From: Candidatus Latescibacterota bacterium
GTDB lineage: Bacteria; Latescibacterota; UBA2968
Length of the DNA: 64,000 nucleotides
Reading direction: 5' to 3'
Assembly: GCA_965198115.1 (NCBI GenBank)
Contig: OZ240241.1
Span: 3,680,001 to 3,744,000 of the forward strand
Within the stretch, counting starts at the first letter, position 1. Every line of letters starts with the position of its first letter. The notes beneath the pieces are model-generated. The model saw nothing but the letters and a program-made list of their open reading frames with translations. It had not been told where the DNA came from and ran no database searches. Shown here piece by piece: positions 1 through 64,000 of the stretch. The position numbers were made by a program, and so were the translations under genes.

Positions 1-708
1 CGATGGCGTGCGGATTGGTCACTGCGAACGTCGTCAAGAACGACAAGACGATCACGGCAACGCCCGCGATCCGATGCGGATCGCGCCAGTGGAGAGCCAC
101 CCGCATGGACCGATGTTCGTGGGCGCAAGGAGGGTCGCCAACCCGATGATCGGGAGTAGGAACAGCCCTCCGTACTTGGTGTTGAAAGCTAGTGCCGCCA
201 GGACCGCAGCGCCCGCGACATCGAGCAGACTGAACCGCTGGCCGAGTCGGCAGACCATCAGCAGAGTCAGCAGAATCCAAAAGAGTTGAGGCAGATCGGG
301 GTGGATGGTCACACCCCACCGCAGAAAAATCGCGGTCAGGGCAAGCAGAGCCGTCCCGATCAAGCCCGCCACATTCCCCACACAGACACACCCGAGCCGG
401 TAGGTGAGGAACAAACATCCGATTCCAAAACAGGCGCAGACGGCTCGTAAAACGATCACGATCGTTCGGTCACTCGGATCGGTGAGGGGTGCCATCAGGA
501 CGTAGGGCACGTAGTAAAACAGACTGCCGTACTTGAACGACAGACCGACATCAAGACCCTGTCTGAGCAAGTATCTGATCTCGACAGCGGCACCTGCCTC
601 GTCCACTGAGAAGACATCGACCAGACGGATGTCATCGGCCGCGATCGCATAGCACGACAGAATCAGGATCAGAAACACACGGGACAACGACACGCTCGGC
701 AAGCTCAA
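1..708 (-). CDS. ArnT/PMT-like (GT39-type) membrane glycosyltransferase; runs off the left edge, apparent frameshift near 60-130
   Basis: Polytopic membrane ORF with an early DE motif (FSVDE), HPD and TKY motifs. The ORF stops at 52, but another frame continues IAGVAVIVLSFLTTFAVTNPHAI to the window edge. Confidence 0.65.
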
Positions 709-897
709 TCATCCTCGAAATGCGGTGGCAAGTGCTTTTGAATTCGCAACTTAGGCACGTTTTGAAATATAGGTCCTACGGATGAAGAGGGTCAACAGAC
801 GCCCGTGTCGACAGCTCACTCGCCACACCGGTCAACGCACTTCCATTCGGCCGGGCTGAGTTGACTTGAAAAGGCCCCTGGGTCATCTTTCGATGCC

Positions 898-2784
898 ATG
901 CCGCACATTCAGATCGAAAACGTCTCCAAAGCTTATGGAGCGCTCGACGTCCTGAAGGATATCTCCTGGGCCCTGAACCAGGGGGATCGCGTGGGACTTG
1001 TCGGCCGAAATGGCTGCGGCAAGACGACGCTCCTCCATATTCTGACCGGTGAGATCCGACCGGAGAGTGGATCCGTACACCGCACCCGGGGCCATCGGAT
1101 CGGTTATCTTGCCCAGGACCCGGAATTCGAGCCTTCCAGCACGGTTCTGTCCACGATCCTCGAAGGATTCGGTGACCTGCTCGACCTGCGGGCTCGACTT
1201 CGCGATCTCGAGACGCGCATGGCCCAGGGCGATCAGGAACCGTCCACGCTCGAGATCTACAGCAGGACCCACGCTCGCTACGAACACCTCGACGGCTACA
1301 CCCTCGAGGCCCGCGCGGGCGCCATCCTCGACGGTCTGGGATTCCCCCTTCGCGAGCACGAAACTCCCGTCGAAATCCTCAGCGGGGGCCAGCAGAACAG
1401 ACTCGCATTGGGACGTCTCCTGGCATCCACCCCCGACGTGCTCCTGCTCGACGAGCCCACGAACCACCTGGATTTGCGTGCGATCGAGTGGCTGGAGCGA
1501 TTCCTCTCCGACTACGAAGGCACCTACGTCGTCATCTCACACGATCGGTACTTCCTCGATCGCGCCGTTAAGACGATCGTCGAGATCGAGGACACGCATC
1601 TCCGGAGGTATTCCGGAAACTACAGTTTCTACGTCGCGGAGAAGGCACGGCAGGTCGGACAGCAAAGAAGCGCCTACGACACCCAGCAGGCCGAAATCGC
1701 ACGAACAGAAGACTACATCCGTCGTAATATCGCTGGCCAGAAGACCAAGCAGGCCAAGAGCCGACGGAAGACGCTCGAGAAGATGGACCGGGTCGAACGA
1801 CCCGGATCGCACAAAACCGTCGACTTGCGAATCGGGATCGGCAAACGGGGCGGCGATCGCGTACTTCAGGCCGAAGACATTGCCAAGTCCTACGGCGACC
1901 TCACACTGTTCGAAAACCTCAACTTCATCGCGTGGCGCGGGGACAGAATCGGGATCGTCGGACCGAACGGGGCGGGGAAAACGACCCTCATCAAAGTCCT
2001 GACGGGGGCCCTCCAACCCGACGCCGGATGGGTCAGGCTCGGTCACGATGTGGAGGTCGGATACTACGATCAGAATCGAATCGATCTGAACCTGAACAAG
2101 ACGGTGATCGAAGAAGTCTGGTCGGTTACCCCCGAATCGACCATCACGGAGATCCGGACGTACTTGGGCGCCTTCCTGTTCTCGGGCGACGAAGTCGAGA
2201 GCCGGGTCGAGCACCTGAGCGGAGGAGAGCAGAGCCGCGTCGCCCTCGCAAAGCTCGTCCGCCGCCCCCTCAACCTGCTCGTTCTAGACGAGCCGACGAA
2301 TCACCTCGACATTCCTTCCCGCCAGGCCCTCGAAGCCGCTCTCAAGCAGTTTCGGGGAACGATCGTGACCGTGTCTCACGATCGTTACTTCCTGAACGAC
2401 ACGATCAACCGGCTACTCGTCATCGACCAGGGCGCTTACCGCACCGTCGACGGCAACTACGACAGCGTGCAGCAGCTGTGGGACCCACCCGATGTAGGAA
2501 CTCAAAAGAAGCCTGTAAGGGGGGCCAGGGTGGCACCGCGTGCCAGAAACCGGGATGTTCAAAAGAGGCGCAAACGGATCGAGTCCATCGAGGCCGAAAT
2601 CGCGGACTTCGAGCGCGAAATCGGCCAGCTGGACGACGAGCTTGCGCGGGAGGATCTTGCGACGGACTGGGGTCGACTGAAGGAACTGACCGACGAGAAG
2701 ACCCGCTTGCAGAACGAAGTGGAAACGCGAATGGCCGAATGGGACGCCCTCGAGGCGTTCATCGAGGACGCGGAGGTAGGCTGA
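898..2784 (+). CDS. ABC-F family ATPase (Uup/YheS-like)
   Basis: Two ABC domains (GRNGCGKTT/LSGGQ/LLLDEPTNHLD and GPNGAGKTT/LSGGE/LVLDEPTNHLD), an interdomain linker and a C-terminal coiled coil; no TM segments. Confidence 0.93.
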   Translation: MPHIQIENVSKAYGALDVLKDISWALNQGDRVGLVGRNGCGKTTLLHILTGEIRPESGSVHRTRGHRIGYLAQDPEFEPSSTVLSTILEGFGDLLDLRARLRDLETRMAQGDQEPSTLEIYSRTHARYEHLDGYTLEARAGAILDGLGFPLREHETPVEILSGGQQNRLALGRLLASTPDVLLLDEPTNHLDLRAIEWLERFLSDYEGTYVVISHDRYFLDRAVKTIVEIEDTHLRRYSGNYSFYVAEKARQVGQQRSAYDTQQAEIARTEDYIRRNIAGQKTKQAKSRRKTLEKMDRVERPGSHKTVDLRIGIGKRGGDRVLQAEDIAKSYGDLTLFENLNFIAWRGDRIGIVGPNGAGKTTLIKVLTGALQPDAGWVRLGHDVEVGYYDQNRIDLNLNKTVIEEVWSVTPESTITEIRTYLGAFLFSGDEVESRVEHLSGGEQSRVALAKLVRRPLNLLVLDEPTNHLDIPSRQALEAALKQFRGTIVTVSHDRYFLNDTINRLLVIDQGAYRTVDGNYDSVQQLWDPPDVGTQKKPVRGARVAPRARNRDVQKRRKRIESIEAEIADFEREIGQLDDELAREDLATDWGRLKELTDEKTRLQNEVETRMAEWDALEAFIEDAEVG

Positions 2785-3495
2785 GTGGCCCGGATCCTGG
2801 CGGTCGACGACATGCCCCTGCACCTAGACTACCTGCAGGAGGAACTGACACATCTCGGCCACGAGGTCGTGACGGCCGAAGACGGCCAGGAAGCTCTGCG
2901 GGCGGTTTCAGAACACCAACCAGACATCGTGCTACTCGATCTGTCCATGCCCGGCATGGACGGCCTTCAAGTCCTTCAAGTTCTCCGAAGAGAGGAAGCC
3001 TACGCATCTCTACCGGTGATCATGCTGACGGCACGGAAGGAGTATGAAGATCGGATTGCGGGACTCGACGCGGGCGCCGACGACTACATCACCAAGCCTT
3101 TTCACATCGGTGAGGTCTCTGCGAGGATCAAGGCCCTGCTGCGAATTCGCGACCTGCAGGCCAGCGTCCTCGAACGCGAAAAACGACTCGCGCAGCTTCG
3201 AGGCGTAGCCCAGACCCTCGTCACCCTGGCTCATCATCTCAACAACGCGACGCAATCGATTTCGGGGACCGCCCAGCTCGCGGCGTCGAACCCAGAGGAC
3301 ACGGGACTGTCGGAGCAGCTGCGCGAGGTAGCCATCCGACAGACCGAGAAAATCAGCGCTGTCCTTCAGACGCTTCAGCACACGGTCGACAACGTCGAAA
3401 TCGGCACGGTCGACTACGCTGGGGAACCCGACCGTATGCTGGACATCGAAGCGGAGTTGAGACAACGACTCGACGAAATCGATTCCGCACCCTGA
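2785..3495 (+). CDS. Response regulator: receiver domain plus HisKA-like H-box helix, no kinase catalytic domain
   Basis: ILAVDD...LLDLSMPGMDG...MLTA...KPF receiver motifs, then LAHHLNN; GTG start directly abuts the ABC-F stop codon. Confidence 0.85.
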   Translation: MARILAVDDMPLHLDYLQEELTHLGHEVVTAEDGQEALRAVSEHQPDIVLLDLSMPGMDGLQVLQVLRREEAYASLPVIMLTARKEYEDRIAGLDAGADDYITKPFHIGEVSARIKALLRIRDLQASVLEREKRLAQLRGVAQTLVTLAHHLNNATQSISGTAQLAASNPEDTGLSEQLREVAIRQTEKISAVLQTLQHTVDNVEIGTVDYAGEPDRMLDIEAELRQRLDEIDSAP

Positions 3496-3502
3496 CGAAA
3501 CA

Positions 3503-3535
3503 GAAAAAGGCCGCCCGAATCTGGACGGCCCTCTC
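3503..3535 (-). terminator. Intrinsic terminator after fabZ (between convergent genes)
   Basis: Minus strand reads GGCCGTCCAGATTCGGGCGGCC followed by TTTTT. Confidence 0.6.
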
Positions 3536-3554
3536 TCAAGACGGCTGCCGACAC

Positions 3555-3998
3555 TCAGGATACGTCTTCTAGGTCGACCAGCGTCGCCAGGATCTCGGCC
3601 TCCGACGCCACCTCGTCGCCCACCTTGGCGGTCGCCGAAACACGGACGACCTGTCTCCGCTGCTGGATCATCACCGCTTCCAAAATGAGCTGATCGCCCG
3701 GGACGACTCGTCGTCTGAACCGAGCCTTGTCGATTCCCATGAAGAGTGGAATCTGGCCCGCGCCCTCCTCCCCGACCATGAGGGCGGCGGTCTGTGCCAT
3801 GGCTTCCACGAGCAGCACCCCGGGCATCGTCGGTCGACCGGGGAAGTGCCCCTGAAAAAAGGGCTCGTTGGCGGTCACATTTTTCACGCCGACAGCCCGT
3901 ACTCCCGGTTCGAGCTCGATGATCGCGTCGACCATCAGAATCGGGAAACGGTGCGGCAGGATCCGCTGGATCGCCGCGTTGTCCAAGACGACCGCCAA
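3555..3998 (-). CDS. fabZ: 3-hydroxyacyl-ACP dehydratase FabZ
   Basis: LPHRFPILMVD, KNVTANEPFFQGHFPGRPTMPGVLLVEAMAQ. Confidence 0.95.
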   Translation of the reverse strand: MAVVLDNAAIQRILPHRFPILMVDAIIELEPGVRAVGVKNVTANEPFFQGHFPGRPTMPGVLLVEAMAQTAALMVGEEGAGQIPLFMGIDKARFRRRVVPGDQLILEAVMIQQRRQVVRVSATAKVGDEVASEAEILATLVDLEDVS

Positions 3999-4000
3999 AC

Positions 4001-4570
4001 CTAACGACCTGTCCTCGTCCCTGTCCCCCCTGTCTCTCTCTCGAGTTCGGTCTTCGTCGCTTCCTCCAGCGCCTCCAGAACTAACCGGGTCAGGTCGTGA
4101 CTTTCGTCCGCGAAGGCCAGGGCCGCCGTGTTCAACACGAAGTCGTAGCCCTTGTCTTTTGCGACTTCGGCGATGACCTCGTTGACCTGCCCGATGATCG
4201 GCTGCAGAAGCTCCTGCGTCTTACGCTGCAGCTTTCCGCCCTGCCCGCTGACCTCTTCCAAAAACTGTCGGAGCTCCACTTCTTTCTTCTGGATCGATTG
4301 CTGCTCTTCCTTCTTGCGCTGCTCGCTCATCAGAAGAGACTGACGCTCGAAGCTGTCCTTGAGTCGTGCCAGCTCATTCTGGGCCTTGCTGAACTCACGT
4401 GTAAGCTCCTCTTCGAAGCGCTGGGCTTCCTTCTGGGCGTCCAGGAACTTTTGAAAGTTCGTCGTAATCGCATCCGCATCGATGTAGCCGATTTTCGACT
4501 GGGCGTCAGCCCCGCCGACGAGAAGGATCGAGGCGGCCAGAATCGTCAATAGTTTCTTGTGCATATCCAT
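4001..4570 (-). CDS. skp: OmpH/Skp periplasmic chaperone
   Basis: Signal peptide, KIGYID, long coiled coil, GYDFVL...DLT. AGGAG RBS precedes the ATG at 4570; lies directly downstream of bamA. Confidence 0.88.
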   Translation of the reverse strand: MDMHKKLLTILAASILLVGGADAQSKIGYIDADAITTNFQKFLDAQKEAQRFEEELTREFSKAQNELARLKDSFERQSLLMSEQRKKEEQQSIQKKEVELRQFLEEVSGQGGKLQRKTQELLQPIIGQVNEVIAEVAKDKGYDFVLNTAALAFADESHDLTRLVLEALEEATKTELERETGGTGTRTGR

Positions 4571-4653
4571 CTCCTGTGAGGTCGTGCGAAACCCGGCGGC
4601 TCGACCGCCACGCAACTCGTGTGTGAAGGCTGTGTCGTCCGTTTGAGCGTGTC

Positions 4654-7026
4654 TTAGAATTGGGGTCCAAATTGAAAGTGTGTCAACATCTGCGTGGGGA
4701 GCTTGTTCCCAGCCGAATCCCGACGGTCGAAGCCCCAAGCGAAATCGAATCCCATGATGCCCAGGAGCGGAGCCACGATGCGAATACCGAACCCAACCGA
4801 TCGTCTGAGATCGAGCATGCTGATCCTGGCGTGATCGTCCCACGCGTTGCCCGCGTCGGCGAACACGAGCGCATAGAATTGGTTCACCGCCAGAGGAATG
4901 CTGACTTCGGCGTTGAACAGCAGCTGCGACGTCCCCCCGATCGGAACGCCGGCCGAGTTGAGCGGACCGACCGACTGATCCTCGTACCCGCGGAGCTGCG
5001 TCCTATCGAACAGGGAGACGCCTCCGGGAGTGTAGAGTTCGCTGAAGGGAATCGGTTCGTTCCCATACCCGATCACCATGCCCAGGGTCGTCTTCAGACT
5101 GATTGCCGTCTTCCAAAACATCGGGTAGTAGAAGGTCGAGGTGATGTCGTGTTTGTGGAAGTTGACATTGCCCCCCAGAGGACCTCCAGCCACCTCCGGT
5201 CGGTAGCTGAACACGGACCCTATCGTCGCGAACGTGGGGAGGTCGCGGCTGTCCCTGGAGAAACTCATAGAGATGGCGCTCGTCACGTTGTCCCGCAGGG
5301 CGGGATCCCCGATACGAGTGGAATCTCGAAAATTGATGAAAGACACCTCGGACAGACTGTAGCCCAATGAAACGCTCGAAAAGTCTGGCCACTTCAGACG
5401 ACGACCGAGCCGAACCGAGCCACCCTGGCTGCGCTGGTCGAAATCGGCGAAAAACCGCTGGGTCGTTCGGAAGAGCTGGCCGGAAAGACTCGTGGGCGTG
5501 TTGAACATCCACGGCTCCGTGAACCCGAGCACGAAGGTCTCGCGCTGAGATCCGAACTCCCACTGGAAGTCGAGTTGCTGACCGTTCCCCATAAAGTTCG
5601 GAATCTGTAGCCCCAGCGTTCCCACCAGACCGTCCTGCTCGCTAAAACCCGCCCCGATCGACGCCGTACCCGTCTGCTTCTCCTCGACCGACACGACCAG
5701 GTCGATCTCCGACGTCGCCTCGTTCGTCTCGATGTCGGGCTCTACATTATTGAAAAAATTCAACTGCATCAGATTGCGAACACTACGTTCGATCTTCGAA
5801 CGCTGGAAAGTGTCGCCTGGCTGAATCCACAGCTCGCGCCGGATCACACGATCCTTCGTCTTGGTGTTCCCCGCGATCACGATCTCTCGCACCTTCCACG
5901 GGTCGTTCTCGATCACCGAATAGTGGAGGTTTACGATGTTGTCTTCGGCCGGCTCTTCCTTGCGCGAGACATACGCGCCGATGTAGCCGATGTCCATGTA
6001 GGCATTCCGCAGCTGCTCGAGCGACTTGTCGATGCGCTCGGTACTGTAGACAGCTCCCTCCTTCGACACGATCATCTCGTCGAACACGAAATCCGGCAGA
6101 TGCTCGTTTCCGTCCCACGAAACCGCGCCGACTCGGAATAGGGGGCCCTCGTCGATCGTGATGTGGATGAACAGGTCGCGCCCGGTCGAGTCGAAGAACA
6201 GGCTGTCGCTGACGACTTCCACTTGCCGGTAGCCGTTCTCACGATAGAAGCCCACGACCTTCTGCTTGTCCTCGTCGTAGAGATCCGCGTCGTATTTGCC
6301 TCCACCGAACCACCACCCGTCCTGTTTGGTTTCCTTCATCTGCTTCCGAAGCTTGCGGTCGGAGAAAGCCACATTGCCATCGAACGTAATTCGCTTCAGG
6401 TTGACTTTGGGGCCTTCCTGGATGCGGAAGATCAGCTCGACACGCCCGTCCTTGTCGGGGCGCCCTATCTCGGTCGAGACGCGCGCCAGATTGTGACCCT
6501 TTTCGTGGTAAGCCTCTCGGATGCCGAGTTCAGCCTCCACGCGGGCTTGAGGCCTGAGCACTTCGCCCCGTATGAACCCTGCCGTCTTTCTGAGTTTCTT
6601 GTCTTTGATCGCCTTGTTGCCCTCGAATCGGACCTCGCCGAGCCGGGGGTATTCCCGTACCTCGAAGATCACCACCACACCCCCCTCAGCCTCTTCGACG
6701 TAGACCTTGATGTCCTCGAACAGCCCGACACTGAAGAGATTTCGAATGGCGGTCGCGGGATGGTCGGGTTGGAGACGCTGATCGATGTCCAGACCGCTCT
6801 GAAAACGGACCAGCGACGCCTCGGTGATCTCGTTCCCCTCGACCCGAATCTCCTTGATCAAGGGACGTGGCGCACCCTGCCCCGACGCCGGGCGAAACCC
6901 GGCCAGAACCAACAGCAACGCACCGAGACATGGGGTCATTCGACGATACACAGACACTCCAGGCCGACGTAGGAACCTACGTTCCGAAATACGCGTGGCC
7001 CGTAAAAAGGTTCCCCGCTCAATCAC
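4654..7026 (-). CDS. bamA: Outer membrane protein assembly factor BamA (true start may be near 6939)
   Basis: POTRA repeats (IRVEGN, GNTKTKDRVIRRE), LRGY motif in the barrel, C-terminal FQFGPQF. Confidence 0.93.
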   Translation of the reverse strand: MIERGTFLRATRISERRFLRRPGVSVYRRMTPCLGALLLVLAGFRPASGQGAPRPLIKEIRVEGNEITEASLVRFQSGLDIDQRLQPDHPATAIRNLFSVGLFEDIKVYVEEAEGGVVVIFEVREYPRLGEVRFEGNKAIKDKKLRKTAGFIRGEVLRPQARVEAELGIREAYHEKGHNLARVSTEIGRPDKDGRVELIFRIQEGPKVNLKRITFDGNVAFSDRKLRKQMKETKQDGWWFGGGKYDADLYDEDKQKVVGFYRENGYRQVEVVSDSLFFDSTGRDLFIHITIDEGPLFRVGAVSWDGNEHLPDFVFDEMIVSKEGAVYSTERIDKSLEQLRNAYMDIGYIGAYVSRKEEPAEDNIVNLHYSVIENDPWKVREIVIAGNTKTKDRVIRRELWIQPGDTFQRSKIERSVRNLMQLNFFNNVEPDIETNEATSEIDLVVSVEEKQTGTASIGAGFSEQDGLVGTLGLQIPNFMGNGQQLDFQWEFGSQRETFVLGFTEPWMFNTPTSLSGQLFRTTQRFFADFDQRSQGGSVRLGRRLKWPDFSSVSLGYSLSEVSFINFRDSTRIGDPALRDNVTSAISMSFSRDSRDLPTFATIGSVFSYRPEVAGGPLGGNVNFHKHDITSTFYYPMFWKTAISLKTTLGMVIGYGNEPIPFSELYTPGGVSLFDRTQLRGYEDQSVGPLNSAGVPIGGTSQLLFNAEVSIPLAVNQFYALVFADAGNAWDDHARISMLDLRRSVGFGIRIVAPLLGIMGFDFAWGFDRRDSAGNKLPTQMLTHFQFGPQF

Positions 7027-7084
7027 GGAAAACGGGCCCGGTAAACGGTCTCCGGGCCCGTCAGGTAGCTCTCATCCGTCGTGG

Positions 7085-9541
7085 TTACGCTTTGTCTCGA
7101 TCCACCACCTCGGCATCCACCTCCGCCGTCTCGTCCGTGAAGTGAAGGTTTTTGCCCTTTTTGGAGATCCGAATCTTGCTGCCCTCGCGAAACCGCCCCA
7201 TCAGAATCTCTTCGGCAAGTGGGTCCTCGACCAGCTTCTGGATCATCCGTTTCAGCTGACGGGCCCCGTAGGTGGGGTCGAAGCCCTTTTCCGCCACGAG
7301 CGCCTTGGCGCCAGGTGTCAGACTCAACGACATGCCCCGTTCCTCGACACGCTCAAGGACGGAAACGAGCATGATGTCGACGATCTGGATGATGTCCTTT
7401 CGATCGAGTGGATTGAAAATGACGGTCTCGTCTAGCCGGTTGATGAATTCGGGGCTGAACGCCTTTTTCACCTCTTCATTGATGCGCTGGTCCATGCGTT
7501 CCTTGAGTGACTTCTTGTCCGAGGCCTGGAACCCGAGGCCGCCCGATTTAGCGACCTCTTTCGTACCCAGGTTGGAAGTCATGATAAGGATGGTGTTTTT
7601 AAAATTGACCTTCCGCCCAAAACTGTCGGTCAACCGGCCTTCATCCAGAAGCTGGAGCAACAGGTTGAACACATCCGGGTGGGCCTTTTCGATCTCGTCG
7701 AGCAACACCACGGAATAGGGCCGTCTCCTGACTTTTTCGGTGAGCTGGCCGCCCTCGTCGTAGCCGATATATCCCGGAGGAGCACCGACGAGCCTCGAGA
7801 TTGCAAATTTCTCCATGTACTCCGACATGTCGACGGTGATCAGAGCCTCGTCGTCGTCGAACAGATACCGCGCCAGCGACTGCGCGAGGTGGGTCTTTCC
7901 GATCCCGGTCGGGCCCAGGAACATGAATGTCCCGATCGGTCTGTTCGGGTCTTTGAGTCCGGCGCGAGTCCGCCGAATCGAGCGGCACACGATCTTGACC
8001 GCCGCCTCCTGGCCGACGACCTGTTCTTTGAGTTCGTCTTCCATGCGAAGTAACTTCTCGGACTCGGCTTCGGCGAGCCTGAACACTGGAATCCCGGTCA
8101 TACTCGCGATGACCTCGGCGATGTTGTCCTCGGTGACCTCGACGACTTCGTCCTTCACTTTGCTATCCCAGGTCTTTCGCTTCTCTTCCAACAGTGCCTT
8201 CTTCGATCGCTCCTGATCCCTCAGTTTCGCCGCTTCCTCGAACTGCTGTTTGTCGGCAGCCGTATCCTTGTCGCGTGTGATCTTCTCGATCTCCAGCTCG
8301 AGGTCTTTGATCTCCTCGGGTGGATTCAGTCGAGCAAGACGGACACGTGACCCGGTTTCGTCGATCACGTCGATCGCCTTGTCAGGAAGATGTCGATCGG
8401 TGATGTATCGATCGGCCAGACGGACGGAGGCGTCGATCGCCTGCTCCGTGTACTGCACCTTGTGGTGTACCTCGTAGCTGGTTTTCAACCCCTTCAGGAT
8501 CTCTATCGTGTCGTCGGGCGATGGCGCATCGACCAAGATCGTCTGAAAGCGACGCTCCAGGGCGCCGTCTTTCTCGATGTATTTGCGATACTCATCGAGC
8601 GTCGTGGCGCCGATGCACTGAAGCTCGCCACGGGACAGCGCAGGTTTGAACATGTTCGACGCATCGAGCGTGCCCTCGGCCGATCCGGCCCCGACGATCG
8701 TGTGAAGCTCGTCGATGAAGATCACCACATCGTTGCTCTGCTGGAGCTCGTTCATCACCGCCTTGATTCGTTCTTCGAACTGACCGCGATATTTCGTTCC
8801 TGCGACGATCCCACCCATGTCGAGGGTGACGACACGCTTGTCGGCCAGGACCTGAGGCACGCGACGCTCAACGATGCGCTGCGCCAGCCCCTCTACGATC
8901 GAGGTCTTGCCGACACCGGGCTCACCGATCAGCACCGGATTGTTCTTCTTTCGGCGGCTGAGCACTTGCGACACACGCTCGATCTCGTCGTTGCGACCGA
9001 TCACCGGATCCAGTTTGCCTTGTTTGGCCAGTTCAGTCAGGTCACGGCCGAAGTGATCCAGAAAAGGCGTCTTGCTCTTCTTCTTCTCCCGCTTTCCCGT
9101 CGGTTTGCCCTGCAGGACGGCGATCACCTCCTCCTTCGCCGTCTTGTGGTCGACACCGAAGGCAGCCAGGATCTGCGCGGCCACGCCGTCCTTGTCTTTG
9201 AGCAGCGCCAGCAGCAGGTGGCAGGTCTTCACGAACTGGCTCTTCATTTCCTTCGCTTCGTTCGCCGCGATTTCAAGGATCTGCTTCGCCCGGGGCGTGA
9301 AGGGGACCTCGCCCATGGTCATCGATCCACCCGAAGAGGCCACGTAGTCGTCGATCGACTGCTTGATGTTCTCAAGGTTCAGACCGAGGTTTTGCAAAAC
9401 AGTGGTCGCCGAACCTTTGCCCTCTCGGATGATACCGAGCAGGAGATGCTCGGTCCCGATGTAGTTGTGACCGAGTCGGGCAGCTTCCTCCCGAGCCAGC
9501 TGCATCACGCGCTTCACACGGTCTGAGAACATGTTGTTCAT
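7085..9541 (-). CDS. clpC: ATP-dependent Clp protease ATPase ClpC
   Basis: Clp-N repeats, [11 protein letters not shown] coiled coil, [20 protein letters not shown], and a P-loop LGF motif. Confidence 0.95.
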
Positions 9542-9625
9542 TGTGACGACTCCTCTTCTTTCACACCCATTTGGAGGGGATCCGGAACGAACCCTCTCGA
9601 ATAATCCCCGATTGACACTCGCGAT

Positions 9626-10660
9626 TCAAGCCGCGAGCTGAGTTCTCACCTGTTTGGCTCTCAGGACGTCCCGCTCGTCCGGGGAGAGCGTCCGACCTGC
9701 CCTGAACTGCAGGTGCGAAGGCTTGGACTCGACCATCAGACGATTGAGCGATCCCAGCTCGACGCCCTCGACCATCTTCAGATCGATGCCCAACCGAAGC
9801 GCGGAGGAAAAATTCATCAGCTCCTGCGAAGTCAGGAGTCGCGCGTGACGCAGGATCCCGAGCGCGCGTCCGACCTTGTCTTCGATTTGCGTTTTGGCCT
9901 CGCGCAACAGCGTTTCGCGCGCGTTCGTTTCACACGCGATCAGCTCCTCTACGACGCTCCTCAGGTCGTTCAGCAGCGCTTCTTCGGACCTGCCCATCGT
10001 CAGCTGGTTTGAAATCTGATAGAGATTGCCAGCCGACGCGGTGCCTTCGCCATAGATGCCGCGGACCACGAACCCCATTTGGGCAACCCCGCGTACGACA
10101 CGCTCCATCTCGCGGGTCAACACGAGTCCGGGGAGGTGAATCAGGACAGAAGCACGAAGCCCTGTCCCGGCGTTCGTGGCACACGCCGTAAGATAACCCC
10201 ATCTGTCCGATTCGGCGAACGTCAGTTGGCCCGACAGCTGGGCCTCCAGACCACGGGCCGCTGTCCACGCCTCGTCCGGGTGAAACCCGGAAAGAATGGA
10301 CTGAATGCGAAGGTGATCCTCCTCGTTCACCATCACGCTCAAACACTCGCCCGAGCCGACGAGAACACCCCGAGCCCCACTTTCATCGGCCAGGCTGGGG
10401 CTGATCAGATGACGTTCGACCAGGAGTTGCCTTTCGAGCTCGGAAAGATCCGTCGTCTCGAAGAACACCATCGTATCCGGCGGCGTGGTGGCGACCGCGT
10501 CGACGACGGCCCGCTTCTCGGCCTCGTTCGCGCGGTGCGTGAACGGGATATGATCGAGGTTGCGCGCCAGACGGACGCGGCTGCTCACGACCACCGACGA
10601 GGCCTGGCCCGTGCCGTCGAGCCACGAGGCCGTACCGTCCGCCAGATCCTGAAACGTCAC
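9626..10660 (-). CDS. mcsB: Protein arginine kinase McsB
   Basis: SSRVRLARN, VMVNEEDHLRIQ, GYLTACATNAGTGLRASV; immediately upstream of clpC. Confidence 0.92.
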   Translation of the reverse strand: MTFQDLADGTASWLDGTGQASSVVVSSRVRLARNLDHIPFTHRANEAEKRAVVDAVATTPPDTMVFFETTDLSELERQLLVERHLISPSLADESGARGVLVGSGECLSVMVNEEDHLRIQSILSGFHPDEAWTAARGLEAQLSGQLTFAESDRWGYLTACATNAGTGLRASVLIHLPGLVLTREMERVVRGVAQMGFVVRGIYGEGTASAGNLYQISNQLTMGRSEEALLNDLRSVVEELIACETNARETLLREAKTQIEDKVGRALGILRHARLLTSQELMNFSSALRLGIDLKMVEGVELGSLNRLMVESKPSHLQFRAGRTLSPDERDVLRAKQVRTQLAA

Positions 10661-11130
10661 CGGTGTGGCGCCCCTTCCCCACGGGCCCGCCGAATCTGAT
10701 CGCGAAGATCGGCCGCCTCTTCGAACGCCTCCTGCCGCACCGCCTCCTCGAGTGCCCGCTCCAGCCCATCCAGGTCGACCGCGGGGGGTTCCGGTCTGTG
10801 CTCAGCCACGCCTTGAACCCGCCTGAATAGCCGTCCCAGGTGAGGGTCGAACGCTTCGTAGCACCGGGCGCAACCGAACAAGCCGCTTTTCCGAAACTCT
10901 GCAAAACTCTTGCCACACCCGGGGCACGAAACGGCAGGCGCCTGCTCCCCGCGTGTCATGGTCTGAATCGTGATGGCCACACCCCCGGCCCCGTTCAGCG
11001 TCGACGCGCAAGACGGGCAGAGGTGCGTCACCTTGTGCTGTTCACCCACGACCTTGGTGATCACCACCGTCGCCTCGTTCTCCTGGCAGTTTTGACAATT
11101 CACGTCACTCCGCCCTGCCGATGTGGCCAT
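10657..11130 (-). CDS. mcsA: McsA zinc-finger/UVR activator (start probably near 11100)
   Basis: Four CxxC motifs (CQNC, CPSC, CPGC, CARC) and a UVR motif EAFEEAADLRDQI. Confidence 0.88.
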   Translation of the reverse strand: MATSAGRSDVNCQNCQENEATVVITKVVGEQHKVTHLCPSCASTLNGAGGVAITIQTMTRGEQAPAVSCPGCGKSFAEFRKSGLFGCARCYEAFDPHLGRLFRRVQGVAEHRPEPPAVDLDGLERALEEAVRQEAFEEAADLRDQIRRARGEGAPHR

Positions 11131-11800
11131 CTTGTAGTCGAACCACGCGGTCGACGCGGGAGGCCAGTGTCGAATCGTGCGTCACGACGACGAACGTCTG
11201 CCGGCGTTCGCGGGCCAGCGCGATCATCGTGTCGTGAAGGGCCTCGCTCAGTCCCGCGTCGAGATTCCCCGAGGGCTCGTCCGCCAGCACGACGGTGGGG
11301 TCCGTCACGAGGGCGCGGGCGAATGCGACGCGCTGGCTCTCGCCGCCTGAGAGTTCCGACGGCAGGTGCTCCATCCGATCCGCCAGACCCACATCCTCTA
11401 GCAGCGTCTCCGCCTGAGACCTCGCTGTTTCGGGTGGAGCATCCCGAATCAGGAGGGGCATCATCACGTTTTCCAGCGCGGTGAAATCGGCGAGCAGGTG
11501 GTGGAACTGGAAAACGAACCCGATGTGGCGATTGCGAAATCGCGCCAGCGCCCTGTCGTCGAGCGACAGCAAGTCGACGGAGGCCATTTCGATCGCACCG
11601 GCGTCAGGACGATCGAGCCCCCCCAGCAAATGGAGCAGGGTACTCTTGCCCACCCCCGAGGGTCCCACGATGGCCACCATCTCCCCGGCCGCGACATCGA
11701 GATCGGCACCCAGAAGCACATCGATCGTGTTCTCGCCGACCTCGAACCGCTTGTGGAGCCCGCGCGCCGAGATCAGACACGTGGGCGCCACGGAGCTCAC
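11105..11800 (-). CDS. lolD: Lipoprotein-releasing ABC ATPase, LolD-like
   Basis: GPSGVGKST, FRNRHIGFVFQFHHLL, LSGGE, ADEPSGNLD. Confidence 0.8.
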   Translation of the reverse strand: MSSVAPTCLISARGLHKRFEVGENTIDVLLGADLDVAAGEMVAIVGPSGVGKSTLLHLLGGLDRPDAGAIEMASVDLLSLDDRALARFRNRHIGFVFQFHHLLADFTALENVMMPLLIRDAPPETARSQAETLLEDVGLADRMEHLPSELSGGESQRVAFARALVTDPTVVLADEPSGNLDAGLSEALHDTMIALARERRQTFVVVTHDSTLASRVDRVVRLQDGHIGRAE

Positions 11801-13341
11801 GTCTCCGCCGCGTGCGGGGAGTCCGCACCCTCTTCCGGACGCATGTGCGGAAACAGAATCACATCTCGAATGGATGCGGAGTCGGTCAACAACATAACGA
11901 GCCGATCGATGCCAATGCCAAGCCCGCCCGTTGGAGGCATACCATACTCCATGGCGCGCACGTAGTCCTCGTCCATCTCGTGCGCTTCAGCGTCCCCTTC
12001 TGCCCGCAGTGTCGCCTGTTGTTCGAATCGCTGTCGCTGATCGATCGGGTCGTTCAGCTCGGAGAAGGCGTTCCCGATCTCGCCGCCGCAGATGAATGGC
12101 TCAAAGCGCTCCGTCAGGTCTTCGCTCGAGCGATGCCGTTTGGCCAGCGGCGACATATCGACGGGGTAGTCCGTCACGAAAGTGGGCTGAACCAGCGTGG
12201 AAGCGACGGCGGCGTCGAAGATCTCGTCGATCATCTTGCCCCGGCCCGCGGTCGGATCGAGATCGACCTCCATCCGATCGCAGACGGCCCGCAGGTCGGC
12301 ATCGCTCGCCCGCGATACGTCGACGTCCGCGGAGGCCGCGATGCCCTCCAGCATCGAAAGTCGCCGCCACGGTGGACTCAGGTCGATCGTCTGACCCTGG
12401 TAGGTGATCGTAGACGACCCGGTGACCTCCTCCGCAACGGACGAGACCAACGCCTCCGTCACGACCATCATATCATCATAATCGGCGTAGGCCTGGTAGA
12501 GCTCCAGCATCGTGAACTCGGGACTGTGTGTTCGATCAATCCCTTCGTTCCTGAAGTCCTTGCAGATTTCGTAAACCCTGTCGAAGCCCCCTACGATGAG
12601 CCGCTTGAGATAGAGCTCGTCCGAAATCCGGAGATACAACGACATGTCGAGCGCGTTGAGGTGCGTGACGAAGGGCCGAGCGGCTGCCCCTCCGTAGAGC
12701 GGCTGAAGCGTGGGCGTTTCGACCTCCAGGAATCCACGGCCGTCCAAAAACCGTCGCAGGGCCGAAACGACGGCCGACCGGGTTCGGAAGACATCCTGAA
12801 CCCCGGGGTTCAACGCCAGATCCAGGTATCGACGGCGGTATCTGAGTTCCACATCGCTGAATGCGTCGTGGATCACGCGCTCGCCGTCGCGAACCTCCTC
12901 CTTGGGAACGGGCAGGGGCCGGATGGCTTTGCTCAGCAGTTCGAGCTTCCGCACCTCCACCGTCATCTCTCCGGTCCGCGTCTGGAACACCGGACCCCGA
13001 ACCCCGATGAAATCGCCAATATCCAGCAGTTTCCACAGCTCGAAGGCACCGTCTCCAACGATGTCGAGCTTGACGTAGATCTGGAATCGCCCGGCGCCGT
13101 CCCTCAGGTCGGCGAACGCCGCCTTTCCGTGTCCTCGCGTGACGACCAGCCTCCCGCACACGGCAACTTCGGCCTCTTTGGAAAGGAGGTCGTCGAACCC
13201 TTCCCGCAAAGCCTGCGTCGTGTGGGTTCGTTCAAACCGGTAGGGATACGGAGAAACACCGAGGGCTTTGATGCTTTCGAGCTTCTTGAGGCGCTGTTCG
13301 ATCAGCTGCGACTCCGGTGTCGCAGCGCTCTGCTGGCTCAC
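11797..13341 (-). CDS. lysS: Lysyl-tRNA synthetase (class II)
   Basis: RYRRRYLDL, GGAAARPF, ELYLKRLIVGG, YGMPPTGGLGIGIDRL. Confidence 0.97.
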   Translation of the reverse strand: MSQQSAATPESQLIEQRLKKLESIKALGVSPYPYRFERTHTTQALREGFDDLLSKEAEVAVCGRLVVTRGHGKAAFADLRDGAGRFQIYVKLDIVGDGAFELWKLLDIGDFIGVRGPVFQTRTGEMTVEVRKLELLSKAIRPLPVPKEEVRDGERVIHDAFSDVELRYRRRYLDLALNPGVQDVFRTRSAVVSALRRFLDGRGFLEVETPTLQPLYGGAAARPFVTHLNALDMSLYLRISDELYLKRLIVGGFDRVYEICKDFRNEGIDRTHSPEFTMLELYQAYADYDDMMVVTEALVSSVAEEVTGSSTITYQGQTIDLSPPWRRLSMLEGIAASADVDVSRASDADLRAVCDRMEVDLDPTAGRGKMIDEIFDAAVASTLVQPTFVTDYPVDMSPLAKRHRSSEDLTERFEPFICGGEIGNAFSELNDPIDQRQRFEQQATLRAEGDAEAHEMDEDYVRAMEYGMPPTGGLGIGIDRLVMLLTDSASIRDVILFPHMRPEEGADSPHAAET

Positions 13342-13438
13342 CCCACTCCTCCGCTAACGTGACGCGCATTCGAATCAGTCTCAAAAGTAGTAGGTATACC
13401 GAATGCGTGTTGGGGAAAAAAACCGTCCGATGTCGGCT

Positions 13439-14552
13439 TCAGCTGCTGAACTCGTGGAGGAAAGCCGTGATGAACGCATCGATGTCCCCGTCCATCACGC
13501 CCTGCACGTCGGAGGTCTCGACCCCTGTCCTGACGTCTTTGACCATCTGGTGGGGCTGGAACACGTAATTCCGGATCTGACTGCCCCACTCGATCTTCTT
13601 CTTCCCACTCTCGAGCGCCGCCCGCTTCTCCTCTTCCTTTTCCTTATAGTGCTGATACAGCCGGGCCTTGAGGATCTTCGTGGCCGAATTCTTGTTCTTG
13701 TGCTGGCTGCGCTCGTTCTGGCACTGAACGACGATCCCCGTCGGTAGGTGCGTCATTCTCACGGCCGAGTCGGTCTTGTTCACGTGCTGACCGCCGGCAC
13801 CGCCAGCCCGATACGTGTCGATCCGGACGTCTTCGGGTTTGATTTCGACCTCGATGTCGCCGGCCGCTTCGGGGTAGACGAATACGGAGGCAAACGAGGT
13901 ATGACGCCGCTTGTTGGAGTCGAACGGGGAGATGCGGACCAGGCGATGGACGCCGATCTCTGCCTTCAGGTACCCGAAAGCATACTCCCCCGTCACTTCG
14001 ATCGTCGCGCTCTTGAGTCCCGCCGTTTCGCCGGGTTGAAGATCCAGGACGTCGGCCTTCAAGTCGTGACGCTCAGCCCAGCGCACATACATGCGCATGA
14101 GCATCTGGGCCCAATCCTGCGCCTCCGTCCCACCGGCACCCGGGTGGATCGACAGGATGGCGTTGAGCCGGTCCTCGCGATCACCCAACATGTGTCGTAA
14201 CTCGAGGTCGGCCAGCTTGCGCTCCGACTCCGAGAGTTCCTGGTCGATTTCTGCGAGTGTCTCTTCGTCGTCCTCCTCGGCAGCGAGTTGGTAGAGCTCT
14301 TCGACGTCGGTCATGGCCTCCTCGATCGTCGTCCAGCCATCAACCCACGCCTTGTGTCCGTTCACTTCCTCGATCGTCTCTCTCGCCTTTTCCTGGTCGT
14401 CCCAGAAAGAGGACGCCTCCATCAGCCGCTCAAGCTCGGCGATACGCGATCGTCGCGAGTCTAATTCAAAGATACCTCCCGAGATGGTCTACTCTCTCTC
14501 GGCAGGATTGGATACGGGACTGAACATCGACAGATTGGATTTCGGGAGCCAT
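13439..14552 (-). CDS. prfB: Peptide chain release factor 2 with programmed +1 frameshift
   Basis: SPF and GGQ motifs. ATG at 14552 reads 28 codons to GGGAGG-TAT-CTT-TGA-A; the +1 frame (ELDSRRSRIAELERLMEA...) joins ORF 13439-14422. Confidence 0.95.
14465..14480 (-). promoter_or_regulatory. prfB +1 ribosomal frameshift site (internal SD plus CTT TGA A)
   Basis: Minus strand reads GGGAGGTATCTTTGAA. Confidence 0.9.
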
Positions 14553-14556
14553 ACCG

Positions 14557-15210
14557 TTACCTCAAATCGACGACCTCGACGCCCTCGGGCGCCTCAAACC
14601 TGAACGTCTCGTCCTTCGTTCGTTTATTCTCCTTCAGATCACTCAACAGATACGTCGTTTCATCGGCGTTGATGTTCCGATACTCGACCTTGCGGACCAA
14701 CCAGGCCTTCCGGTCGACCCACAGCCGAACACGGTTCACATACGCGTCCTTCTCCTTTGGCGTCAACGTCAGCAGGTGGCATCGTTTGCCCTGCACACGT
14801 TCCTCCCCTTCCAACTCCGAGGTGAACCGAGCATCGTATCCCCCGAGCAGGATCAGGTCGAACAGCAGCTTTTCGTAACTCTGATCCTGATCCACGACGG
14901 AGTAGTCGCTCAGCAGAACCTGCGCGCTAGACGGGTCGTAGCTCCAGGCTGTTTTACCGTCTGTCACGATGGTCTGCACATTCGACTCGAGCAGAAACCG
15001 ATTCGGCTTCTCGACGACCAGACGCCCCTTCACTTCCTGGGTCTGATCGACGAGCTTCCAATAGTGGCGCTTTTGAAAGTCCGCCTGGAGCGTCTTCAGC
15101 TTCCCAAACCTCTGCTGGAGCCGCTCGATGATGCCCGCACCATCCACAGCGAGCGTCCGAGCACTGGGCATAAGGAACAGAAACACAGCAATGGGAGCAA
15201 CTTTTCTCAC
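14557..15210 (-). CDS. lolA: Outer-membrane lipoprotein carrier LolA
   Basis: Signal peptide, LQADFQK, KPNRF, IVTDGKTAWSYDP, FRFEAPEGVEVVD; downstream of ftsK. Confidence 0.88.
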   Translation of the reverse strand: MRKVAPIAVFLFLMPSARTLAVDGAGIIERLQQRFGKLKTLQADFQKRHYWKLVDQTQEVKGRLVVEKPNRFLLESNVQTIVTDGKTAWSYDPSSAQVLLSDYSVVDQDQSYEKLLFDLILLGGYDARFTSELEGEERVQGKRCHLLTLTPKEKDAYVNRVRLWVDRKAWLVRKVEYRNINADETTYLLSDLKENKRTKDETFRFEAPEGVEVVDLR

Positions 15211-17633
15211 GTTTCCTGAGCTTCCGATTCGAGAAGGGCCTCCAGGTAGTCCTCTCCGACCAAAACAGGTCGCGCTTTGCTCGACCCGTCCGAAGCGCCG
15301 ACGATGCCGGCTCTCTCGAGTTCGTCGACCAGCCGGGCTGCCCGTGCGTAGCCCACCTTCATCCTGCGTTGCAGGAGCGAGGCCGAACCCTGTTGGTGCA
15401 CGACCACCAGCTTCAGGGCCTCGTCGAACCGCTCGTCCCGTGAGTCTTCCTCGAAGTCGAAATCGTTCATCCCCTTGCCGAAATCGACCGTGTCCAGACA
15501 GACCGATTGGGAGGCCGCGAAATCGACGATTCGCTCCGTCTCCTCTGTCTCAATATACGCCCCTTGGGCCCTGATCGGTTCCGGCTTTCCCGATGGAAGG
15601 AACAGCATATCGCCGTTTCCGAGTAGCTTTTCGGCCCCGTTGCGATCCAGAATCGTTCGAGAATCGACTTTAGAGGCCACGCGGAACGCTATGCGGGACG
15701 GGAAGTTAGCTTTTATAGTTCCCGTAATGACGTTGACCGATGGTCGTTGCGTCGCGATGATCAGGTGGATCCCGACGGCACGGGCCATCTGCGCCAGCCT
15801 CGCCAGCGAGTTCTCGATGTCAGCGGGCGCAGTCATCATCAGGTCTGCCAGCTCATCGATCACCACGACCAGGTAGGGGAGTTTCTCGGGCAGGTCTTCC
15901 CGGTCTTCGTCGGTCGTCGCCTCATTTCGCAGCCGATTCAGCTTTTTGTTGTAGTCGGCGATGTTTCGGACACTCAACTGAGACATGGTTCGGTAGCGGT
16001 TTTCCATTTCCACGACGGCCCATTTGAGCGCATCTGCCGCGATCTTGGGATCGGTCACGACCGGTGAGAAAAGGTGTGGAATGCCCTCGTAGACCGAGAG
16101 CTCGAGCATCTTCGGATCCACCATGATGAACCGAACCTCGTCGGGGGAGTTCCGAAACAGGATGCTCGCGATCAACGAATTGATACAGAAGGACTTACCG
16201 CTACCCGTTGCGCCAGCGATCAAGAGGTGGGGCATCTTGGAAAGGTCCGCGGAAATGGGCTCCCCCGTTACCGTTTTCCCCAACCCCACCATCAGGTTCA
16301 CTTTCGACCTCTGGAATGACGGCGCGTCGAGCACCTCCCTTAAGTAAACATAACGAGGGACGGGGTTGGGCACTTCGATCCCTACGGCAGCCTTGCCCGG
16401 AATCGGTGCAAGGATGCGAATCGTTCGCGCCTTCATCACCATGGCCAGATCGTCCGCCAGATTGACGATTCGAGAGACCTTGACTCCCGATGGGGGCTGG
16501 ACCTCGAACGACGTGATGACAGGCCCCGGATTCACCTGAACGACACGTCCGTCGACGCCGAAACTGCTCAGACTCTCCTCCAGGATCTGGGCGCCTTCGA
16601 GCAAGTAATCCTTCTCCACCTCCACAGTATCCTGCGGAGGATCGGAAAGGAGATCGAGATTGGGGAGCTCGTAGTCCAGCTCATCGCTCCCTCTCGGCTT
16701 CCGCTCCAGAACAGTCCGGGACGAGGATCGGGTCGTCTCCCGCGTCCTGACGATCTTGGGATTGACGATGGAACCCGTCAAAACGGGCACTCCGGGTCCT
16801 TCGATCCTTTCAGTCGGGAGATCGGGCGGCTCGGGTTGAAAAGGATCGTCGTCCTCCGTTTCGGGACCCTCGTCGAACCCATCCTGGCAGTCTTCGTCCA
16901 CGGGCAACGAGGCGACGGTAGCTTCTTCGGCCAGAACCCGTGCGCGCTCTTTCTCGATTTTGCGCTCCACACGTCTCTCCGACCAGGTCTGCCAAAAGTC
17001 TCGTAGCCTGCGCACCGCCCAGGGCCCGCTCCGCAGAACCGCCCGGTTCCCACGAACGAGATTTCTGCCCGCAACCCTCGCGCCCGACATCAGCAGATCG
17101 GGAAACCGGTGGACGGGAACATTCGTCGCGACCATAACCAAGATGAGCCCGCCGGCCCCGATCAGAATGAAGGCACCCACCTGACCCAGATAAGGCACGA
17201 GCAACGTCGAGGACAGCGTAACACCCATCCACCCACCCATCAAGAACGCCTGGTGCGTGCGCCCGCCAGAGGGAACACCAGAACCCGCACAGAACAGAAC
17301 CATGACAACGATCAGGCTGATCGAACGCCAGAGTGCCGTCATACGATCCCGTTTGTTGAAAAGCGTCCAACCCCACATGAAGACGAGGGCATTCACGACG
17401 ATTGACCCGTATCCCGCGATGAAAAGGAGACGATAGGAGAGATGTGCGCCGACCCAGCCGGCCAGGTTCTCGGCCATTTCGGGTGGACGGCTCGAATTCG
17501 GAGGATCTTCAGGAGAGTGCGAAGCGAGGCTGACGAGCACGAGAAGCCCGACGGCCAGAAGGAGGACACCCAGAATCTGGAGCGGCAGATCGCCGCCCAA
17601 AGGGCCCCTGGAATCCTTCGACGATCTGTTCAT
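15207..17633 (-). CDS. ftsK: DNA translocase FtsK
   Basis: N-terminal 4TM region, PHLLIAGATGSGKS, IDELADLMM, QRPSVNVITG, and a gamma domain. Confidence 0.95.
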   Translation of the reverse strand: MNRSSKDSRGPLGGDLPLQILGVLLLAVGLLVLVSLASHSPEDPPNSSRPPEMAENLAGWVGAHLSYRLLFIAGYGSIVVNALVFMWGWTLFNKRDRMTALWRSISLIVVMVLFCAGSGVPSGGRTHQAFLMGGWMGVTLSSTLLVPYLGQVGAFILIGAGGLILVMVATNVPVHRFPDLLMSGARVAGRNLVRGNRAVLRSGPWAVRRLRDFWQTWSERRVERKIEKERARVLAEEATVASLPVDEDCQDGFDEGPETEDDDPFQPEPPDLPTERIEGPGVPVLTGSIVNPKIVRTRETTRSSSRTVLERKPRGSDELDYELPNLDLLSDPPQDTVEVEKDYLLEGAQILEESLSSFGVDGRVVQVNPGPVITSFEVQPPSGVKVSRIVNLADDLAMVMKARTIRILAPIPGKAAVGIEVPNPVPRYVYLREVLDAPSFQRSKVNLMVGLGKTVTGEPISADLSKMPHLLIAGATGSGKSFCINSLIASILFRNSPDEVRFIMVDPKMLELSVYEGIPHLFSPVVTDPKIAADALKWAVVEMENRYRTMSQLSVRNIADYNKKLNRLRNEATTDEDREDLPEKLPYLVVVIDELADLMMTAPADIENSLARLAQMARAVGIHLIIATQRPSVNVITGTIKANFPSRIAFRVASKVDSRTILDRNGAEKLLGNGDMLFLPSGKPEPIRAQGAYIETEETERIVDFAASQSVCLDTVDFGKGMNDFDFEEDSRDERFDEALKLVVVHQQGSASLLQRRMKVGYARAARLVDELERAGIVGASDGSSKARPVLVGEDYLEALLESEAQET

Positions 17634-17738
17634 TGGGACCTGCCGAATCTATCGAAGGGGAGATTTGGTGTGTGAACGCCGGGGAAAGCGCCACAACAGA
17701 GAAACATAGGCAATCGGCCAACGGGGGTGAAGCGCATT

Positions 17739-19037
17739 CTACGGGCCGAACTGTAGTCCCCTGCCGTAAATCACGGTGTTTCGTGCACGCAGAATCCGTC
17801 CGTTTTCGGCGACGGCCTCGACATCGATAACGAAGGGACCTGGCTTTACACGCACCCCTCGATCGTCCCGCCCATCCCACACGGTCACGAACCGTGAACC
17901 CACCTGTTCGCCGCTCGCTAGCGTCCTTCTCAGTCGTCCCAGGCGGTCGAAGACCCTGAGCATCAATCGTGCGTGTCGCGAATCGACTGTCACCGTGATC
18001 TCGGTCGTGTCGGCGAACGGGCTGGGTGTTGCATCGATCCGCAGTTGGGCCGTCGCGTCGTAGGCCACACTGTTGGGTTGCCCCGGGGTGGAACCGCCCG
18101 ATGCCGTCGACACCAGCCAGTTGTCTGGCCCGCCCTCGACGGAGACATCGATCCTTTCTATAGATCGCCCAGGCCGTGAAGAATCGTAGGTAACGTCGTC
18201 GACCTCGGAATCGGTCGCATCGAGAAGCGTCAGCGTGTCTCCGCCGTCGTTCAAAGCCGGCCAGGGCGATACGACGGACGTCGGAGATCCAGCAAGTGGG
18301 ACCCTCGCTAGGATGCGTCGGCCCCCGGGGGCTACCGGCTCGGCGGGCTGGACACGCCCCACTCTCCCGGATCGATCTCGCAGCCCCCATCCGGCAAGAT
18401 CGACCTCAAAGGACGCACGGTTCTGGACCTCAACCCACTCCGTGCCCTCCGTTGGGGCCACCATCAACTCCGTCACGACAACAGAACCCGAGGGCACTCC
18501 GAAGACGATCTCGACTGTGGCCCGGTCATTCGTCGGATCCTCGTCCCCCGGTGCAACGACCTCAGCCACATACGTCTCTCGGACGCCCGGCGACGACTCA
18601 ATCGTCACCTCCACCCAGACGGACGCGCCTGCCTCGACCGAAAAAATGCTGTCACCGGCGGCCGAATCTGCACCAACCAGATGAACGTGGGCCCGGGCGA
18701 CCATCGTGCCGTGATTTACGACCCTCAACGATACGACGGACCGCCCGCCGAAAGGGAGTTCGAAGGAAGCCGGCTCGATGGCCACATCTCGAGTCTTTGG
18801 CGAAACGCTGTTCGTGCGACCTGGAGTACCGCCTTCCCACCGTCCATCCTCCCATTCCGAGTCATCCGAAACGCGTTCCTCACTCACCCCCTCCCGATTC
18901 CCGATCGTGTAGGTGTGCGAGTCGACCGTATCGCCCTGCGCATCCACGAGTAGCACCGTCTCGCCCTGAAGGTTGCTGAACCCGCTGAGACCGAAGGTAG
19001 GATCTCCGAGGACGAAAACCACGGCGTCGGGCGGTAA
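17739..19037 (-). pseudogene. Lamin-tail-domain secreted protein with C-terminal FlgD-Ig-like domain, 5'-truncated by an IS
   Basis: LTD motifs (VVTELM...EWVEVQN...DLAGWGL...LNDGGD...TPGQPNS) and WDGRDDRG at the C terminus. The frame runs into the IS end at 19038 and there is no signal peptide. Confidence 0.7.
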
Positions 19038-20332
19038 GGGTTTGCCACGAAATAAGTGCTGCACTTTTCAAGGTAATGATCTTACGCTCGGAGTGTGGAC
19101 GTCGAAACTCTCCGAACGAAGTATGAAGCCTTGGCTCCGGTGCTGACGGAACGCACGCGTCGTCTGTGGGCCGCCACGGAAGCCGAAGCGTTGGGTCACG
19201 GTGGGATCGCGATTGTGGCTCTGGCGACAGGAATGTCCAGAGAGCGGATCTTTCGTGGCATTCAGGAGTTGAGGTCGGACGAACCTTTGGACCCGGCTCG
19301 CATCCGGCGTCCAGGCGGCGGTCGTAAGCGGAAGGCCGACACGGACCCGACGCTGTGGCAGGACCTGAATGATCTGGTCGAGCCAACGACTGCGGGGTCG
19401 CCTGACGACAATCCTCTGAGATGGACATCGAAGAGCACTCGCAAACTGGCCGCCGAGTTGCAAGCGATGGGGCATTCGGTGAGCCCCAGGATCGTTGCCA
19501 ATCTCCTGCACGAACACGATTACACGCTGCAGGCGAATCGGAAGACAAGGGAGGGATCTGCACACCCGGATCGGGACGCTCAGTTCGTTTACCTCGATGA
19601 TCGGATTAGCCAGCAGCAGCAGCAGGGCCTTCCCGTTATCTCGGTGGACACCAAGAAGAAAGAGTTGATCGGCGACTTCAAGAATCCTGGCCGAGAATGG
19701 CGACCCAAGGGAGACCCGGAGCGTGTGAAGGTACACGATTTCATAGTGCCTGCTCAGGGCAAGGCGATCCCTTATGGAGTGTATGATCTGAGCCGTGATG
19801 AAGGCTGGGTAAGTGTCGGTATCGATCACGACACGGCCAGCTTCGCCGTGAATGCGATCCGAAGTTGGTGGAAGAACATGGGACGGCCCGCCTACGGCAC
19901 TTCGACGCATCTGCTAATCACGGCGGACGCAGGCGGCAGCAACGGCGCCAAGACGCGGCTGTGGAAGTGGGAGCTGCAGCGCTTTGCGAATCGCACTGGC
20001 CTGACGATCACCGTATGCCACTACCCTCCTGGCACTAGTAAGTGGAACAAGATCGAACATCGCCTGTTCTCCTTCATCGCTATGAACTGGGCGAGGCAAG
20101 CCCCTGGTCAGCCTGGCTGCAACCGTGAATCTCATTGCCGGAACGACCACTCAAGCCGGTCTCCGAGTACGCTCCGAGATCGACAAGCGACCCTACCCTA
20201 ACGGGGTCAAGGTGACCGATGAACAGATGACCCAAATCGATCTCACTCCGCACGATTTCCACGGCGACTGGAACTACACGATCCGGCCAATGGCTCAACA
20301 TTGAGATCGACCGTTTATTTATTCGCGAACCC
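19038..20332 (+). mobile_element. ISAzo13-family insertion sequence
   Basis: Imperfect inverted repeats (GGGTTtGCcAcgAAATAA / GGGTTcGCgAatAAATAA), with TAA on both flanks. Confidence 0.85.
19095..20304 (+). pseudogene. ISAzo13 transposase, frameshifted near 20090
   Basis: ISVDTKKKELIG, HYPPGTSKWNKIEHRLF. The conserved C terminus (RGKPLVS...FHGDWNYTIRP) lies in another frame after an extra G. Confidence 0.85.
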
Positions 20333-20370
20333 TAAGTACTTACCGCCGTACTTCTCGATACTTCTATGGT

Positions 20371-20442
20371 CGTTCCGGGCACCCGCGAACTTGCCGTGGG
20401 TCGAGGGGCGTCAGCCTCGAGCCGCGGGTGCTGCTGTTAGGC
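20371..20442 (-). repeat. attC-like site, R' end degenerate or truncated
   Basis: Minus strand GCCTAAC-agcagcacccgcg...cgcgggtgcccggaac with no final GTT; follows the VOC gene. Confidence 0.55.
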
Positions 20443-20529
20443 GGTGTTGTTTTGACTCTCTCAGCGACCACCGGAGCGTCCACTCCGGGAATGTAGCATC
20501 GAGGCACGGACCGGATCTGTGTCCTGAGA

Positions 20530-20946
20530 TCATCCACGATTCGCCTCGGTCGGGCTCGTGAAGTTGAGGTGGTTACCGAATGGGTCCAGGAGATGCAACT
20601 CCGTCTTCCCCCACGGCTGGTCGACCAGCTCTGTCCCGTGGTGTGTCCCCCCTGCCGCTTCGAGCGCGTCCGGATTCCTGCACTTCAGGTCGTCGTAGAA
20701 CACATACACATCTTCCACATCCAACCCGATTCCGATGCCTTCTGGTACCTCCTTGTGCTCGGTCAGATGCAGAGCCAGCTCTCCATCTGCGATGCCGGGA
20801 CTCTCCCCTCTAGAAACCCCCATAAGCACCGGGAATCCCTCTTCGTGGCGCCACTCGAAATCGATCTTGAATCCGAGGAAATCAACGTAGTAGCGGACCG
20901 CTTCTTCGTAGCTTTTGATGTACAAGCAGGGATATGCACGTGACAT
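20530..20946 (-). CDS. VOC/glyoxalase-bleomycin resistance family protein (cassette)
   Basis: YYVDFLGFKIDFEWR, LHLTEH, DQPWG...DPFGNHL. Confidence 0.85.
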   Translation of the reverse strand: MSRAYPCLYIKSYEEAVRYYVDFLGFKIDFEWRHEEGFPVLMGVSRGESPGIADGELALHLTEHKEVPEGIGIGLDVEDVYVFYDDLKCRNPDALEAAGGTHHGTELVDQPWGKTELHLLDPFGNHLNFTSPTEANRG

Positions 20947-21049
20947 ACCAATCTCCGATCAGATTTCTTGAAGCTGTGCTGTCCGCGATTTCCCGGTCTT
21001 TTTACACCCACCCTAAAGACCTTAGCTAATACAGTAGCCAGCCAATGCC

Positions 21050-21130
21050 GCCTAACGGACAAGGCTGCCCGACGGCGCGAAGCGCTGTTTTGGCGGTGGG
21101 TATGGTGGGGGCGGGCAGCCGCAGTTAGCC
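21050..21130 (-). repeat. attC-like recombination site
   Basis: Minus strand GGCTAAC-tgcggctgccc...gggcagccttgtcc-GTTAGGC, an imperfect 81-bp palindrome. Confidence 0.8.
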
Positions 21131-21223
21131 GCTGTTGCAGTCCCGGTCCCTCACGCGACCCTTCAAGGATGGAAGGGCGTCGCGTAGAGCTATCAGGAAT
21201 CGGTTCCCCTAACTGTCGACCTA

Positions 21224-23670
21224 TCAGGCCAAGCGACTAAGCCGGCTTCTGATGAAGGCCGTGATTTCGGCGAGTTCATCCTCCTCATAGTTCGACTCAA
21301 TGAGATCCCAACAGGAGAAGAATCCTAATCCAGAGGTCTGACGATAGAAATGCAGCCACGAATCACGGTCTGACGGCAAAGGGCCGTCGTAAGCATCGAA
21401 GAAAGCATTGGTGCAAGGGGTGAGGAGATCCTCCCGACCGAACCCAAGATCGAACTCCTGATTTGAGAAATGGAAATAGAGTCGCGAGAGGTCCATAAAC
21501 ACATGCCCCGGGCGCATCCCACCGAGATCAAGGAGGCCGGTCACCCGATCCCCAGAGATCATAATGTTGGTGGCGGAAAAGTCACCGTGGACCAGACAGG
21601 GGGTGAGCTCGTCGCTCAGTTCTTGGATGGTCGTTCTCAACCACGCTTGTAGCTTGGAAGTAGAATCGGCGAAAGGAGTCTTGAGGCCCGATCTTGCCTC
21701 AGTCAGCCATCTCTGGAGCTCGTATTCTCGGGCTGACACGAAAAAGGGGTTCTCCGGTCCTTCGACGGATCGAACTTCACCATCCTCGTAGGTCAAGAAC
21801 CACCAAACAGCGAAAACTGAACGAGACTATGCAGCGTAGATACGATCTTACCGAGTTGCGAGTATACAGACACCGCTACATCGAGTGAAAGGTCACAACC
21901 AATATCTCTCAGATTCTGTCCAGGAATGCGACTCTTGACGAGGAATTCACCGTCCACCCCCGTCACCCGGAGTCCGGTATGTAGAATCCGGGGGAGGAGG
22001 ATTGTGGTCTTCTCAGACAAGATCCGAAGAGCAAGTTCCTCACGATCGACCGATCTCTTCTTTTTTATAGAGACGTGCTGAACGACAACCGCTTCGCCGT
22101 GCCTCGGTTCGATTAGGTATGTGGGTTTGTCAATCCCGCCAGGAGCTCAGGTCAATAGGTGTGTAAAAGAAATCAGGCGGCCATCTTCCCGGTTTCGACC
22201 TGCGGTCCGGTTGAGTGTTTCTGATCGTAGACTTGTTGTAGCAAGTGTGGCGCGGTGAGTTTCCTGAATCGGCTCTCTGCGACCTTGAGCGTACGCCAGA
22301 TGAGAGTCGTGGCGTTCCTGACTTTCTTGAATCGCCTGGCGGCGTTTGTGCGAAGCCGAACGGAAGCAAAGGGGCTCTCGACGACGTTCGTGGTTCTCAG
22401 GTGTTTCCAGTGTTCCTTCGGGAAGTCGTAGAACGTGACCATCCGATCCCAGTCTCTTTCGAGCGTCTCCACGGCGGCAGGGAACTGTGAGCGATACCGT
22501 GCGGCAAAGCGTTTCCGGAGCTTCTCGGCCTCCTTTTTCGTGCCGGCATAGGGGATCTGGACGAGCAGTGCGCGGGCTTCAGCCTGTGCACGCTTGGCGA
22601 CCTTGTCGAGCACGTTGAGGATCTTGTGGTTCCAGCACCGTTGTTGCCGGCTCTCTGGCCAGACCTGATCAACGGCCGCCCAGATGCCCATATTCCCGTC
22701 CGCGGCGATCAGGACAGGATGTTCGAGCCCGCGATCCCGGAGATCCCGGAGCACCGTGAGCCAGGATTCTGTAGACTCTCGATAACCGGGTTCTATCGCC
22801 AGGATCTCCTTGCTGCCGTCGCTCATCGCGCCGATCACGACCAGCAGACACGCCTTCTCGCGCTCGAGCCCGGCTTTGACGTAGATGCCATCAGCCCAGG
22901 CGTAGACCAGTTCGCGATTATCCAGACGCCTTTCTTTCCAGTCCTGGAAGTCGACCTCCCACTTCCCTCGAAGACGAGCGATCGAGGTCGGCGAAAGCGG
23001 CGCGCCATCACCGAGCAGCGCACGCAAAGACAACTCGAAGTCGCCCTGGGAGAGACCGTGGAGATAAAGGTCGGGAAGCAGATCTCCAATGGCCCTGGTT
23101 CTCCGGGCGAACAGGGGGAGGATGCGGCTTTCAAACCGCTCTTCCAGACCACGAACCCGGGGACGCCGGACCTTGATCGTTCCGCAGCTCGTCGAGAGAC
23201 GCCGGGGCTTGCCGTAGCCGTTCCTGTAGCCCCTGGAGCGAACTTGGGAGTACTGTCTACTCGATCTTTCCTGCTTGCCCCCAGGTGTCCACACCGGACG
23301 AGCCTGCGCCGTGGGAAGGGCTATCGACCTCGGCTCGGCGCTCATACCACGACCGGCCCAAGAACGCGGTCGCCTCCTCCTCCAGAATGGACTGGAACCG
23401 GCCCTGGATCTCTTCACGGATCCAATCGTCAACCGTCTCCCACGTCGGCATGGACTTCAATGGGGCTCTATGCGTATGTTCCTTCACGGCGATCCTCCTT
23501 CCCAACCGGGCCTCTCACCCGGTTTTGTGTGAATCAACTATCTCACGGGAAGGGTAGGGTCGCCCTTTCTCTTTTTCCACACCTTTTGATTATAGCTCCC
23601 CGCCAGTCATTTGTTGCACAGACGAGATGTCACATTGGAGAACTTGCTCGAAAACCTGTTGTGAGAATCC
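21224..23670 (-). pseudogene. Aminoglycoside phosphotransferase/kinase-like cassette gene, split by IS256 and frameshifted near 21795
   Basis: LVHGDFSATNIM and LLDLG motifs. The frame QQMTGGIDKPTYLIE...DREELALRIL is continuous across the IS once it is removed. Confidence 0.7.
22143..23598 (-). mobile_element. IS256-family element, copy A1 (carries an 82-bp insertion)
   Basis: IRs GAGCTataaTCAAaAGGTGTG / GAGCTcaggTCAAtAGGTGTG; 8-bp target duplication CCCGCCAG; RTTNVVES transposase motif. Confidence 0.92.
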
Positions 23671-23754
23671 GTTCAACTGTCTCTCACACTGGACTCTGGC
23701 GGCGCAGGGCACGCGCAACCGACCGGGACTGTGATGGCGGCTGCGGTGTTAGGC
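23671..23754 (-). repeat. attC-like site
   Basis: Minus strand GCCTAAC...tcaca...tgtga-gagaca-GTTGAAC; lies between the methyltransferase stop and the APH gene start. The stem is weak. Confidence 0.55.
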
Positions 23755-23825
23755 GTAGGCGGCTCCTTTCGGGCAAAGCCAATTGAGGAGAGTAATCGTC
23801 GCACGGTAGAACCAACTGGTGGGTC

Positions 23826-24614
23826 TCAGACCCTCTGGAGTATCAAGTAGATGTTCCCGAGTTCCCCGGACAGGTTCTCCCTGTCTTTCAATTCTTCGAA
23901 ATCCTCGCCGTATATCGCCACAATCTCAAACTGGCCAGATCGTTCAACCAAACTCTCGAGATCATCAAAAAGCCACATCCTTAAGGTGTGGCGGTCTTCA
24001 AGGTGTTCTAGCCTATCGTCTTGTTCGACTTGAAAGGAGCAAATCTCGTGGCTGAGCTTGGATTCCCTGTCTTCGGTGATGATTTCCCAGGAGGTTTTCA
24101 CGCGGATTCCGTCACGTACCATCGTCCAGCGGTCGTCGGGATCTCCGATGCCTTGAAGTTCGCCATCCTGAGCAAGATTCAGATGGACGATGTAGACACC
24201 GTTCTCTCGAAGGGAGGAACCCGTAGCTTTCAGGTGGGCGATCACATCGGCATCGGAAAGCAGATAACGAAAGCTGTTGATCGAATTATAAGCTGCATCG
24301 AATTCACCATGGATCTCAGACGAAACCATGTCGGCCAGTAGAATCTTAGCATCTTTCAGGCAGCCGGCGTCCGAGACAGATTGCTCCGCGTATTGGACCA
24401 TAGCAGGGCTTATGTCATAGCCTGTCACTCGAAACCCGTGTTTAGGAAGCACCCTCAGAAAGCGACCTGAGCCGCAGGCCGGTTCCAGCAAACGTGTCAC
24501 CGTAAACGGTACGTGTGTTTCGAATACCCTCTTGAAGAAGGCAACTTCGCGTGAAAGGTCCCAAGAGAACGCGATGTCGTAGATCTCAGGATGATCGTAG
24601 AGTTTGAAGCTCAC
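23826..24614 (-). CDS. Class I SAM-dependent methyltransferase (cassette)
   Basis: LLEPACGSGR, GYDISPAM, FDAAYN. Confidence 0.88.
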   Translation of the reverse strand: MSFKLYDHPEIYDIAFSWDLSREVAFFKRVFETHVPFTVTRLLEPACGSGRFLRVLPKHGFRVTGYDISPAMVQYAEQSVSDAGCLKDAKILLADMVSSEIHGEFDAAYNSINSFRYLLSDADVIAHLKATGSSLRENGVYIVHLNLAQDGELQGIGDPDDRWTMVRDGIRVKTSWEIITEDRESKLSHEICSFQVEQDDRLEHLEDRHTLRMWLFDDLESLVERSGQFEIVAIYGEDFEELKDRENLSGELGNIYLILQRV

Positions 24615-24649
24615 GTGTTTTCGTGCCCCTCAGTTTCTTAGCCGCTTAC

Positions 24650-24739
24650 GCCTAACGGTTTCACAATTCACGACGCCGCGAATGGGGGGTGCCGAAGGCC
24701 AAGCGCCGCAAGGCGCGCAACGGGAATTGCTGGTTAGAA
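24650..24739 (-). repeat. attC-like recombination site
   Basis: Minus strand TTCTAAC-cagcaattc...gaattgtgaaacc-GTTAGGC; the next gene starts 36 bp later. Confidence 0.8.
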
Positions 24740-24784
24740 GACGGGATACTGCAACTTGTGCAAAAACTCGTCTCAGAGCAGAAA

Positions 24785-25780
24785 CTACCTTTGAGGGATC
24801 TTCACCTGGGAAAATTGAAAGTTCGGTCCTTTGGTATAAGTGGCCCCAAGACCCAGCCCCCAGTCATACGGCCCGGGGCCGGCTTGCTCTTCAGCCCACG
24901 CCTTCAGCGGAACACTATCCCATTCGTCCGTAAACCAGTATTGCGACGACGGATTGCCGATCGGGTCTTTGCCGAGCCGATCTGAACCATCGCCCGTGGC
25001 CCCCAGTAGCTGCCGTCGGATAGGCGCACTGCGGGCAATCACCTCTGGATCCTGTTCTATATAACCGCTCGGTCGTATCCATCTGGGCGCATAGCTGATA
25101 TAGAGGGCCTTGCGGAAGTTTGTGGAAAGGTTGGGGGTCACACTGTGCAAGATCGTGGGCCGCCATAGCATGGCGCTGCCGGCCGGTACGCGCAATGCGA
25201 AGATGTCCTCCGGATCGAGCCAGGACTCCCAGGTAGCCCGTTGCTCTCGGGTCCACTGGTAGCTACCGGGCACCATAAGGATGGTGCTGTGACCAGGCTC
25301 GGTATGATCCGAAACGTACCAGCCGACCTTAAAGTCCAGGAGGGGCATGCGGCCATCTATCGTCGTGCCAGCGAATTCTTCTTCATAATCGAAATGCCAT
25401 CCCAGCGATAATACGTCGGGATCGGTGTCGCCAGGCTGCGGCGCTTTATAGTCAAAAACGCTATCGCGATTTTGAATATTCCAGCCCATGGCATCGACGA
25501 CCAAGGGCAGGATGCGGGGATGATCGAGCAAGTCCATTATGACCTCATGACGTGCCACCGCATTGCGGACGACGACGCTGTCATTGGGACCCAAGCCACG
25601 TACTTTCCGAAGCTGCTCCGCCACCTCGTCCATACCTGCCCACAAGCGTTCTAGCTCGGATGGGTTCAATACACGCTCTAATACCGTGAACCCCTGTCCG
25701 TTGAGTTCATCTTTCTGTTGATCGGTCATAGCTATTGTCATCTGATTTCCCTCTACTTTTGTCGCAAATGCATCCTGCAA
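24785..25780 (-). CDS. Phytanoyl-CoA dioxygenase (PhyH)-family Fe/2OG enzyme (cassette)
   Basis: NGQGFTVLERVL, WHFD (HxD), VPGSY, ILHSVTPN, RKALY. Confidence 0.87.
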   Translation of the reverse strand: MQDAFATKVEGNQMTIAMTDQQKDELNGQGFTVLERVLNPSELERLWAGMDEVAEQLRKVRGLGPNDSVVVRNAVARHEVIMDLLDHPRILPLVVDAMGWNIQNRDSVFDYKAPQPGDTDPDVLSLGWHFDYEEEFAGTTIDGRMPLLDFKVGWYVSDHTEPGHSTILMVPGSYQWTREQRATWESWLDPEDIFALRVPAGSAMLWRPTILHSVTPNLSTNFRKALYISYAPRWIRPSGYIEQDPEVIARSAPIRRQLLGATGDGSDRLGKDPIGNPSSQYWFTDEWDSVPLKAWAEEQAGPGPYDWGLGLGATYTKGPNFQFSQVKIPQR

Positions 25781-25792
25781 AATACTCCTGTT

Positions 25793-25925
25793 GTCTAACG
25801 TTTCAGCAATCGCGAAGCCGGCCCTTCGGCAGGCTCCCTTCGACTTCGCCCCTCGACTCCGCTCGGGACAGGCTCAGGACAGCAGGACAGGCTCTCGCCG
25901 GTTTGGGTGGCTGGGTTCTTGGGCA
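25793..25925 (-). repeat. attC-like site containing nested REP-like palindromes
   Basis: R' GTTAGAC sits just upstream of the PhyH RBS; arms cagcaatcgcgaagccgg / ccggtttgggtggctg; R'' degenerate. Confidence 0.6.
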
Positions 25926-26062
25926 GGGGGGCGCGTCCGCGGTGTTAAGTGTCCGTGCCGGTGCCAGTGGTTGAGGACGCGAGTATAGAAGCATCGTCGT
26001 CTTGAGGTCTTGGTGACCAAGGCGTTCCTGAATGGTCCGGATGTCGTTAAGCTGTCTGCAGA

Positions 26063-26857
26063 CTAGCGCTCCACGATGTGGGCAAACAGCGGCCTGACCT
26101 TCTCGGGTAGCGCGGCGTACGTCTCGGCCGTAATCAGCTGCACGTCTTCAGGCCGGGTCCCGGTCTCTTCGGCCACGCGTTCGTACTCGATTGTGCCAGG
26201 GATCAGGTGATTCAGGTTAAGCCACCAGGGCGCATACCGGACCACAACCGCGACCCGGGTGCGATCGCTGACGTTGGCGGCCGTGGCGTGCCACATCCGG
26301 CTATCGAGGATCAGCACGTTCCCGGCTTCGCCCGTGGCCTGCATCTCGGTCGGATATGGAGCGTGAGCGTCGACGCCGATGTTTCCGGAGGGATTGCCGG
26401 GTGCTCTATGGCTCCCGGGAACCAGAAGCGTACCGCCTGTTTCCTTGGTGAAGGTCGTCAGCATCCATATCGTCGTCAGGTGCATGACGGCGTCGGCGTA
26501 GGGCGCCGGAATATGTCGGGACTGCTTCTGGCCGAACGGCCAGTCTGAGTGCCAGTTGTCCCGTTCCTGCCCCGGCGTGGTGACCAGTCCCGTGGTAAAC
26601 GATACCCGTGCGTACGGGCCGAAGAATGCCTCCACGATGCCCAGCACACGGTCGTCCGCCAGATAGGGCGCCAGGGATTGGTTGTAGGTGATAAGGCCCC
26701 TAAGGGCGTGTCGAGCGCCCTCTTTACCCCTGGCGTCGGACCTCGCGGTTTCAACGATGCTCTGGCAGACTGCGTCTACCTCGTTCTCCGGTATGACGCC
26801 GGGAACAACGCACCATCCGTCCATCTTGATGCGCCGCACCGCTTCTTCTTTTGACAA
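26063..26857 (-). CDS. PhyH-family Fe/2OG dioxygenase (cassette)
   Basis: DGWCVVPGVI, WHSD, GGTLLVPGSH, MWHATAAN; GAGGAGG RBS. Confidence 0.88.
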   Translation of the reverse strand: MSKEEAVRRIKMDGWCVVPGVIPENEVDAVCQSIVETARSDARGKEGARHALRGLITYNQSLAPYLADDRVLGIVEAFFGPYARVSFTTGLVTTPGQERDNWHSDWPFGQKQSRHIPAPYADAVMHLTTIWMLTTFTKETGGTLLVPGSHRAPGNPSGNIGVDAHAPYPTEMQATGEAGNVLILDSRMWHATAANVSDRTRVAVVVRYAPWWLNLNHLIPGTIEYERVAEETGTRPEDVQLITAETYAALPEKVRPLFAHIVER

Positions 26858-26888
26858 GCCAACCTCCTCGCCATCACTATTGTAAGAG

Positions 26889-26951
26889 CGGCAACGTCAC
26901 TCCTATCGAACGCGTGGCATGTTCTGACACGCCGATGACGGGTCGTTTGCG
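26889..26951 (-). repeat. Short attC-like site
   Basis: Minus strand CGCAAAC-gacccgtcatcggcgtg...cacgcgttcgataggagtgac-GTTGCCG (63 bp); lies just before the PhyH start. Confidence 0.6.
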
Positions 26952-27113
26952 GACTACTAAAGGCAACCACCAAGACACGAAGACACGAAGAAAGGCAACC
27001 GAGACAGCACGTTCCCACACGCCTCGAGCCCGAGAAGATGGCCGTCATGCGGCCCGACGCCGTCACCCTCGGAGACGTCTACCTGATGGTATCCCACGGG
27101 CGACAAACAACTC

Positions 27114-27260
27114 TTATGCTGGTGGCGCCACCGAGAGCTTTCCTTGAACGCCGAACTGTTCGATAAAGCTTGCGACTAAGCCGTTGGCCTTTGACGCTTC
27201 AACAAAGGCTTTGAGCCAGGCATAGGCTGCCTCATTGCCATGAGAACGCCGTTCATACAT
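27114..27260 (-). pseudogene. Probable C-terminal fragment of an ABC substrate-binding protein
   Basis: Hand translation ...GNEAAYAWLKAFVEASKANGLVASFIEQFGVQGKLSVAPPA*. Confidence 0.4.
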
Positions 27261-27371
27261 CCGTCCTTTCGTTACGCGGTCTATATTACGGACTAATTAG
27301 GTTCTTCCACGGGAAAATGGTGGCGCCCCACGACGCTCGGGCACGTGGATCAGTTGGTGGAGAGTCCCTCT

Positions 27372-29647
27372 ATGTCAGATCAGAAAGGCCTGCGAATCGC
27401 GGTGAGGAAGTTGGATGCGTTCGGGTGTTGTGCCTATCGTAGTTGAAACTTAGAGGGCTCCAAACTTACGTTGGGTAGACGTGTAGGAGCGTATACCCGT
27501 AAGAAAGGAGCCCAGATGGAGAAGCTATTTGTAGGCGATGGTGAAGTCAAGGTTGAGGGCGATGTCATCGATTTGGAGACGCGTTTGTCGGTGATCCAGG
27601 CGTTGATCCCGTTGGGTCTGGAGGCAGTGGCAGACCTCCTCCAGCAGGAGGTCGAGCAGCTCGCAGGCGTTCGGTATGCGCGCAAAGGTTCGGAGCAGGC
27701 GCATCGTCGGTGGGGAAGCCAGAAGGGATCCGTGTATCTGATGGACCAGAAGCTCCCGTTAGACGTTCCCCGGGTGCGCGACGTCGAGGCCGACGCAGAG
27801 GTTTCCCTGGCTGCATACCGGGCTCTACAGACGCCCAAGAAGACGGACGAGGGGCTGTTGCTTCGTGTTCTCAAGGGGATCTCGTGCCGCAACTACAAGG
27901 CCTGTGCCGAATCGGTTCCAGAAGCGTTTGGTATCTCAGCGTCCTCCGTCTCGCGGCGGTTCATCAAAGCCACCGCGAAGAAGCGGAAGCAGTTCCAGGA
28001 GCGTCCCCTCGACGACTACGGCTTCGTGACCCTGTTCATTGACGGAAAGAGCTTTGCCGACAAAGAGATCGTGATCGCTCCGGGGGTCACGATGGACGGC
28101 CAGAAGATCCCCCTGGGCTTCGTCGAATCGGCGACGGAGAACGAACGGATCTGCCGCCAGCTGATCCAGGACCTCATCCGGAGAGGCCTGTGCTACGACC
28201 AGGGCCTTCTCGTTGTGCTTGACGGCTCAAAGGGACTCCGCAGTGCTGTCACCAAAGCCCTCAAAGGGTATGTGCGCGTGCATCGCTGTCAGTGGCACAA
28301 GCGCGAGAATGTCGTCAGCTATCTCCCGGAGAGGGAACGTCCAAGAGTTCGACGGAAGCTCCAGAAAGCCTATGACTGCGACACCTACGAGGAGGCAAAA
28401 GCCGCACTCGAATCACTTAAACCCGAACTGAAGCTGATGAATCAGTCTGCCGTAACGAGCCTCGAGGAAGGCCTGGAGGAAACCCTGACCCTCCACCGGC
28501 TGGGTATGCTCCCATTCCTGAAACGAAGCTTCCGAACCACCAACTGCATCGAAGCCCTCAACAGCAGGACCGGCGAGCTCACTCGGAAGGTCAGACGCTG
28601 GAACAACTCTCCCCAGAGACACAGATGGGTGGCTGCCGCACTCCTCGACATCGAACCTCGCCTGCGACGCGTGAGCGGATACAAACATCTTCCCCTACTC
28701 AGGCAAGCACTGAACAAAGATCTGAATCTCGACAACGAACAGAATGCTCAAAAGAGAGCCTGACCAAACTACGGGGCCCGATGAGTTTTCAACTGACTAT
28801 GGGACTTGACCTGCGTTCGAGCGGGCGATAGAAAGACAATGGACTGACTTTTGCAGATCGGAGCAAGATGATTGGACTCTGGAAATCGTGTCCCTCAATA
28901 TTCCCGACTTGCATACAGCGTTGTTTGAAAAAGGCGGACTCGAGCGAGGCGATTTCGACGTCGCTTTTGTCGTGACGGATTGGATCGCTGAAGCAGCTGC
29001 CGGGCATCACCTCGCGGATTTGCAGCCCTACTTGAAAGAGCTGCCACCGGAGGATTACCCCCACGGATGGGATCACTCTCTATTACGCTTCCAGACTTAT
29101 GGAAACGAAGTATATGGTCTTCCCTACCATAACGGACACAAATGCCTGATTTATCGAAAAGACCTTCTCGACGACCCAGGAGAACGGGCAAACTATGAGA
29201 GAAGATTCGGTAGTCGTCTTGCAGTACCGCAAACGTGGGATGAGTTTACACGGGTTGCCCGGTTCTTTAATCGCCCGAAAAGTGGAATGTCGGGTGTTGT
29301 CTTTGTCGCGCATGAGGATGGATACAATACTGTTTGCGACTTCTGTCTTCATTTGTGGTCACGAGGGGAGAGCTTGGTTACGCGAGTGGGAATCTTGTTC
29401 TGAACCATCCACTTGTGGAAGAAACGTTAGCATTCTACCGCAAGATTGTGAATGATCCCCAAATTGTCCCCGCGCATACGCGGATGTTTGACGCCGTAGA
29501 ATCGGGGATGGCTTTTGTTAGGGGCGAAGCGGCCATGATGATGAACTGGTTCAGCTGGGCAGCGCAGTGTGAACGTCTGTCCGAATCCAAAGTAAAAGGG
29601 AAGGTTGGGGTTGCTCATTTGCCGAATGAGAATGAGCAACCCGGGTT
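27372..29647 (+). pseudogene. Sugar ABC extracellular solute-binding protein, IS-interrupted, frameshifted and truncated
   Basis: MSDQKGLRIAVRKLDAF|ERAIERQW... is continuous across the IS; LIYRKDL, VPQTWDEF; frame change near 29370; cut by IS256 at 29648. Confidence 0.75.
27424..28811 (+). mobile_element. IS256-family element, type B (transposase ORF 27471-28763)
   Basis: IRs GGT...AGTTGAAA at both ends; 8-bp duplication TGCGTTCG; FIDGK, LDGSKGL, RCQWHK, RTTNCIE. Confidence 0.9.
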
Positions 29648-31001
29648 GAGCTATAATCAAAAGGTGTGGAAAAAGAGAAAGGGCGACCCTACCCTTCCCG
29701 TGAGATAGTTGATTCACACAAAACCGGGTGAGAGGCCCGGTTGGGAAGGAGGATCGCCGTGAAGGAACATACGCATAGAGCCCCATTGAAGTCCATGCCG
29801 ACGTGGGAGACGGTTGACGATTGGATCCGTGAAGAGATCCAGGGCCGGTTCCAGTCCATTCTGGAGGAGGAGGCGACCGCGTTCTTGGGCCGGTCGTGGT
29901 ATGAGCGCCGAGCCGAGGTCGATAGCTCCACGGGCTACAGGAACGGCTACGGCAAGCCCCGGCGTCTCTCGACGAGCTGCGGAACGATCAAGGTCCGGCG
30001 TCCCCGGGTTCGTGGTCTGGAAGAGCGGTTTGAAAGCCGCATCCTCCCCCTGTTCGCCCGGAGAACCAGGGCCATTGGAGATCTGCTTCCCGACCTTTAT
30101 CTCCACGGTCTCTCCCAGGGCGACTTCGAGTTGTCTTTGCGTGCGCTGCTCGGTGATGGCGCGCCGCTTTCGCCGACCTCGATCGCTCGTCTTCGAGGGA
30201 AGTGGGAGGTCGACTTCCAGGACTGGAAAGAAAGGCGTCTGGATAATCGCGAACTGGTCTACGCCTGGGCTGATGGCATCTACGTCAAAGCCGGGCTCGA
30301 GCGCGAGAAGGCGTGTCTGCTGGTCGTGATCGGCGCGATGAGCGACGGCAGCAAGGAGATCCTGGCGATAGAACCCGGTTATCGAGAGTCTACAGAATCC
30401 TGGCTCACGGTGCTACGGGATCTCCGGGATCGCGGGCTCGAACATCCTGTCCTGATCGCCGCGGACGGGAATATGGGCATCTGGGCGGCCGTTGATCAGG
30501 TCTGGCCAGAGAGCCGGCAACAACGGTGCTGGAACCACAAGATCCTCAACGTGCTCGACAAGGTCGCCAAGCGTGCACAGGCTGAAGCCCGCGCACTGCT
30601 CGTCCAGATCCCCTATGCCGGCACGAAAAAGGAGGCCGAGAAGCTCCGGAAACGCTTTGCCGCACGGTATCGCTCACAGTTCCCTGCCGCCGTGGAGACG
30701 CTCGAAAGAGACTGGGATCGGATGGTCACGTTCTACGACTTCCCGAAGGAACACTGGAAACACCTGAGAACCACGAACGTCGTCGAGAGCCCCTTTGCTT
30801 CCGTTCGGCTTCGCACAAACGCCGCCAGGCGATTCAAGAAAGTCAGGAACGCCACGGCTCTCATCTGGCGTACGCTCAAGGTCGCAGAGAGCCGATTCAG
30901 GAAACTCACCGCGCCACACTTGCTACAACAAGTCTACGATCAGAAACACTCAACCGAACCGCAGGTCGAAGCCGGGAAGATGGCCGCCTGATTTCTTTTA
31001 C
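29648..31001 (+). mobile_element. IS256-family copy A2 (intact transposase 29741-30991; right IR cut by ISL3)
   Basis: Near-identical to A1/A3/A4; the right IR stops at 31001, where ISL3 begins. Confidence 0.9.
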
Positions 31002-32421
31002 GGCTATATCCGGATCTCTCAACGAGCTGAAGTGGGTGAAGGTGCCGTGGTTCCTGGCATGGGGGCGCGGTTAGCGTGTGCGGAACCTCTTCGGAATCTG
31101 CTCAGGGATGTTTATGTCTCCGACGGTAAGGAAGATCATATCGTTGAATGCGTCGAGTGTGCGGAATCCGCTGGCTCGGTTCTTGACGATTTGGACGATT
31201 CGGTTGAGGCCTTCGGCGATGGCGTTGGTAAGACGCGTGTTCACGAATGCGAGGACGCCGAAGAAGTGCTGTCGCAGGGTCCTGACGAACTTTCGCAGGG
31301 GTTCACGTCGACTTCTGAGTGCGGACGTCGTCCAGCATTTCAGGAAGCGTTCGGCAGCCCAGGGCGCTTTGTATTCCCAGAACTGCTCGAACTCGTCCTT
31401 GAGTCTCCAGGCTCTATAGATTCGGTAGTTCGCCTTCTCCAGTGCTTTGAGTGTCCGAGTATCCCCTCTGGAGCGTGTCGCTGAGTGCCGGTAGAGGAGC
31501 CATCGGAGGCCCTTCATGGCTTTGCGCTCATCCGGGGCAGCTTTACGCCACTGGTCCTTACGGACCTCGTCAACGGCGGCATTGAGAGCCTTGACGATGT
31601 GAAAGCGATCGAGGACCAGCTTGGCATTCGGACAGTGTTCCTGGATGGCTCCGATGTAAGCTTCGCTCATGTCGCAGCAGGCCCACTCGATCTTGGATCT
31701 CTGGTAGGGACTGAGAGCCTCTGTGAAGAACCGATCGATCGTTTTACGCGCCCTGCCGCGGCCAACCCACACCACGCAGGAGCGGTCCAGATCGTAAACG
31801 AGCGTGGCGTACCTGTGACGCTTGGCGTAGGAGATCTCGTCGATCCCGATGGTTTTGAGCCCTCGGATACGATGACCTTCACGAAGCCGCGTGATGGATC
31901 GGTGAAGGAGATCCGACAGCGTCGAGGCAGAGATGCGCAGCAACTCGGACGCCGCCTTCTGCGTCATGGTCTGGCAGTAGCGCAGCATGGCATACTCGAA
32001 GCGATACGTCACCCGAGAGAACCGCTCCGCCCACGGAATCTCCTCGACCACACGACCGTGGGTAGGACACCGAATCTCCCGAGGATGGTAGAGAAGCCAG
32101 ACCCTCCACCCGCACACCGGAATGTCACGCCACCGACGCGGATGGGGCATTGTGCGGACGATTTTACCTCGACGGCCGAACTCCGGACAACAACAACCAT
32201 TCTTATGTGGCTTTACGGCGATGACGAAACAGCTTCTCCCCTCAAACCACCAGCTGACAACACGGAACCCCTTGAATCTCAGCAGTTTCGATAGTAATCT
32301 GCTCCCGGTCATAGGTCGCACCCCCTTCGCTTTGATTGTCCTACACACACAACCAAGCGTAGGGAACGATCTATGACCTTGTCATTCTATAGTTTCACCG
32401 TTGAGAAACCCGGATAGAGCC
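31002..32421 (-). mobile_element. ISL3-family element (transposase 31071-32348)
   Basis: IRs GGCTaTATCCGG / GGCTcTATCCGG; IGIDEIS, CDMS, DRFHIV, TNAIAEGLN. Confidence 0.9.
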
Positions 32422-32426
32422 TCTTT

Positions 32427-33042
32427 GGCTATATCCGGATCTCTCAACGAGCTGAAGTGGGTGAAGGTGCCGTGGTTCCTGGCATGGGGGCGCGGTTAGA
32501 GTGTGCGGAACCTCTTCGGAATCTGCTCAGGGATGTTTATGTCTCCGACGGTAAGGAAGATCATATCGTTGAATGCGTCGAGTGTGCGGAATCCGCTGGC
32601 TCGGTTCTTGACGATTTGGACGATTCGGTTGAGGCCTTCGGCGATGGCGTTGGTAAGACGCGTGTTCACGAATGCGAGGACGCCGAAGAAGTGCTGTCGC
32701 AGGGTCCTGACGAACTTTCGCAGGGGTTCAAGTCGACTTCTGAGTGCGGACGTCGTCCAGCATTTCAGGAAGCGTTCGGCAGCCCAGGGCGCTTTGTATT
32801 CCCAGAACTGCTCGAACTCGTCCTTGAGTCTCCAGGCTCTATAGATTCGGTAGTTCGCCTCCTCAAACCACCAGCTGACAACACGGAACCCCTTGAATCT
32901 CAGCAGTTTCGATAGTAATCTGCTCCCGGTCATAGGTCGCACCCCCTTCGCTTTGATTGTCCTACACACACAACCAAGCGTAGGGAACGATCTATGACCT
33001 TGTCATTCTATAGTTTCACCGTTGAGAAACCCGGATAGAGCC
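32427..33042 (-). mobile_element. Internally deleted ISL3 copy in tandem with the full copy
   Basis: Same ends; in-frame join SWWFE|EANYRIY gives a 157-aa ORF; separated from the full copy by 5 bp (TCTTT). Confidence 0.9.
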
Positions 33043-33176
33043 TTCTTTATGGTGTCGGTTTGCATCTACTCGTCCTCCATCTACTGAATCCGTCAGTGCT
33101 TCAGAATCTGCTATGCTGACAGGGTTGGGTTTTTGTCTTGTCTGCGATGTACGGCTTCTGAGATTCTGCCAATACC

Positions 33177-33283
33177 ACATAACCGTTCTCACAATGCCCG
33201 ACGTTTGCCGGAGCGTAGCGGAGGCAAATGTGCCCGAAGGGCCGAGCGACCGAAGGGAGCAAAGTGGGCATTGTGTGTTAAGC
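33177..33283 (-). repeat. attC-like recombination site
   Basis: Minus strand GCTTAAC-acacaatgccc...gggcattgtgagaacg-GTTATGT. Downstream GGAGG...ATG (MQTDTIK, 33065) is cut by ISL3. Confidence 0.8.
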
Positions 33284-33360
33284 GTCCCTGTTGTTTTTTG
33301 TCATCAGGACAGGAAAAAGGAGCGGACATCACCTTCTTCAACAGAGGATTTGACAGACCC

Positions 33361-35541
33361 ATGACCCCAGAACAGCGATATCTCTTCGACATAAACGAGC
33401 TCAGGTCAATAGGTGTGTAAAAGAAATCAGGCGGCCATCTTCCCGGCTTCGACCTGCGGTCCGGTTGAGTGTTTCTGATCGTAGACTTGTTGTAGCAAGT
33501 GTGGCGCGGTGAGTTTCCTGAATCGGCTCTCTGCGACCTTGAGCGTACGCCAGATGAGAGTCGTGGCGTTCCTGACTTTCTTGAATCGCCTGGCGGCGTT
33601 TGTGCGAAGCCGAACGGAAGCAAAGGGGCTCTCGACGACGTTCGTGGTTCTCAGGTGTTTCCAGTGTTCCTTCGGGAAGTCGTAGAACGTGACCATCCGA
33701 TCCCAGTCTCTTTCGAGCGTCTCCACGGCGGCAGGGAACTGTGAGCGATACCGTGCGGCAAAGCGTTTCCGGAGCTTCTCGGCCTCCTTTTCGTGCCGGC
33801 ATAGGGGATCTGGACGAGCAATGCGCGGGCTTCAGCCTGTGCACGCTTGGCGACCTTGTCGAGCACGTTGAGGATCTTGTGGTTCCAGCACCGTTGTTGC
33901 CGGCTCTCTGGCCAGACCTGATCAACGGCCGCCCAGATGCCCATATTCCCGTCCGCGGCGATCAGGACAGGATGTTCGAGCCCGCGATCCCGGAGATCCC
34001 GGAGCACCGTGAGCCAGGATTCTGTAGACTCGATAACCGGGTTCTATCGCCAGGATCTCCTTGCTGCCGTCGCTCATCGCGCCGATCACGACCAGCAGAC
34101 ACGCCTTCTCGCGCTCGAGCCCGGCTTTGACGTAGATGCCATCAGCCCAGGCGTAGACCAGTTCGCGATTATCCAGACGCCTTTCTTTCCAGTCCTGGAA
34201 GTCGACCTCCCACTTCCCTCGAAGACGAGCGATCGAGGTCGGCGAAAGCGGCGCGCCATCACCGAGCAGCGCACGCAAAGACAACTCGAAGTCGCCCTGG
34301 GAGAGACCGTGGAGATAAAGGTCGGGAAGCAGATCTCCAATGGCCCTGGTTCTCCGGGCGAACAGGAGGAGGATGCGGCTTTCAAACCGCTCTTCCAGAC
34401 CACGAACCCGGGGACGCCGGACCTTGATCGTTCCGCAGCTCGTCGAGAGACGCCGGGGCTTGCCGTAGCCGTTCCTGTAGCCCGTGGAGCTATCGACCTC
34501 GGCTCGGCGCTCATACCACGACCGGCCCAAGAACGCGGTCGCCTCCTCCTCCAGAATGGACTGGAACCGGCCCTGGATCTCTTCACGGATCCAATCGTCA
34601 ACCGTCTCCCACGTCGGCATGGACTTCAATGGGGCTCTATGCGTATGTTCCTTCACGGCGATCCTCCTTCCCAACCGGGCCTCTCACCCGGTTTTGTGTG
34701 AATCAACTATCTCACGGGAAGGGTAGGGTCGCCCTTTCCTCTTTTTCCACACCTTTTGATTATAGCTCACATAAACGGCTATCTGCACATTCCGGACGTA
34801 CTGAGTGAAGCAGAGCTGGCTGCGGCGCGAGAAGCGATCGAGCGCTACGTGACAACCCCCAAGGAGGAGTTGCCGGAGGGCTTCTCCCATTCCGAAGACG
34901 GCAAGATGCATGCGAACGGCTTCGCCTGGGACAAGAGCCTCGAGTCCATCGTCGTCCATCCCAAGCTGTGGCCCATCATCATGGAATTCACCCACGACCG
35001 GCCCGGCTTCGCGAGGGGCACCCTTCTCGTGGACAGCCATCATCTGGGACCGGGACGGCTCCATTGCGCGAGGGAGGATTTCGGCTGGGAGAGTACGAGA
35101 TTCGACACGCGCGAGGGCCGCATCTACTGCGACGATTTCGTCATCTTCCCCTATTTCGATGACGTTCTTCCGGGCGATGGTGGACTCATCGTCGTGCCGG
35201 GGTCGCACAAAGCGGCCTTCGATCGCCCTGAGACCCTGTTCAACGACGGGATGATGGCGGAACTCGACGATTTGCCTGCCGGGGTGGTCAACGTGACGCC
35301 GCGGGCGGGGGACGTGATCGTCATGACGGAGATGCTCGCCCACGGTACCCTGCAGTGGAAACCGACGGACCGTCAACGCCGCACCCTCGTGCTGCGCTAC
35401 CGGCCTCAGTACAGAAACAGGACCGCCGCACGGGAAGCGATCCAGGAGCGGCTCTCACCACAAGTCAGAGAGCTGATGGATTATGCTCACTACACCGATG
35501 TGAAGGAGATCGCCAAGGAGGAAGTGGTGCGGCTTACGTGA
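33361..35541 (+). pseudogene. PhyH-family Fe/2OG enzyme interrupted by IS256 copy A3
   Basis: MTPEQRYLFDIN|GYLHIPDVL is continuous after removing the IS and the ACATAAAC duplication; VVPGSHK, LAHGTLQW. Confidence 0.85.
33397..34768 (-). mobile_element. IS256-family copy A3 (transposase frameshifted twice)
   Basis: Both IRs present; 8-bp duplication ACATAAAC; small deletions near 33790 and 34030. Confidence 0.92.
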
Positions 35542-35610
35542 CGATACGCAGGTCGCGTCGCTCCTCGATCCCCGCCTGCCTACCTCGTCGACGCAGCGAA
35601 ACCCTTTCCG

Positions 35611-36774
35611 CTACTGTGGGGCGCGATCCAGGCGCCACACGTCTCCCGGACGCCACGCAGACTCGACCCGATGCGTGAAGTCCCGCTTGCTCAGCTCAGC
35701 CTGCTCCGTCGAAATAGTAACCGCACTTCCAGCAACGAGGAAAAGAGCGTCCCGGTGGACGTGGACGGCACAGGCGTGACGTAGGCTCCAGGGCGTGTAC
35801 GGCAGCTCCTGCCAATGTTCGCCATCCTCCGAATACCACACGTCATTTCGATTGCCCTCGGTGGCAACCTCACTTGGGTGGTCAGCCACTCCCCGGTGTC
35901 CTCCCAACACCCAGAGCTTGCCATCCCATACTGCGGTATCGTGGTATGAGCGAGCCGGCCAGGGAGCCATTCCCTCCGCCAGATGGCATGTCCAGTCGCG
36001 ACCGTCTGCCGACGACCACACATCGTTGTGATAGACGCGGGCTTTCAGTCTGGGCTGCTCTTCGAGATCGTATCGCAGCGAGCTCAAGGTGGTTCCGCCC
36101 GCCCCGACATAGCCGCCGCCGAGGATCCACATTCGACCATCGAGGACGGCCACGCCACCATTCGCGCCGGTAATCATGCCCCTGGGCGCCCATGGCGCGC
36201 TATCCGTCACCAGCTCCCAGCTCAGACCGTCGTCCGTCCGCCAGACATCGCACAGCGGCGGAGGGGCCGGTGGGAAAGGTCTCCCAGCTTTCAGGTCCGC
36301 CACGAAACTGGTTTGTGCGGCGGCGCCGGCCTGGCCGCCCAGAACCCAGATCGAGCTGTCGAAGACGGTGACCATCTGGTTGCCGCGCTCCTGCCAGGGT
36401 ACGGTGGCCGCAACGAGCTCCCAATTCGCGCCATCTTTCGATTTCCACACGTCGTCGGGTGTCCCGTTCTCCGCCCCAACGATCCAGATGTGGCCGTCGT
36501 GCACGACCGCACCGTGCATGTGCCTGCCGCTCCACGGAGCAGTGGTCGCCAGGGACCAGCTGGCGCCGTCGTCGTCCGAGCACCACACCTCCGAACACAC
36601 CTCCGACTCGAAGGAGCCGTCACCGGCGCCGGCGAGGTCGTCCCGCTCGCCCGCGTACTGGTTCCAGCCACCAAGCAGAAAGAGCTTGCCGTTGAAGGAG
36701 ACGAGCTGCGCCCCGTCGCGAGGCGACCACGCCACCTCCGAGCTCACACAGCTCCAGCTATACTCGTCTGCCAT
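35611..36774 (-). CDS. Kelch/galactose-oxidase-like beta-propeller repeat protein
   Basis: About 6 repeats of (A)PWxxR...V.DG.(I/L)W(V/I)LGG...DVW.S.DG..W. Confidence 0.75.
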   Translation of the reverse strand: MADEYSWSCVSSEVAWSPRDGAQLVSFNGKLFLLGGWNQYAGERDDLAGAGDGSFESEVCSEVWCSDDDGASWSLATTAPWSGRHMHGAVVHDGHIWIVGAENGTPDDVWKSKDGANWELVAATVPWQERGNQMVTVFDSSIWVLGGQAGAAAQTSFVADLKAGRPFPPAPPPLCDVWRTDDGLSWELVTDSAPWAPRGMITGANGGVAVLDGRMWILGGGYVGAGGTTLSSLRYDLEEQPRLKARVYHNDVWSSADGRDWTCHLAEGMAPWPARSYHDTAVWDGKLWVLGGHRGVADHPSEVATEGNRNDVWYSEDGEHWQELPYTPWSLRHACAVHVHRDALFLVAGSAVTISTEQAELSKRDFTHRVESAWRPGDVWRLDRAPQ

Positions 36775-37248
36775 CGTTTGTTCCCGAGTCTGGGGAGGGT
36801 TGTGATCTTGATAGCCAGCTTATGTGAAAGGTAAAACGCCTTGACGCAACTCGAATCAAGACTTCGTGCTCTTTCGTGATCTCCGCAATCCCCATTCCGG
36901 GTTCTTCACGCAGAAGAGTGGATGGCTGACGCGCTTCCTTTTTCGCGAACTCATTTTTGGGGTGTTCTCTTTTGTGACCAAAAGAGAACCAGAAAAGTCC
37001 CGCTCAAGCGCCGCGGGGGCTTGTGGCCCAGGCCGGCAGTACGACCCAGCTCGATGACGACACTAGTGACAAGCCCCAAGTGCCTCCCCACCCAACCCTA
37101 TCCCCCCTGGAGTTGAAACAACGACGTTGCTCGTTACCGCCTCTACCTGGGCCTCTACTGTGTGGGCGTCTGTTCTCTTAACGGTCTTTGTGCGTCTTGT
37201 CTCCGAAGGATCCACTCAAAACCGCCCATTCCGCAATGGCCTAAGCGG

Positions 37249-38598
37249 TCACACGACCCTGCGTCCTTCCTCCACTACAACCCGCCCCGAAATCATCACC
37301 ATCTTCACCCCCGACAGCCTTCCCGGTTCTGTCACGACTACGTCGGCGACTCTTCCAGCTTCTATGAAGCCTCGATTCGGGGCCAGCTTCGGAATCGCCT
37401 TCGTCACGTTCCCCGTGGCCTTGGCGACGCCAGAGGCCGTGTCCAGGATGCCCGCTTCCACGGCCTTTTCGATCGTGAGCAGAATCGGATCCCAGCAGCC
37501 GTTCAGGAAGTCGGTCGAGATCAGGTCAACCAGACCTGATTCCAGCAGGGCGAAGATCGTCTCCGGAGTCGGAGTCGACTGCTGCACGCCGAACGAATCC
37601 TCCCCGGAGTAGATGTCGACAAACACCCCGTGTTCCTTCAGGTGTCTGGCCCTCGTCACCGCCTCCTGCGGCGTGAACATATGATTCGAATGCGCCGCGA
37701 TCATTCCAGGACCCGCCTCGCCAGCGATTCGAGCGATCAGATCTGCATTTTCGCCAGAATGGTGAGCGATCACCGGCACCTCGAGCCGCTTGCCGATTTC
37801 GATCGATTCTTTGAGCGCCAGCTTTGACGCCTCGTGCTGCCGCACGACATCTTGAGCCACCCGTCTGACCACTTCAGCCGTGAGCACCCCGTTCAGCTCG
37901 GTCTCGTTGATCGCTTCGGTCACGGCCTGCTCGTCATACGGCTTCAGGGGCGGCGCCCCGGGAAGCTCGAACAGCGCGCTGGAAAGCCTCTTCGCCTGGT
38001 CGATCAGAATCGGTCGGCCAGCCGCGCGATAGAACTCGAACAGGCAGTACGGGCTCGAAGGCACCGCCGTCTCGCCAACAGCGACCGCCCCCTCTGAAAT
38101 CATCTGCTCCGCGGTCAGGTTCGCGTGGAGGTCGTCGATATACCCGCCGTGCCGGCGGATGTTTGCCATATTCTGTTCGCTGTGTATCGTCGCGGCTCTT
38201 ACGTTGAGGGGATGAATCTTGTTCATCGCCTCGACTTCCCACACGCTCGTCAACCCGTCCAGCGAGAGCAGCGTTGTCGCGCCATCCAGAAGATGCTTGT
38301 CCAGATAGCCGAAGATGCGCGCGATCGGCCAGCGATGTTCCCCGAAGAAGGTAGGCCCGGAATCTGAGTTCGCGTGATAGTTGGGACCGAAGGCCACTTC
38401 GTGCGAGTGGTGATTGATCAATCCCGGGAGGATAAATCCACCCTGCGCGTCGATGATTCGATCGGAATCGTTGTAGGGGATGTACTTCGTGTCGTGGATC
38501 CGAGTGATGAAAACGTCTTCCACGACGACAGAAGACTCGGGAAGGACCGTCTTTCCGTCACCTGTAACGATCGTGCCGTTGACAATGGAGATCTTCAT
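37249..38598 (-). CDS. Metal-dependent amidohydrolase-superfamily protein
   Basis: IDAQGGFILPGLINHHSH, IAHH, AHSNH, DLISTDF, RGFIEAGRVADVV. Confidence 0.8.
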   Translation of the reverse strand: MKISIVNGTIVTGDGKTVLPESSVVVEDVFITRIHDTKYIPYNDSDRIIDAQGGFILPGLINHHSHEVAFGPNYHANSDSGPTFFGEHRWPIARIFGYLDKHLLDGATTLLSLDGLTSVWEVEAMNKIHPLNVRAATIHSEQNMANIRRHGGYIDDLHANLTAEQMISEGAVAVGETAVPSSPYCLFEFYRAAGRPILIDQAKRLSSALFELPGAPPLKPYDEQAVTEAINETELNGVLTAEVVRRVAQDVVRQHEASKLALKESIEIGKRLEVPVIAHHSGENADLIARIAGEAGPGMIAAHSNHMFTPQEAVTRARHLKEHGVFVDIYSGEDSFGVQQSTPTPETIFALLESGLVDLISTDFLNGCWDPILLTIEKAVEAGILDTASGVAKATGNVTKAIPKLAPNRGFIEAGRVADVVVTEPGRLSGVKMVMISGRVVVEEGRRVV

Positions 38599-38608
38599 CA
38601 GCTTCCCC

Positions 38609-38780
38609 TTAGCAGTACTTGCGGTACTTCAAAACCTCTCGGCGCGCGCCTTCTCTGATCCACTCGAATTCGTCATTCACCTCGAAGAACCTGCAGCCTC
38701 GTGCGATCCATTGTCCTCCCGCCTTCGGTCCCGACACGGTCGTACCGAAAGGCACGCCGTGCTTCACGCACAGATCCTCG
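38609..38780 (-). pseudogene. Probable C-terminal fragment of an HpcH/HpaI-type aldolase
   Basis: Hand translation LCVKHGVPFGTTVSGPKAGGQWIARGCRFFEVNDEFEWIREGARREVLKYRKYC*, ending at the amidohydrolase RBS. Confidence 0.4.
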
Positions 38781-38802
38781 TCGAGGACCCACGGATACGA
38801 AA

Positions 38803-39225
38803 CTACGACATCTCGCCAAACGCAGTGATTTCTTCGACGTATGCCGAATCGAACTGCAGCGCCTCAACCAACTGTGATAGCTCGGTCGCGTACGCGGGAT
38901 TCGCCCCGGCTAGACCCAACTCGCGCGGCAGGTTGTAGCAGTACGTCTCGACAGCTTCGCTTGTGTCCAACAGCCCCACCTGTACGCGTTCTCGTATGTA
39001 CTCGCGAACACTCGGTTCCGAGTAGAGCGCGCGAGCTTCCTGGTCGGCGAGCTCCATCACGATTCCATAGGCGCGACTCGAAGCGGATCGCAGCAATGTT
39101 GCTCGCTCGCCGATGTGGATGCGGTAGTCGGGTAGCACTGCAGGCCCGATAATCTCTGGGCGAAGACCCTTCTCAGTGAGAAGAGACCGATCCATAAACA
39201 GGCCGTAGAAGAAGATCTTGCTCAT
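38803..39225 (-). CDS. Gamma-glutamylcyclotransferase (GGCT/AIG2-like) cassette protein
   Basis: IFFYGLFMD, AVLPDY, AYGIV, Y..ERV; starts 17 bp after the attC R'. Confidence 0.75.
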   Translation of the reverse strand: MSKIFFYGLFMDRSLLTEKGLRPEIIGPAVLPDYRIHIGERATLLRSASSRAYGIVMELADQEARALYSEPSVREYIRERVQVGLLDTSEAVETYCYNLPRELGLAGANPAYATELSQLVEALQFDSAYVEEITAFGEMS

Positions 39226-39241
39226 GGGTTCGGAGCTGTCC

Positions 39242-39322
39242 GCCTAACGTTCTGCCGATGTGCGAACCCGCGTAGGGGGTTGGTGGAGCCAAGGTCCGAA
39301 TGCGCACATCGCGCCGTTATGC
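39242..39322 (-). repeat. attC-like recombination site
   Basis: Minus strand GCATAAC-ggcgcgatgtgcg...cgcacatcggcagaac-GTTAGGC. Confidence 0.82.
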
Positions 39323-39397
39323 GGCGTGAATTCCTGATTCTGCTCCAGCTTGAGTGCTATGATCTGCACTTAAATAACGTCGCGTGCATCCGGCTTG

Positions 39398-40098
39398 TTA
39401 ATTCTGTAGCAGCTCTTCTGCCTCTCCGGAAAACGATTCCAGGTCACTCTTCGCAATGAATACATGTCCTGTCCGACACACTTCTTGTCCTGGCTGAATG
39501 AGACCAAACCAGAGAAAGACATCTGTACATGGCCACCCCTGATTCGAGCTCACGGCAACGGCATCTGTCGAGTAATGACACGTCAGCAGCGGTTCGCCCT
39601 TCACGATATTCCAGGCAACTACGCCGGGAAAGGAAACGCTGGTGCCGGTTAGTTGATCGCGGCTGAGAGCTGTTCTGGCGCATTCGGCAGTCATTCCGTT
39701 GACCGGTAGATAACAGTGCCCGCGAATGTGTGGAACGTCTTGAAAGGGAATCCAGCGATCTCCCAGCTTCACATATGGCCGATATCCTGTGGCTGGCGAC
39801 TGGAAACTGTTGAAGCAAATCCAGGTGTAGACATCCTGCCAAGGGACATCGGAACCATTCGTTACGCGTACCTCGTAGTGGATGCCGGTGTGATCGTTGC
39901 GTATAGCTGCTGCCTGGTATCCGACCACCGTACGATCATTCTCCGAACCAGCTTTAAGCCTCACCTTAGATCCCGATTGATCCCAACATCCAAGGAGATT
40001 CCTTACAGGACAACGGTCGTATGACCATCCATCATCGTTTGACTGCCAGTTCATTCCGATCTGGTAGTGATGCTTCTGTCCGTTTAGGAATACTTGCT
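39398..40098 (-). pseudogene. Hypothetical cassette protein, probably 5'-truncated by IS256 A4
   Basis: The ORF frame stays open up to the IS end (QVFLNGQKHHYQIGM...) and is followed by an attC site. Confidence 0.55.
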
Positions 40099-41472
40099 GA
40101 GTTCAGGTCAATAGGTGTGTAAAAGAAATCAGGCGGCCATCTTCCCGGCTTCGACCTGCGGTCCGGTTGAGTGTTTCTGATCGTAGACTTGTTGTAGCAA
40201 GTGTGGCGCGGTGAGTTTCCTGAATCGGCTCTCTGCGACCTTGAGCGTACGCCAGATGAGAGCCGTGGCGTTCCTGACTTTCTTGAATCGCCTGGCGGCG
40301 TTTGTGCGAAGCCGAACGGAAGCAAAGGGGCTCTCGACGACGTTCGTGGTTCTCAGGTGTTTCCAGTGTTCCTTCGGGAAGTCGTAGAACGTGACCATCC
40401 GATCCCAGTCTCTTTCGAGCGTCTCCACGGCGGCAGGGAACTGTGAGCGATACCGTGCGGCAAAGCGTTTCCGGAGCTTCTCGGCCTCCTTTTTCGTGCC
40501 GGCATAGGGGATCTGGACGAGCAGTGCGCGGGCTTCAGCCTGTGCACGCTTGGCGACCTTGTCGAGCACGTTGAGGATCTTGTGGTTCCAGCACCGTTGT
40601 TGCCGGCTCTCTGGCCAGACCTGATCAACGGCCGCCCAGATGCCCATATTCCCGTCCGCGGCGATCAGGACAGGATGTTCGAGCCCGCGATCCCGGAGAT
40701 CCCGGAGCACCGTGAGCCAGGATTCTGTAGACTCTCGATAACCGGGTTCTATCGCCAGGATCTCCTTGCTGCCGTCGCTCATCGCGCCGATCACGACCAG
40801 CAGACACGCCTTCTCGCGCTCGAGCCCGGCTTTGACGTAGATGCCATCAGCCCAGGCGTAGACCAGTTCGCGATTATCCAGACGCCTTTCTTTCCAGTCC
40901 TGGAAGTCGACCTCCCACTTCCCTCGAAGACGAGCGATCGAGGTCGGCGAAAGCGGCGCGCCATCACCGAGCAGCGCACGCAAAGACAACTCGAAGTCGC
41001 CCTGGGAGAGACCGTGGAGATAAAGGTCGGGAAGCAGATCTCCAATGGCCCTGGTTCTCCGGGCGAACAGGGGGAGGATGCGGCTTTCAAACCGCTCTTC
41101 CAGACCACGAACCCGGGGACGCCGGACCTTGATCGTTCCGCAGCTCGTCGAGAGACGCCGGGGCTTGCCGTAGCCGTTCCTGTAGCCCCTGGAGCTATCG
41201 ACCTCGGCTCGGCGCTCATACCACGACCGGCCCAAGAACGCGGTCGCCTCCTCCTCCAGAATGGACTGGAACCGGCCCTGGATCTCTTCACGGATCCAAT
41301 CGTCAACCGTCTCCCACGTCGGCATGGACTTCAATGGGGCTCTATGCGTATGTTCCTTCACGGCGATCCTCCTTCCCAACCGGGCCTCTCACCCGGTTTT
41401 GTGTGAATCAACTATCTCACGGGAAGGGTAGGGTCGCCCTTTCTCTTTTTCCACACCTTTTGATTATAGCTC
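40099..41472 (-). mobile_element. IS256-family copy A4 (intact transposase 40129-41379)
   Basis: Both IRs present; flanks TACTTGCT and TCCTACAC do not match. Confidence 0.92.
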
Positions 41473-41537
41473 TCCTACACGTCTACCCAACGTAAGTTTG
41501 GAGCCCTCTAAGTTTCAACTACGATAGGCACAACACC
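41473..41537 (-). mobile_element. 65-bp left-end remnant of IS256 type B
   Basis: Reverse complement of 27424-27488. Confidence 0.85.
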
Positions 41538-42869
41538 AGCTGTTGCTTCGCGCCCTTGAGTCTCAGATGGGATTGATCGCCAGAATGGTAGATGCTTTGC
41601 GAGATCGTCGTCACCCAAGCTATATCGATCACACGCTTTTGGATCTTGTGAAGCAGCGTGTTTTTCAGATCGCTTGCGGCTATGAAGATGCCGTCGATTG
41701 TGATGATGTGCGACGCTCGGATTTGTATCGGCTCGCACGGGCTTTTGTAGACGGGTTCATCGCATCGTATGACCAGGCACCCCCAAGCATCATTCTCGAT
41801 ATCGACGACACGGATGACCCAACGCACGGTGCGCAACAATTTTCACTCTTCAACGCGTATTACAATGAACACTGCTATATGCCGCTACATATCTATGAAG
41901 GCCAAAGCGGCAAGCTCATTACGACGATCTTGAGACCCGGGCATCCGACGAACGGTAAACAGGTCGTTTCTATTCTCAAGCGCTTGGTGGAACACCTACG
42001 CGGATCTTGGCCAAACGTGGAGATCATCGTTCGCGCAGACTCAAAGTTCAGCTCACCAGAGATGCACGATTTCTGCGAAGACAACGGTATCTACTACGTT
42101 CTGGGCCAGGGCGCCAACTCCAAGCTCAAAGCGGCTGGACAAAACCTGATGGACCAAGCGCTACGTCTGAGCGAGCATAAGGAGACGATTCGCTTGTTCT
42201 CATCCTTCTCATATCAGGCTGGCACCTACCGGCAGCCTCGCCGGATCATTCACAAGGCTGAAGTCACAAACGGCGAAGCAAATCCAAGATACCGCGTGAC
42301 CAATTTACAGAGTAATCGAGACGGCTTTATCTATGATCGTATCTACTGCGCAAGGGGACGCACGGAAGGCTTCATCAAGGACCACAAAACATTCCTTCAC
42401 TCCGATCGAACATCGTGCCACAAGTTTGAAGCCAACCAGTTCCGACTCTTTCTACACAGTGCTGCATACGCCTTGCTTCACGCACTCCGATCACAGGGAC
42501 TCAAGGGCACCGCGTGGACCAAACCTCAGGTCAACACGATACAGAACCGTTTCCTCAAAATCGGCGCGAGAGTCATTGAAAGCGCACGAAGAATCCGATT
42601 CCATTTTCCAACATCGTATCCACTCAAAAACGTCTTGGTGTCAATCATCACCAGGCTCGAAACGAACACGCAGTAACAACGCCGATCTATACCGGGGACA
42701 GCTATGTACACGTCGCAAAACAACACCTGTTCCGGACGAAAATCGTGACTCTTGCGACTCGTAGAGACCGCTTACGGGACCTTGGACATCCGAAGAAGCC
42801 GAGAACAAATCCTGTGCGTGATCACATCACTCCAAAACAACCTAAACTCAAATTCATGCATGATTCAGG
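41538..42869 (+). mobile_element. IS1380-family remnant (5'-truncated transposase 41543-42676)
   Basis: LDIDDTDDPTHGAQQ, VRADS, RTSCHKFEANQFRL; right end ...ATGCATGATTCAGG. Confidence 0.8.
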
Positions 42870-42967
42870 TACATGTGCTCCCCCCGATCGCCCGCCTTGA
42901 AAACGGCCTCCCCAGAATGGTAGAGTTTCGGGTCTTCCTCTCCGCGGAAGAGATTGATCGGGTTCAC
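42870..42967 (-). pseudogene. N-terminal fragment of a cyclic-nucleotide-binding domain protein, cut by IS1380
   Basis: VNPINLFRGEEDPKLYHSGEAVFKAGDRGEHMY. Confidence 0.55.
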
Positions 42968-43354
42968 TTCATGCTCCGGAAGGTCGTCAAACCAGCACTG
43001 GCGCGTTGGCTTCAGCCAAAAGCTGGAGAGAACCACCCCTCGACTCCGCTCGGGGTAGGCTCCTGAACACAGATGGACACAAATGGGAGTGACCCGTGAC
43101 CATTGTGGCCCTATTCGGGAAAGAATTTAGTGGTTCTCTACGACCTACACTACGCCACATCAATGGCAAACGGTCTGGCCGAGTTCGGGCCTATCAGCTG
43201 CCGACAAGGTAGCTCGTCGGTGAAGGCAAGTCCACTGAAACGGCGCAAAAGAACCACTCGGACGGCCCAAGACTGTACGGCCTGCCAGTCGGTTTTACGC
43301 ATTGTCGCTCTTGCTGCCGTTCTCCCGCTCACCCACGCTCCCCCTCAACAAACG

Positions 43355-43393
43355 AAAGCGGGCCCGATCACTCTGCCGTGATGGGCCCGCTTT
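43355..43393 (-). terminator. Intrinsic terminator downstream of tRNA-Cys
   Basis: AAAGCGGGCCC-GATCAC...GTGAT-GGGCCCGCTTT hairpin. Confidence 0.75.
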
Positions 43394-43399
43394 ATCAAC

Positions 43400-43473
43400 T
43401 GGAGGCACCGGGCGGATTCGAACCGCCGCTCAAGGCTTTGCAGGCCCCTGCCTTACCACTTGGCTACGGTGCC
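43400..43473 (-). tRNA. tRNA-Cys (GCA)
   Basis: GGCACCG-TAGCCAAGTGGTAAGGC-A-GGGGC-CTGCAAA-GCCTT-GAGC-GGCGGTTCGAATCCGCC-CGGTGCC-TCCA. Confidence 0.96.
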
Positions 43474-43510
43474 GTCAATACCAAATACATAAATGCCTGT
43501 TTATGAGTAG

Positions 43511-43540
43511 AATGTAACAGTTCTCGTCCGATGTTGTCAA
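43511..43540 (-). promoter_or_regulatory. Putative sigma70 promoter for tRNA-Cys
   Basis: TTGACA-18 bp-TACATT, about 40 bp upstream of the tRNA. Confidence 0.5.
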
Positions 43541-43560
43541 TACCACGCACGACCGATCGT

Positions 43561-44217
43561 CTACAAGGCACCAGCCGCCCAGAGGAGACCTCGCCGCTGG
43601 ATTTCCCTGGCCTCGGGAACATCGAAATCAACGGCCTTGTGCCCGAGCGACGAGTAGAAAATTCGGCCCTTGCCATACATGCGTTTCCACACCACGGGCA
43701 TAACGCACCCGTTGACCCACGGAGCCAGGTCGCCCGTCTGAAATGTCGTGTGTACCAATGCCTCGTTCGACGGGTCCACGTGCAGGTAGTATTGCTCCGA
43801 ATGCATGTCGAAGTCACCCAGGCCTTTTGTGATCGAATCGTCGTGGGTCGTGATGTTGACCCGGTAGTCGATCACCCCGCCGGGATGCGCCACCCATTGT
43901 CCCCCCACCATCCATTGATAGCCCGTATCCTGTCGAAACGCATCGGCCATGCCTCCGTGCCAGCCACCGAGCCCCACACCGCTCTCCACGGCAGTCTTTA
44001 GCCCGTTCGACTGATCCTTCTCGATCGAAGACATCGTCCAGCAGGGAACGATCAGATCCTGCTCCTGGAGCTTGTCGGCATCGAGAAGAACATCCAGCGT
44101 ATGCGCCACCTCCACGCTGAACCCTGCTTCGATCAGCAGCGCTTCGAAGATATCGGTCGTCTGCTTGGGCTCGTGCCCCTCCCATCCACCCCACGTCATG
44201 AGTGCTTTCTTTGCCAT
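43561..44217 (-). CDS. ThuA-like domain protein
   Basis: [43 protein letters not shown]. Confidence 0.88.
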
Positions 44218-44261
44218 TGTTTACCTCGTCATTGGGTGAGAAGGTAGAAGAGTCTGCGCCA

Positions 44262-45065
44262 CTATCCAACGTCATCTTTCTTAAGTAGATCGCGGTCAGC
44301 AGGCCGCTCTTGCCCTCTGCCACGAGCGTATCCTTTTTCGGTGAGGAAGGCGTGGCTCTTCTCGACGGCTTCCATCATGTCGGTCGCGCATCGATCCAGC
44401 TCGACGATCCACCACTCGACGCGATCACCACCCGCCTGAACGATACGATCGAATTCGGTAATCCCTTCACCGAGTGCCTGCATGTCCGCTTCGCGTGTGC
44501 AAGGGCCGTCCTTCAGGTGGATGAGCGGCACACGGTCGCCGAGTTCGGCGATCACACTCGCGGGGTCGGCCCCCGCCGTCTGGACCCAGTAGGCATCGAT
44601 CTGGAAGAAAATGTCCGCGTCCAGGTGATCGAGCATCTGCTTGTAGACGAACTCGCCATCGACTTCGAGATACTCCCACCAATGATTGTGGATGCCGAAG
44701 GCAAGACCGTTCGAACGACACGTCGCAGCCGCCTCGTTGAAGCGGTCGCACGAGGTCTTGATCTGGTCCTTCGACCCGAACTGATCGCTTCCGAGACCGG
44801 CGACGAGTCGCTGGATGCCAAGAGCTTCCGCTGTCTCCAGGGACTCTTGTTGGTGGTCACCGATCGGGAGCGGCAGGTGCGCGCTGCAGACTTCCAGTCC
44901 CAGGTCGGCGAACAATCGGGCGGCTGCCTCCGGGGTCGTACCGGGGAAGCCGGCAGGCTCGACCCCGGCATAGCCGATGTCGGCCACCTTACGGACGGTT
45001 CCCTCATAGTCCTGGGCGGCAGCGTCTCGGAGCGTGAATAGCTGTAGTGCGATTGGTGCGGGCAT
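44262..45065 (-). CDS. Sugar phosphate isomerase/epimerase (xylose isomerase-like TIM barrel)
   Basis: LQLFTLR, GYAGVE, HNHWWE, QIDAYW, IHLKDG, IVELD. Confidence 0.88.
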   Translation of the reverse strand: MPAPIALQLFTLRDAAAQDYEGTVRKVADIGYAGVEPAGFPGTTPEAAARLFADLGLEVCSAHLPLPIGDHQQESLETAEALGIQRLVAGLGSDQFGSKDQIKTSCDRFNEAAATCRSNGLAFGIHNHWWEYLEVDGEFVYKQMLDHLDADIFFQIDAYWVQTAGADPASVIAELGDRVPLIHLKDGPCTREADMQALGEGITEFDRIVQAGGDRVEWWIVELDRCATDMMEAVEKSHAFLTEKGYARGRGQERPADRDLLKKDDVG

Positions 45066-45239
45066 GGGAATCCTTCTTATGATGTGTTTCCCAATGTGCG
45101 CCGAGACACCATTGATCCTGCGCGTTTCTTCCTAACGGCGGCGCACGGATCTATGGTTTTTCGGGATCTCCGGGGCACGCCCCCGGCTATTTTCGGATGC
45201 CCCTTGGGGGCTGCCGACCAATTTGACCTCATACGGCCC

Positions 45240-46258
45240 TCAGATATCGGGGTACATCTCGTTCAGACGTACGGGCGCTTCGCGTTCAGCCGATACGTAG
45301 CCTGCCAGCACAACAGCGAGACTGCGGCGCTCAGACTCAGCCGTCGTGGGACCCCACGCATTCCCCGACACAGCGTCGGCGAACGCTTCCATTTCGTGGG
45401 CGTAATCCGATAAATCATCATCGGGCCACGCCATCGGTTCGCCCTTGCCGTCGCCATCGTAGATGACGTAGCCGTCTCGGCCCGAATGGAGACTGCCTCT
45501 GTCCCCGTAGAGCGTCATCCCACCGAGTCCACCCTTCAGGAACACCCCCGGGACTGCAGGAAGGAGATCGAATAGCCACTCGCCGTAGTCAGCGTTCCTG
45601 TCAACGTGGCCTCCACATCGGTCCGATCGATTCGACTGGAATGGTGATGACGGAGATACACGTCCCGGATCTCACCAAAGATGTATCGAACCTGAGCGAC
45701 GGTATGGATGCCGTTGAGAAGCCAATGCCCGGAGCCACCCGCATCGGGCGTCGACAGCCAGGCACGACGACCGGGATAACCATATTGCTCCGCGCGAAAC
45801 TCCGAGACGACCGACGCCGAAACGATTTCGCCGATCGTCCGACCACTCTGAACGATGTCCCGAAGCGTCCTCGACACCGGCGAATAGGGCACATTCTCGG
45901 CCACGAACAGCATGACACCATTCTTGTCTGCTGCGTCGATCATCCGCGTCGCCTCGGCAACCGTCATCGCCATCGGCTTCTCAACGAGCACGTGCTTGCC
46001 TGCCTCGGCTGCCGCAATCGCTACATCACAATGAAAACGATGAGGAAGACAGATGGACAAAGCGTCGACGCTCGGATCGGCAATCGCATCGTCGACCGAC
46101 TGGTAGATCTTCTCGACCTCCAATTCGGCCGACTTTTCTTCCAGGAATGCGCGGTCGTTGTCGACCAGGCAATCGACGACCAGTTTTCGCCCGAGCTCAC
46201 GAATTGCTTCCACGTGTCGACTTCCAGCCCAGCCGACGCCAGCGACAGCGACTCTCAC
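45240..46258 (-). CDS. Gfo/Idh/MocA oxidoreductase, frameshift near 45548
   Basis: GVGWAG, HVLVEKPMA, GIH; the C terminus continues in ORF 45240-45545 after a G run. Confidence 0.8.
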
Positions 46259-47331
46259 GGATTCCCCAACCAGGCGTGGGTGCCCGTCGACACCCCCACG
46301 GCCGTAGCCACCTCGGCGAGGTCCGAGAGGGTCGCGCGGTTCAATGGAATGCCGTTCACTACATAGTCCTCGCGATTCAGGAACTCCAACTCACCCGGCG
46401 AGTAGATCCTCTCCGTCCCCTCCGCAAGTCTGCACGCGTGGATTTCCTGAACCGCTGCGTCGACCCTTCCTTTGAACGAATCAGGTTCCTCGAAGGCATC
46501 GATCTTGATCGCCGCGAAAAAGTGACCATCCGCTCCCGGTTTCGGACCGTCTTCCATGTTCCCGAGCTCGGTGCCATACGCCGCACCCGAAAGCATCGAT
46601 GACAGGATGCCCACGATGAGCGCCAGGCCTGTGCCCTTGAACCCGCCAATGGGCATCAGCAGCCCATCGATGGCGGCAGCGGGATCGGTCGTCGGGCGCC
46701 CGTTCCTGTCGAGGGCCCAACCCTCGGGCAACGGCACGCCTCTCTGTTGATGGATCCGGATCTTGCCGTGCGAGGACCCGCTGAAGGCGGCATCATAAAC
46801 GATGGGGCGTTCGGACGCGGCGGGAATCGCAACACCCAGCGGGTTGATCCCCAGAATCCGCTCAGTACCACCCCAGGGCGCCATCGTCGGCAGCGCATGC
46901 GTCGTGGCGATCCCGATCATGTCGTGCTCTAGCGCCATCGTCGCGTAGAAGGCCATCGTGCCGCAGTGATTGCTGCCGCGCACGGCCGATGCCGCGATGC
47001 CGTGTTCGCCAGCCCGGCGGGTCGCCTCCGCCATCGCGAAGTGGGCGGCGATCTGCCCCATGGCGTTGTGCCCATCGACGACCACGCACGCCCCATTGTC
47101 ACGCACGACTGTTGGTCTTCCGTTCGGGTCGACCCCGTCTTCGCGCAGCTTCTTCACATACTCGGGCACTCGCAAAACGCCGTGGGAATGGGTGCCGCTC
47201 AGATCGGCGCTGATCAACTGGTCGGTCAACAACGCCCAATCGGACGACGACATTCCACAAGCTTCGAAGATCTGTTCAACGTGCGTTCTGAGCTCGTCGG
47301 GAGGGACACGAAGAGCGCCTTCTTCATCCAT
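46255..47331 (-). CDS. Ldh_2-family (malate/L-sulfolactate/ureidoglycolate-type) dehydrogenase
   Basis: ADLSGTHSHG, SNHCG, GINP, GGFKGTGL, RIYSPGE. Confidence 0.88.
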   Translation of the reverse strand: MDEEGALRVPPDELRTHVEQIFEACGMSSSDWALLTDQLISADLSGTHSHGVLRVPEYVKKLREDGVDPNGRPTVVRDNGACVVVDGHNAMGQIAAHFAMAEATRRAGEHGIAASAVRGSNHCGTMAFYATMALEHDMIGIATTHALPTMAPWGGTERILGINPLGVAIPAASERPIVYDAAFSGSSHGKIRIHQQRGVPLPEGWALDRNGRPTTDPAAAIDGLLMPIGGFKGTGLALIVGILSSMLSGAAYGTELGNMEDGPKPGADGHFFAAIKIDAFEEPDSFKGRVDAAVQEIHACRLAEGTERIYSPGELEFLNREDYVVNGIPLNRATLSDLAEVATAVGVSTGTHAWLGNP

Positions 47332-48166
47332 CCGCGGCTGCAACCCCCATCTCCTCCTCCACGATCTTATCCACCGTGTTGCGATGGCGTTTCGGCATCC
47401 CGTTTCGGTCCACCGGCAATCGATCACCAATGAAGCTGTCGAACGTCACAGCCTCTGCTTCCTCTGCGGTCGCTCCGTCCCCCAGCATTTCGCGCACCTT
47501 GTCACGGACCGAACGGAGGTAGCCGGCCTGCCACGTCAACCAATCCCGCACCGCTTTGCGGCCTTTGATGGTATAGCCGTGCCCGGGAACCAGCGTCTCT
47601 ATATCCACCTCGAGAAGTCGGGCGAGGGAGCGCTCGAGAATCCGGCTGTCGCCATCCCCGATCGCAGCAACGATTCCGTTGACGACGGAGTCGCCGGAAA
47701 AGAGCAGACGGTCCTCCTCCACATAGATCGACAACCCGTCCTCGCTGTGCCCGGGCGTCGGGAACATCCAAAGGTGTTTTTCCCCCAGATCCAGCCACAT
47801 CTCTTCGCTAAAAGTGACGGTGGGCCACGGGAGTCGGGATCGCGCATCCTCGACCGTGGTCTCCCATTTCTTCGCAAATCCGACAAGTTGAGATTCGATC
47901 TTTGCGGGCGTCAGCTTGTGCGCGAAAACCTCTCCCCCGATCAACGGCAGCGCGCCGAGTACGTGGTCGCCGTGACCGTGCGTCAGCGCCAGACGGTCCA
48001 CATCGCGGCCGCTGTCCCGAATCAGCCCGGCCATCGATTCAGCTTCATCGACGTAGTTGCTGCAGTCGATCGCCACCGCCGACCGGGATCCGATCACGAC
48101 TCCGTTCTTTCCGTCGACGAAGCGGCTGGCAAAGCTGAACACACCCTGGGCTTCTTCCGTAAACAC
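47324..48166 (-). CDS. Metallo-beta-lactamase-fold hydrolase
   Basis: THGHGDH, TPGHS, FSGD, VPGHG. Confidence 0.85.
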   Translation of the reverse strand: MFTEEAQGVFSFASRFVDGKNGVVIGSRSAVAIDCSNYVDEAESMAGLIRDSGRDVDRLALTHGHGDHVLGALPLIGGEVFAHKLTPAKIESQLVGFAKKWETTVEDARSRLPWPTVTFSEEMWLDLGEKHLWMFPTPGHSEDGLSIYVEEDRLLFSGDSVVNGIVAAIGDGDSRILERSLARLLEVDIETLVPGHGYTIKGRKAVRDWLTWQAGYLRSVRDKVREMLGDGATAEEAEAVTFDSFIGDRLPVDRNGMPKRHRNTVDKIVEEEMGVAAADG

Positions 48167-48173
48167 GCAGCTC

Positions 48174-48602
48174 CTATCCCGAGTCGACTCGCGCACGAAA
48201 ATCGGACGGCATTGACACGATCTTCCCACAGTCGTAGTCGAAGAAAACCATCCCCGTCCTGACCAGGGCCACGTCCAACCCGGTGTCCCGATCGCTCATC
48301 CGATAGATCATCGTGAAATTCGACCTGCCGAGGTCTGCAACGCCGACCTGAACACGAAGGACCTGGCCATAGCGTCCCTGAGACTTGTAAACAACCACCG
48401 CGTCAGCCATCGTCAAACTCGCCCCGTCAGCGTCGAGCTCCGACAGCCCTACCGAATGCAGATACTGGACCCTCGCCTCGTGTGCCAACGAAAGGACAGC
48501 GTCGTTGCCGAGATGGTCCCCGTAGTTGAGGTCGGTAATCCGTACCGGTATGTCTGTCTGGAAGGGAAAGTGATCGGGAAGGTCGATTCGGACGCGCGGC
48601 AC
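48174..48602 (-). CDS. Hot-dog fold acyl-CoA thioesterase
   Basis: VRITDLNYGDHLGND...HEAR. Confidence 0.85.
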   Translation of the reverse strand: MPRVRIDLPDHFPFQTDIPVRITDLNYGDHLGNDAVLSLAHEARVQYLHSVGLSELDADGASLTMADAVVVYKSQGRYGQVLRVQVGVADLGRSNFTMIYRMSDRDTGLDVALVRTGMVFFDYDCGKIVSMPSDFRARVDSG

Positions 48603-48603
48603 C

Positions 48604-49341
48604 TCATTGGCCCCGCACGGTGTAGCGGTCTTCGTATTCGCCTTTCACGAATTTCTCGGACACGAAATCCGCCGGCGTGTAGTGCCAGGCCGTGCTGTAT
48701 CGTGAACGATCGCTCACGTTTTCCAGAGCGCCGTGCAGCAGATTGGCCGAAAACGCGACGAAAGATCCGGCGGGAACGACCACGCTCACCGCCTGCGCCT
48801 CATCGACCTGTGTCCAGCTTCCGTGGCTGTTCGGCCGCTTCTCGTGTTCGGCGATTCGGCCCGATCGGTGACTACCCGGCACGATCCGCAGGCACCCGTT
48901 TGCCTCGTCTGCATCCTCCAGATAGACACCGCAGCTGACGATCCGGTCCGAATTCGTCCCGAAATAGAAGTTATCCTGATGCCACCCTACCGAAGTGCCT
49001 CCCCCCGGCAGCTTCGGAAAAAACTTCGTTCCGAACACGTCGATATTCGATCCTACGAGAGCTTCGACGCGGTCGAGAATGGCGGGTTCCTGCGCAAGCT
49101 CGAGGATGCGCGGTTCAACGACACACACACCCTGGACTTTGTGCAGCAATCCCGAAATGGGGGCTCCGGCGTCGTCGAGCTCGAGTGACCAGTGGGGTTC
49201 ACCATCCACCAGCGTACGGCCTTTCTCGACGAGACCGTCGAGCACCTTTCGATGAATTCGCACGCGATCAGAGGGCAGAGCGCCCTCGAAAACGAGAAAT
49301 CCTTCCTCGCGGAATCGAATCTGTTCTTCATTCGTGAGCAT
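48604..49341 (-). CDS. PhyH-family Fe/2OG dioxygenase
   Basis: FREEGFL, WHQD, NGCLRIVPGSH, LLHG, SRYS. Confidence 0.9.
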   Translation of the reverse strand: MLTNEEQIRFREEGFLVFEGALPSDRVRIHRKVLDGLVEKGRTLVDGEPHWSLELDDAGAPISGLLHKVQGVCVVEPRILELAQEPAILDRVEALVGSNIDVFGTKFFPKLPGGGTSVGWHQDNFYFGTNSDRIVSCGVYLEDADEANGCLRIVPGSHRSGRIAEHEKRPNSHGSWTQVDEAQAVSVVVPAGSFVAFSANLLHGALENVSDRSRYSTAWHYTPADFVSEKFVKGEYEDRYTVRGQ

Positions 49342-49353
49342 ACGGACCCCGTT

Positions 49354-49956
49354 TCAACCGTCGACTTCAACCACTTCACCGTGCCCCAGCCCGATCTCCC
49401 AAAGGGAGCGAAAGACGTCGTCGGGCGGGTCCTTTCGAGCAATTACCGAAATGCGATCGGCTCGAAAGGTAATCGGTGACCAACTGTTCTGCAAAGTCTC
49501 AAGAAGAGAGAGACAGGCCGCTTCTCCCTTGACCTGCCCGATGCTCAGATGGGGTGTGAAACCGTCGGAATGTTTCCTCACCTCATCACACTCGGGGCAA
49601 GCCGACCACACGGAATCGTGCAGGCGACGGAGAGCTTCCGTCGGTTCCGGCTTGAGCCAGATCGTGTTGGAGGAGCGGTGACGAAAACGTTCCAGCCGAT
49701 TCAGCGACACATCGAACGGCGCCAGAGATTGGCAAGCCGTCGAGAGACGCTCGAGGGCGGTCTCCCGAGGGATACCCTCCAGGAACGGATACATGAGGGT
49801 CACGTGCGGCATCCATCGGCGGACGTGCCTGTCGTGGGACCGCCGAATCTGTTGAATCGGACCCCAAACCGTCGATTCGGGAATCAGAACCACCGCCGAG
49901 CGATGGCTCTTCGACTGGTGCACGCCTGGCGTATTTCCGCCAGCCACGTCACGCAT
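49354..49956 (-). CDS. 2H phosphoesterase (2'-5' RNA ligase family)
   Basis: Two HxT/S motifs: PHVTL and PHLSI. Confidence 0.8.
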   Translation of the reverse strand: MRDVAGGNTPGVHQSKSHRSAVVLIPESTVWGPIQQIRRSHDRHVRRWMPHVTLMYPFLEGIPRETALERLSTACQSLAPFDVSLNRLERFRHRSSNTIWLKPEPTEALRRLHDSVWSACPECDEVRKHSDGFTPHLSIGQVKGEAACLSLLETLQNSWSPITFRADRISVIARKDPPDDVFRSLWEIGLGHGEVVEVDG

Positions 49957-50161
49957 GGCAACCGCCCCTAGTCACAAACCGGCACTCCCCTACCCCTGCC
50001 CAACGTGGGATTATCAAAAATGTAGGTTTACAACTTCTTGTTTTACACGATCTTTTCATACCGCGTCGAAATAGTTGGCCAGACTCGACGGTGTTGGTCC
50101 AGACTTTGCGAATGGGTTCCCTGTCCGCGTGTGAGCTGAATCACGTTAGCCAGAAGGCGCA

Positions 50162-51559
50162 ATGGTCGCTCCAGCCAAACCCCTTGAATTCCTTGAGAGT
50201 CTCGACAACCTGCCGACCCTCCCCACGGTGGCGGCACGCGTCGCCAATGCGGCCCAGGACGAAACCGCGTCGGTGAAAGAAGTCTCTGATCTGATCGAAA
50301 AGGACTTCGCCCTCTCGGCCAAGATCCTGCAGGTCGTCAACTCTTCGCTCTACGGTTTCAGTCGAGAAATCGACAGCGTCAACGACGCCGTCGGCCTGAT
50401 GGGCTTCAAACAGGTCGGAAACCTGGCTCTGGGCATTTCCGTCGTCAGTGGCTTCCCCCAGCAGAAAGTTTTCGGGTTCAGCTACCACGATTTCTGGCAC
50501 AGATCCGTCAGCAATGCCGTCGCCGCCACCATGACGGCCACCCAGATCGACAACAAAGCGGAGGGACTGTTTACCACCGCACTCCTCCAGGACATAGGAA
50601 CGTGCATTCTCGTCAAGCACCTGCCCCTCGCCTACGGTAATGCGATGGGTATGGCGCACGAACGGGACATTCACCCGATCCACACCGAGCGTGAGGTACT
50701 TGGGGCCGATCACGCCGAAGTCGGAGGCCACCTGGTCAAACACTGGAACCTGCCGTCCAGTATTCAGATGGCGATTCGCCATCACCACTTTACCGAATTC
50801 GGTGACGATCTCGATCCCGACGTAACCAACGGCTACACGGACACGATTCGAATCGTCAACTTCTCGAACCTCCTCACAGACGTTCTGTATGACGAAACGG
50901 AAGACACACGCCGCGTCGAGCGTCTCGATCGAGCGGCCAAGAACCTGAAGCTGGACCAGACGCAGATCGATGAGATGTTCGATCGAATGCCGGAGGAGGT
51001 CCGGAGCGTTCAGTCGCTGTTCCACGCCGAGACGGAGGAAGAGGAGACCGAGTCGGTCGATCAGTTCTACGATGAGTGCCCGAAGTGCGCATCCACCTCT
51101 ATCATCCGTTTCTGCGGGGAATGCGGCACATCACTCCTCAAGACCTCCGGCGGCGGAATCGAGCGCGAAGGCCAAAATCAGAAGATCCTGGTAGCCGAGG
51201 ACAGCGAAGCCATTCGCACCGCCATTGTTTCCCTCCTGCGGAAGCGAGGCTACAACGTCGTGGTCGCGTTCAACGGCGAAGAAGCCGTTCAGTTGACAGG
51301 GAAGGAACAACCGGACCTTGTCCTGATGGACATCCGCATGCCGGTCATGGACGGTCTCGAAGCGCTTCGCCACATTCGTCTCGACGTGCGGTCCCAGGAA
51401 CTGCCTGTCATCATGCTGACGTCAGTCACGAACCTCGACACCGTCACCGACGCCATCAGCCGGGGCGCGACAGACTACGTCGCCAAACCCTTCACGATCG
51501 GGAAACTCCTTGCAACGATCGAGAAGTACATCGTGAAGTCCGAAGAAGAGACCTCCTGA
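50162..51559 (+). CDS. HDOD + double zinc ribbon + receiver domain signalling protein
   Basis: LPTLP...KILQVVNS...FWHRS...LQDIG...DHAEVG...WNLP...HH; CPKC...CGECG; VAEDS...LMDIRMP...KPF. Confidence 0.85.
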   Translation: MVAPAKPLEFLESLDNLPTLPTVAARVANAAQDETASVKEVSDLIEKDFALSAKILQVVNSSLYGFSREIDSVNDAVGLMGFKQVGNLALGISVVSGFPQQKVFGFSYHDFWHRSVSNAVAATMTATQIDNKAEGLFTTALLQDIGTCILVKHLPLAYGNAMGMAHERDIHPIHTEREVLGADHAEVGGHLVKHWNLPSSIQMAIRHHHFTEFGDDLDPDVTNGYTDTIRIVNFSNLLTDVLYDETEDTRRVERLDRAAKNLKLDQTQIDEMFDRMPEEVRSVQSLFHAETEEEETESVDQFYDECPKCASTSIIRFCGECGTSLLKTSGGGIEREGQNQKILVAEDSEAIRTAIVSLLRKRGYNVVVAFNGEEAVQLTGKEQPDLVLMDIRMPVMDGLEALRHIRLDVRSQELPVIMLTSVTNLDTVTDAISRGATDYVAKPFTIGKLLATIEKYIVKSEEETS

Positions 51560-51597
51560 CCTTCGCCGTCACTCCGCATTCCGCTCAGCAGCGACGC

Positions 51598-52596
51598 CTA
51601 CCGCTCAAACTCGACTCTACGAACAGCAAAAGTGTCGTCCCCCGAAAACACGAGGTGACACACACGCCCATCCTCACTCATCCACTTCGTGGGAAAGAAG
51701 GCCTGATCGCCCGGACCCACATCCCACAGGTCCGTGTAAAACACGGTCGTCCACGGTCCCCACGGCTCGGGCGCATCGTAGACCGCGAATCCCCCTCGGA
51801 ACCGCGTGTTATCGTCACCGGGCGTCCTGTGCTGGTGCCACCACAGATACCGTCCCAACCCGGCGTTGTAGCTGATGCCGGATCGCGAGCATCCCGCCGG
51901 CTTCTCGAACACGGCACCTCGGTCGTCGTAGCTCTCCGACCACCGGGCGTGCCCACCACCACCCGATTCGACGAAAAATCTGTAGGCCCCTCGATCTGCG
52001 ATGTCGCCCGTCGGCACGCGAGCGAGGACAAACCGGTCGGCGTTCTCGTAGGCGCTATCGTGATTGGGCGAGTAGACGTAGACATACTCGTCTCTGGCGC
52101 CCGAATAGTCGGGGCCGAAGTTCAGCAGCGTGGGGCACCCGAACTGCTCCGTCCACTTCCAGTCTGCCCAGGTCCACGTCTTCGCGTAGTCTGACGACCA
52201 ACCCAGCTGCGAGTTGGCCGCATTTCTCACGTAGACGTAGAGGACGCCGCCTACCATAAGCATCCCACTCGCCTTTTTCCCGTTCGGGCCGTGCCCCGAG
52301 TTCTCTCCCGACGGCGACCGTATGTTCACCCCACGGAAGTCCTCGGCCTCCCCTTCGATGCGGGCAAACCCCATCCCGAGCTTTACGTCCAGAATAGGAT
52401 CGAACCCGTATCCATCCCCGTAGGCCGCATACTGGTGGCCGTCGTCCGCCCACGTGATGGGCCAGTTGTCGCTGCCGTCGTATCTGACCTTGCCGCGCTT
52501 CCCCCGTGCCTTCCATTGGATATCCTCCCTGGGGGCCCAGGTCACGCGTGTGATCACGTCGCTCGGGGGACACGGCGAACGGTCGAGCTGATTCAC
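51598..52596 (-). CDS. DUF4185-like putative beta-propeller glycosidase
   Basis: GSDNWPITWADD, YDAPEPWGPW; Trp/Gly-rich beta-strand pattern. Confidence 0.55.
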   Translation of the reverse strand: MNQLDRSPCPPSDVITRVTWAPREDIQWKARGKRGKVRYDGSDNWPITWADDGHQYAAYGDGYGFDPILDVKLGMGFARIEGEAEDFRGVNIRSPSGENSGHGPNGKKASGMLMVGGVLYVYVRNAANSQLGWSSDYAKTWTWADWKWTEQFGCPTLLNFGPDYSGARDEYVYVYSPNHDSAYENADRFVLARVPTGDIADRGAYRFFVESGGGGHARWSESYDDRGAVFEKPAGCSRSGISYNAGLGRYLWWHQHRTPGDDNTRFRGGFAVYDAPEPWGPWTTVFYTDLWDVGPGDQAFFPTKWMSEDGRVCHLVFSGDDTFAVRRVEFER

Positions 52597-52611
52597 GAAA
52601 GTTTCCCCTCT

Positions 52612-53300
52612 TCACGTGGAGTCCTGCCTGCGTGCCACCCAGATCCCGTTTTCCTCTTCGATGGAGATCGCGAACGGCGCGGAATCGATGCGCTGGGCGA
52701 TCTCTTTGTCACGGGGGTGAAAGTGTGGCTGGAGGGGATCTCCGAATTTCTGAGACTCGCCTCCAGCCTCGACCAGCGTACGCACGGCATCCCGGTCGGG
52801 CGAACGCCCCTGGATCAGGTTCCGAAGGTAGAGGGCGCATTGCTCGTCCTCGTCCGTCCGAACGGCGCCCGCCCACCCCATAGCGACGATCGTGACGACG
52901 TCCGGGGCATCGGCGCAGATCGCATTCGCCGTTGCTTCTGCGACGAGGAGTGACCCCCCGTAGAGTCGGTCCGCCCCCGACGCGGCGCACACGCCCACCG
53001 TCCCGGCACGCGTCGACTGGATCATCGTCCTGCCCGACACCTCCGCCCTGGACAGTTCGAACGGCGAGTTGTTATGGTCGAACCCATCGGGGCGTTTCCC
53101 ATCGACTTCGCCCACGCAGAGGTCGCCTTTCCCCGCCTCTCGAAGCGCCAGCGCCTCCTCGACTTCGGCAACGAGAAGAATCTTCTCGACACCCTTTAGA
53201 AACGCGACGGCCGCCGTCGTGAACGCCCGGTAGACGTCGATGATCACGACCGTACCCTCGGCACGAACGGCCCCCTCCAGCAAGCTCGCCAATTTCACGT
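52612..53300 (-). CDS. 2-phosphosulfolactate phosphatase (ComB family)
   Basis: VIIDVYRAFTT, GE..G..PDGFD..NSP, STRAGT, DEDEQCA. Confidence 0.85.
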
Positions 53301-53424
53301 CCAACAGATTTCCCTCCCTCGAATGGCCACCCGATGTTGCACGGCAACAGCGTTGTGGCACCATCCGGCTCACCCTACATTAGACCGTCCTTCCCTAGCC
53401 CATCCATCTTGTCCGAGGAATCCA

Positions 53425-53865
53425 ATGCGCCTCGTCTTCATCGTCGTCGCCCTGGCAGCCGGAACATTGATACCGGTTCAGGGAAGTCTCAACGCACGAC
53501 TCGGAAAGACCTTACCGCATCCGTTGCAATCGTCCCTCACGAACTTCCTCGTCGGAAGCCTCGTCCTGCTACTGCTCCTGCTCGTGATCCGGGCACCGTG
53601 GCCAACCTATGCCTCGCTGGCGGCCGTCCCCCCGCAGTTGTTCCTCGGGGGTGTGATCGGCGTGATTTTCGTGAGTGCCGTGCTGATTCTCATCCCGCAG
53701 ATCGGCGTGCTCAACGTCCTGGCATCGGCTCTCGTTGGCCAGCTCCTCGTCTCGATCCTCATCGATCATTTCGGCTGGTTCGGGGTACCGACCCACTCCC
53801 TGTCTCTGTCCAGAATCGTAGGCGCACTCAGCCTCGTGATCGGTCTCTTCCTGATTCAACGTTAG
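53425..53865 (+). CDS. DMT-family (YdcZ/DUF606) membrane transporter
   Basis: QGSLNARLG, LGGVIG, GQLLVSILIDHFGWFG. Confidence 0.85.
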   Translation: MRLVFIVVALAAGTLIPVQGSLNARLGKTLPHPLQSSLTNFLVGSLVLLLLLLVIRAPWPTYASLAAVPPQLFLGGVIGVIFVSAVLILIPQIGVLNVLASALVGQLLVSILIDHFGWFGVPTHSLSLSRIVGALSLVIGLFLIQR

Positions 53866-53879
53866 TCGCAGAGGAACCC

Positions 53880-54875
53880 GTGGACCCGGAAGTCAATCGA
53901 CCCCTCAGACGGCACGCCCTTCCGCCCCTGTTCGACCCCGGGGAAGGGACGACGGTTATTGAACCCCTCGGGGAGGGAAGCGGATGGTGGGCAGGCGCCC
54001 CCAGCGCGCTCTTCGACCACGAGACGGCAAAATTCTACCTCTACTACCGACAGCGACGACCTCGAGGTCTCGATCTGGAGCGAGGAGGCGAGTGTATCAT
54101 CGCCGAAAGCGTGGATGGAATCGTTTTCGATCCGATCTGGCGCGCCGAAAAGACTGCCTTCGACTCGGATTCGATGGAGCGCGCCGCACTCGTGAAGGGG
54201 TTGGACGACGTCTGGCGTCTGTATCTGAGTTACGTCGACCCGAACCACAAAATGTGGCGCGTGGACTTCCTGGAAGCGGATCGGCCAGACCGGTTCGACG
54301 CCCAAACCAGACGTCCTCTGTTCGACCCGGCCGACCTCCAAATCGAGGGCATCAAGGACCCTTACGTGTTCACGCTCGGCCACGAGTATTACATGACCCT
54401 GAGCTACGCCACACGAACGGGTCGGCTGACCAGGAAACAGGAGGGCGATCTCCACGCCACGGCCGACGCCTACAACACGGGTCTCACGCTGTCTCGTACC
54501 GGTCTGGCCACGAGCACCGACGGCCGAAGCTTCGACTGGGAAGGGGAATTCTTCTCGCCGGGAGAATCCGGTTGGGACGCGTGGTGCACGCGCATCTGCT
54601 CAGTCGTCTACCTACCCCCCGTATTCACCGCCTTCTACGACGGTGCTCAGGACGTTTCGGGCAACTACGAAGAGCGAACGGGACTCGCCTCCGCCATCGA
54701 TCTTCGCCAGCTGAAGTCGCTTTCTCCGAATGCGCCAAGGCTCGTATCACCACACGCTTCGGGAAGCCTGCGCTACCTGGACGCCGTGCAGTTCCCAGAT
54801 CGAATCCACTACTACTACGAATATGCCCGCGAAGACGGTTCCCACGAAACGCGCGTGAACATCGTATCAATCTGA
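53880..54875 (+). CDS. Five-bladed beta-propeller glycoside hydrolase-like protein
   Basis: WAGAP, FYLYYR, IKDPYV, STDG..F, LRYLD. Confidence 0.65.
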   Translation: MDPEVNRPLRRHALPPLFDPGEGTTVIEPLGEGSGWWAGAPSALFDHETAKFYLYYRQRRPRGLDLERGGECIIAESVDGIVFDPIWRAEKTAFDSDSMERAALVKGLDDVWRLYLSYVDPNHKMWRVDFLEADRPDRFDAQTRRPLFDPADLQIEGIKDPYVFTLGHEYYMTLSYATRTGRLTRKQEGDLHATADAYNTGLTLSRTGLATSTDGRSFDWEGEFFSPGESGWDAWCTRICSVVYLPPVFTAFYDGAQDVSGNYEERTGLASAIDLRQLKSLSPNAPRLVSPHASGSLRYLDAVQFPDRIHYYYEYAREDGSHETRVNIVSI

Positions 54876-54878
54876 GTG

Positions 54879-56204
54879 TTACCCTGCCAGGTGCGAAACA
54901 ACGTCGGCGGTGCGAGACAGCGTCTCGTCGATATCCTCCTTCGTGTGTGCCAGAGAAACGCTTCCCTGCTTGGTTGCCAGCGGAAAGTGATAGACGCCCC
55001 GGTCGATCAGCGCCCTTCGGTATAGCGTGTCGTACTCGAAATCGTGATGTTCCGCCACATCGTGCCAATCCACGGGCAGATGATCGGCAAAGTAAGCACA
55101 GAACGCCGAGCCCTGCTGCGCCACGCTGGCCGTCAACCCTGCTGACTCGAAGACCGACCGGAGCCCGGCCGTCATACGATTCCCCGTGGCGTAAAGACGT
55201 TCGTAGACCGCCCCTCCGTTCGCCGCCAGCTTCTCCACGGTGGCTACGGCAGCCGCGCACGGAATCGGATGCGCGTTGTAAGTCCCCGCGATGAGTACGC
55301 GCTTCGCTCCGTCCTCGTGAACAAAGTAGGACATCAGATCCTTGCGCCCACCGATTGCCCCGATCGGATAGCCGTTCGCCAGCGCCTTCCCGAAGACGGA
55401 CAAATCGGGCGTCACCCCGCAGATCGACTGATACCCGCCGGCGGCGTGGCGAAACCCTGTTTTGACTTCATCGAAAACCAGAACGACACCGTGCTCGTCG
55501 CACAGCGCACGCAGCCCCTCCAGGTAGCCGTCGTGCGGCTTGACGATTCCGATGTTCTGGAGGATTGGTTCAAGTATGATCATGGCGATGCTGTGCGACC
55601 CCATCACCGCAGCCACCGATCCCAGATCGTTATAATTGACGACGTGTGTGTCGTCCAGCGCGCCCTCCGGAACACCCGCCGTGATCGGCACCTTCGGGTA
55701 TTCTCCCTCCACCACGCGTGGGCCGACGGCCTCCAGCGGCGTCATCACATTCACGGCCACGTCGTTGTGCCAACCGTTGTATCCCCCCTGCATCACGATC
55801 ACGCCCGGGCGGCCGGTGTGAGCACGGGCGATCCTGAGAGCGTGATACGTGGCCTCTGACCCGGTGTTCGTGATCATCACCTGGTCGACCGAAGCCACGT
55901 GCTCCACGATCAGTTCGGCGACACGCCCCTCGAGGGGGTTCGTGCCCGCCCCCATCAGCGTCGACTCGTCGTCGAGCGTGTTGCGCACCGCTGCCGTCAC
56001 GTCCGGGTCGTTGTGTCCGAGGATATAGGGCGAGAACCCCGCGTGATAGTCGATATATTCGTTCCCGTCGGCGTCCCAGACGCGACTCCCGCTCCCCCGG
56101 ATGAACGCGATCTCCGGCGCCACGGCTCGGTTCACCGACACGACGCCACCCGGGATAACCCGTCTGTTCCGATCGTGGATTCGCGTGGATTCCCGCGTGA
56201 TCAT
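54879..56204 (-). CDS. Class III aminotransferase, glutamate-1-semialdehyde aminomutase-like
   Basis: PGGV.SVNR, DADGNEYIDY, GSEAT, FDEVKTGFR, FGKALANGYP. Confidence 0.85.
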   Translation of the reverse strand: MITRESTRIHDRNRRVIPGGVVSVNRAVAPEIAFIRGSGSRVWDADGNEYIDYHAGFSPYILGHNDPDVTAAVRNTLDDESTLMGAGTNPLEGRVAELIVEHVASVDQVMITNTGSEATYHALRIARAHTGRPGVIVMQGGYNGWHNDVAVNVMTPLEAVGPRVVEGEYPKVPITAGVPEGALDDTHVVNYNDLGSVAAVMGSHSIAMIILEPILQNIGIVKPHDGYLEGLRALCDEHGVVLVFDEVKTGFRHAAGGYQSICGVTPDLSVFGKALANGYPIGAIGGRKDLMSYFVHEDGAKRVLIAGTYNAHPIPCAAAVATVEKLAANGGAVYERLYATGNRMTAGLRSVFESAGLTASVAQQGSAFCAYFADHLPVDWHDVAEHHDFEYDTLYRRALIDRGVYHFPLATKQGSVSLAHTKEDIDETLSRTADVVSHLAG

Positions 56205-57184
56205 CCATCACCTCTGGGTATCGTCATGATCACTTTTCCGATGTTTTCGTTCCGTTTGAGCACATCCTGGGCGGCTTCGACCTCCTCGATCGACACGGTT
56301 CGGTCGATCACCGGCTCGATGTCGCCCGCTACCAGGTCCTGCCAGAAACGTGTTTCGAACCCTTCGCGAATCGCTTCCTTCTCTTCCAGCGAACGCGACC
56401 GCAAGACCGATCCGATCACCCTGAGCCTGCGACGCATTAACCCGCCCAGATCGATCTCTCCCACGACGCCCCCGAGCAGCGCGATGATCACGAGCCGCCC
56501 CCGGTTCCTGAGCAGTCCGAGGTTGCGCCCCAGATAATCGGCGGCACCGATGTCGAGAATCACGTCCACACCCTCGGGGGCCGATTCCTTGACGAACTCC
56601 GCAAAATCGACTTCGTGCCGGTTGATCGCAATATCTGCACCCAACGATCGGCAAAAGTCCGCCTTGTCGTCCCGACCCACGACCGCAATGACTCGAGCCC
56701 CCGTACGGACCGCCATCTGAATCCCTGCCGTCCCCACCCCGCTTGCTCCGCCGTGAATCAGCAGGGTCTCTCCTTCGGCGAGTGCACCCTCCGTAAAGAT
56801 GTTCACGTATGCGGTGTAGAAAACTTCGGGTACAGCGGCGCCCTGCTCGAAGGACCAGGCATCCGGAAGTCGGACCAGAAGCGAGGCCGGGGCGGCCACC
56901 CGCTCTGCGTAGCCTCCTCCCGAAAGAAGAGTGCACACGCGATCGCCGACCGCCCAGCCCTCGACGCCCTCTCCGACCTCTTCCACCACACCCGATGCCT
57001 CTAGGCCCATGTAGGGAGAGGCACCTGGCGGAACGGGATACTGTCCGACCCGCTGGAGCAAGTCCGCGCGATTCACAGCCGTTGCCCGGACGGAGATCAC
57101 GACCTCGCCGGGGGCGACAACGGGATCGTCCACCTCGGACCAGGAGAGGGCGTGAGTGTTCGAATCGACGACCACTGCTTTCAT
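56201..57184 (-). CDS. NAD(P)H quinone oxidoreductase, PIG3 family
   Basis: VNRADLLQR.G.YP, GLEASG, IHGGASGVG, GSVLRSR. Confidence 0.9.
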   Translation of the reverse strand: MKAVVVDSNTHALSWSEVDDPVVAPGEVVISVRATAVNRADLLQRVGQYPVPPGASPYMGLEASGVVEEVGEGVEGWAVGDRVCTLLSGGGYAERVAAPASLLVRLPDAWSFEQGAAVPEVFYTAYVNIFTEGALAEGETLLIHGGASGVGTAGIQMAVRTGARVIAVVGRDDKADFCRSLGADIAINRHEVDFAEFVKESAPEGVDVILDIGAADYLGRNLGLLRNRGRLVIIALLGGVVGEIDLGGLMRRRLRVIGSVLRSRSLEEKEAIREGFETRFWQDLVAGDIEPVIDRTVSIEEVEAAQDVLKRNENIGKVIMTIPRGDG

Positions 57185-57909
57185 GCCTGAACCACTTCGG
57201 GTTTGTTCAGCTCCCGCCAAAGCGTGGGAGCGGGCCAAGAGAACCGATCGAAAACCCGCTGGAGCCTCGCCGGAATCGGCGCCTCGATCGTCACGTTTTT
57301 CTGAGTAAAGGGATGTTCGAACGCCATCGACGTCGCCATCAGCAAGAGACGCGAAAGTCGAAACGTCTCTCGAAAGAACCGATTGTGATCACCGTCCCCG
57401 TGCGTTGTATCCCCGATGACAGGATGAGACAGATGCGCGGCGTGTCGGCGGATCTGATGTCGGCGTCCGGTCGTCAGCCTGGCCCGCACCAGACTGTAGC
57501 GGGCCGTGGAGTAACGCCCCACGGCCCAAGGCAGCTCGACACGCGCCTCACAATAGAAATCGGTGACACTCTCCACCAACGACCCGCCGTGCTCCCCATC
57601 GTCGATCGCCCTGTGGACCCGACAATCGTCCAGGTAGCCACGTAGCAGGGCGAGATATTGCTTGTCCACGCTTCGCGACTCGATGAGCGCACCCATGCGC
57701 CGGGCCGCCTCCTGACTCAGGGCAAAAAGAACGAGCCCGGAAGTGCCGCGGTCGATACGATGGAGCGGGTAGACCCACCCACCCATCCTCTTCCTGACGA
57801 TGGGCAACAACGCAATCGCGTCGGGCGCCATCGAAGTCGGATGAACCACCAGACCGCTTCGTTTGTCGACCGCGACGAAGTGGTCGTCCTGATACAGAAC
57901 CTCGTTCAC
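57181..57909 (-). CDS. truC: RluA-family pseudouridine synthase, TruC-like
   Basis: HRIDRGTSG, GRYSTARYSL, TGRRHQIRRH, IGDTTHG. Confidence 0.8.
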   Translation of the reverse strand: MNEVLYQDDHFVAVDKRSGLVVHPTSMAPDAIALLPIVRKRMGGWVYPLHRIDRGTSGLVLFALSQEAARRMGALIESRSVDKQYLALLRGYLDDCRVHRAIDDGEHGGSLVESVTDFYCEARVELPWAVGRYSTARYSLVRARLTTGRRHQIRRHAAHLSHPVIGDTTHGDGDHNRFFRETFRLSRLLLMATSMAFEHPFTQKNVTIEAPIPARLQRVFDRFSWPAPTLWRELNKPEVVQA

Positions 57910-58208
57910 GTCAGGGAGATTCCGAAGCGCTGCTTCTCCGGCTCACGATGGGGCCGGTAAAGAATCGCCACGTGACCGATCACACCCACAACGACCGCTC
58001 CCACGGCATCTGACATCTGCCCGGCCAGCGTTTTCCGCTCTTCTTTGCGTTCGACGAACCGCACTTTAATCAACTCGTGCACATCGAGCGCCTCCACGAC
58101 CGCGTGCACGAGCGTCTCGCTCAGCCCTTCCTTGCCGACCATCACGACAGGTTTGAGGCCGTGCACCGCCTGCTTGAGTGTGCGACGATCTGACGAAGAC
58201 AACGCCAT
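57906..58208 (-). CDS. yhbY: YhbY/CRM RNA-binding protein
   Basis: LKPVVMVGKEGL, HELIKV, IGHVAILYR. Confidence 0.88.
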   Translation of the reverse strand: MALSSSDRRTLKQAVHGLKPVVMVGKEGLSETLVHAVVEALDVHELIKVRFVERKEERKTLAGQMSDAVGAVVVGVIGHVAILYRPHREPEKQRFGISLT

Positions 58209-58242
58209 CCTGCACCCCTCCACCGCAACTTTTTCGGTCGCC

Positions 58243-59793
58243 CTATCCCCAGGCCGTGTCGAATCTCGATTCGGCCTCTGCCAACACGATGGCGGGAATG
58301 TCCTCGGGCGACTCGACGGGATAGACGACGATGTGTCCGTCTTGCTCAGTCGCACGCCGGAACTGCTCGGCCTCCTGGGTCCTTCCCACGTGAACGGCCG
58401 TCACCCGTCCCTCCACACGGGAAAGGAAATCGGTCACGCTGTTCAGGTTCGAGATCTGCATGTCCGTAATCACGAAATAGTCCGTGTTCGAATTCGTGAG
58501 ACGCGCGAAGTCCGATGTGTCGACCTCGGTTCCACCACCGAAGTAGCGGCACAGACCTCGAAAGACGCGTGTTCGATCGCGCGTATAGTCGACCCATTCC
58601 TTACCGCCCGACGGCGCGTCGCTGAAATTGTAGACAGCCACCCGCCGCCCCCGCTTCAAGTAGGCGTCGGCGGCACAGCCCGCACCTAACACGGCGAACG
58701 ACAGTTCTTCACACGGGTTTGTCATGCTCCCGGAAGAGTCGATGACCAGCACACAATCCGGAGTCCCGGCCTGGCTCCCGTGTGTCTCTCCTTCACGCCG
58801 CTCCCACACCTGGGACACGCCCGGCAAGAACTTGCCGAAGCTCGTCCACACGTCGATGTCCTGAACGGGTCGTCCGACTTCCCAGGGCGTGTGCGCGTGG
58901 GGATACCAACCGCCTACGCGCTCGAGCCGATTCGGTCTGACGGCCAATCTGAACCGTTCACATCGCTTCATATAATAAAGAAGGTCCGCCTGCGTCGGCT
59001 CACCCTTCCCCTGACCGATCCCCTTCTCTGGCATCACGCCCGCATCTTCCAGCACATCCCGAAAATCATCCACCATCGCACGGAACGCGTAGTAGCCTTG
59101 CTCGGCGAATCGTGCGAGAGCCTTTTCGATCTCTTCTGCCGAGTGTTGCGCATCGTGATCGCCCAACATCCCACTCTGGCCGTCCGTGCCTTCTTCTGAT
59201 TCCTCCCGAAGAAAGGGGGTGACCACGTTCGCGAACGTCCGCACGCTCTCCTTCCACTTCGACCGCTCCAAATAGGGAATCCGCGAGAGCCGGGTGACCG
59301 CCGTGTCACGCGCCTCGTCCCGCTCGACGCCGAGATCGACGCCCCAGAGACGCTCGTAGAGTGAACGCATCAACTCGTAGGCGCCCTCACCCGGACGATC
59401 GGAATAGATGTCGGGCAATGCCGACCCGTGTTCGCGAACACAGTGGGTGTCGACGACCGCATCGGTAAAATAATCGAGGACGCGCCGAATCATCGCCCCG
59501 TCCCGGACAACCGGCTTAAGCGATGCATACAGATCGAGATAAGTTTCGTAGTCCCACGGACAGACCGTGTGGTGGGCGATTCCGTGGTCGAGAAGGGCAT
59601 CGACGACCGACTCGGGAGGCACCGTGTCCCCGAACGATTCGACAAAGCCGCTCGACAGGCGAATGTGCTTGGCGCGTACATCCATCGCCACCGACTCGTC
59701 GATGTCGGCCAGCGAAGGATCCGGGAGCTCTGGATACAAGTGTCGGGCCCGGGCCTCCGGCCACGCGGCCTCGAGCAGGTCTTTCCACGCCAT
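58243..59793 (-). CDS. vWA-domain protein with N-terminal zincin-like (HGIAH) region
   Basis: MIDAS DSSGS...GGGTE...ITD; N-terminal LDHGIAHHTVCP. Confidence 0.8.
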   Translation of the reverse strand: MAWKDLLEAAWPEARARHLYPELPDPSLADIDESVAMDVRAKHIRLSSGFVESFGDTVPPESVVDALLDHGIAHHTVCPWDYETYLDLYASLKPVVRDGAMIRRVLDYFTDAVVDTHCVREHGSALPDIYSDRPGEGAYELMRSLYERLWGVDLGVERDEARDTAVTRLSRIPYLERSKWKESVRTFANVVTPFLREESEEGTDGQSGMLGDHDAQHSAEEIEKALARFAEQGYYAFRAMVDDFRDVLEDAGVMPEKGIGQGKGEPTQADLLYYMKRCERFRLAVRPNRLERVGGWYPHAHTPWEVGRPVQDIDVWTSFGKFLPGVSQVWERREGETHGSQAGTPDCVLVIDSSGSMTNPCEELSFAVLGAGCAADAYLKRGRRVAVYNFSDAPSGGKEWVDYTRDRTRVFRGLCRYFGGGTEVDTSDFARLTNSNTDYFVITDMQISNLNSVTDFLSRVEGRVTAVHVGRTQEAEQFRRATEQDGHIVVYPVESPEDIPAIVLAEAESRFDTAWG

Positions 59794-60488
59794 CAGACCG
59801 CCCTCTCCGGGTCGCCGTAGACACATTGTCGTCGATGGTAGACCACGCCGCCGGTCGGCTTGCCAACGCCTCCGAGTCTGCCCTGAACGTGGATTTCGCC
59901 CCCCACCATCTGTTCACCCACGAACCGGCCCGCGTCACCGCCCACGTCGATCCGCCCCGCCACCATACCCGCGCCCAGGTAACGTCCGACGTGCCCGCTC
60001 ACGCTCAGCCCGCCGCCCGTCATTGAAATACCGGTCAGGTCGCCAAGATGGCCGTCGACGCTCAAGGTTCGCCCGTCCTCCAGACGATATCCGAGCAGGG
60101 GTAGCCGGAGGTCCTGTCCCTGAAAGCTGAGCCCGATCTGACGATCTTGTGACGTGTTACAGAGTGCGGAAACGTAAAGACCGAGCGGGCCCATCAGGAA
60201 GAAATCCGGATCCTCACTGCCAAAGGAAGCCAGCGCGAACGCCTCGACGTCGCCCGGAGTCACCTCCAGGTCGGTCACGATCGCGAGGGCTTGTTCGTAG
60301 ACGCGTACGATCGAGTCGCCATCGGGTTGCCAGAGCCCATCGCCGGCCTCGTCCTCGATCAGTCGTTTGAACCCGGCTTTCAGATCGTCCAACACGTGTG
60401 TGTGTGCCGCGAGGATCTCCTCCATGGGCAGTTTTCGTGGCGGGGGCTCCGAGCCCTGCGCTCTGAACTCGCTGAACGGGTTTTTCAC
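59793..60488 (-). CDS. FwdC/GltB-C-like GXGXG beta-helix protein with helical N-terminal domain
   Basis: Repeats such as LSVDGHLGDLTGISMTGG / LSVSGHVGRYLGAGMVAG / IDVGGDAGRFVGEQMVGG. Confidence 0.75.
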   Translation of the reverse strand: MKNPFSEFRAQGSEPPPRKLPMEEILAAHTHVLDDLKAGFKRLIEDEAGDGLWQPDGDSIVRVYEQALAIVTDLEVTPGDVEAFALASFGSEDPDFFLMGPLGLYVSALCNTSQDRQIGLSFQGQDLRLPLLGYRLEDGRTLSVDGHLGDLTGISMTGGGLSVSGHVGRYLGAGMVAGRIDVGGDAGRFVGEQMVGGEIHVQGRLGGVGKPTGGVVYHRRQCVYGDPERAV

Positions 60489-61813
60489 GACCCGACCCGC
60501 GACGGTTCGGCACCGAGATCCTTTTTTATCTCGTGATAGATCGGGTGCTCACCCTCCAAAGGCTCAACGGCCTCACCATCGAACGCCCGACCTCCCACGC
60601 CGAGCGCCTCTTTGATCCGCGCACTCTGCTCCGAATAGCGGCGGACAACCTGTGAGACGGCTTCGCGAGCTCGATGAATCAGGTAGGCGTCACGGCGCTG
60701 TCCGTGCTCGACGTCGGTGTCCCCATCGTCGCGCCATTGGATCCGATGGGCGGATGCGTAGGGAAGAATCAGTCGCAGGTGCTCGACCGTCACGACCGAG
60801 TCTCCGAGCAGCCAGGCCAACGCCTGTGCGTAGCGACGCACCGACACCGGAAAGCGGTTCGACAGGCATCCTTTGACCTGATACCCCAGGTAGCCTGTGT
60901 AGTGGCATCCCTCCCCACAGATTTCGTTCGAACGCTTCTGGCCATACTTGCAGCAGAACGTGAGCTCGGCCAGATAGGTCCTCATCAGTGCACTCGCATC
61001 CGTTTCAAACGACAGACGCAAGAAGGACGCGCGTGCGCGCGCGCGCGCTTCACGACCGAGCGTTGGCACGTTGAGGGATTCTGCCACACGCGCTCCAAAC
61101 CCGTCGCAGAACGTTTGAATGTCACCATCGTCAGCATCGCCTCCAAGCCAGGTCTGGATGGCGTTCTCGCATTCGGCGTCGCGCAGACCCGGCTCGACGC
61201 TCGCGTCCTCGCCGATTGCCCACGACAGATTCGGTCCCGGGTGTTTCGACTCGACCATCACGTCGAACCGATCCATCAGCGGGGGCACGAGTGTGTTCGT
61301 ACCCCGGTCCTGGTAATTGGCCGTCGCGAACAACGCGAACTCATCGTTCACGAGCATCGCGTTCAAATACGTCCAATGACCCCGGTCAACCCCGTTGAGA
61401 ATCAGACTCTGTTTGGTCTCGGGAAGCCGATTGATCTCATCGACGATCTTGACCGGCAGCCGAGCGAAAGCCGACCACACGACCGCCTCGCGCCCCTGGT
61501 TGAGTTCACCGAGGTTGGGACGTCCGACGATCTTCTCCTCGGTCTGCTCGGGATGCCCCGACACTTCGGCTTCCCACACCGTCCCGAGCGGCAATCGGTA
61601 GAGCAGCGCCCCCACGTACTCGGCCGAAGTGGTCTTCCCCAGGCCGGGCTCCCCCACGATCAGCGCCTTGCCTCCAACCAGACCCGTCAACACGCTCAGC
61701 AGGAGTGACGCGTTGAACGATTGCCCCTGTATCTCGACATCGGGTCGGTTATAGTAGAGGTTGTCCTCTATAAAGGAGAGGATGGCCAGCACATCTTTTC
61801 TCACATCGTCCAA
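60485..61813 (-). CDS. MoxR-type AAA+ ATPase with Cys-rich insert
   Basis: GEPGLGKTT, IVDEINR, ATAN, LMDRFD; CCKYG...CGEGCH...C. Confidence 0.85.
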   Translation of the reverse strand: MDDVRKDVLAILSFIEDNLYYNRPDVEIQGQSFNASLLLSVLTGLVGGKALIVGEPGLGKTTSAEYVGALLYRLPLGTVWEAEVSGHPEQTEEKIVGRPNLGELNQGREAVVWSAFARLPVKIVDEINRLPETKQSLILNGVDRGHWTYLNAMLVNDEFALFATANYQDRGTNTLVPPLMDRFDVMVESKHPGPNLSWAIGEDASVEPGLRDAECENAIQTWLGGDADDGDIQTFCDGFGARVAESLNVPTLGREARARARASFLRLSFETDASALMRTYLAELTFCCKYGQKRSNEICGEGCHYTGYLGYQVKGCLSNRFPVSVRRYAQALAWLLGDSVVTVEHLRLILPYASAHRIQWRDDGDTDVEHGQRRDAYLIHRAREAVSQVVRRYSEQSARIKEALGVGGRAFDGEAVEPLEGEHPIYHEIKKDLGAEPSRVGS

Positions 61814-61829
61814 GCGTATCCTCGAATCG

Positions 61830-62693
61830 CTAAACGCCCGCGTAGGCCGAAAATCCGCCGTCGACGGGAAGGACCACCCCCGTCACGAAGGCCGACGCGG
61901 GTGAAACCAGAAAGCAGACCGGGCCGGCGACGTCCATCGGATCGCCCATTCGCCCCATCGGAGTGTGGTCGATCACTTGCTGTCCTCGAGGCGTCAGACC
62001 ACCCGTCTCTCTGTCATACAAAAGATACCGGTTCTGATCCGTCACGAAGAATCCCGGAGCCACGGCGTTCACACGCACCGCCGGCGTGTACTCCTGCGCA
62101 ATGTGCACCGCCAGCCACTGCGTAAAGTTCGCAACCGCCGCCTTGGACGCCGAATAGGCGGGAATGCGGGTAAGCGGCCGAATCGCGTTCATCGAGGCTG
62201 TGTTCACGATTGCGGCGCCGTCGACCTGCTCGACCATGGCTTCAGCGAAAACCTGGGTCGGCAAAATCGCGCCCGCGAAAAGATTGATCGCTACGGCGCG
62301 CTCGAACGCGTCCAGCGGCAGATCGAAAAACCGCCTGTCCGCCGATGTGCTGGCTTCGGGCAGATTGCCGCCCGCCAGGTTCACTAAAATGTCGACAGAC
62401 GCGTATTCTGTCAGCACTCGATCCCGCAACGACTCGATCGAATCGCGATCGAGCGCGTCAACCCATTCGCCCTTCGCGGGCAGGCCATCTTCGTTCAGAC
62501 GGCCTGCGGCTCCGTCCGCCTTTGCCTGCGCCACGTCCGCGATCACAAGCGTGGCTCCCGCCCGCCCCAAACCCGATGCGACCGCCGAGCCGATCGCTCC
62601 GGCACCGCCGATCAGGACGGCAGTTCGCCCCTCGAGTGAGAATGCAGCGAGGTCCGGCAGCGCACTCGGCCGATTGGAGTCGATCCTTTTCAC
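61830..62693 (-). CDS. SDR oxidoreductase (D-mannonate oxidoreductase-like)
   Basis: GGAGAIG, NLAGGN, RPLTRIPAYSASK, FTQWLA, TPMGRMG. Confidence 0.88.
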   Translation of the reverse strand: MKRIDSNRPSALPDLAAFSLEGRTAVLIGGAGAIGSAVASGLGRAGATLVIADVAQAKADGAAGRLNEDGLPAKGEWVDALDRDSIESLRDRVLTEYASVDILVNLAGGNLPEASTSADRRFFDLPLDAFERAVAINLFAGAILPTQVFAEAMVEQVDGAAIVNTASMNAIRPLTRIPAYSASKAAVANFTQWLAVHIAQEYTPAVRVNAVAPGFFVTDQNRYLLYDRETGGLTPRGQQVIDHTPMGRMGDPMDVAGPVCFLVSPASAFVTGVVLPVDGGFSAYAGV

Positions 62694-63478
62694 GCCGCGT
62701 CTCCATCCACAGGCTCGAATCCCACCACGTCCTTCCCCCGAGCCACGTCGACCCAGCAGAAGCGGTTCTTGGAGATGCCGTACAGAATATCGAACCGCAG
62801 GTCATCCGGCGCGTCGACGCAACACTCGATCAACTGAACGATGTCCCGCTGGCTGCACCAGACGGGCGCAATCTCTGGCTTGAACGGTCGATCCTCGGCG
62901 TTCACCCAGCCGATCCGGAGGCACAGACACGATAGACCGTGGACGTCAGAATACATACGCGCAAGCGCCTCGCCCCAGACCTTGCTCGCCGAATAGGGCT
63001 CCGTCGGCCGCACCGGGTCGAGATGCGTGATGAGTGGAATCGGATTGGGGACGTCGTCGTTGCGCCCTTCGCGAACAGCGCGATAGGGCTCTTCCTCCCA
63101 ATAGCCCCAATTGGTCATGATCGTACTCGCGTAGACGATGCGCTTCACGCCTGCATCCCGGCACGCCTCGAACACGTTGTAGACACCGATTACGTTGCTG
63201 TCGCGGATCGCCTCCCAGGAGGCTGCCGGCCGAGGGTCGGCGGCCATCTGCACCACCACGTCCTGGCCATCGACGGCTGTGCGCACGTTCTCGTAATCCG
63301 TCAGATCGGCCAAAAAAAACCGATCTTCCGGGATGTCGATCGTCTCTCCTTCGGCCACACGCTCGGACGGCGTCGTCCGCCGGGCCAGACCTGAGACCTC
63401 GAGGTCGTCACGGGTCGACAGCTGTTTGTAAGCCGCCCACGCGATCAGGCCATACACACCCGTAATCAGAACCTTCAC
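62690..63478 (-). CDS. NAD-dependent epimerase/dehydratase (uronate dehydrogenase-like)
   Basis: ITGVYGLI, NVFEAC, YSASK, CLRIG. Confidence 0.85.
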   Translation of the reverse strand: MKVLITGVYGLIAWAAYKQLSTRDDLEVSGLARRTTPSERVAEGETIDIPEDRFFLADLTDYENVRTAVDGQDVVVQMAADPRPAASWEAIRDSNVIGVYNVFEACRDAGVKRIVYASTIMTNWGYWEEEPYRAVREGRNDDVPNPIPLITHLDPVRPTEPYSASKVWGEALARMYSDVHGLSCLCLRIGWVNAEDRPFKPEIAPVWCSQRDIVQLIECCVDAPDDLRFDILYGISKNRFCWVDVARGKDVVGFEPVDGDAA

Positions 63479-63825
63479 GTTGGATTCCTCACAGCCTAGG
63501 GATATCGGTCGATCCTACACCGAGTCGAAACGAGGCGAACAGTCAGACGGTTTAAGCGAATAGGGAGAGGATGCGCGACGGGGGCAGCAAGAGAACGGAA
63601 AATCGACCACTTGTCAACTGAGATTCGGCCCATCACACCGTCGACCCAAGCTCTGGAAGACGTGAAACCTTTTGCTTCCAGACTTCTGCTACTGTAATTT
63701 ACGCCCGCCTCCGGACCACCCATTGCCGGCTCCTTGCCGGCCTCCCTCCGGGTGTCGGGAGCATCCGTCAGACCTCCCCGCCGACATCCATTCACCACAT
63801 CCTAGCGGGGAGTCACAGCCCTCCC

Positions 63826-64000
63826 ATGAGATATTCGCGTGTTCTGCTCAAACTCAGTGGCGCCGCCGTCTCGGGTGACGACGAATTCGGCTTCGACCCG
63901 TCCGCGCTCGAGTATATCGCCGACGAAATCATCGCCGTTCACGCTGCGGGCGCCCAGATAGGCATCGTCATCGGTGGTGGAAACATCTTTCGCGGCACGC
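63826..64000 (+). CDS. pyrH: UMP kinase (partial, runs off the right edge)
   Basis: Hand translation [24 protein letters not shown]...[11 protein letters not shown]. Confidence 0.8.

Follow-up and report, generated by a model that had tools for sequence, protein, structure and literature searches.

The window, that is, the whole 64-kb stretch of DNA analyzed here, contains a block of genes, fold-back sites and insertion sequences (IS) at 19035–42869 (Table 1). IS make up 48% of this block, compared with 9.6% for the same five elements genome-wide. Both block ends are synteny breaks, and genomes G001 and G002 show different neighbors for the two flanks. The IS pile-up beside tRNA-Cys that an earlier note on this DNA had described is present; the tRNA-Cys end, taken in that note for the former position of intI/attI, is a rearrangement breakpoint with no demonstrable place for an intI. 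A tRNA-integrated genomic island was rejected, as no repeat of the tRNA-Cys 3' end of at least 14 nt occurs elsewhere and the flanks are not adjacent in G001 and G002.

Table 1. Features of the locus in window coordinates, with spacers in nt (left/right) and scores in bits against covariance model R1.
Feature	Position	Strand	Remarks
ISAzo13-family IS	19035–20336	+	left boundary of block; rearrangement breakpoint; 74 near-full genome copies
42-nt piece	20332–20373	-	duplicated (41/42) at G000 8098941
Family site	20364–20442	-	spacers 7/4; downstream AAC core lost; 28.9 bits
Glyoxalase/bleomycin-resistance-superfamily cassette gene	20530–20946	-	Pfam PF19581, PF00903
Family site	21050–21130	-	spacers 6/3; perfect 9-bp stem; 22.1 bits
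Phosphotransferase (APH-fold) gene	21224–22130	-	Pfam PF01636; frameshifted, IS-cut
IS256-family element	22143–23600	-	133 near-full genome copies
Half-site	23703–23754	-	keeps gene-proximal core; distal core lost, body collapsed
SAM methyltransferase cassette gene	23826–24614	-	in G039 between family sites with different neighbors
Family site	24650–24739	-	spacers 7/3; 37.4 bits
PhyH-family dioxygenase cassette gene	24785–25780	-	longest ORF; true start probably ~25741
Family site	25793–25950	-	spacers 6/3; inner hairpin with REP-like insert; arms decayed
Integrase 3' fragment	25971–26052	-	77-nt match at 25971–26047; frameshifted; TIGR02249 E 2.9e-4
Second PhyH-family gene	26063–26857	-	
Unsupported site of the earlier note	26889–26951	-	no R1 match; half-sites at background
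IS block	27424–33051		two IS256 types, ISL3 and partial ISL3, broken solute-binding-protein gene (plus strand)
Family site	33177–33283	-	spacers 8/3; isolated; 37.4 bits
Third PhyH-family gene	33361–35541	+	opposite orientation; split by IS256 (33396–34769) with 9-bp target duplication
Kelch-repeat and amidohydrolase genes	35611–38598	-	no intervening site; probably not cassettes
GGACT-family gene	38803–39225	-	directly after site 39242; as query, no counterpart in 40 relatives
218-aa hypothetical gene	39398–40054	-	upstream of site 39242; no Pfam or NCBIfam family; unnamed Atlas clusters at 0.96–0.97
Family site	39242–39322	-	spacers 7/4; 43.2 bits, top score in window
IS256 + DDE_Tnp_1_4 element	40098–42869		right boundary of block; rearrangement breakpoint
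tRNA-Cys	43400–43473	-	incidental neighbor

The earlier note had named eight palindromes with AAC/GTT cores. A covariance model (R1) was built solely from sites of related genomes, with zero sites from this genome, and was run over the window with filters off. It matched sites 39242, 24650, 33177, 20371 (match at 20367) and 21050, and the best score beyond these five was 13.6 bits. Site 25793 is a sixth family member: its left half scored 21.3 bits, which nothing in 600 kb of background equalled; the right half ends at 25950 and scored 13 bits. This site is 158 bp long, with a REP-like insert and three arm mismatches, and an intact copy of its subtype is carried by G010. Six of the eight palindromes are therefore real by R1 and half-site scores. 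Site 23671 is a half-site whose left boundary found no support; its right-hand core (23748–23754) alone is supported, through a homologous cassette in G039 with a full site there. Site 26889 found no support. The six share one orientation, bearing out the common asymmetry noted earlier, and both RYYYAAC and GTTRRRY are kept in five of them, the downstream AAC core being missing from site 20371. Four of the six, with the half-site, lie inside 20364–25950. Sites 21050, 24650, 25793 and 39242 do lie between a stop codon and the following minus-strand start; site 33177 has an IS on one side and a plus-strand gene on the other. The span is not one continuous array. Of 23 sites, 20 have a stop and 21 a start no more than 400 nt away, in an uncontrolled count that includes IS ORFs.

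The folded strand of the window sites has spacers of 6–8 versus 3–4 nt around an unbulged 9-bp stem. This lopsidedness is a family trait, the left-minus-right offset being +3 in 75 of 133 family sites, +4 in 31 and +2 in 15. There is no bulge in 125 of the 133, and a G-T pair stands next to the core in 126, with three of the six window sites deviating from this wobble. Over 146 distinct sites 92% of cells were paired, with compensatory changes at 8 of 9 outer-stem pairs, against 31–40% in slid controls; the 146-site alignment had been fitted to the model, and an unfitted one of 18 sites gave 91% and 7/9. The whole fold, comprising the core pair, the asymmetric loop, the stem and a branched interior, covaries across the family. 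The AAC-first strand was the more stable in 127 of the 146 sites, including all six window sites. Covariation and strand asymmetry are consistent with recombination as a folded single strand.

A published account of attC anatomy describes unpaired central spacers of 5–6 nt per arm and two or three extrahelical L-box bases (Nivina et al., 2016, PMC5027507). None of the six spacer pairs has this form, and a scan of the window for canonical attC geometry gave zero matches. A small covariance model of canonical attC (R2; six sequences, a stand-in for IntegronFinder's own model) scored the window sites at no more than 12.1 bits, compared with 24–51 bits for held-out canonical sites, and a search of Rfam gave no family at the sites. 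A loose geometry scan found 30 matches genome-wide versus 37–59 in shuffled sequence, a lack of enrichment due to the depletion of TAAC in the real genome; geometry by itself is therefore not significant, and significance rests on the covariance model. The window sites are not canonical attC. Their identification in the earlier note as attC sites of a CALIN-like array, which was to stand or fall with the attC model score and box geometry, was not sustained, though the sites are real.

Natural junctions in related genomes put the predicted crossover in the downstream core, at its AAC. In seven junction pairs the body of the site moves together with the upstream gene, in 12 it is the downstream flank that moves by itself, and in none is the pattern reversed; close genomes contribute some of the same pairs. 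As in canonical attC, crossover would thus fall in the AAC of R', and the site is carried with the upstream gene. In three sequencing runs from three studies (X3, X5 and X8), the match of relatives' contigs to the window breaks off at 24657 for the methyltransferase unit and at 25803 for the PhyH unit, and both break points lie no more than 4 nt from an AAC core; this comparison left out 33050–40100 and hence sites 33177 and 39242. Among methyltransferase homologs, R1 matches flank one of nine loci (G039). In the same three runs a body resembling that of site 21050 is attached through its gene-proximal core to the tail at 25944, a joint for which simple polarity gives no direct explanation. 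Routine use of the gene-proximal core, considered from the recurrence of this 22-nt tail, was rejected when a flank test gave 0 pairs. A joint of 21085 to 24689 in run X1 was likewise rejected as an excision, lying inside site interiors and away from the cores.

As the earlier note had found, the window lacks a tyrosine recombinase ORF. A genome search for intI, which that note had proposed, gave no TIGR02249 match above the cut-off, and the window holds just the 77-nt integrase fragment. This scrap matches the intI of G003 at 72.7% over 77 nt, is nearer canonical intI than the I2-less type described below, and starts at an RYYTAAC core (26046–26052), 10 nt past the PhyH stop. Of seven other site clusters, none showed integrase remnants nearby; the one integrase seen, at about 5.67 Mb, is of phage type and unrelated.

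The genome's sole non-IS91 integrase of the type found beside family sites, P0001, lies 2.7 Mb from the window and heads six family sites. It is 5'-truncated, with no start codon before residue 83, and its N-terminal domain was found nowhere in the genome. P0001 aligned with VchIntIA over 71–181 and 240–320, with 16 intervening residues versus 58, and so lacks the I2 or additional domain of IntI; the gap was likewise seen against a canonical IntI. Its best NCBIfam match was NF040815 (197 bits; cut-off 220). It has the same compact catalytic domain as XerC/XerD and archaeal XerA (NF040815), but XerC and XerD are encoded separately in this genome. P0001-like genes taken, across the phylum, from genomes outside R1 training had R1 sites beside them at 13 of 20 loci, compared with 0 of 16 xerD loci and 0 of 21 canonical intI loci, where canonical attC geometry was found instead. 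In five of the seven integrase loci with no site, but not in the other two, the contig ends within ~1.1 kb of the gene 3' end. The enzyme paired with the window site type is thus likely to be an I2-less recombinase and not IntI, as judged by co-occurrence only, among kin genomes that are non-independent. A quick tree did not recover the array-type enzymes as one clade, and its deep branches were unresolved. IS91-associated tyrosine recombinases are ~50% identical to P0001, also I2-less, and in G036 sit in or beside arrays; they differ in being multicopy, in preceding an IS91-type transposase and in forming a separate tree group (SH-aLRT 91), whereas P0001-type genes have a putative docking junction and cassettes downstream.

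This junction, a putative docking site of attI kind, is clear next to the integrase in relatives: homology 3' of the gene ends at GTTA, after which the first cassettes differ in G025, G039 and G032. In the window the 42-nt piece is a weak candidate for such an attI-like site. Its copy at G000 8098941 directly precedes a cassette-starting GTT, and among 218,980 GTT positions the piece in the window ranked 23 with a profile of 13 nt and 791 and 4596 with longer profiles. Its reading as a DUF1330 fragment was rejected, since Pfam gave no support for one there and none of 40 relatives showed a clear match.

We consider it probable that the six sites are a non-canonical, integron-like cassette family, likely the remains of a dead array once shuffled by an I2-less tyrosine recombinase and then fragmented through rearrangement driven by IS. 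The earlier proposal of a sedentary integron decapitated by IS holds in its cassette-boundary sites, the lack of a working integrase nearby and the IS wreckage, and fails in the IntI/attC type and in the tRNA-Cys end as intI position. The cassette system is probably inactive in this genome. It was also proposed earlier that the array is serviced in trans, which is unlikely because the only P0001-type integrase is distant and truncated. The IS91-type integrase at G000 3498383 might serve the array, as might an incoming one, and several window sites are intact; the G000 gene, 200 kb away, has an open frame of 297 aa and belongs to the type associated with the G036 arrays. However, a stretch of it is out of register with its G036 homolog, resembling compensating frameshifts, and no excision joint at the cores was seen in the best-matching run (whose contigs show presence only), so we regard such service as quite improbable.

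An ordinary CALIN, made up of degenerate canonical attC on which a canonical IntI, of which the 3' scrap beside the PhyH genes remains, formerly acted, is very improbable. CALIN are described as at least two co-oriented cassette sites with no integrase nearby, the origins listed there being genome rearrangement and integrase loss (2016, PMC4889954). The window resembles them in its clustered co-oriented sites with no integron integrase nearby, and cores and polarity are identical. Of 168 genomes of the phylum, 16 carry a canonical intI, a frameshifted one is present in G003, one canonical attC lies elsewhere in this genome at 2236546, and certain attC sites are stated to recombine without extrahelical bases (PMC5027507). 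The window sites differ in not being attC by geometry or by R2, and the associated enzyme is not IntI. The arm that is 3 nt short and the unbulged stem are conserved with covariation in more than 140 sites, which is therefore not decay, and the 21 intI loci carry zero R1 sites. Least probable of all is a set of merely intergenic terminators or REP- or MITE-like palindromes, a reading that draws on solo site copies scattered in the genome and on REP-like hairpins in site interiors, and that is largely refuted by the junctions, where neighbors switch exactly at one core, as well as by freely varying yet covarying arms, long same-strand arrays (median spacing 1.1 kb) and the empty Rfam search.

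The non-canonical cassette family shares with sedentary chromosomal integrons the AAC/GTT cores, the downstream-core crossover, the carriage of the site with the upstream gene, the more stable bottom strand, single-gene cassettes of ~1 kb and a putative docking junction near the integrase. It differs in its unequal spacers, the absence of extrahelical bases, the conserved G-T wobble, the branched interior and the I2-less enzyme, whose gene lies either upstream of the array in the same orientation or divergent to it. We lean, by a little, towards an I2-less sister lineage of integron integrases that would recombine folded single-stranded sites by means of the lopsided loop and the wobble, parallel to canonical integrons in the phylum (in the same genome in five cases) with no shared sites. 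The putative enzyme would bind the folded bottom strand and cut in the downstream-core AAC. In place of extrahelical bases, the loop and the wobble, which becomes an A-C mismatch in the opposite strand, may guide strand choice; cassettes would be inserted at the docking site near the integrase gene, and the junction would be resolved by replication, as in integrons.

We found no description of an I2-less cassette system in our literature searches. The I2 helix is described as the innovation enabling IntI recombination of single-stranded attC hairpins (PMC7790495). A cassette system that has integron cores and crossover but lacks both I2 and extrahelical bases allows this claim to be tested directly; if our reading is true, single-strand cassette recombination is independent of the I2 helix, which it may predate. 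The window itself is a decayed example, its worth lying in the matched controls and natural junctions, and intact copies in relatives are better experimental material. Family sites were present in 32 of the 41 genomes searched, at up to 74 per genome, versus an intI above the cut-off in one, pointing to a large pool of cassettes that attC-based surveys may be missing.

The array in the window is real but decayed; its behaviour is that of an integron cassette array, but it lies outside attC/CALIN membership. Its sites have a defined shape, covariation, a strand asymmetry and a crossover position that can be read from natural junctions, and in the loci tested they co-occurred exclusively with an integrase that lacks the I2 insertion of IntI. 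The eight positions that an earlier note had taken for co-oriented attC sites were read and folded. The genes at these sites lie on the minus strand, so that the plus strand is their bottom strand. Along it the clear sites run RYYTAAC, 6–8 nt, a 9-bp stem, a branched interior that varies between sites, the matching arm of the stem, 3–4 nt and GTTR. Folding had been proposed as a way to find extrahelical bases; instead, the stem is unbulged, usually ends in CG, and is flanked by lopsided spacers. Canonical attC sites, in contrast, have 5–6 nt in both arms, and their L box carries two or three extrahelical bases, according to PMC5027507 (comparison literature on integrons: PMC7790495, PMC5027507, PMC4889954, PMC8618304).

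Covariance models were then applied to the window. R1 was trained on 18 sites of four relatives, with the source genome kept out, and 7/9 outer-stem pairs of the training alignment covaried. With filters off it recovered 39242, 24650, 33177, 20367 and 21050 at 43–22 bits, the next match scoring 13.6 bits. Half-site profiles added 25793–25950, a degraded member of a subtype with an intact copy in one relative (G010). Six of the eight proposed positions therefore stood as sites of this family. At 23671 only the gene-proximal core was supported (the same core, with a complete site, lies at a 69% identical methyltransferase in G039), and 26889 received no support from R1 or the half-site profiles. 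Assignment to attC itself did not hold: R2, a model built from six attC sites as a small stand-in for that of IntegronFinder, gave held-out canonical sites 24–51 bits, whereas window sites reached at most 12 bits, on cores alone. Elsewhere in the genome R2 found one canonical solo site. A loose scan for the site shape showed no genome-wide enrichment (30 matches vs 37–59 in four shuffles), and its matches were grouped in the window and at 6.398–6.408 Mb.

R1 matches were present in 32/41 genomes, the source genome included, which holds at least 16 full-length sites (150 of 4,423 candidates scored). Over 33 sources R1 gave 186 matches, and the best 150 of these were aligned. Among the 133 distinct two-core sites in this set the spacer offset was +3 in 75, +4 in 31 and +2 in 15, a bulge was absent in 125, and the G after AAC stood opposite the T before GTT in 126. 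In the alignment, which was fitted to the model, pairing was 92%, with compensatory changes at 8/9 outer-stem pairs. The AAC-first strand was the more stable fold in 127/146 sites, and median spacing between sites was 1.1 kb. A 6/3 geometry was also seen beside homologs of P0001, an I2-less integrase gene of the source genome, in a Patescibacteria-group genome (L036, R1 matches of 31–36 bits) and in Phaeodactylibacter (L034, found by script only).

Flanks were compared among 149 sites, some pairs repeating between close genomes. Seven pairs kept the site body with the upstream gene and differed in the other flank, 12 shared the downstream flank alone, and none showed the reverse pattern; identity started at TAAC. 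In three public runs, which come from three studies, contigs of a related organism followed the methyltransferase unit to 24657 and the PhyH unit to 25803 before diverging into other sequence; an AAC core lies no more than 4 nt from each position. These runs also hold one joint, at the gene-proximal core, between a 21050-like body and the 25944 tail. This 22-nt tail (25944–25966; also L157–L161 and L163) adjoins the gene-proximal core of sites in six genomes, and these sites differ in body and in upstream gene.

The search for intI suggested by the earlier note found no gene above the TIGR02249 cut-off in the source genome; the best match was P0001, which lacks the IntI insertion, heads six family sites, and is 57–67% identical to full-length array-heading genes in G025, G039, G026 and G012. 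Homologs gave 35 matches in 24/168 genomes of the phylum. The 20 loci taken from these excluded the source genome, the six genomes examined before and three G080 copies of 51% identity; R1 sites occurred at 13, and in five of the seven site-less loci the sequence runs out about 1.1 kb or less from the gene. R1 sites occurred at 0/16 xerD loci and 0/21 canonical intI loci (17 from the phylum, three plasmids, one named genome), many of the latter short or broken. At the 17 phylum intI loci a script found canonical geometry at five, one doubtful, and two unsupported non-canonical matches. Five genomes carry both enzyme types (G070, G080, G098, G150, G153). Homology among G025, G039 and G032 stops at GTTA about 130 bp past the I2-less gene, and the cassettes beyond it differ, as would those behind a docking site; G088 and G090 have GTTA after the gene as well. 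A quick tree set Xer and IS91-type enzymes apart but gave no resolution for array-type genes and IntI.

By analogy with integrons, the enzyme would bind the folded bottom strand and cleave within AAC, and the junction would be resolved by replication; the lopsided loop and wobble may give orientation, a role that I2 and extrahelical bases have in integrons. We consider it likely that the window holds a decayed, non-canonical integron-like array of an I2-less enzyme. Literature searches, which covered titles and abstract openings and few subscription journals, turned up no account of a cassette system without I2.

The proposal that insertion sequences had wrecked the array was borne out, as five IS types make up 48% of 19035–42869 vs 9.6% of the genome. 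The tRNA-Cys end, however, is a rearrangement breakpoint and not demonstrably a former position of intI. The gene after tRNA-Cys in G001, G002, G003 and G010 is tRNA-Leu(TAA), 3.3 Mb off in the source genome, and the ftsK-side flank of G001 and G002 runs into a block found at 1.63 Mb in the source genome. Because these neighbours are elsewhere, no tRNA 3' repeat was found and R1 found no site in nine syntenic loci of relatives, the window block lies between two rearrangement breakpoints. It comprises four sites and a half-site that form a core (20364–25950) plus two isolated sites; these are separated by ISs, by two site-less genes and by a PhyH gene that is inverted and interrupted by IS256. 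The left end of the block has a 42-nt piece with a second copy at the head of a further mini-array (8.099 Mb), a hint that the two have some history in common. Other features are listed below; the integrase fragment might, with low confidence, be a scrap captured by off-target recombination.

Coordinates of further features in the window and the source genome (G000)
Feature	Position	Remark
Integrase fragment, 77 nt	25971-26047	nearest to canonical intI; begins at core 10 nt after PhyH stop
Lamin-tail/FlgD-Ig gene	17739-19064	beside ftsK; 5' end apparently cut by ISAzo13-family element
Core-bounded hairpin after prfB	13355-13415	from loose scan, without R1 match; probably chance
Acido-Lenti-1 Rfam match	45170-45212	weak, under gathering score
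Second array (L032, L033)	G000:C1:6398663-6410774	six family sites downstream of P0001
P0001	6410043-6410774	5'-truncated
Canonical solo attC	G000:C1:2236546-2236604	R2 40.7 bits; nearest non-canonical neighbour, also solo, at 11 kb
IS91-type gene	3498383	looks damaged by compensating frameshifts
tRNA array	G000:C1:2870558-2872531	20 tRNA genes in 2 kb; probably mobile

The IS load is extreme, with about 500 near-full genome copies of the five elements found in the window alone, and the source genome measures 8.4 Mb vs 5.6 Mb for a same-genus genome. In the second array a GTTA junction lies about 120 bp past the P0001 stop and IS256 sits inside the first cassette; no N-terminal domain of P0001 was found anywhere in the genome, and there is no start ahead of residue 83. 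Several arrays contain integrase 3' fragments accompanied by the docking junction (G025 L080, G039 L082 and L084, G032 L092, G029 L175), as if the docking module had been duplicated. G036 has 74 family sites without an intact array-type integrase and six IS91-type integrase copies; all three inspected (L094, L164, L166) sit inside cassette arrays, and it is possible that the IS91-type IS targets family sites there.

What the first reader, a model, noticed from the sequence alone, without database searches (positions are those of the whole stretch)
58243..61813. Coupled trio: MoxR-type AAA+ / FwdC-like beta-helix / zincin-like-vWA protein, a candidate undescribed ternary system
Seen: three genes joined by overlapping stop/start codons (GTGA at 60485-60488, TGATG at 59793). 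They encode an AAA+ with all catalytic motifs, a 231-aa protein with GXGXG beta-helix repeats, and a vWA protein with an intact MIDAS. Known: MoxR ATPases work with vWA partners as chaperones or remodellers, and a third gene often names the client or sensor. FwdC/GltB-type helices normally belong to formylmethanofuran dehydrogenase or glutamate synthase, and no fwd, fhc or glt genes are in this window. Inference: the beta-helix protein is a dedicated client or adaptor of a stand-alone remodelling or conflict module. I recall similar helical-plus-GXGXG proteins in archaea, but this is unverified.
Basis: partly seen in the sequence, partly recalled or inferred. Interest (0 to 1): 0.8.

Follow-up and report, generated by a model that had tools for sequence, protein, structure and literature searches.

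The report
Three-part AAA+ machine with beta-helix adaptor
Three overlapping genes encode an ATPase motor, its vWA partner and a small beta-helix protein that stay together across uncultured bacteria and archaea; the beta-helix likely chooses the motor's target, because archaeal relatives multiply it into long gene arrays that vary at four positions of each coil.

Summary
The trio is real and conserved: a MoxR-clade AAA+ with a Cys/His lid insert, a helical-plus-GXGXG beta-helix protein, and a zincin-like/vWA protein. All three lie in this order in 68 of 80 loci; 9 others end at a contig edge, and in 3 genomes the ATPase moved while the beta-helix gene stayed beside vWA. The middle protein is not FwdC (0 of 42 trio genomes pass the FwdC cut-off; no FwdA or Ftr here).

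Three subtypes emerged. The window's has one beta-helix gene and no catalytic Glu (0 of 79). A second bacterial one keeps HExxH. An archaeal one keeps HExxH and has arrays of up to 14 paralogs. There, four positions per coil are nearly random (identity 0.02-0.11) while the N-terminal tag is conserved; in bacterial orthologs those positions are conserved.

Best reading (0.5): an exchangeable target adaptor for an ATP-driven remodeller, likely a protease where HExxH survives. Target unknown; binding untested. Not found in the papers searched. This scan noted the trio and the arrays before on other genomes; the second subtype and the hypervariable face are added here.

The parts
60485..61813 (-). 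MoxR-clade AAA+ ATPase, 442 aa, own deep family
   Evidence: Pfam AAA_5 34.2/22 bits and AAA_lid_2 23.8/22.7 bits, AAA_3 below cut-off; motifs invariant; only PDB sequence match 2r44, E 0.0019
60866..60955 (-). Cys/His-rich insert in the AAA lid (residues 287-316), predicted metal site
   Evidence: C287, C299, C303, H304, C316 invariant in 38 rows; full five-Cys+His pattern in 60 of 63 bacterial loci; the window has Gly at 310; the cysteines are absent in the two archaeal ATPases aligned
59793..60488 (-). Helical-domain plus short GXGXG beta-helix protein, 231 aa, predicted adaptor
   Evidence: AlphaFold2 pLDDT 89; beta-helix matches FhcC Z 12.3, FwdC Z 12.1, GltB Z 10.4; profile match to the archaeal array family over 216 columns, probability 100
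60465..60488 (-). N-terminal tag (M-K-N-P-F-x-E-F), predicted docking motif
   Evidence: P4, F5, F8 invariant in 57 rows although pLDDT is about 60; aligns to the archaeal RFxxYKPE tag; no other protein in the genome carries it
59817..60068 (-). Beta-helix (three full 19-residue coils plus cap), predicted target-binding face at coil positions 3, 4, 7, 8
   Evidence: identity at these positions 0.87 and 0.72 in bacterial orthologs, 0.02-0.11 among archaeal paralogs
58243..59793 (-). Zincin-like N-domain, helical linker, low-confidence segment 284-342 and C-terminal vWA domain, 516 aa
   Evidence: AlphaFold2 model; vWA fold, NorD VWA Z 13.5 tied with other vWA domains; full-length matches to phage CobT-like and metallopeptidase-vWA models
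59572..59586 (-). HGIAH: HExxH with Glu replaced by Gly
   Evidence: Gly or Ala in 79 of 79 motifs found in the 80 loci and 117 of 119 database proteins, 2 unmatched; HExxH intact in 4 of 4 subtype II and 5 of 5 archaeal proteins whose N-terminus is held
58726..58740 (-). MIDAS DSSGS (residues 352-356)
   Evidence: invariant

Best explanation
The three genes form one conserved module that likely works as an ATP-driven protein-remodelling machine, in which the beta-helix protein is predicted to be an exchangeable adaptor that picks the target. Shown: co-inheritance of all three genes in three subtypes, intact AAA and MIDAS motifs, a conserved N-terminal tag, and coil positions that are fixed in single-copy bacterial orthologs but nearly random in archaeal paralog arrays. 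Inferred from NorQ/NorD: the ATPase forms a hexamer, the conserved low-confidence segment before the vWA domain (284-342) acts as the finger in its pore, and ATP turnover twists the vWA protein. Inferred from the sequence pattern: the adaptor docks on the vWA protein or the ring by its tag and helical domain and holds the target on one face of the beta-helix. Where HExxH is intact (subtypes II and III) the target would be cut. In the window's subtype the Glu is gone, so the machine would bind and remodel one fixed target without cutting it, the Cys/His insert being a structural or redox metal site. The target is not identified.
For: Order AAA-helix-vWA in 68 of 80 loci; no locus with enough flank lacks the beta-helix gene. 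In G081, G084 and G091 the ATPase lies 3.0 Mb, 1.0 Mb and about 81 kb away, while the other two genes stay adjacent. In the phylum, 37 of 168 genomes have the vWA and 36 a long beta-helix match; 35 have both, and the 3 mismatches are assemblies of 370-650 contigs. No fourth gene is shared between Latescibacterota and the other bacteria. Subtype II keeps all three parts in another order in 3 of 5 loci; the other 2 keep vWA plus beta-helix. Archaeal loci embed the same AAA and vWA families in arrays, e.g. L186 AAA-3x-vWA-7x and L143 AAA-2x-vWA-6x. In array L125, pN is 0.16 in the tag, 0.17 in the helical core and 0.53 in the loop between them. Coil positions 3, 4, 7, 8: identity 0.02-0.11 in 8 arrays against 0.22-0.58 at other non-anchor coil positions; in bacteria 0.87 vs 0.61 overall (15 rows) and 0.72 vs 0.64 (42 rows). 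Y, W, F and H fill about a fifth of these sites. AAA and vWA trees give the same three subtype groups. One SAR324 protein fuses the AAA C-terminal half to the beta-helix protein.
Against: No target gene is conserved nearby, so the target is inferred only. Synonymous sites are saturated (pS 0.57-0.83), so positive selection could not be shown. The variable positions may be exposed turn residues that drift in redundant paralogs; true FwdC orthologs were not measured as a control. The zincin fold rests on motif, topology and weak Pfam hits (E 0.02-0.4). Only 8 of 68 archaeal-type loci hold the AAA or vWA, and long arrays L125, L127, L130 and L136 hold neither within the DNA fetched. The SAR324 fusion is one short contig and may be a sequencing error.
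Confidence: 0.5

Rival explanations
1. The beta-helix protein is the client, not the adaptor: the machine recognises its tag, then unfolds, trims, assembles or releases it, and the protein acts elsewhere (decoy, immunity protein or effector).
For: The tag is conserved and poorly ordered, as substrate tags are. Archaeal paralogs carry leaders before the tag and their vWA keeps HExxH. Tags look lineage-specific.
Against: Median peak hydrophobicity (19-residue window) is 0.95, so no membrane or signal segment is typical. Some subtype I proteins have a leader of about 22 residues although their zincin lacks the Glu. A dedicated three-gene machine for one small single-copy client is less economical.
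Confidence: 0.2
2. An immune or conflict system: the beta-helix proteins sense invader proteins, and the AAA-vWA pair with its peptidase sets the threshold and responds. It can share the adaptor mechanism but differs in biological role.
For: Hypervariable paralog arrays with lineage-clustered expansions. Patchy range: 37 of 168 and 50 of 401 genomes. The vWA gene is split by two inserted ORFs in L037. MoxR-vWA ternary conflict systems are a precedent (PMC7159879, sections 7-8).
Against: Subtype I is single-copy and clade-fixed (29 of 30 in the family) with stable housekeeping flanks. No PADLOC match for 6 of 6 proteins. No fused effectors. No DGR-like codon signature. No true ATPase relative in viral contigs.
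Confidence: 0.15
3. A NorQD/CoxDE-like metal-insertion or repair chaperone for an unlinked enzyme, with the Cys/His insert and the HxxxH-Cys-Asp site handling metal and the beta-helix protein as a fixed scaffold.
For: H70, H74, C78 and D111 are invariant in subtype I although the Glu is lost. The AAA Cys cluster occurs in 60 of 63 loci. NorD is among the top vWA fold matches.
Against: No enzyme gene is linked in any clade. It does not explain arrays of 14 variable paralogs. The two archaeal ATPases aligned lack the cysteines.
Confidence: 0.13
4. The middle gene is a true FwdC/FhcC or glutamate-synthase subunit whose partners lie elsewhere.
For: Same beta-helix fold and repeat; some databases name relatives so.
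Against: TIGR03122 43.5 vs 130.65 bits; no FwdA over cut-off and no Ftr match in this 100%-complete genome; no FwdC over cut-off in 42 of 42 trio genomes; the genome's other GXGXG domains belong to a 1543-codon glutamate synthase frame and a separate three-gene cluster.
Confidence: 0.02

Closest known systems
NorQ/NorD (also CbbQ/CbbO, CoxD/CoxE, RavA/ViaA) MoxR-vWA chaperone pairs
   Same: MoxR-clade AAA+ with helix-2 and pre-sensor-1 inserts next to a protein with N-domain, linker and C-terminal MIDAS vWA; NorD VWA Z 13.5, aligned from model residue 268. Finger-in-pore mechanism as in PMC13036017 and PMC9976466.
   Different: Obligate third beta-helix gene, zincin-like N-domain, Cys/His lid insert, no linked client enzyme; ATPase only about 30% identical to the ordinary MoxRs of these genomes over about 150 residues.
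MoxR-vWA ternary conflict systems (VMAP, iSTAND, FtsH, beta-propeller; PMC7159879)
   Same: MoxR plus vWA plus a third conserved component; a variable component in some lineages.
   Different: The third component is none of the four listed; no Pfam model of those systems matches; variation lies in paralog arrays of the third gene, not in effectors fused to vWA; no DGR-like codon signature.
FwdC/FhcC, GltB C-terminal domain (GXGXG beta-helix, PF01493)
   Same: 19-residue right-handed coil.
   Different: About three full coils behind a 110-residue helical domain and tag; below family cut-offs; partner subunits absent.
Phage and cellular CobT-like or metallopeptidase-vWA proteins paired with CobS/MoxR ATPases
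   Same: Full-length structural matches in BFVD, E 1e-7 to 1e-4.
   Different: 8-13% identity and TM at most 0.36; a beta-helix partner is not known to me for these (recalled, not checked).
F-box or SOCS-box adaptors and LRR receptors (analogy only, recalled)
   Same: Constant docking module plus variable solenoid face, expanded into repertoires.
   Different: No homology; prokaryotic; beta-helix rather than LRR or WD40.

Membership tests
MoxR clade AAA+ | Walker A/B, sensor I, Arg finger, sensor II | tested here: met
   invariant in 38 rows
MoxR clade AAA+ | helix-2 insert and pre-sensor-1 hairpin | tested here: met
   profile aligns without large gaps to 2r44 across both inserts, though weakly; AAA_5 and AAA_lid_2 over cut-off
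MoxR clade AAA+ | vWA partner with MIDAS | tested here: met
   adjacent in 68 of 80 loci; MIDAS in 63 of 63; vWA fold
MoxR clade AAA+ | hexamer and ATPase activity | not testable with these tools
   needs purified protein
MoxR proper (AAA_3) | PF07726 over cut-off and grouping with ordinary MoxR | tested here: not met
   20.8 vs 27 bits; subtypes I-III group apart from 3 ordinary MoxRs scoring over 200 bits, support 96 in a quick tree with a long-branch warning
RavA, NorQ/CbbQ, CoxD subfamilies | phylogenetic placement inside the subfamily | not tested
   no reference sequences were fetched; the PDB profile search returned only 2r44 at E up to 0.01
MoxR-vWA ternary conflict systems (PMC7159879) | third component is VMAP, iSTAND, FtsH or beta-propeller | tested here: not met
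   third gene is a helical-plus-beta-helix protein; definition read; no such Pfam hit
MoxR-vWA ternary conflict systems (PMC7159879) | variable effectors fused to vWA, or DGR diversification | tested here: not met
   intact vWA frames 503-628 codons from the first possible start, one architecture; no NNY codon bias at variable sites
FwdC/FhcC | GXGXG beta-helix fold | tested here: met
   Z 12.3, rmsd 2.9, 135 aligned
FwdC/FhcC | TIGR03122 over cut-off | tested here: not met
   43.5 vs 130.65
FwdC/FhcC | FwdA and Ftr in the genome | tested here: not met
   controls passed in two methanogens
Zincin metallopeptidase | HExxH with catalytic Glu | tested here: not met
   HGIAH in the window; Gly/Ala in 79 of 79 subtype I motifs; met in subtypes II and III
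Zincin metallopeptidase | three-stranded sheet before the HExxH helix and a downstream third ligand | tested here: inconclusive
   model has strands 27-47, helix 60-76 and invariant D111; Pfam peptidase hits only at E 0.02-0.4; the domain was not folded alone
Known anti-phage systems (PADLOC 2.0) | match to a system model | tested here: not met
   0 of 6 proteins at E 0.01

The most novel reading that the evidence does not exclude
An ancient ATP-dependent protease/remodeller with a plug-in receptor repertoire, a prokaryotic counterpart of F-box adaptor systems. DPANN archaea keep dozens of tagged beta-helix receptors with a hypervariable face, each delivering a different host, viral or own protein to one AAA-vWA-zincin engine. 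The window's subtype is its tamed form, with one receptor and a dead peptidase.
Probability: 0.3. Interest if true: 0.92.

Novelty: new variant of a known kind. Interest (0 to 1): 0.74.

Why it matters
MoxR-vWA pairs are common, but how they choose targets is known for few. Here the third gene gives a natural experiment: one fixed copy in bacteria, arrays with one variable face in small archaea, and a peptidase that is intact in two subtypes and dead in one. That makes adaptor-based target choice directly testable with three soluble proteins. It would also explain a large family (5188 clusters at 50% identity match the profile at E 0.001, a count that may include true FwdC; 540 at 1e-30) that databases partly name FwdC or glutamate synthase domain 3, which can mislead metabolic reconstructions of DPANN genomes.

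Tried and rejected
Complex prediction of vWA with the beta-helix protein was not available, so there is no verdict on binding.

FwdC identity was rejected.

A fourth conserved gene: none. FKBP isomerase (30 loci), Lon (8 loci), an HD protein and a methyltransferase are clade-level neighbours, and the FKBP gene was not found in this genome with that query.

DGR-type diversification of the arrays: no codon signature. Positive selection: synonymous sites saturated. A leader present only with an active peptidase: broken by subtype I proteins with leaders. 'Bacterial copies are all dead peptidases': wrong, subtype II keeps HExxH.

Viral copies: 4 weak P-loop matches only, scoring 14-17 bits. No RNA holder listed, which says nothing on expression. 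No sigma-70 promoter match; terminator matches at chance level. No fold match was listed for the vWA protein's N-domain in whole-model searches, nor a PDB sequence match; these barely test it.

The beta-helix tree is a quick tree of 76 trimmed rows with 40 of 73 branches open; rows lacking my anchor pattern were dropped.

Literature: eight searches listed no paper describing this system. Only the top 2-25 rows of each were seen, most subscription journals are not held, and no supplement was opened; the source data of PMC7159879 could list these neighbourhoods.
Full report
Observation. The three ORFs, both overlaps and the motifs are as described. The vWA protein starts at the ATG at 59793. The trio lies in a longer co-oriented run, with a short-chain dehydrogenase upstream and YhbY and a pseudouridine synthase downstream. 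The genome is one 8.43 Mb contig, 100% complete. The closest titled loci are mostly Latescibacterota, so it likely belongs to that phylum. It holds one copy of each gene.

Conservation. A scan of one genome per species found 206 vWA relatives and returned the best 80. In 68 of 80 the order is AAA, beta-helix, vWA. Six lack the beta-helix gene and three lack the ATPase because the contig ends; three lack the ATPase within 7 kb. In G081, G084 and G091 the ATPase is intact but 3.0 Mb, 1.0 Mb and about 81 kb away, while the beta-helix gene stays beside vWA. Three of the 68 have a broken gene (L037, L075, L101). Titles include Latescibacterota, Thermodesulfobacteriota and other deltaproteobacteria, Binatia and one Spirochaetales; database names add Tectomicrobia and SAR324.

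Range. The vWA occurs in 37 of 168 genomes of the phylum: 29 of 30 in the window's family, 0 of 15 in genus g10 of the same order. The beta-helix gene follows it, with 35 genomes holding both. It occurs in 50 of 401 genomes sampled from the phylum of G181. It is single-copy in nearly all: 47 of 48 searched have a match, 4 a second one. Neighbours differ by clade. The module is therefore stable within clades but dispensable.

Anatomy. The ATPase has all catalytic motifs and the MoxR-clade inserts, but forms its own family. Its lid carries five cysteines and a histidine in 60 of 63 loci. The vWA protein models as a small sheet plus helices around HGIAH, a helical linker, a conserved but low-confidence segment (284-342) and a vWA domain. 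By analogy with NorD, whose finger enters the ATPase pore (PMC13036017, abstract and sections 7 and 11; PMC9976466, passages), that segment is the likely finger; this is inference. The middle protein models well (pLDDT 89): a disordered tag, four long helices, about three full coils and a capping hairpin. It shares the FwdC/GltB fold but fails every membership test.

Three subtypes. Subtype I (window): AAA, beta-helix, vWA, with Gly or Ala in place of the catalytic Glu in 79 of 79 motifs. Subtype II, found as weaker matches: AAA, vWA, beta-helix, with HExxH in 4 of 4 complete N-termini; G177, G409 and G436 have both a strong and a weak vWA match. Subtype III came from a profile search that returned 5188 clusters at E 0.001, with members named Micrarchaeota and Altiarchaeota.

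Archaeal arrays. A metagenome scan with a 16-sequence alignment of the archaeal type kept 80 of 119 matches in 68 loci. These hold 229 beta-helix ORFs; 54 of 68 loci have two or more, the longest 14; some loci overlap or duplicate each other. Eight loci also hold the AAA or vWA family, three in the bacterial order. Homology is full-length: 29-30% for AAA and 25-26% for vWA. L143 carries an archaeal glutamyl-tRNA synthetase over cut-off; the phylum of these contigs was not determined. HExxH is intact in 5 of 5.

What varies. Paralogs within an array are 37-58% identical on average, with 1-11 coil motifs, and cluster by lineage in a quick tree in which the 14 bacterial rows form one group. The tag is as conserved as the fold core, while the loop after the first helix is not (pN 0.16, 0.17 and 0.53 in L125, 11 of 14 genes scored). 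Coil positions 3, 4, 7 and 8 are at chance identity in all 8 arrays measured, yet above average in bacterial orthologs. A constant docking end with a variable solenoid face is the pattern expected of a receptor or adaptor. Drift of exposed residues is the alternative: selection could not be shown and FwdC orthologs were not measured.

Mechanism. I commit to an adaptor-fed remodeller (0.5). Client (0.2), conflict sensor (0.15), metal chaperone (0.13) and FwdC (0.02) are the rivals. Gene linkage, motifs, folds and variability are shown. The hexamer, finger, docking, target binding and proteolysis are inferred. No complex prediction could be obtained.

Known systems. The core is a MoxR-vWA pair. 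The four ternary systems of PMC7159879 (abstract, sections 7 and 8, term search) have other third components. In the search for MoxR, vWA and GXGXG, 64 papers held two terms and none of the 20 listed, ranked by most terms first, held GXGXG. Term searches in PMC12892359, PMC8204110 and bioRxiv 10.64898/2026.10.09.758139 found no MoxR or formylmethanofuran mention. Supplements were not seen. The F-box and LRR analogy and the transposase, Glx and Ku labels are recalled.

Earlier scan notes. Twelve unchecked notes describe the trio or the arrays in other genomes. I read them after finding the arrays, and they are not independent support. In the few lines shown, none mentions subtype II, the split operon or the coil-position contrast.

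Verdict. Real, conserved, not found in the literature searched; a new variant of MoxR-vWA machines with an unknown target. Interest 0.74.

Noticed in passing
L002 (G000:C1:5717070-5720492): Stand-alone 231-aa GXGXG gene between a glutamine amidotransferase-like and an FMN glutamate-synthase-like gene; looks like glxBCD (names recalled). This is the genome's other small GXGXG protein.
   Followed up: partly
L186:11973-13334: Group II intron reverse transcriptase (RVT_1 plus GIIM) directly after the beta-helix array; a weak AbiEi-like gene follows.
   Followed up: partly
L037:5050-6938: Two near-identical ORFs inserted into the vWA gene; they read like IS4-family transposases (recalled, not scanned).
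   Followed up: partly
L077, L084, L085, L092, L105, L107, L112, L114: Lon protease directly downstream of the vWA gene in one clade; archaeal L136 has LonB between array genes.
   Followed up: no
L048:8599-9297 and 29 other loci: FKBP-type isomerase follows vWA in most Latescibacterota loci but was not found in the window's genome with that query.
   Followed up: partly
P0352: SAR324 protein in which the AAA C-terminal half runs into the beta-helix protein; true fusion or sequencing error unknown.
   Followed up: no
P0023, P0026-P0049; L037:3810-4604: The NPFxEF tag is duplicated in many Latescibacterota beta-helix proteins.
   Followed up: no
P0327, P0328, P0343: Archaeal-type proteins with two whole helical-plus-beta-helix units in one chain.
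   Followed up: no
L216:2591-5180: Subtype II operon abuts genes that read like Ku, an ATP-dependent ligase and a MerR-type regulator (recalled, not scanned).
   Followed up: no
window 50162-51559: 465-aa protein that reads as HDOD domain, CxxC-CxxC ribbon and C-terminal receiver domain (from the sequence only).
   Followed up: no
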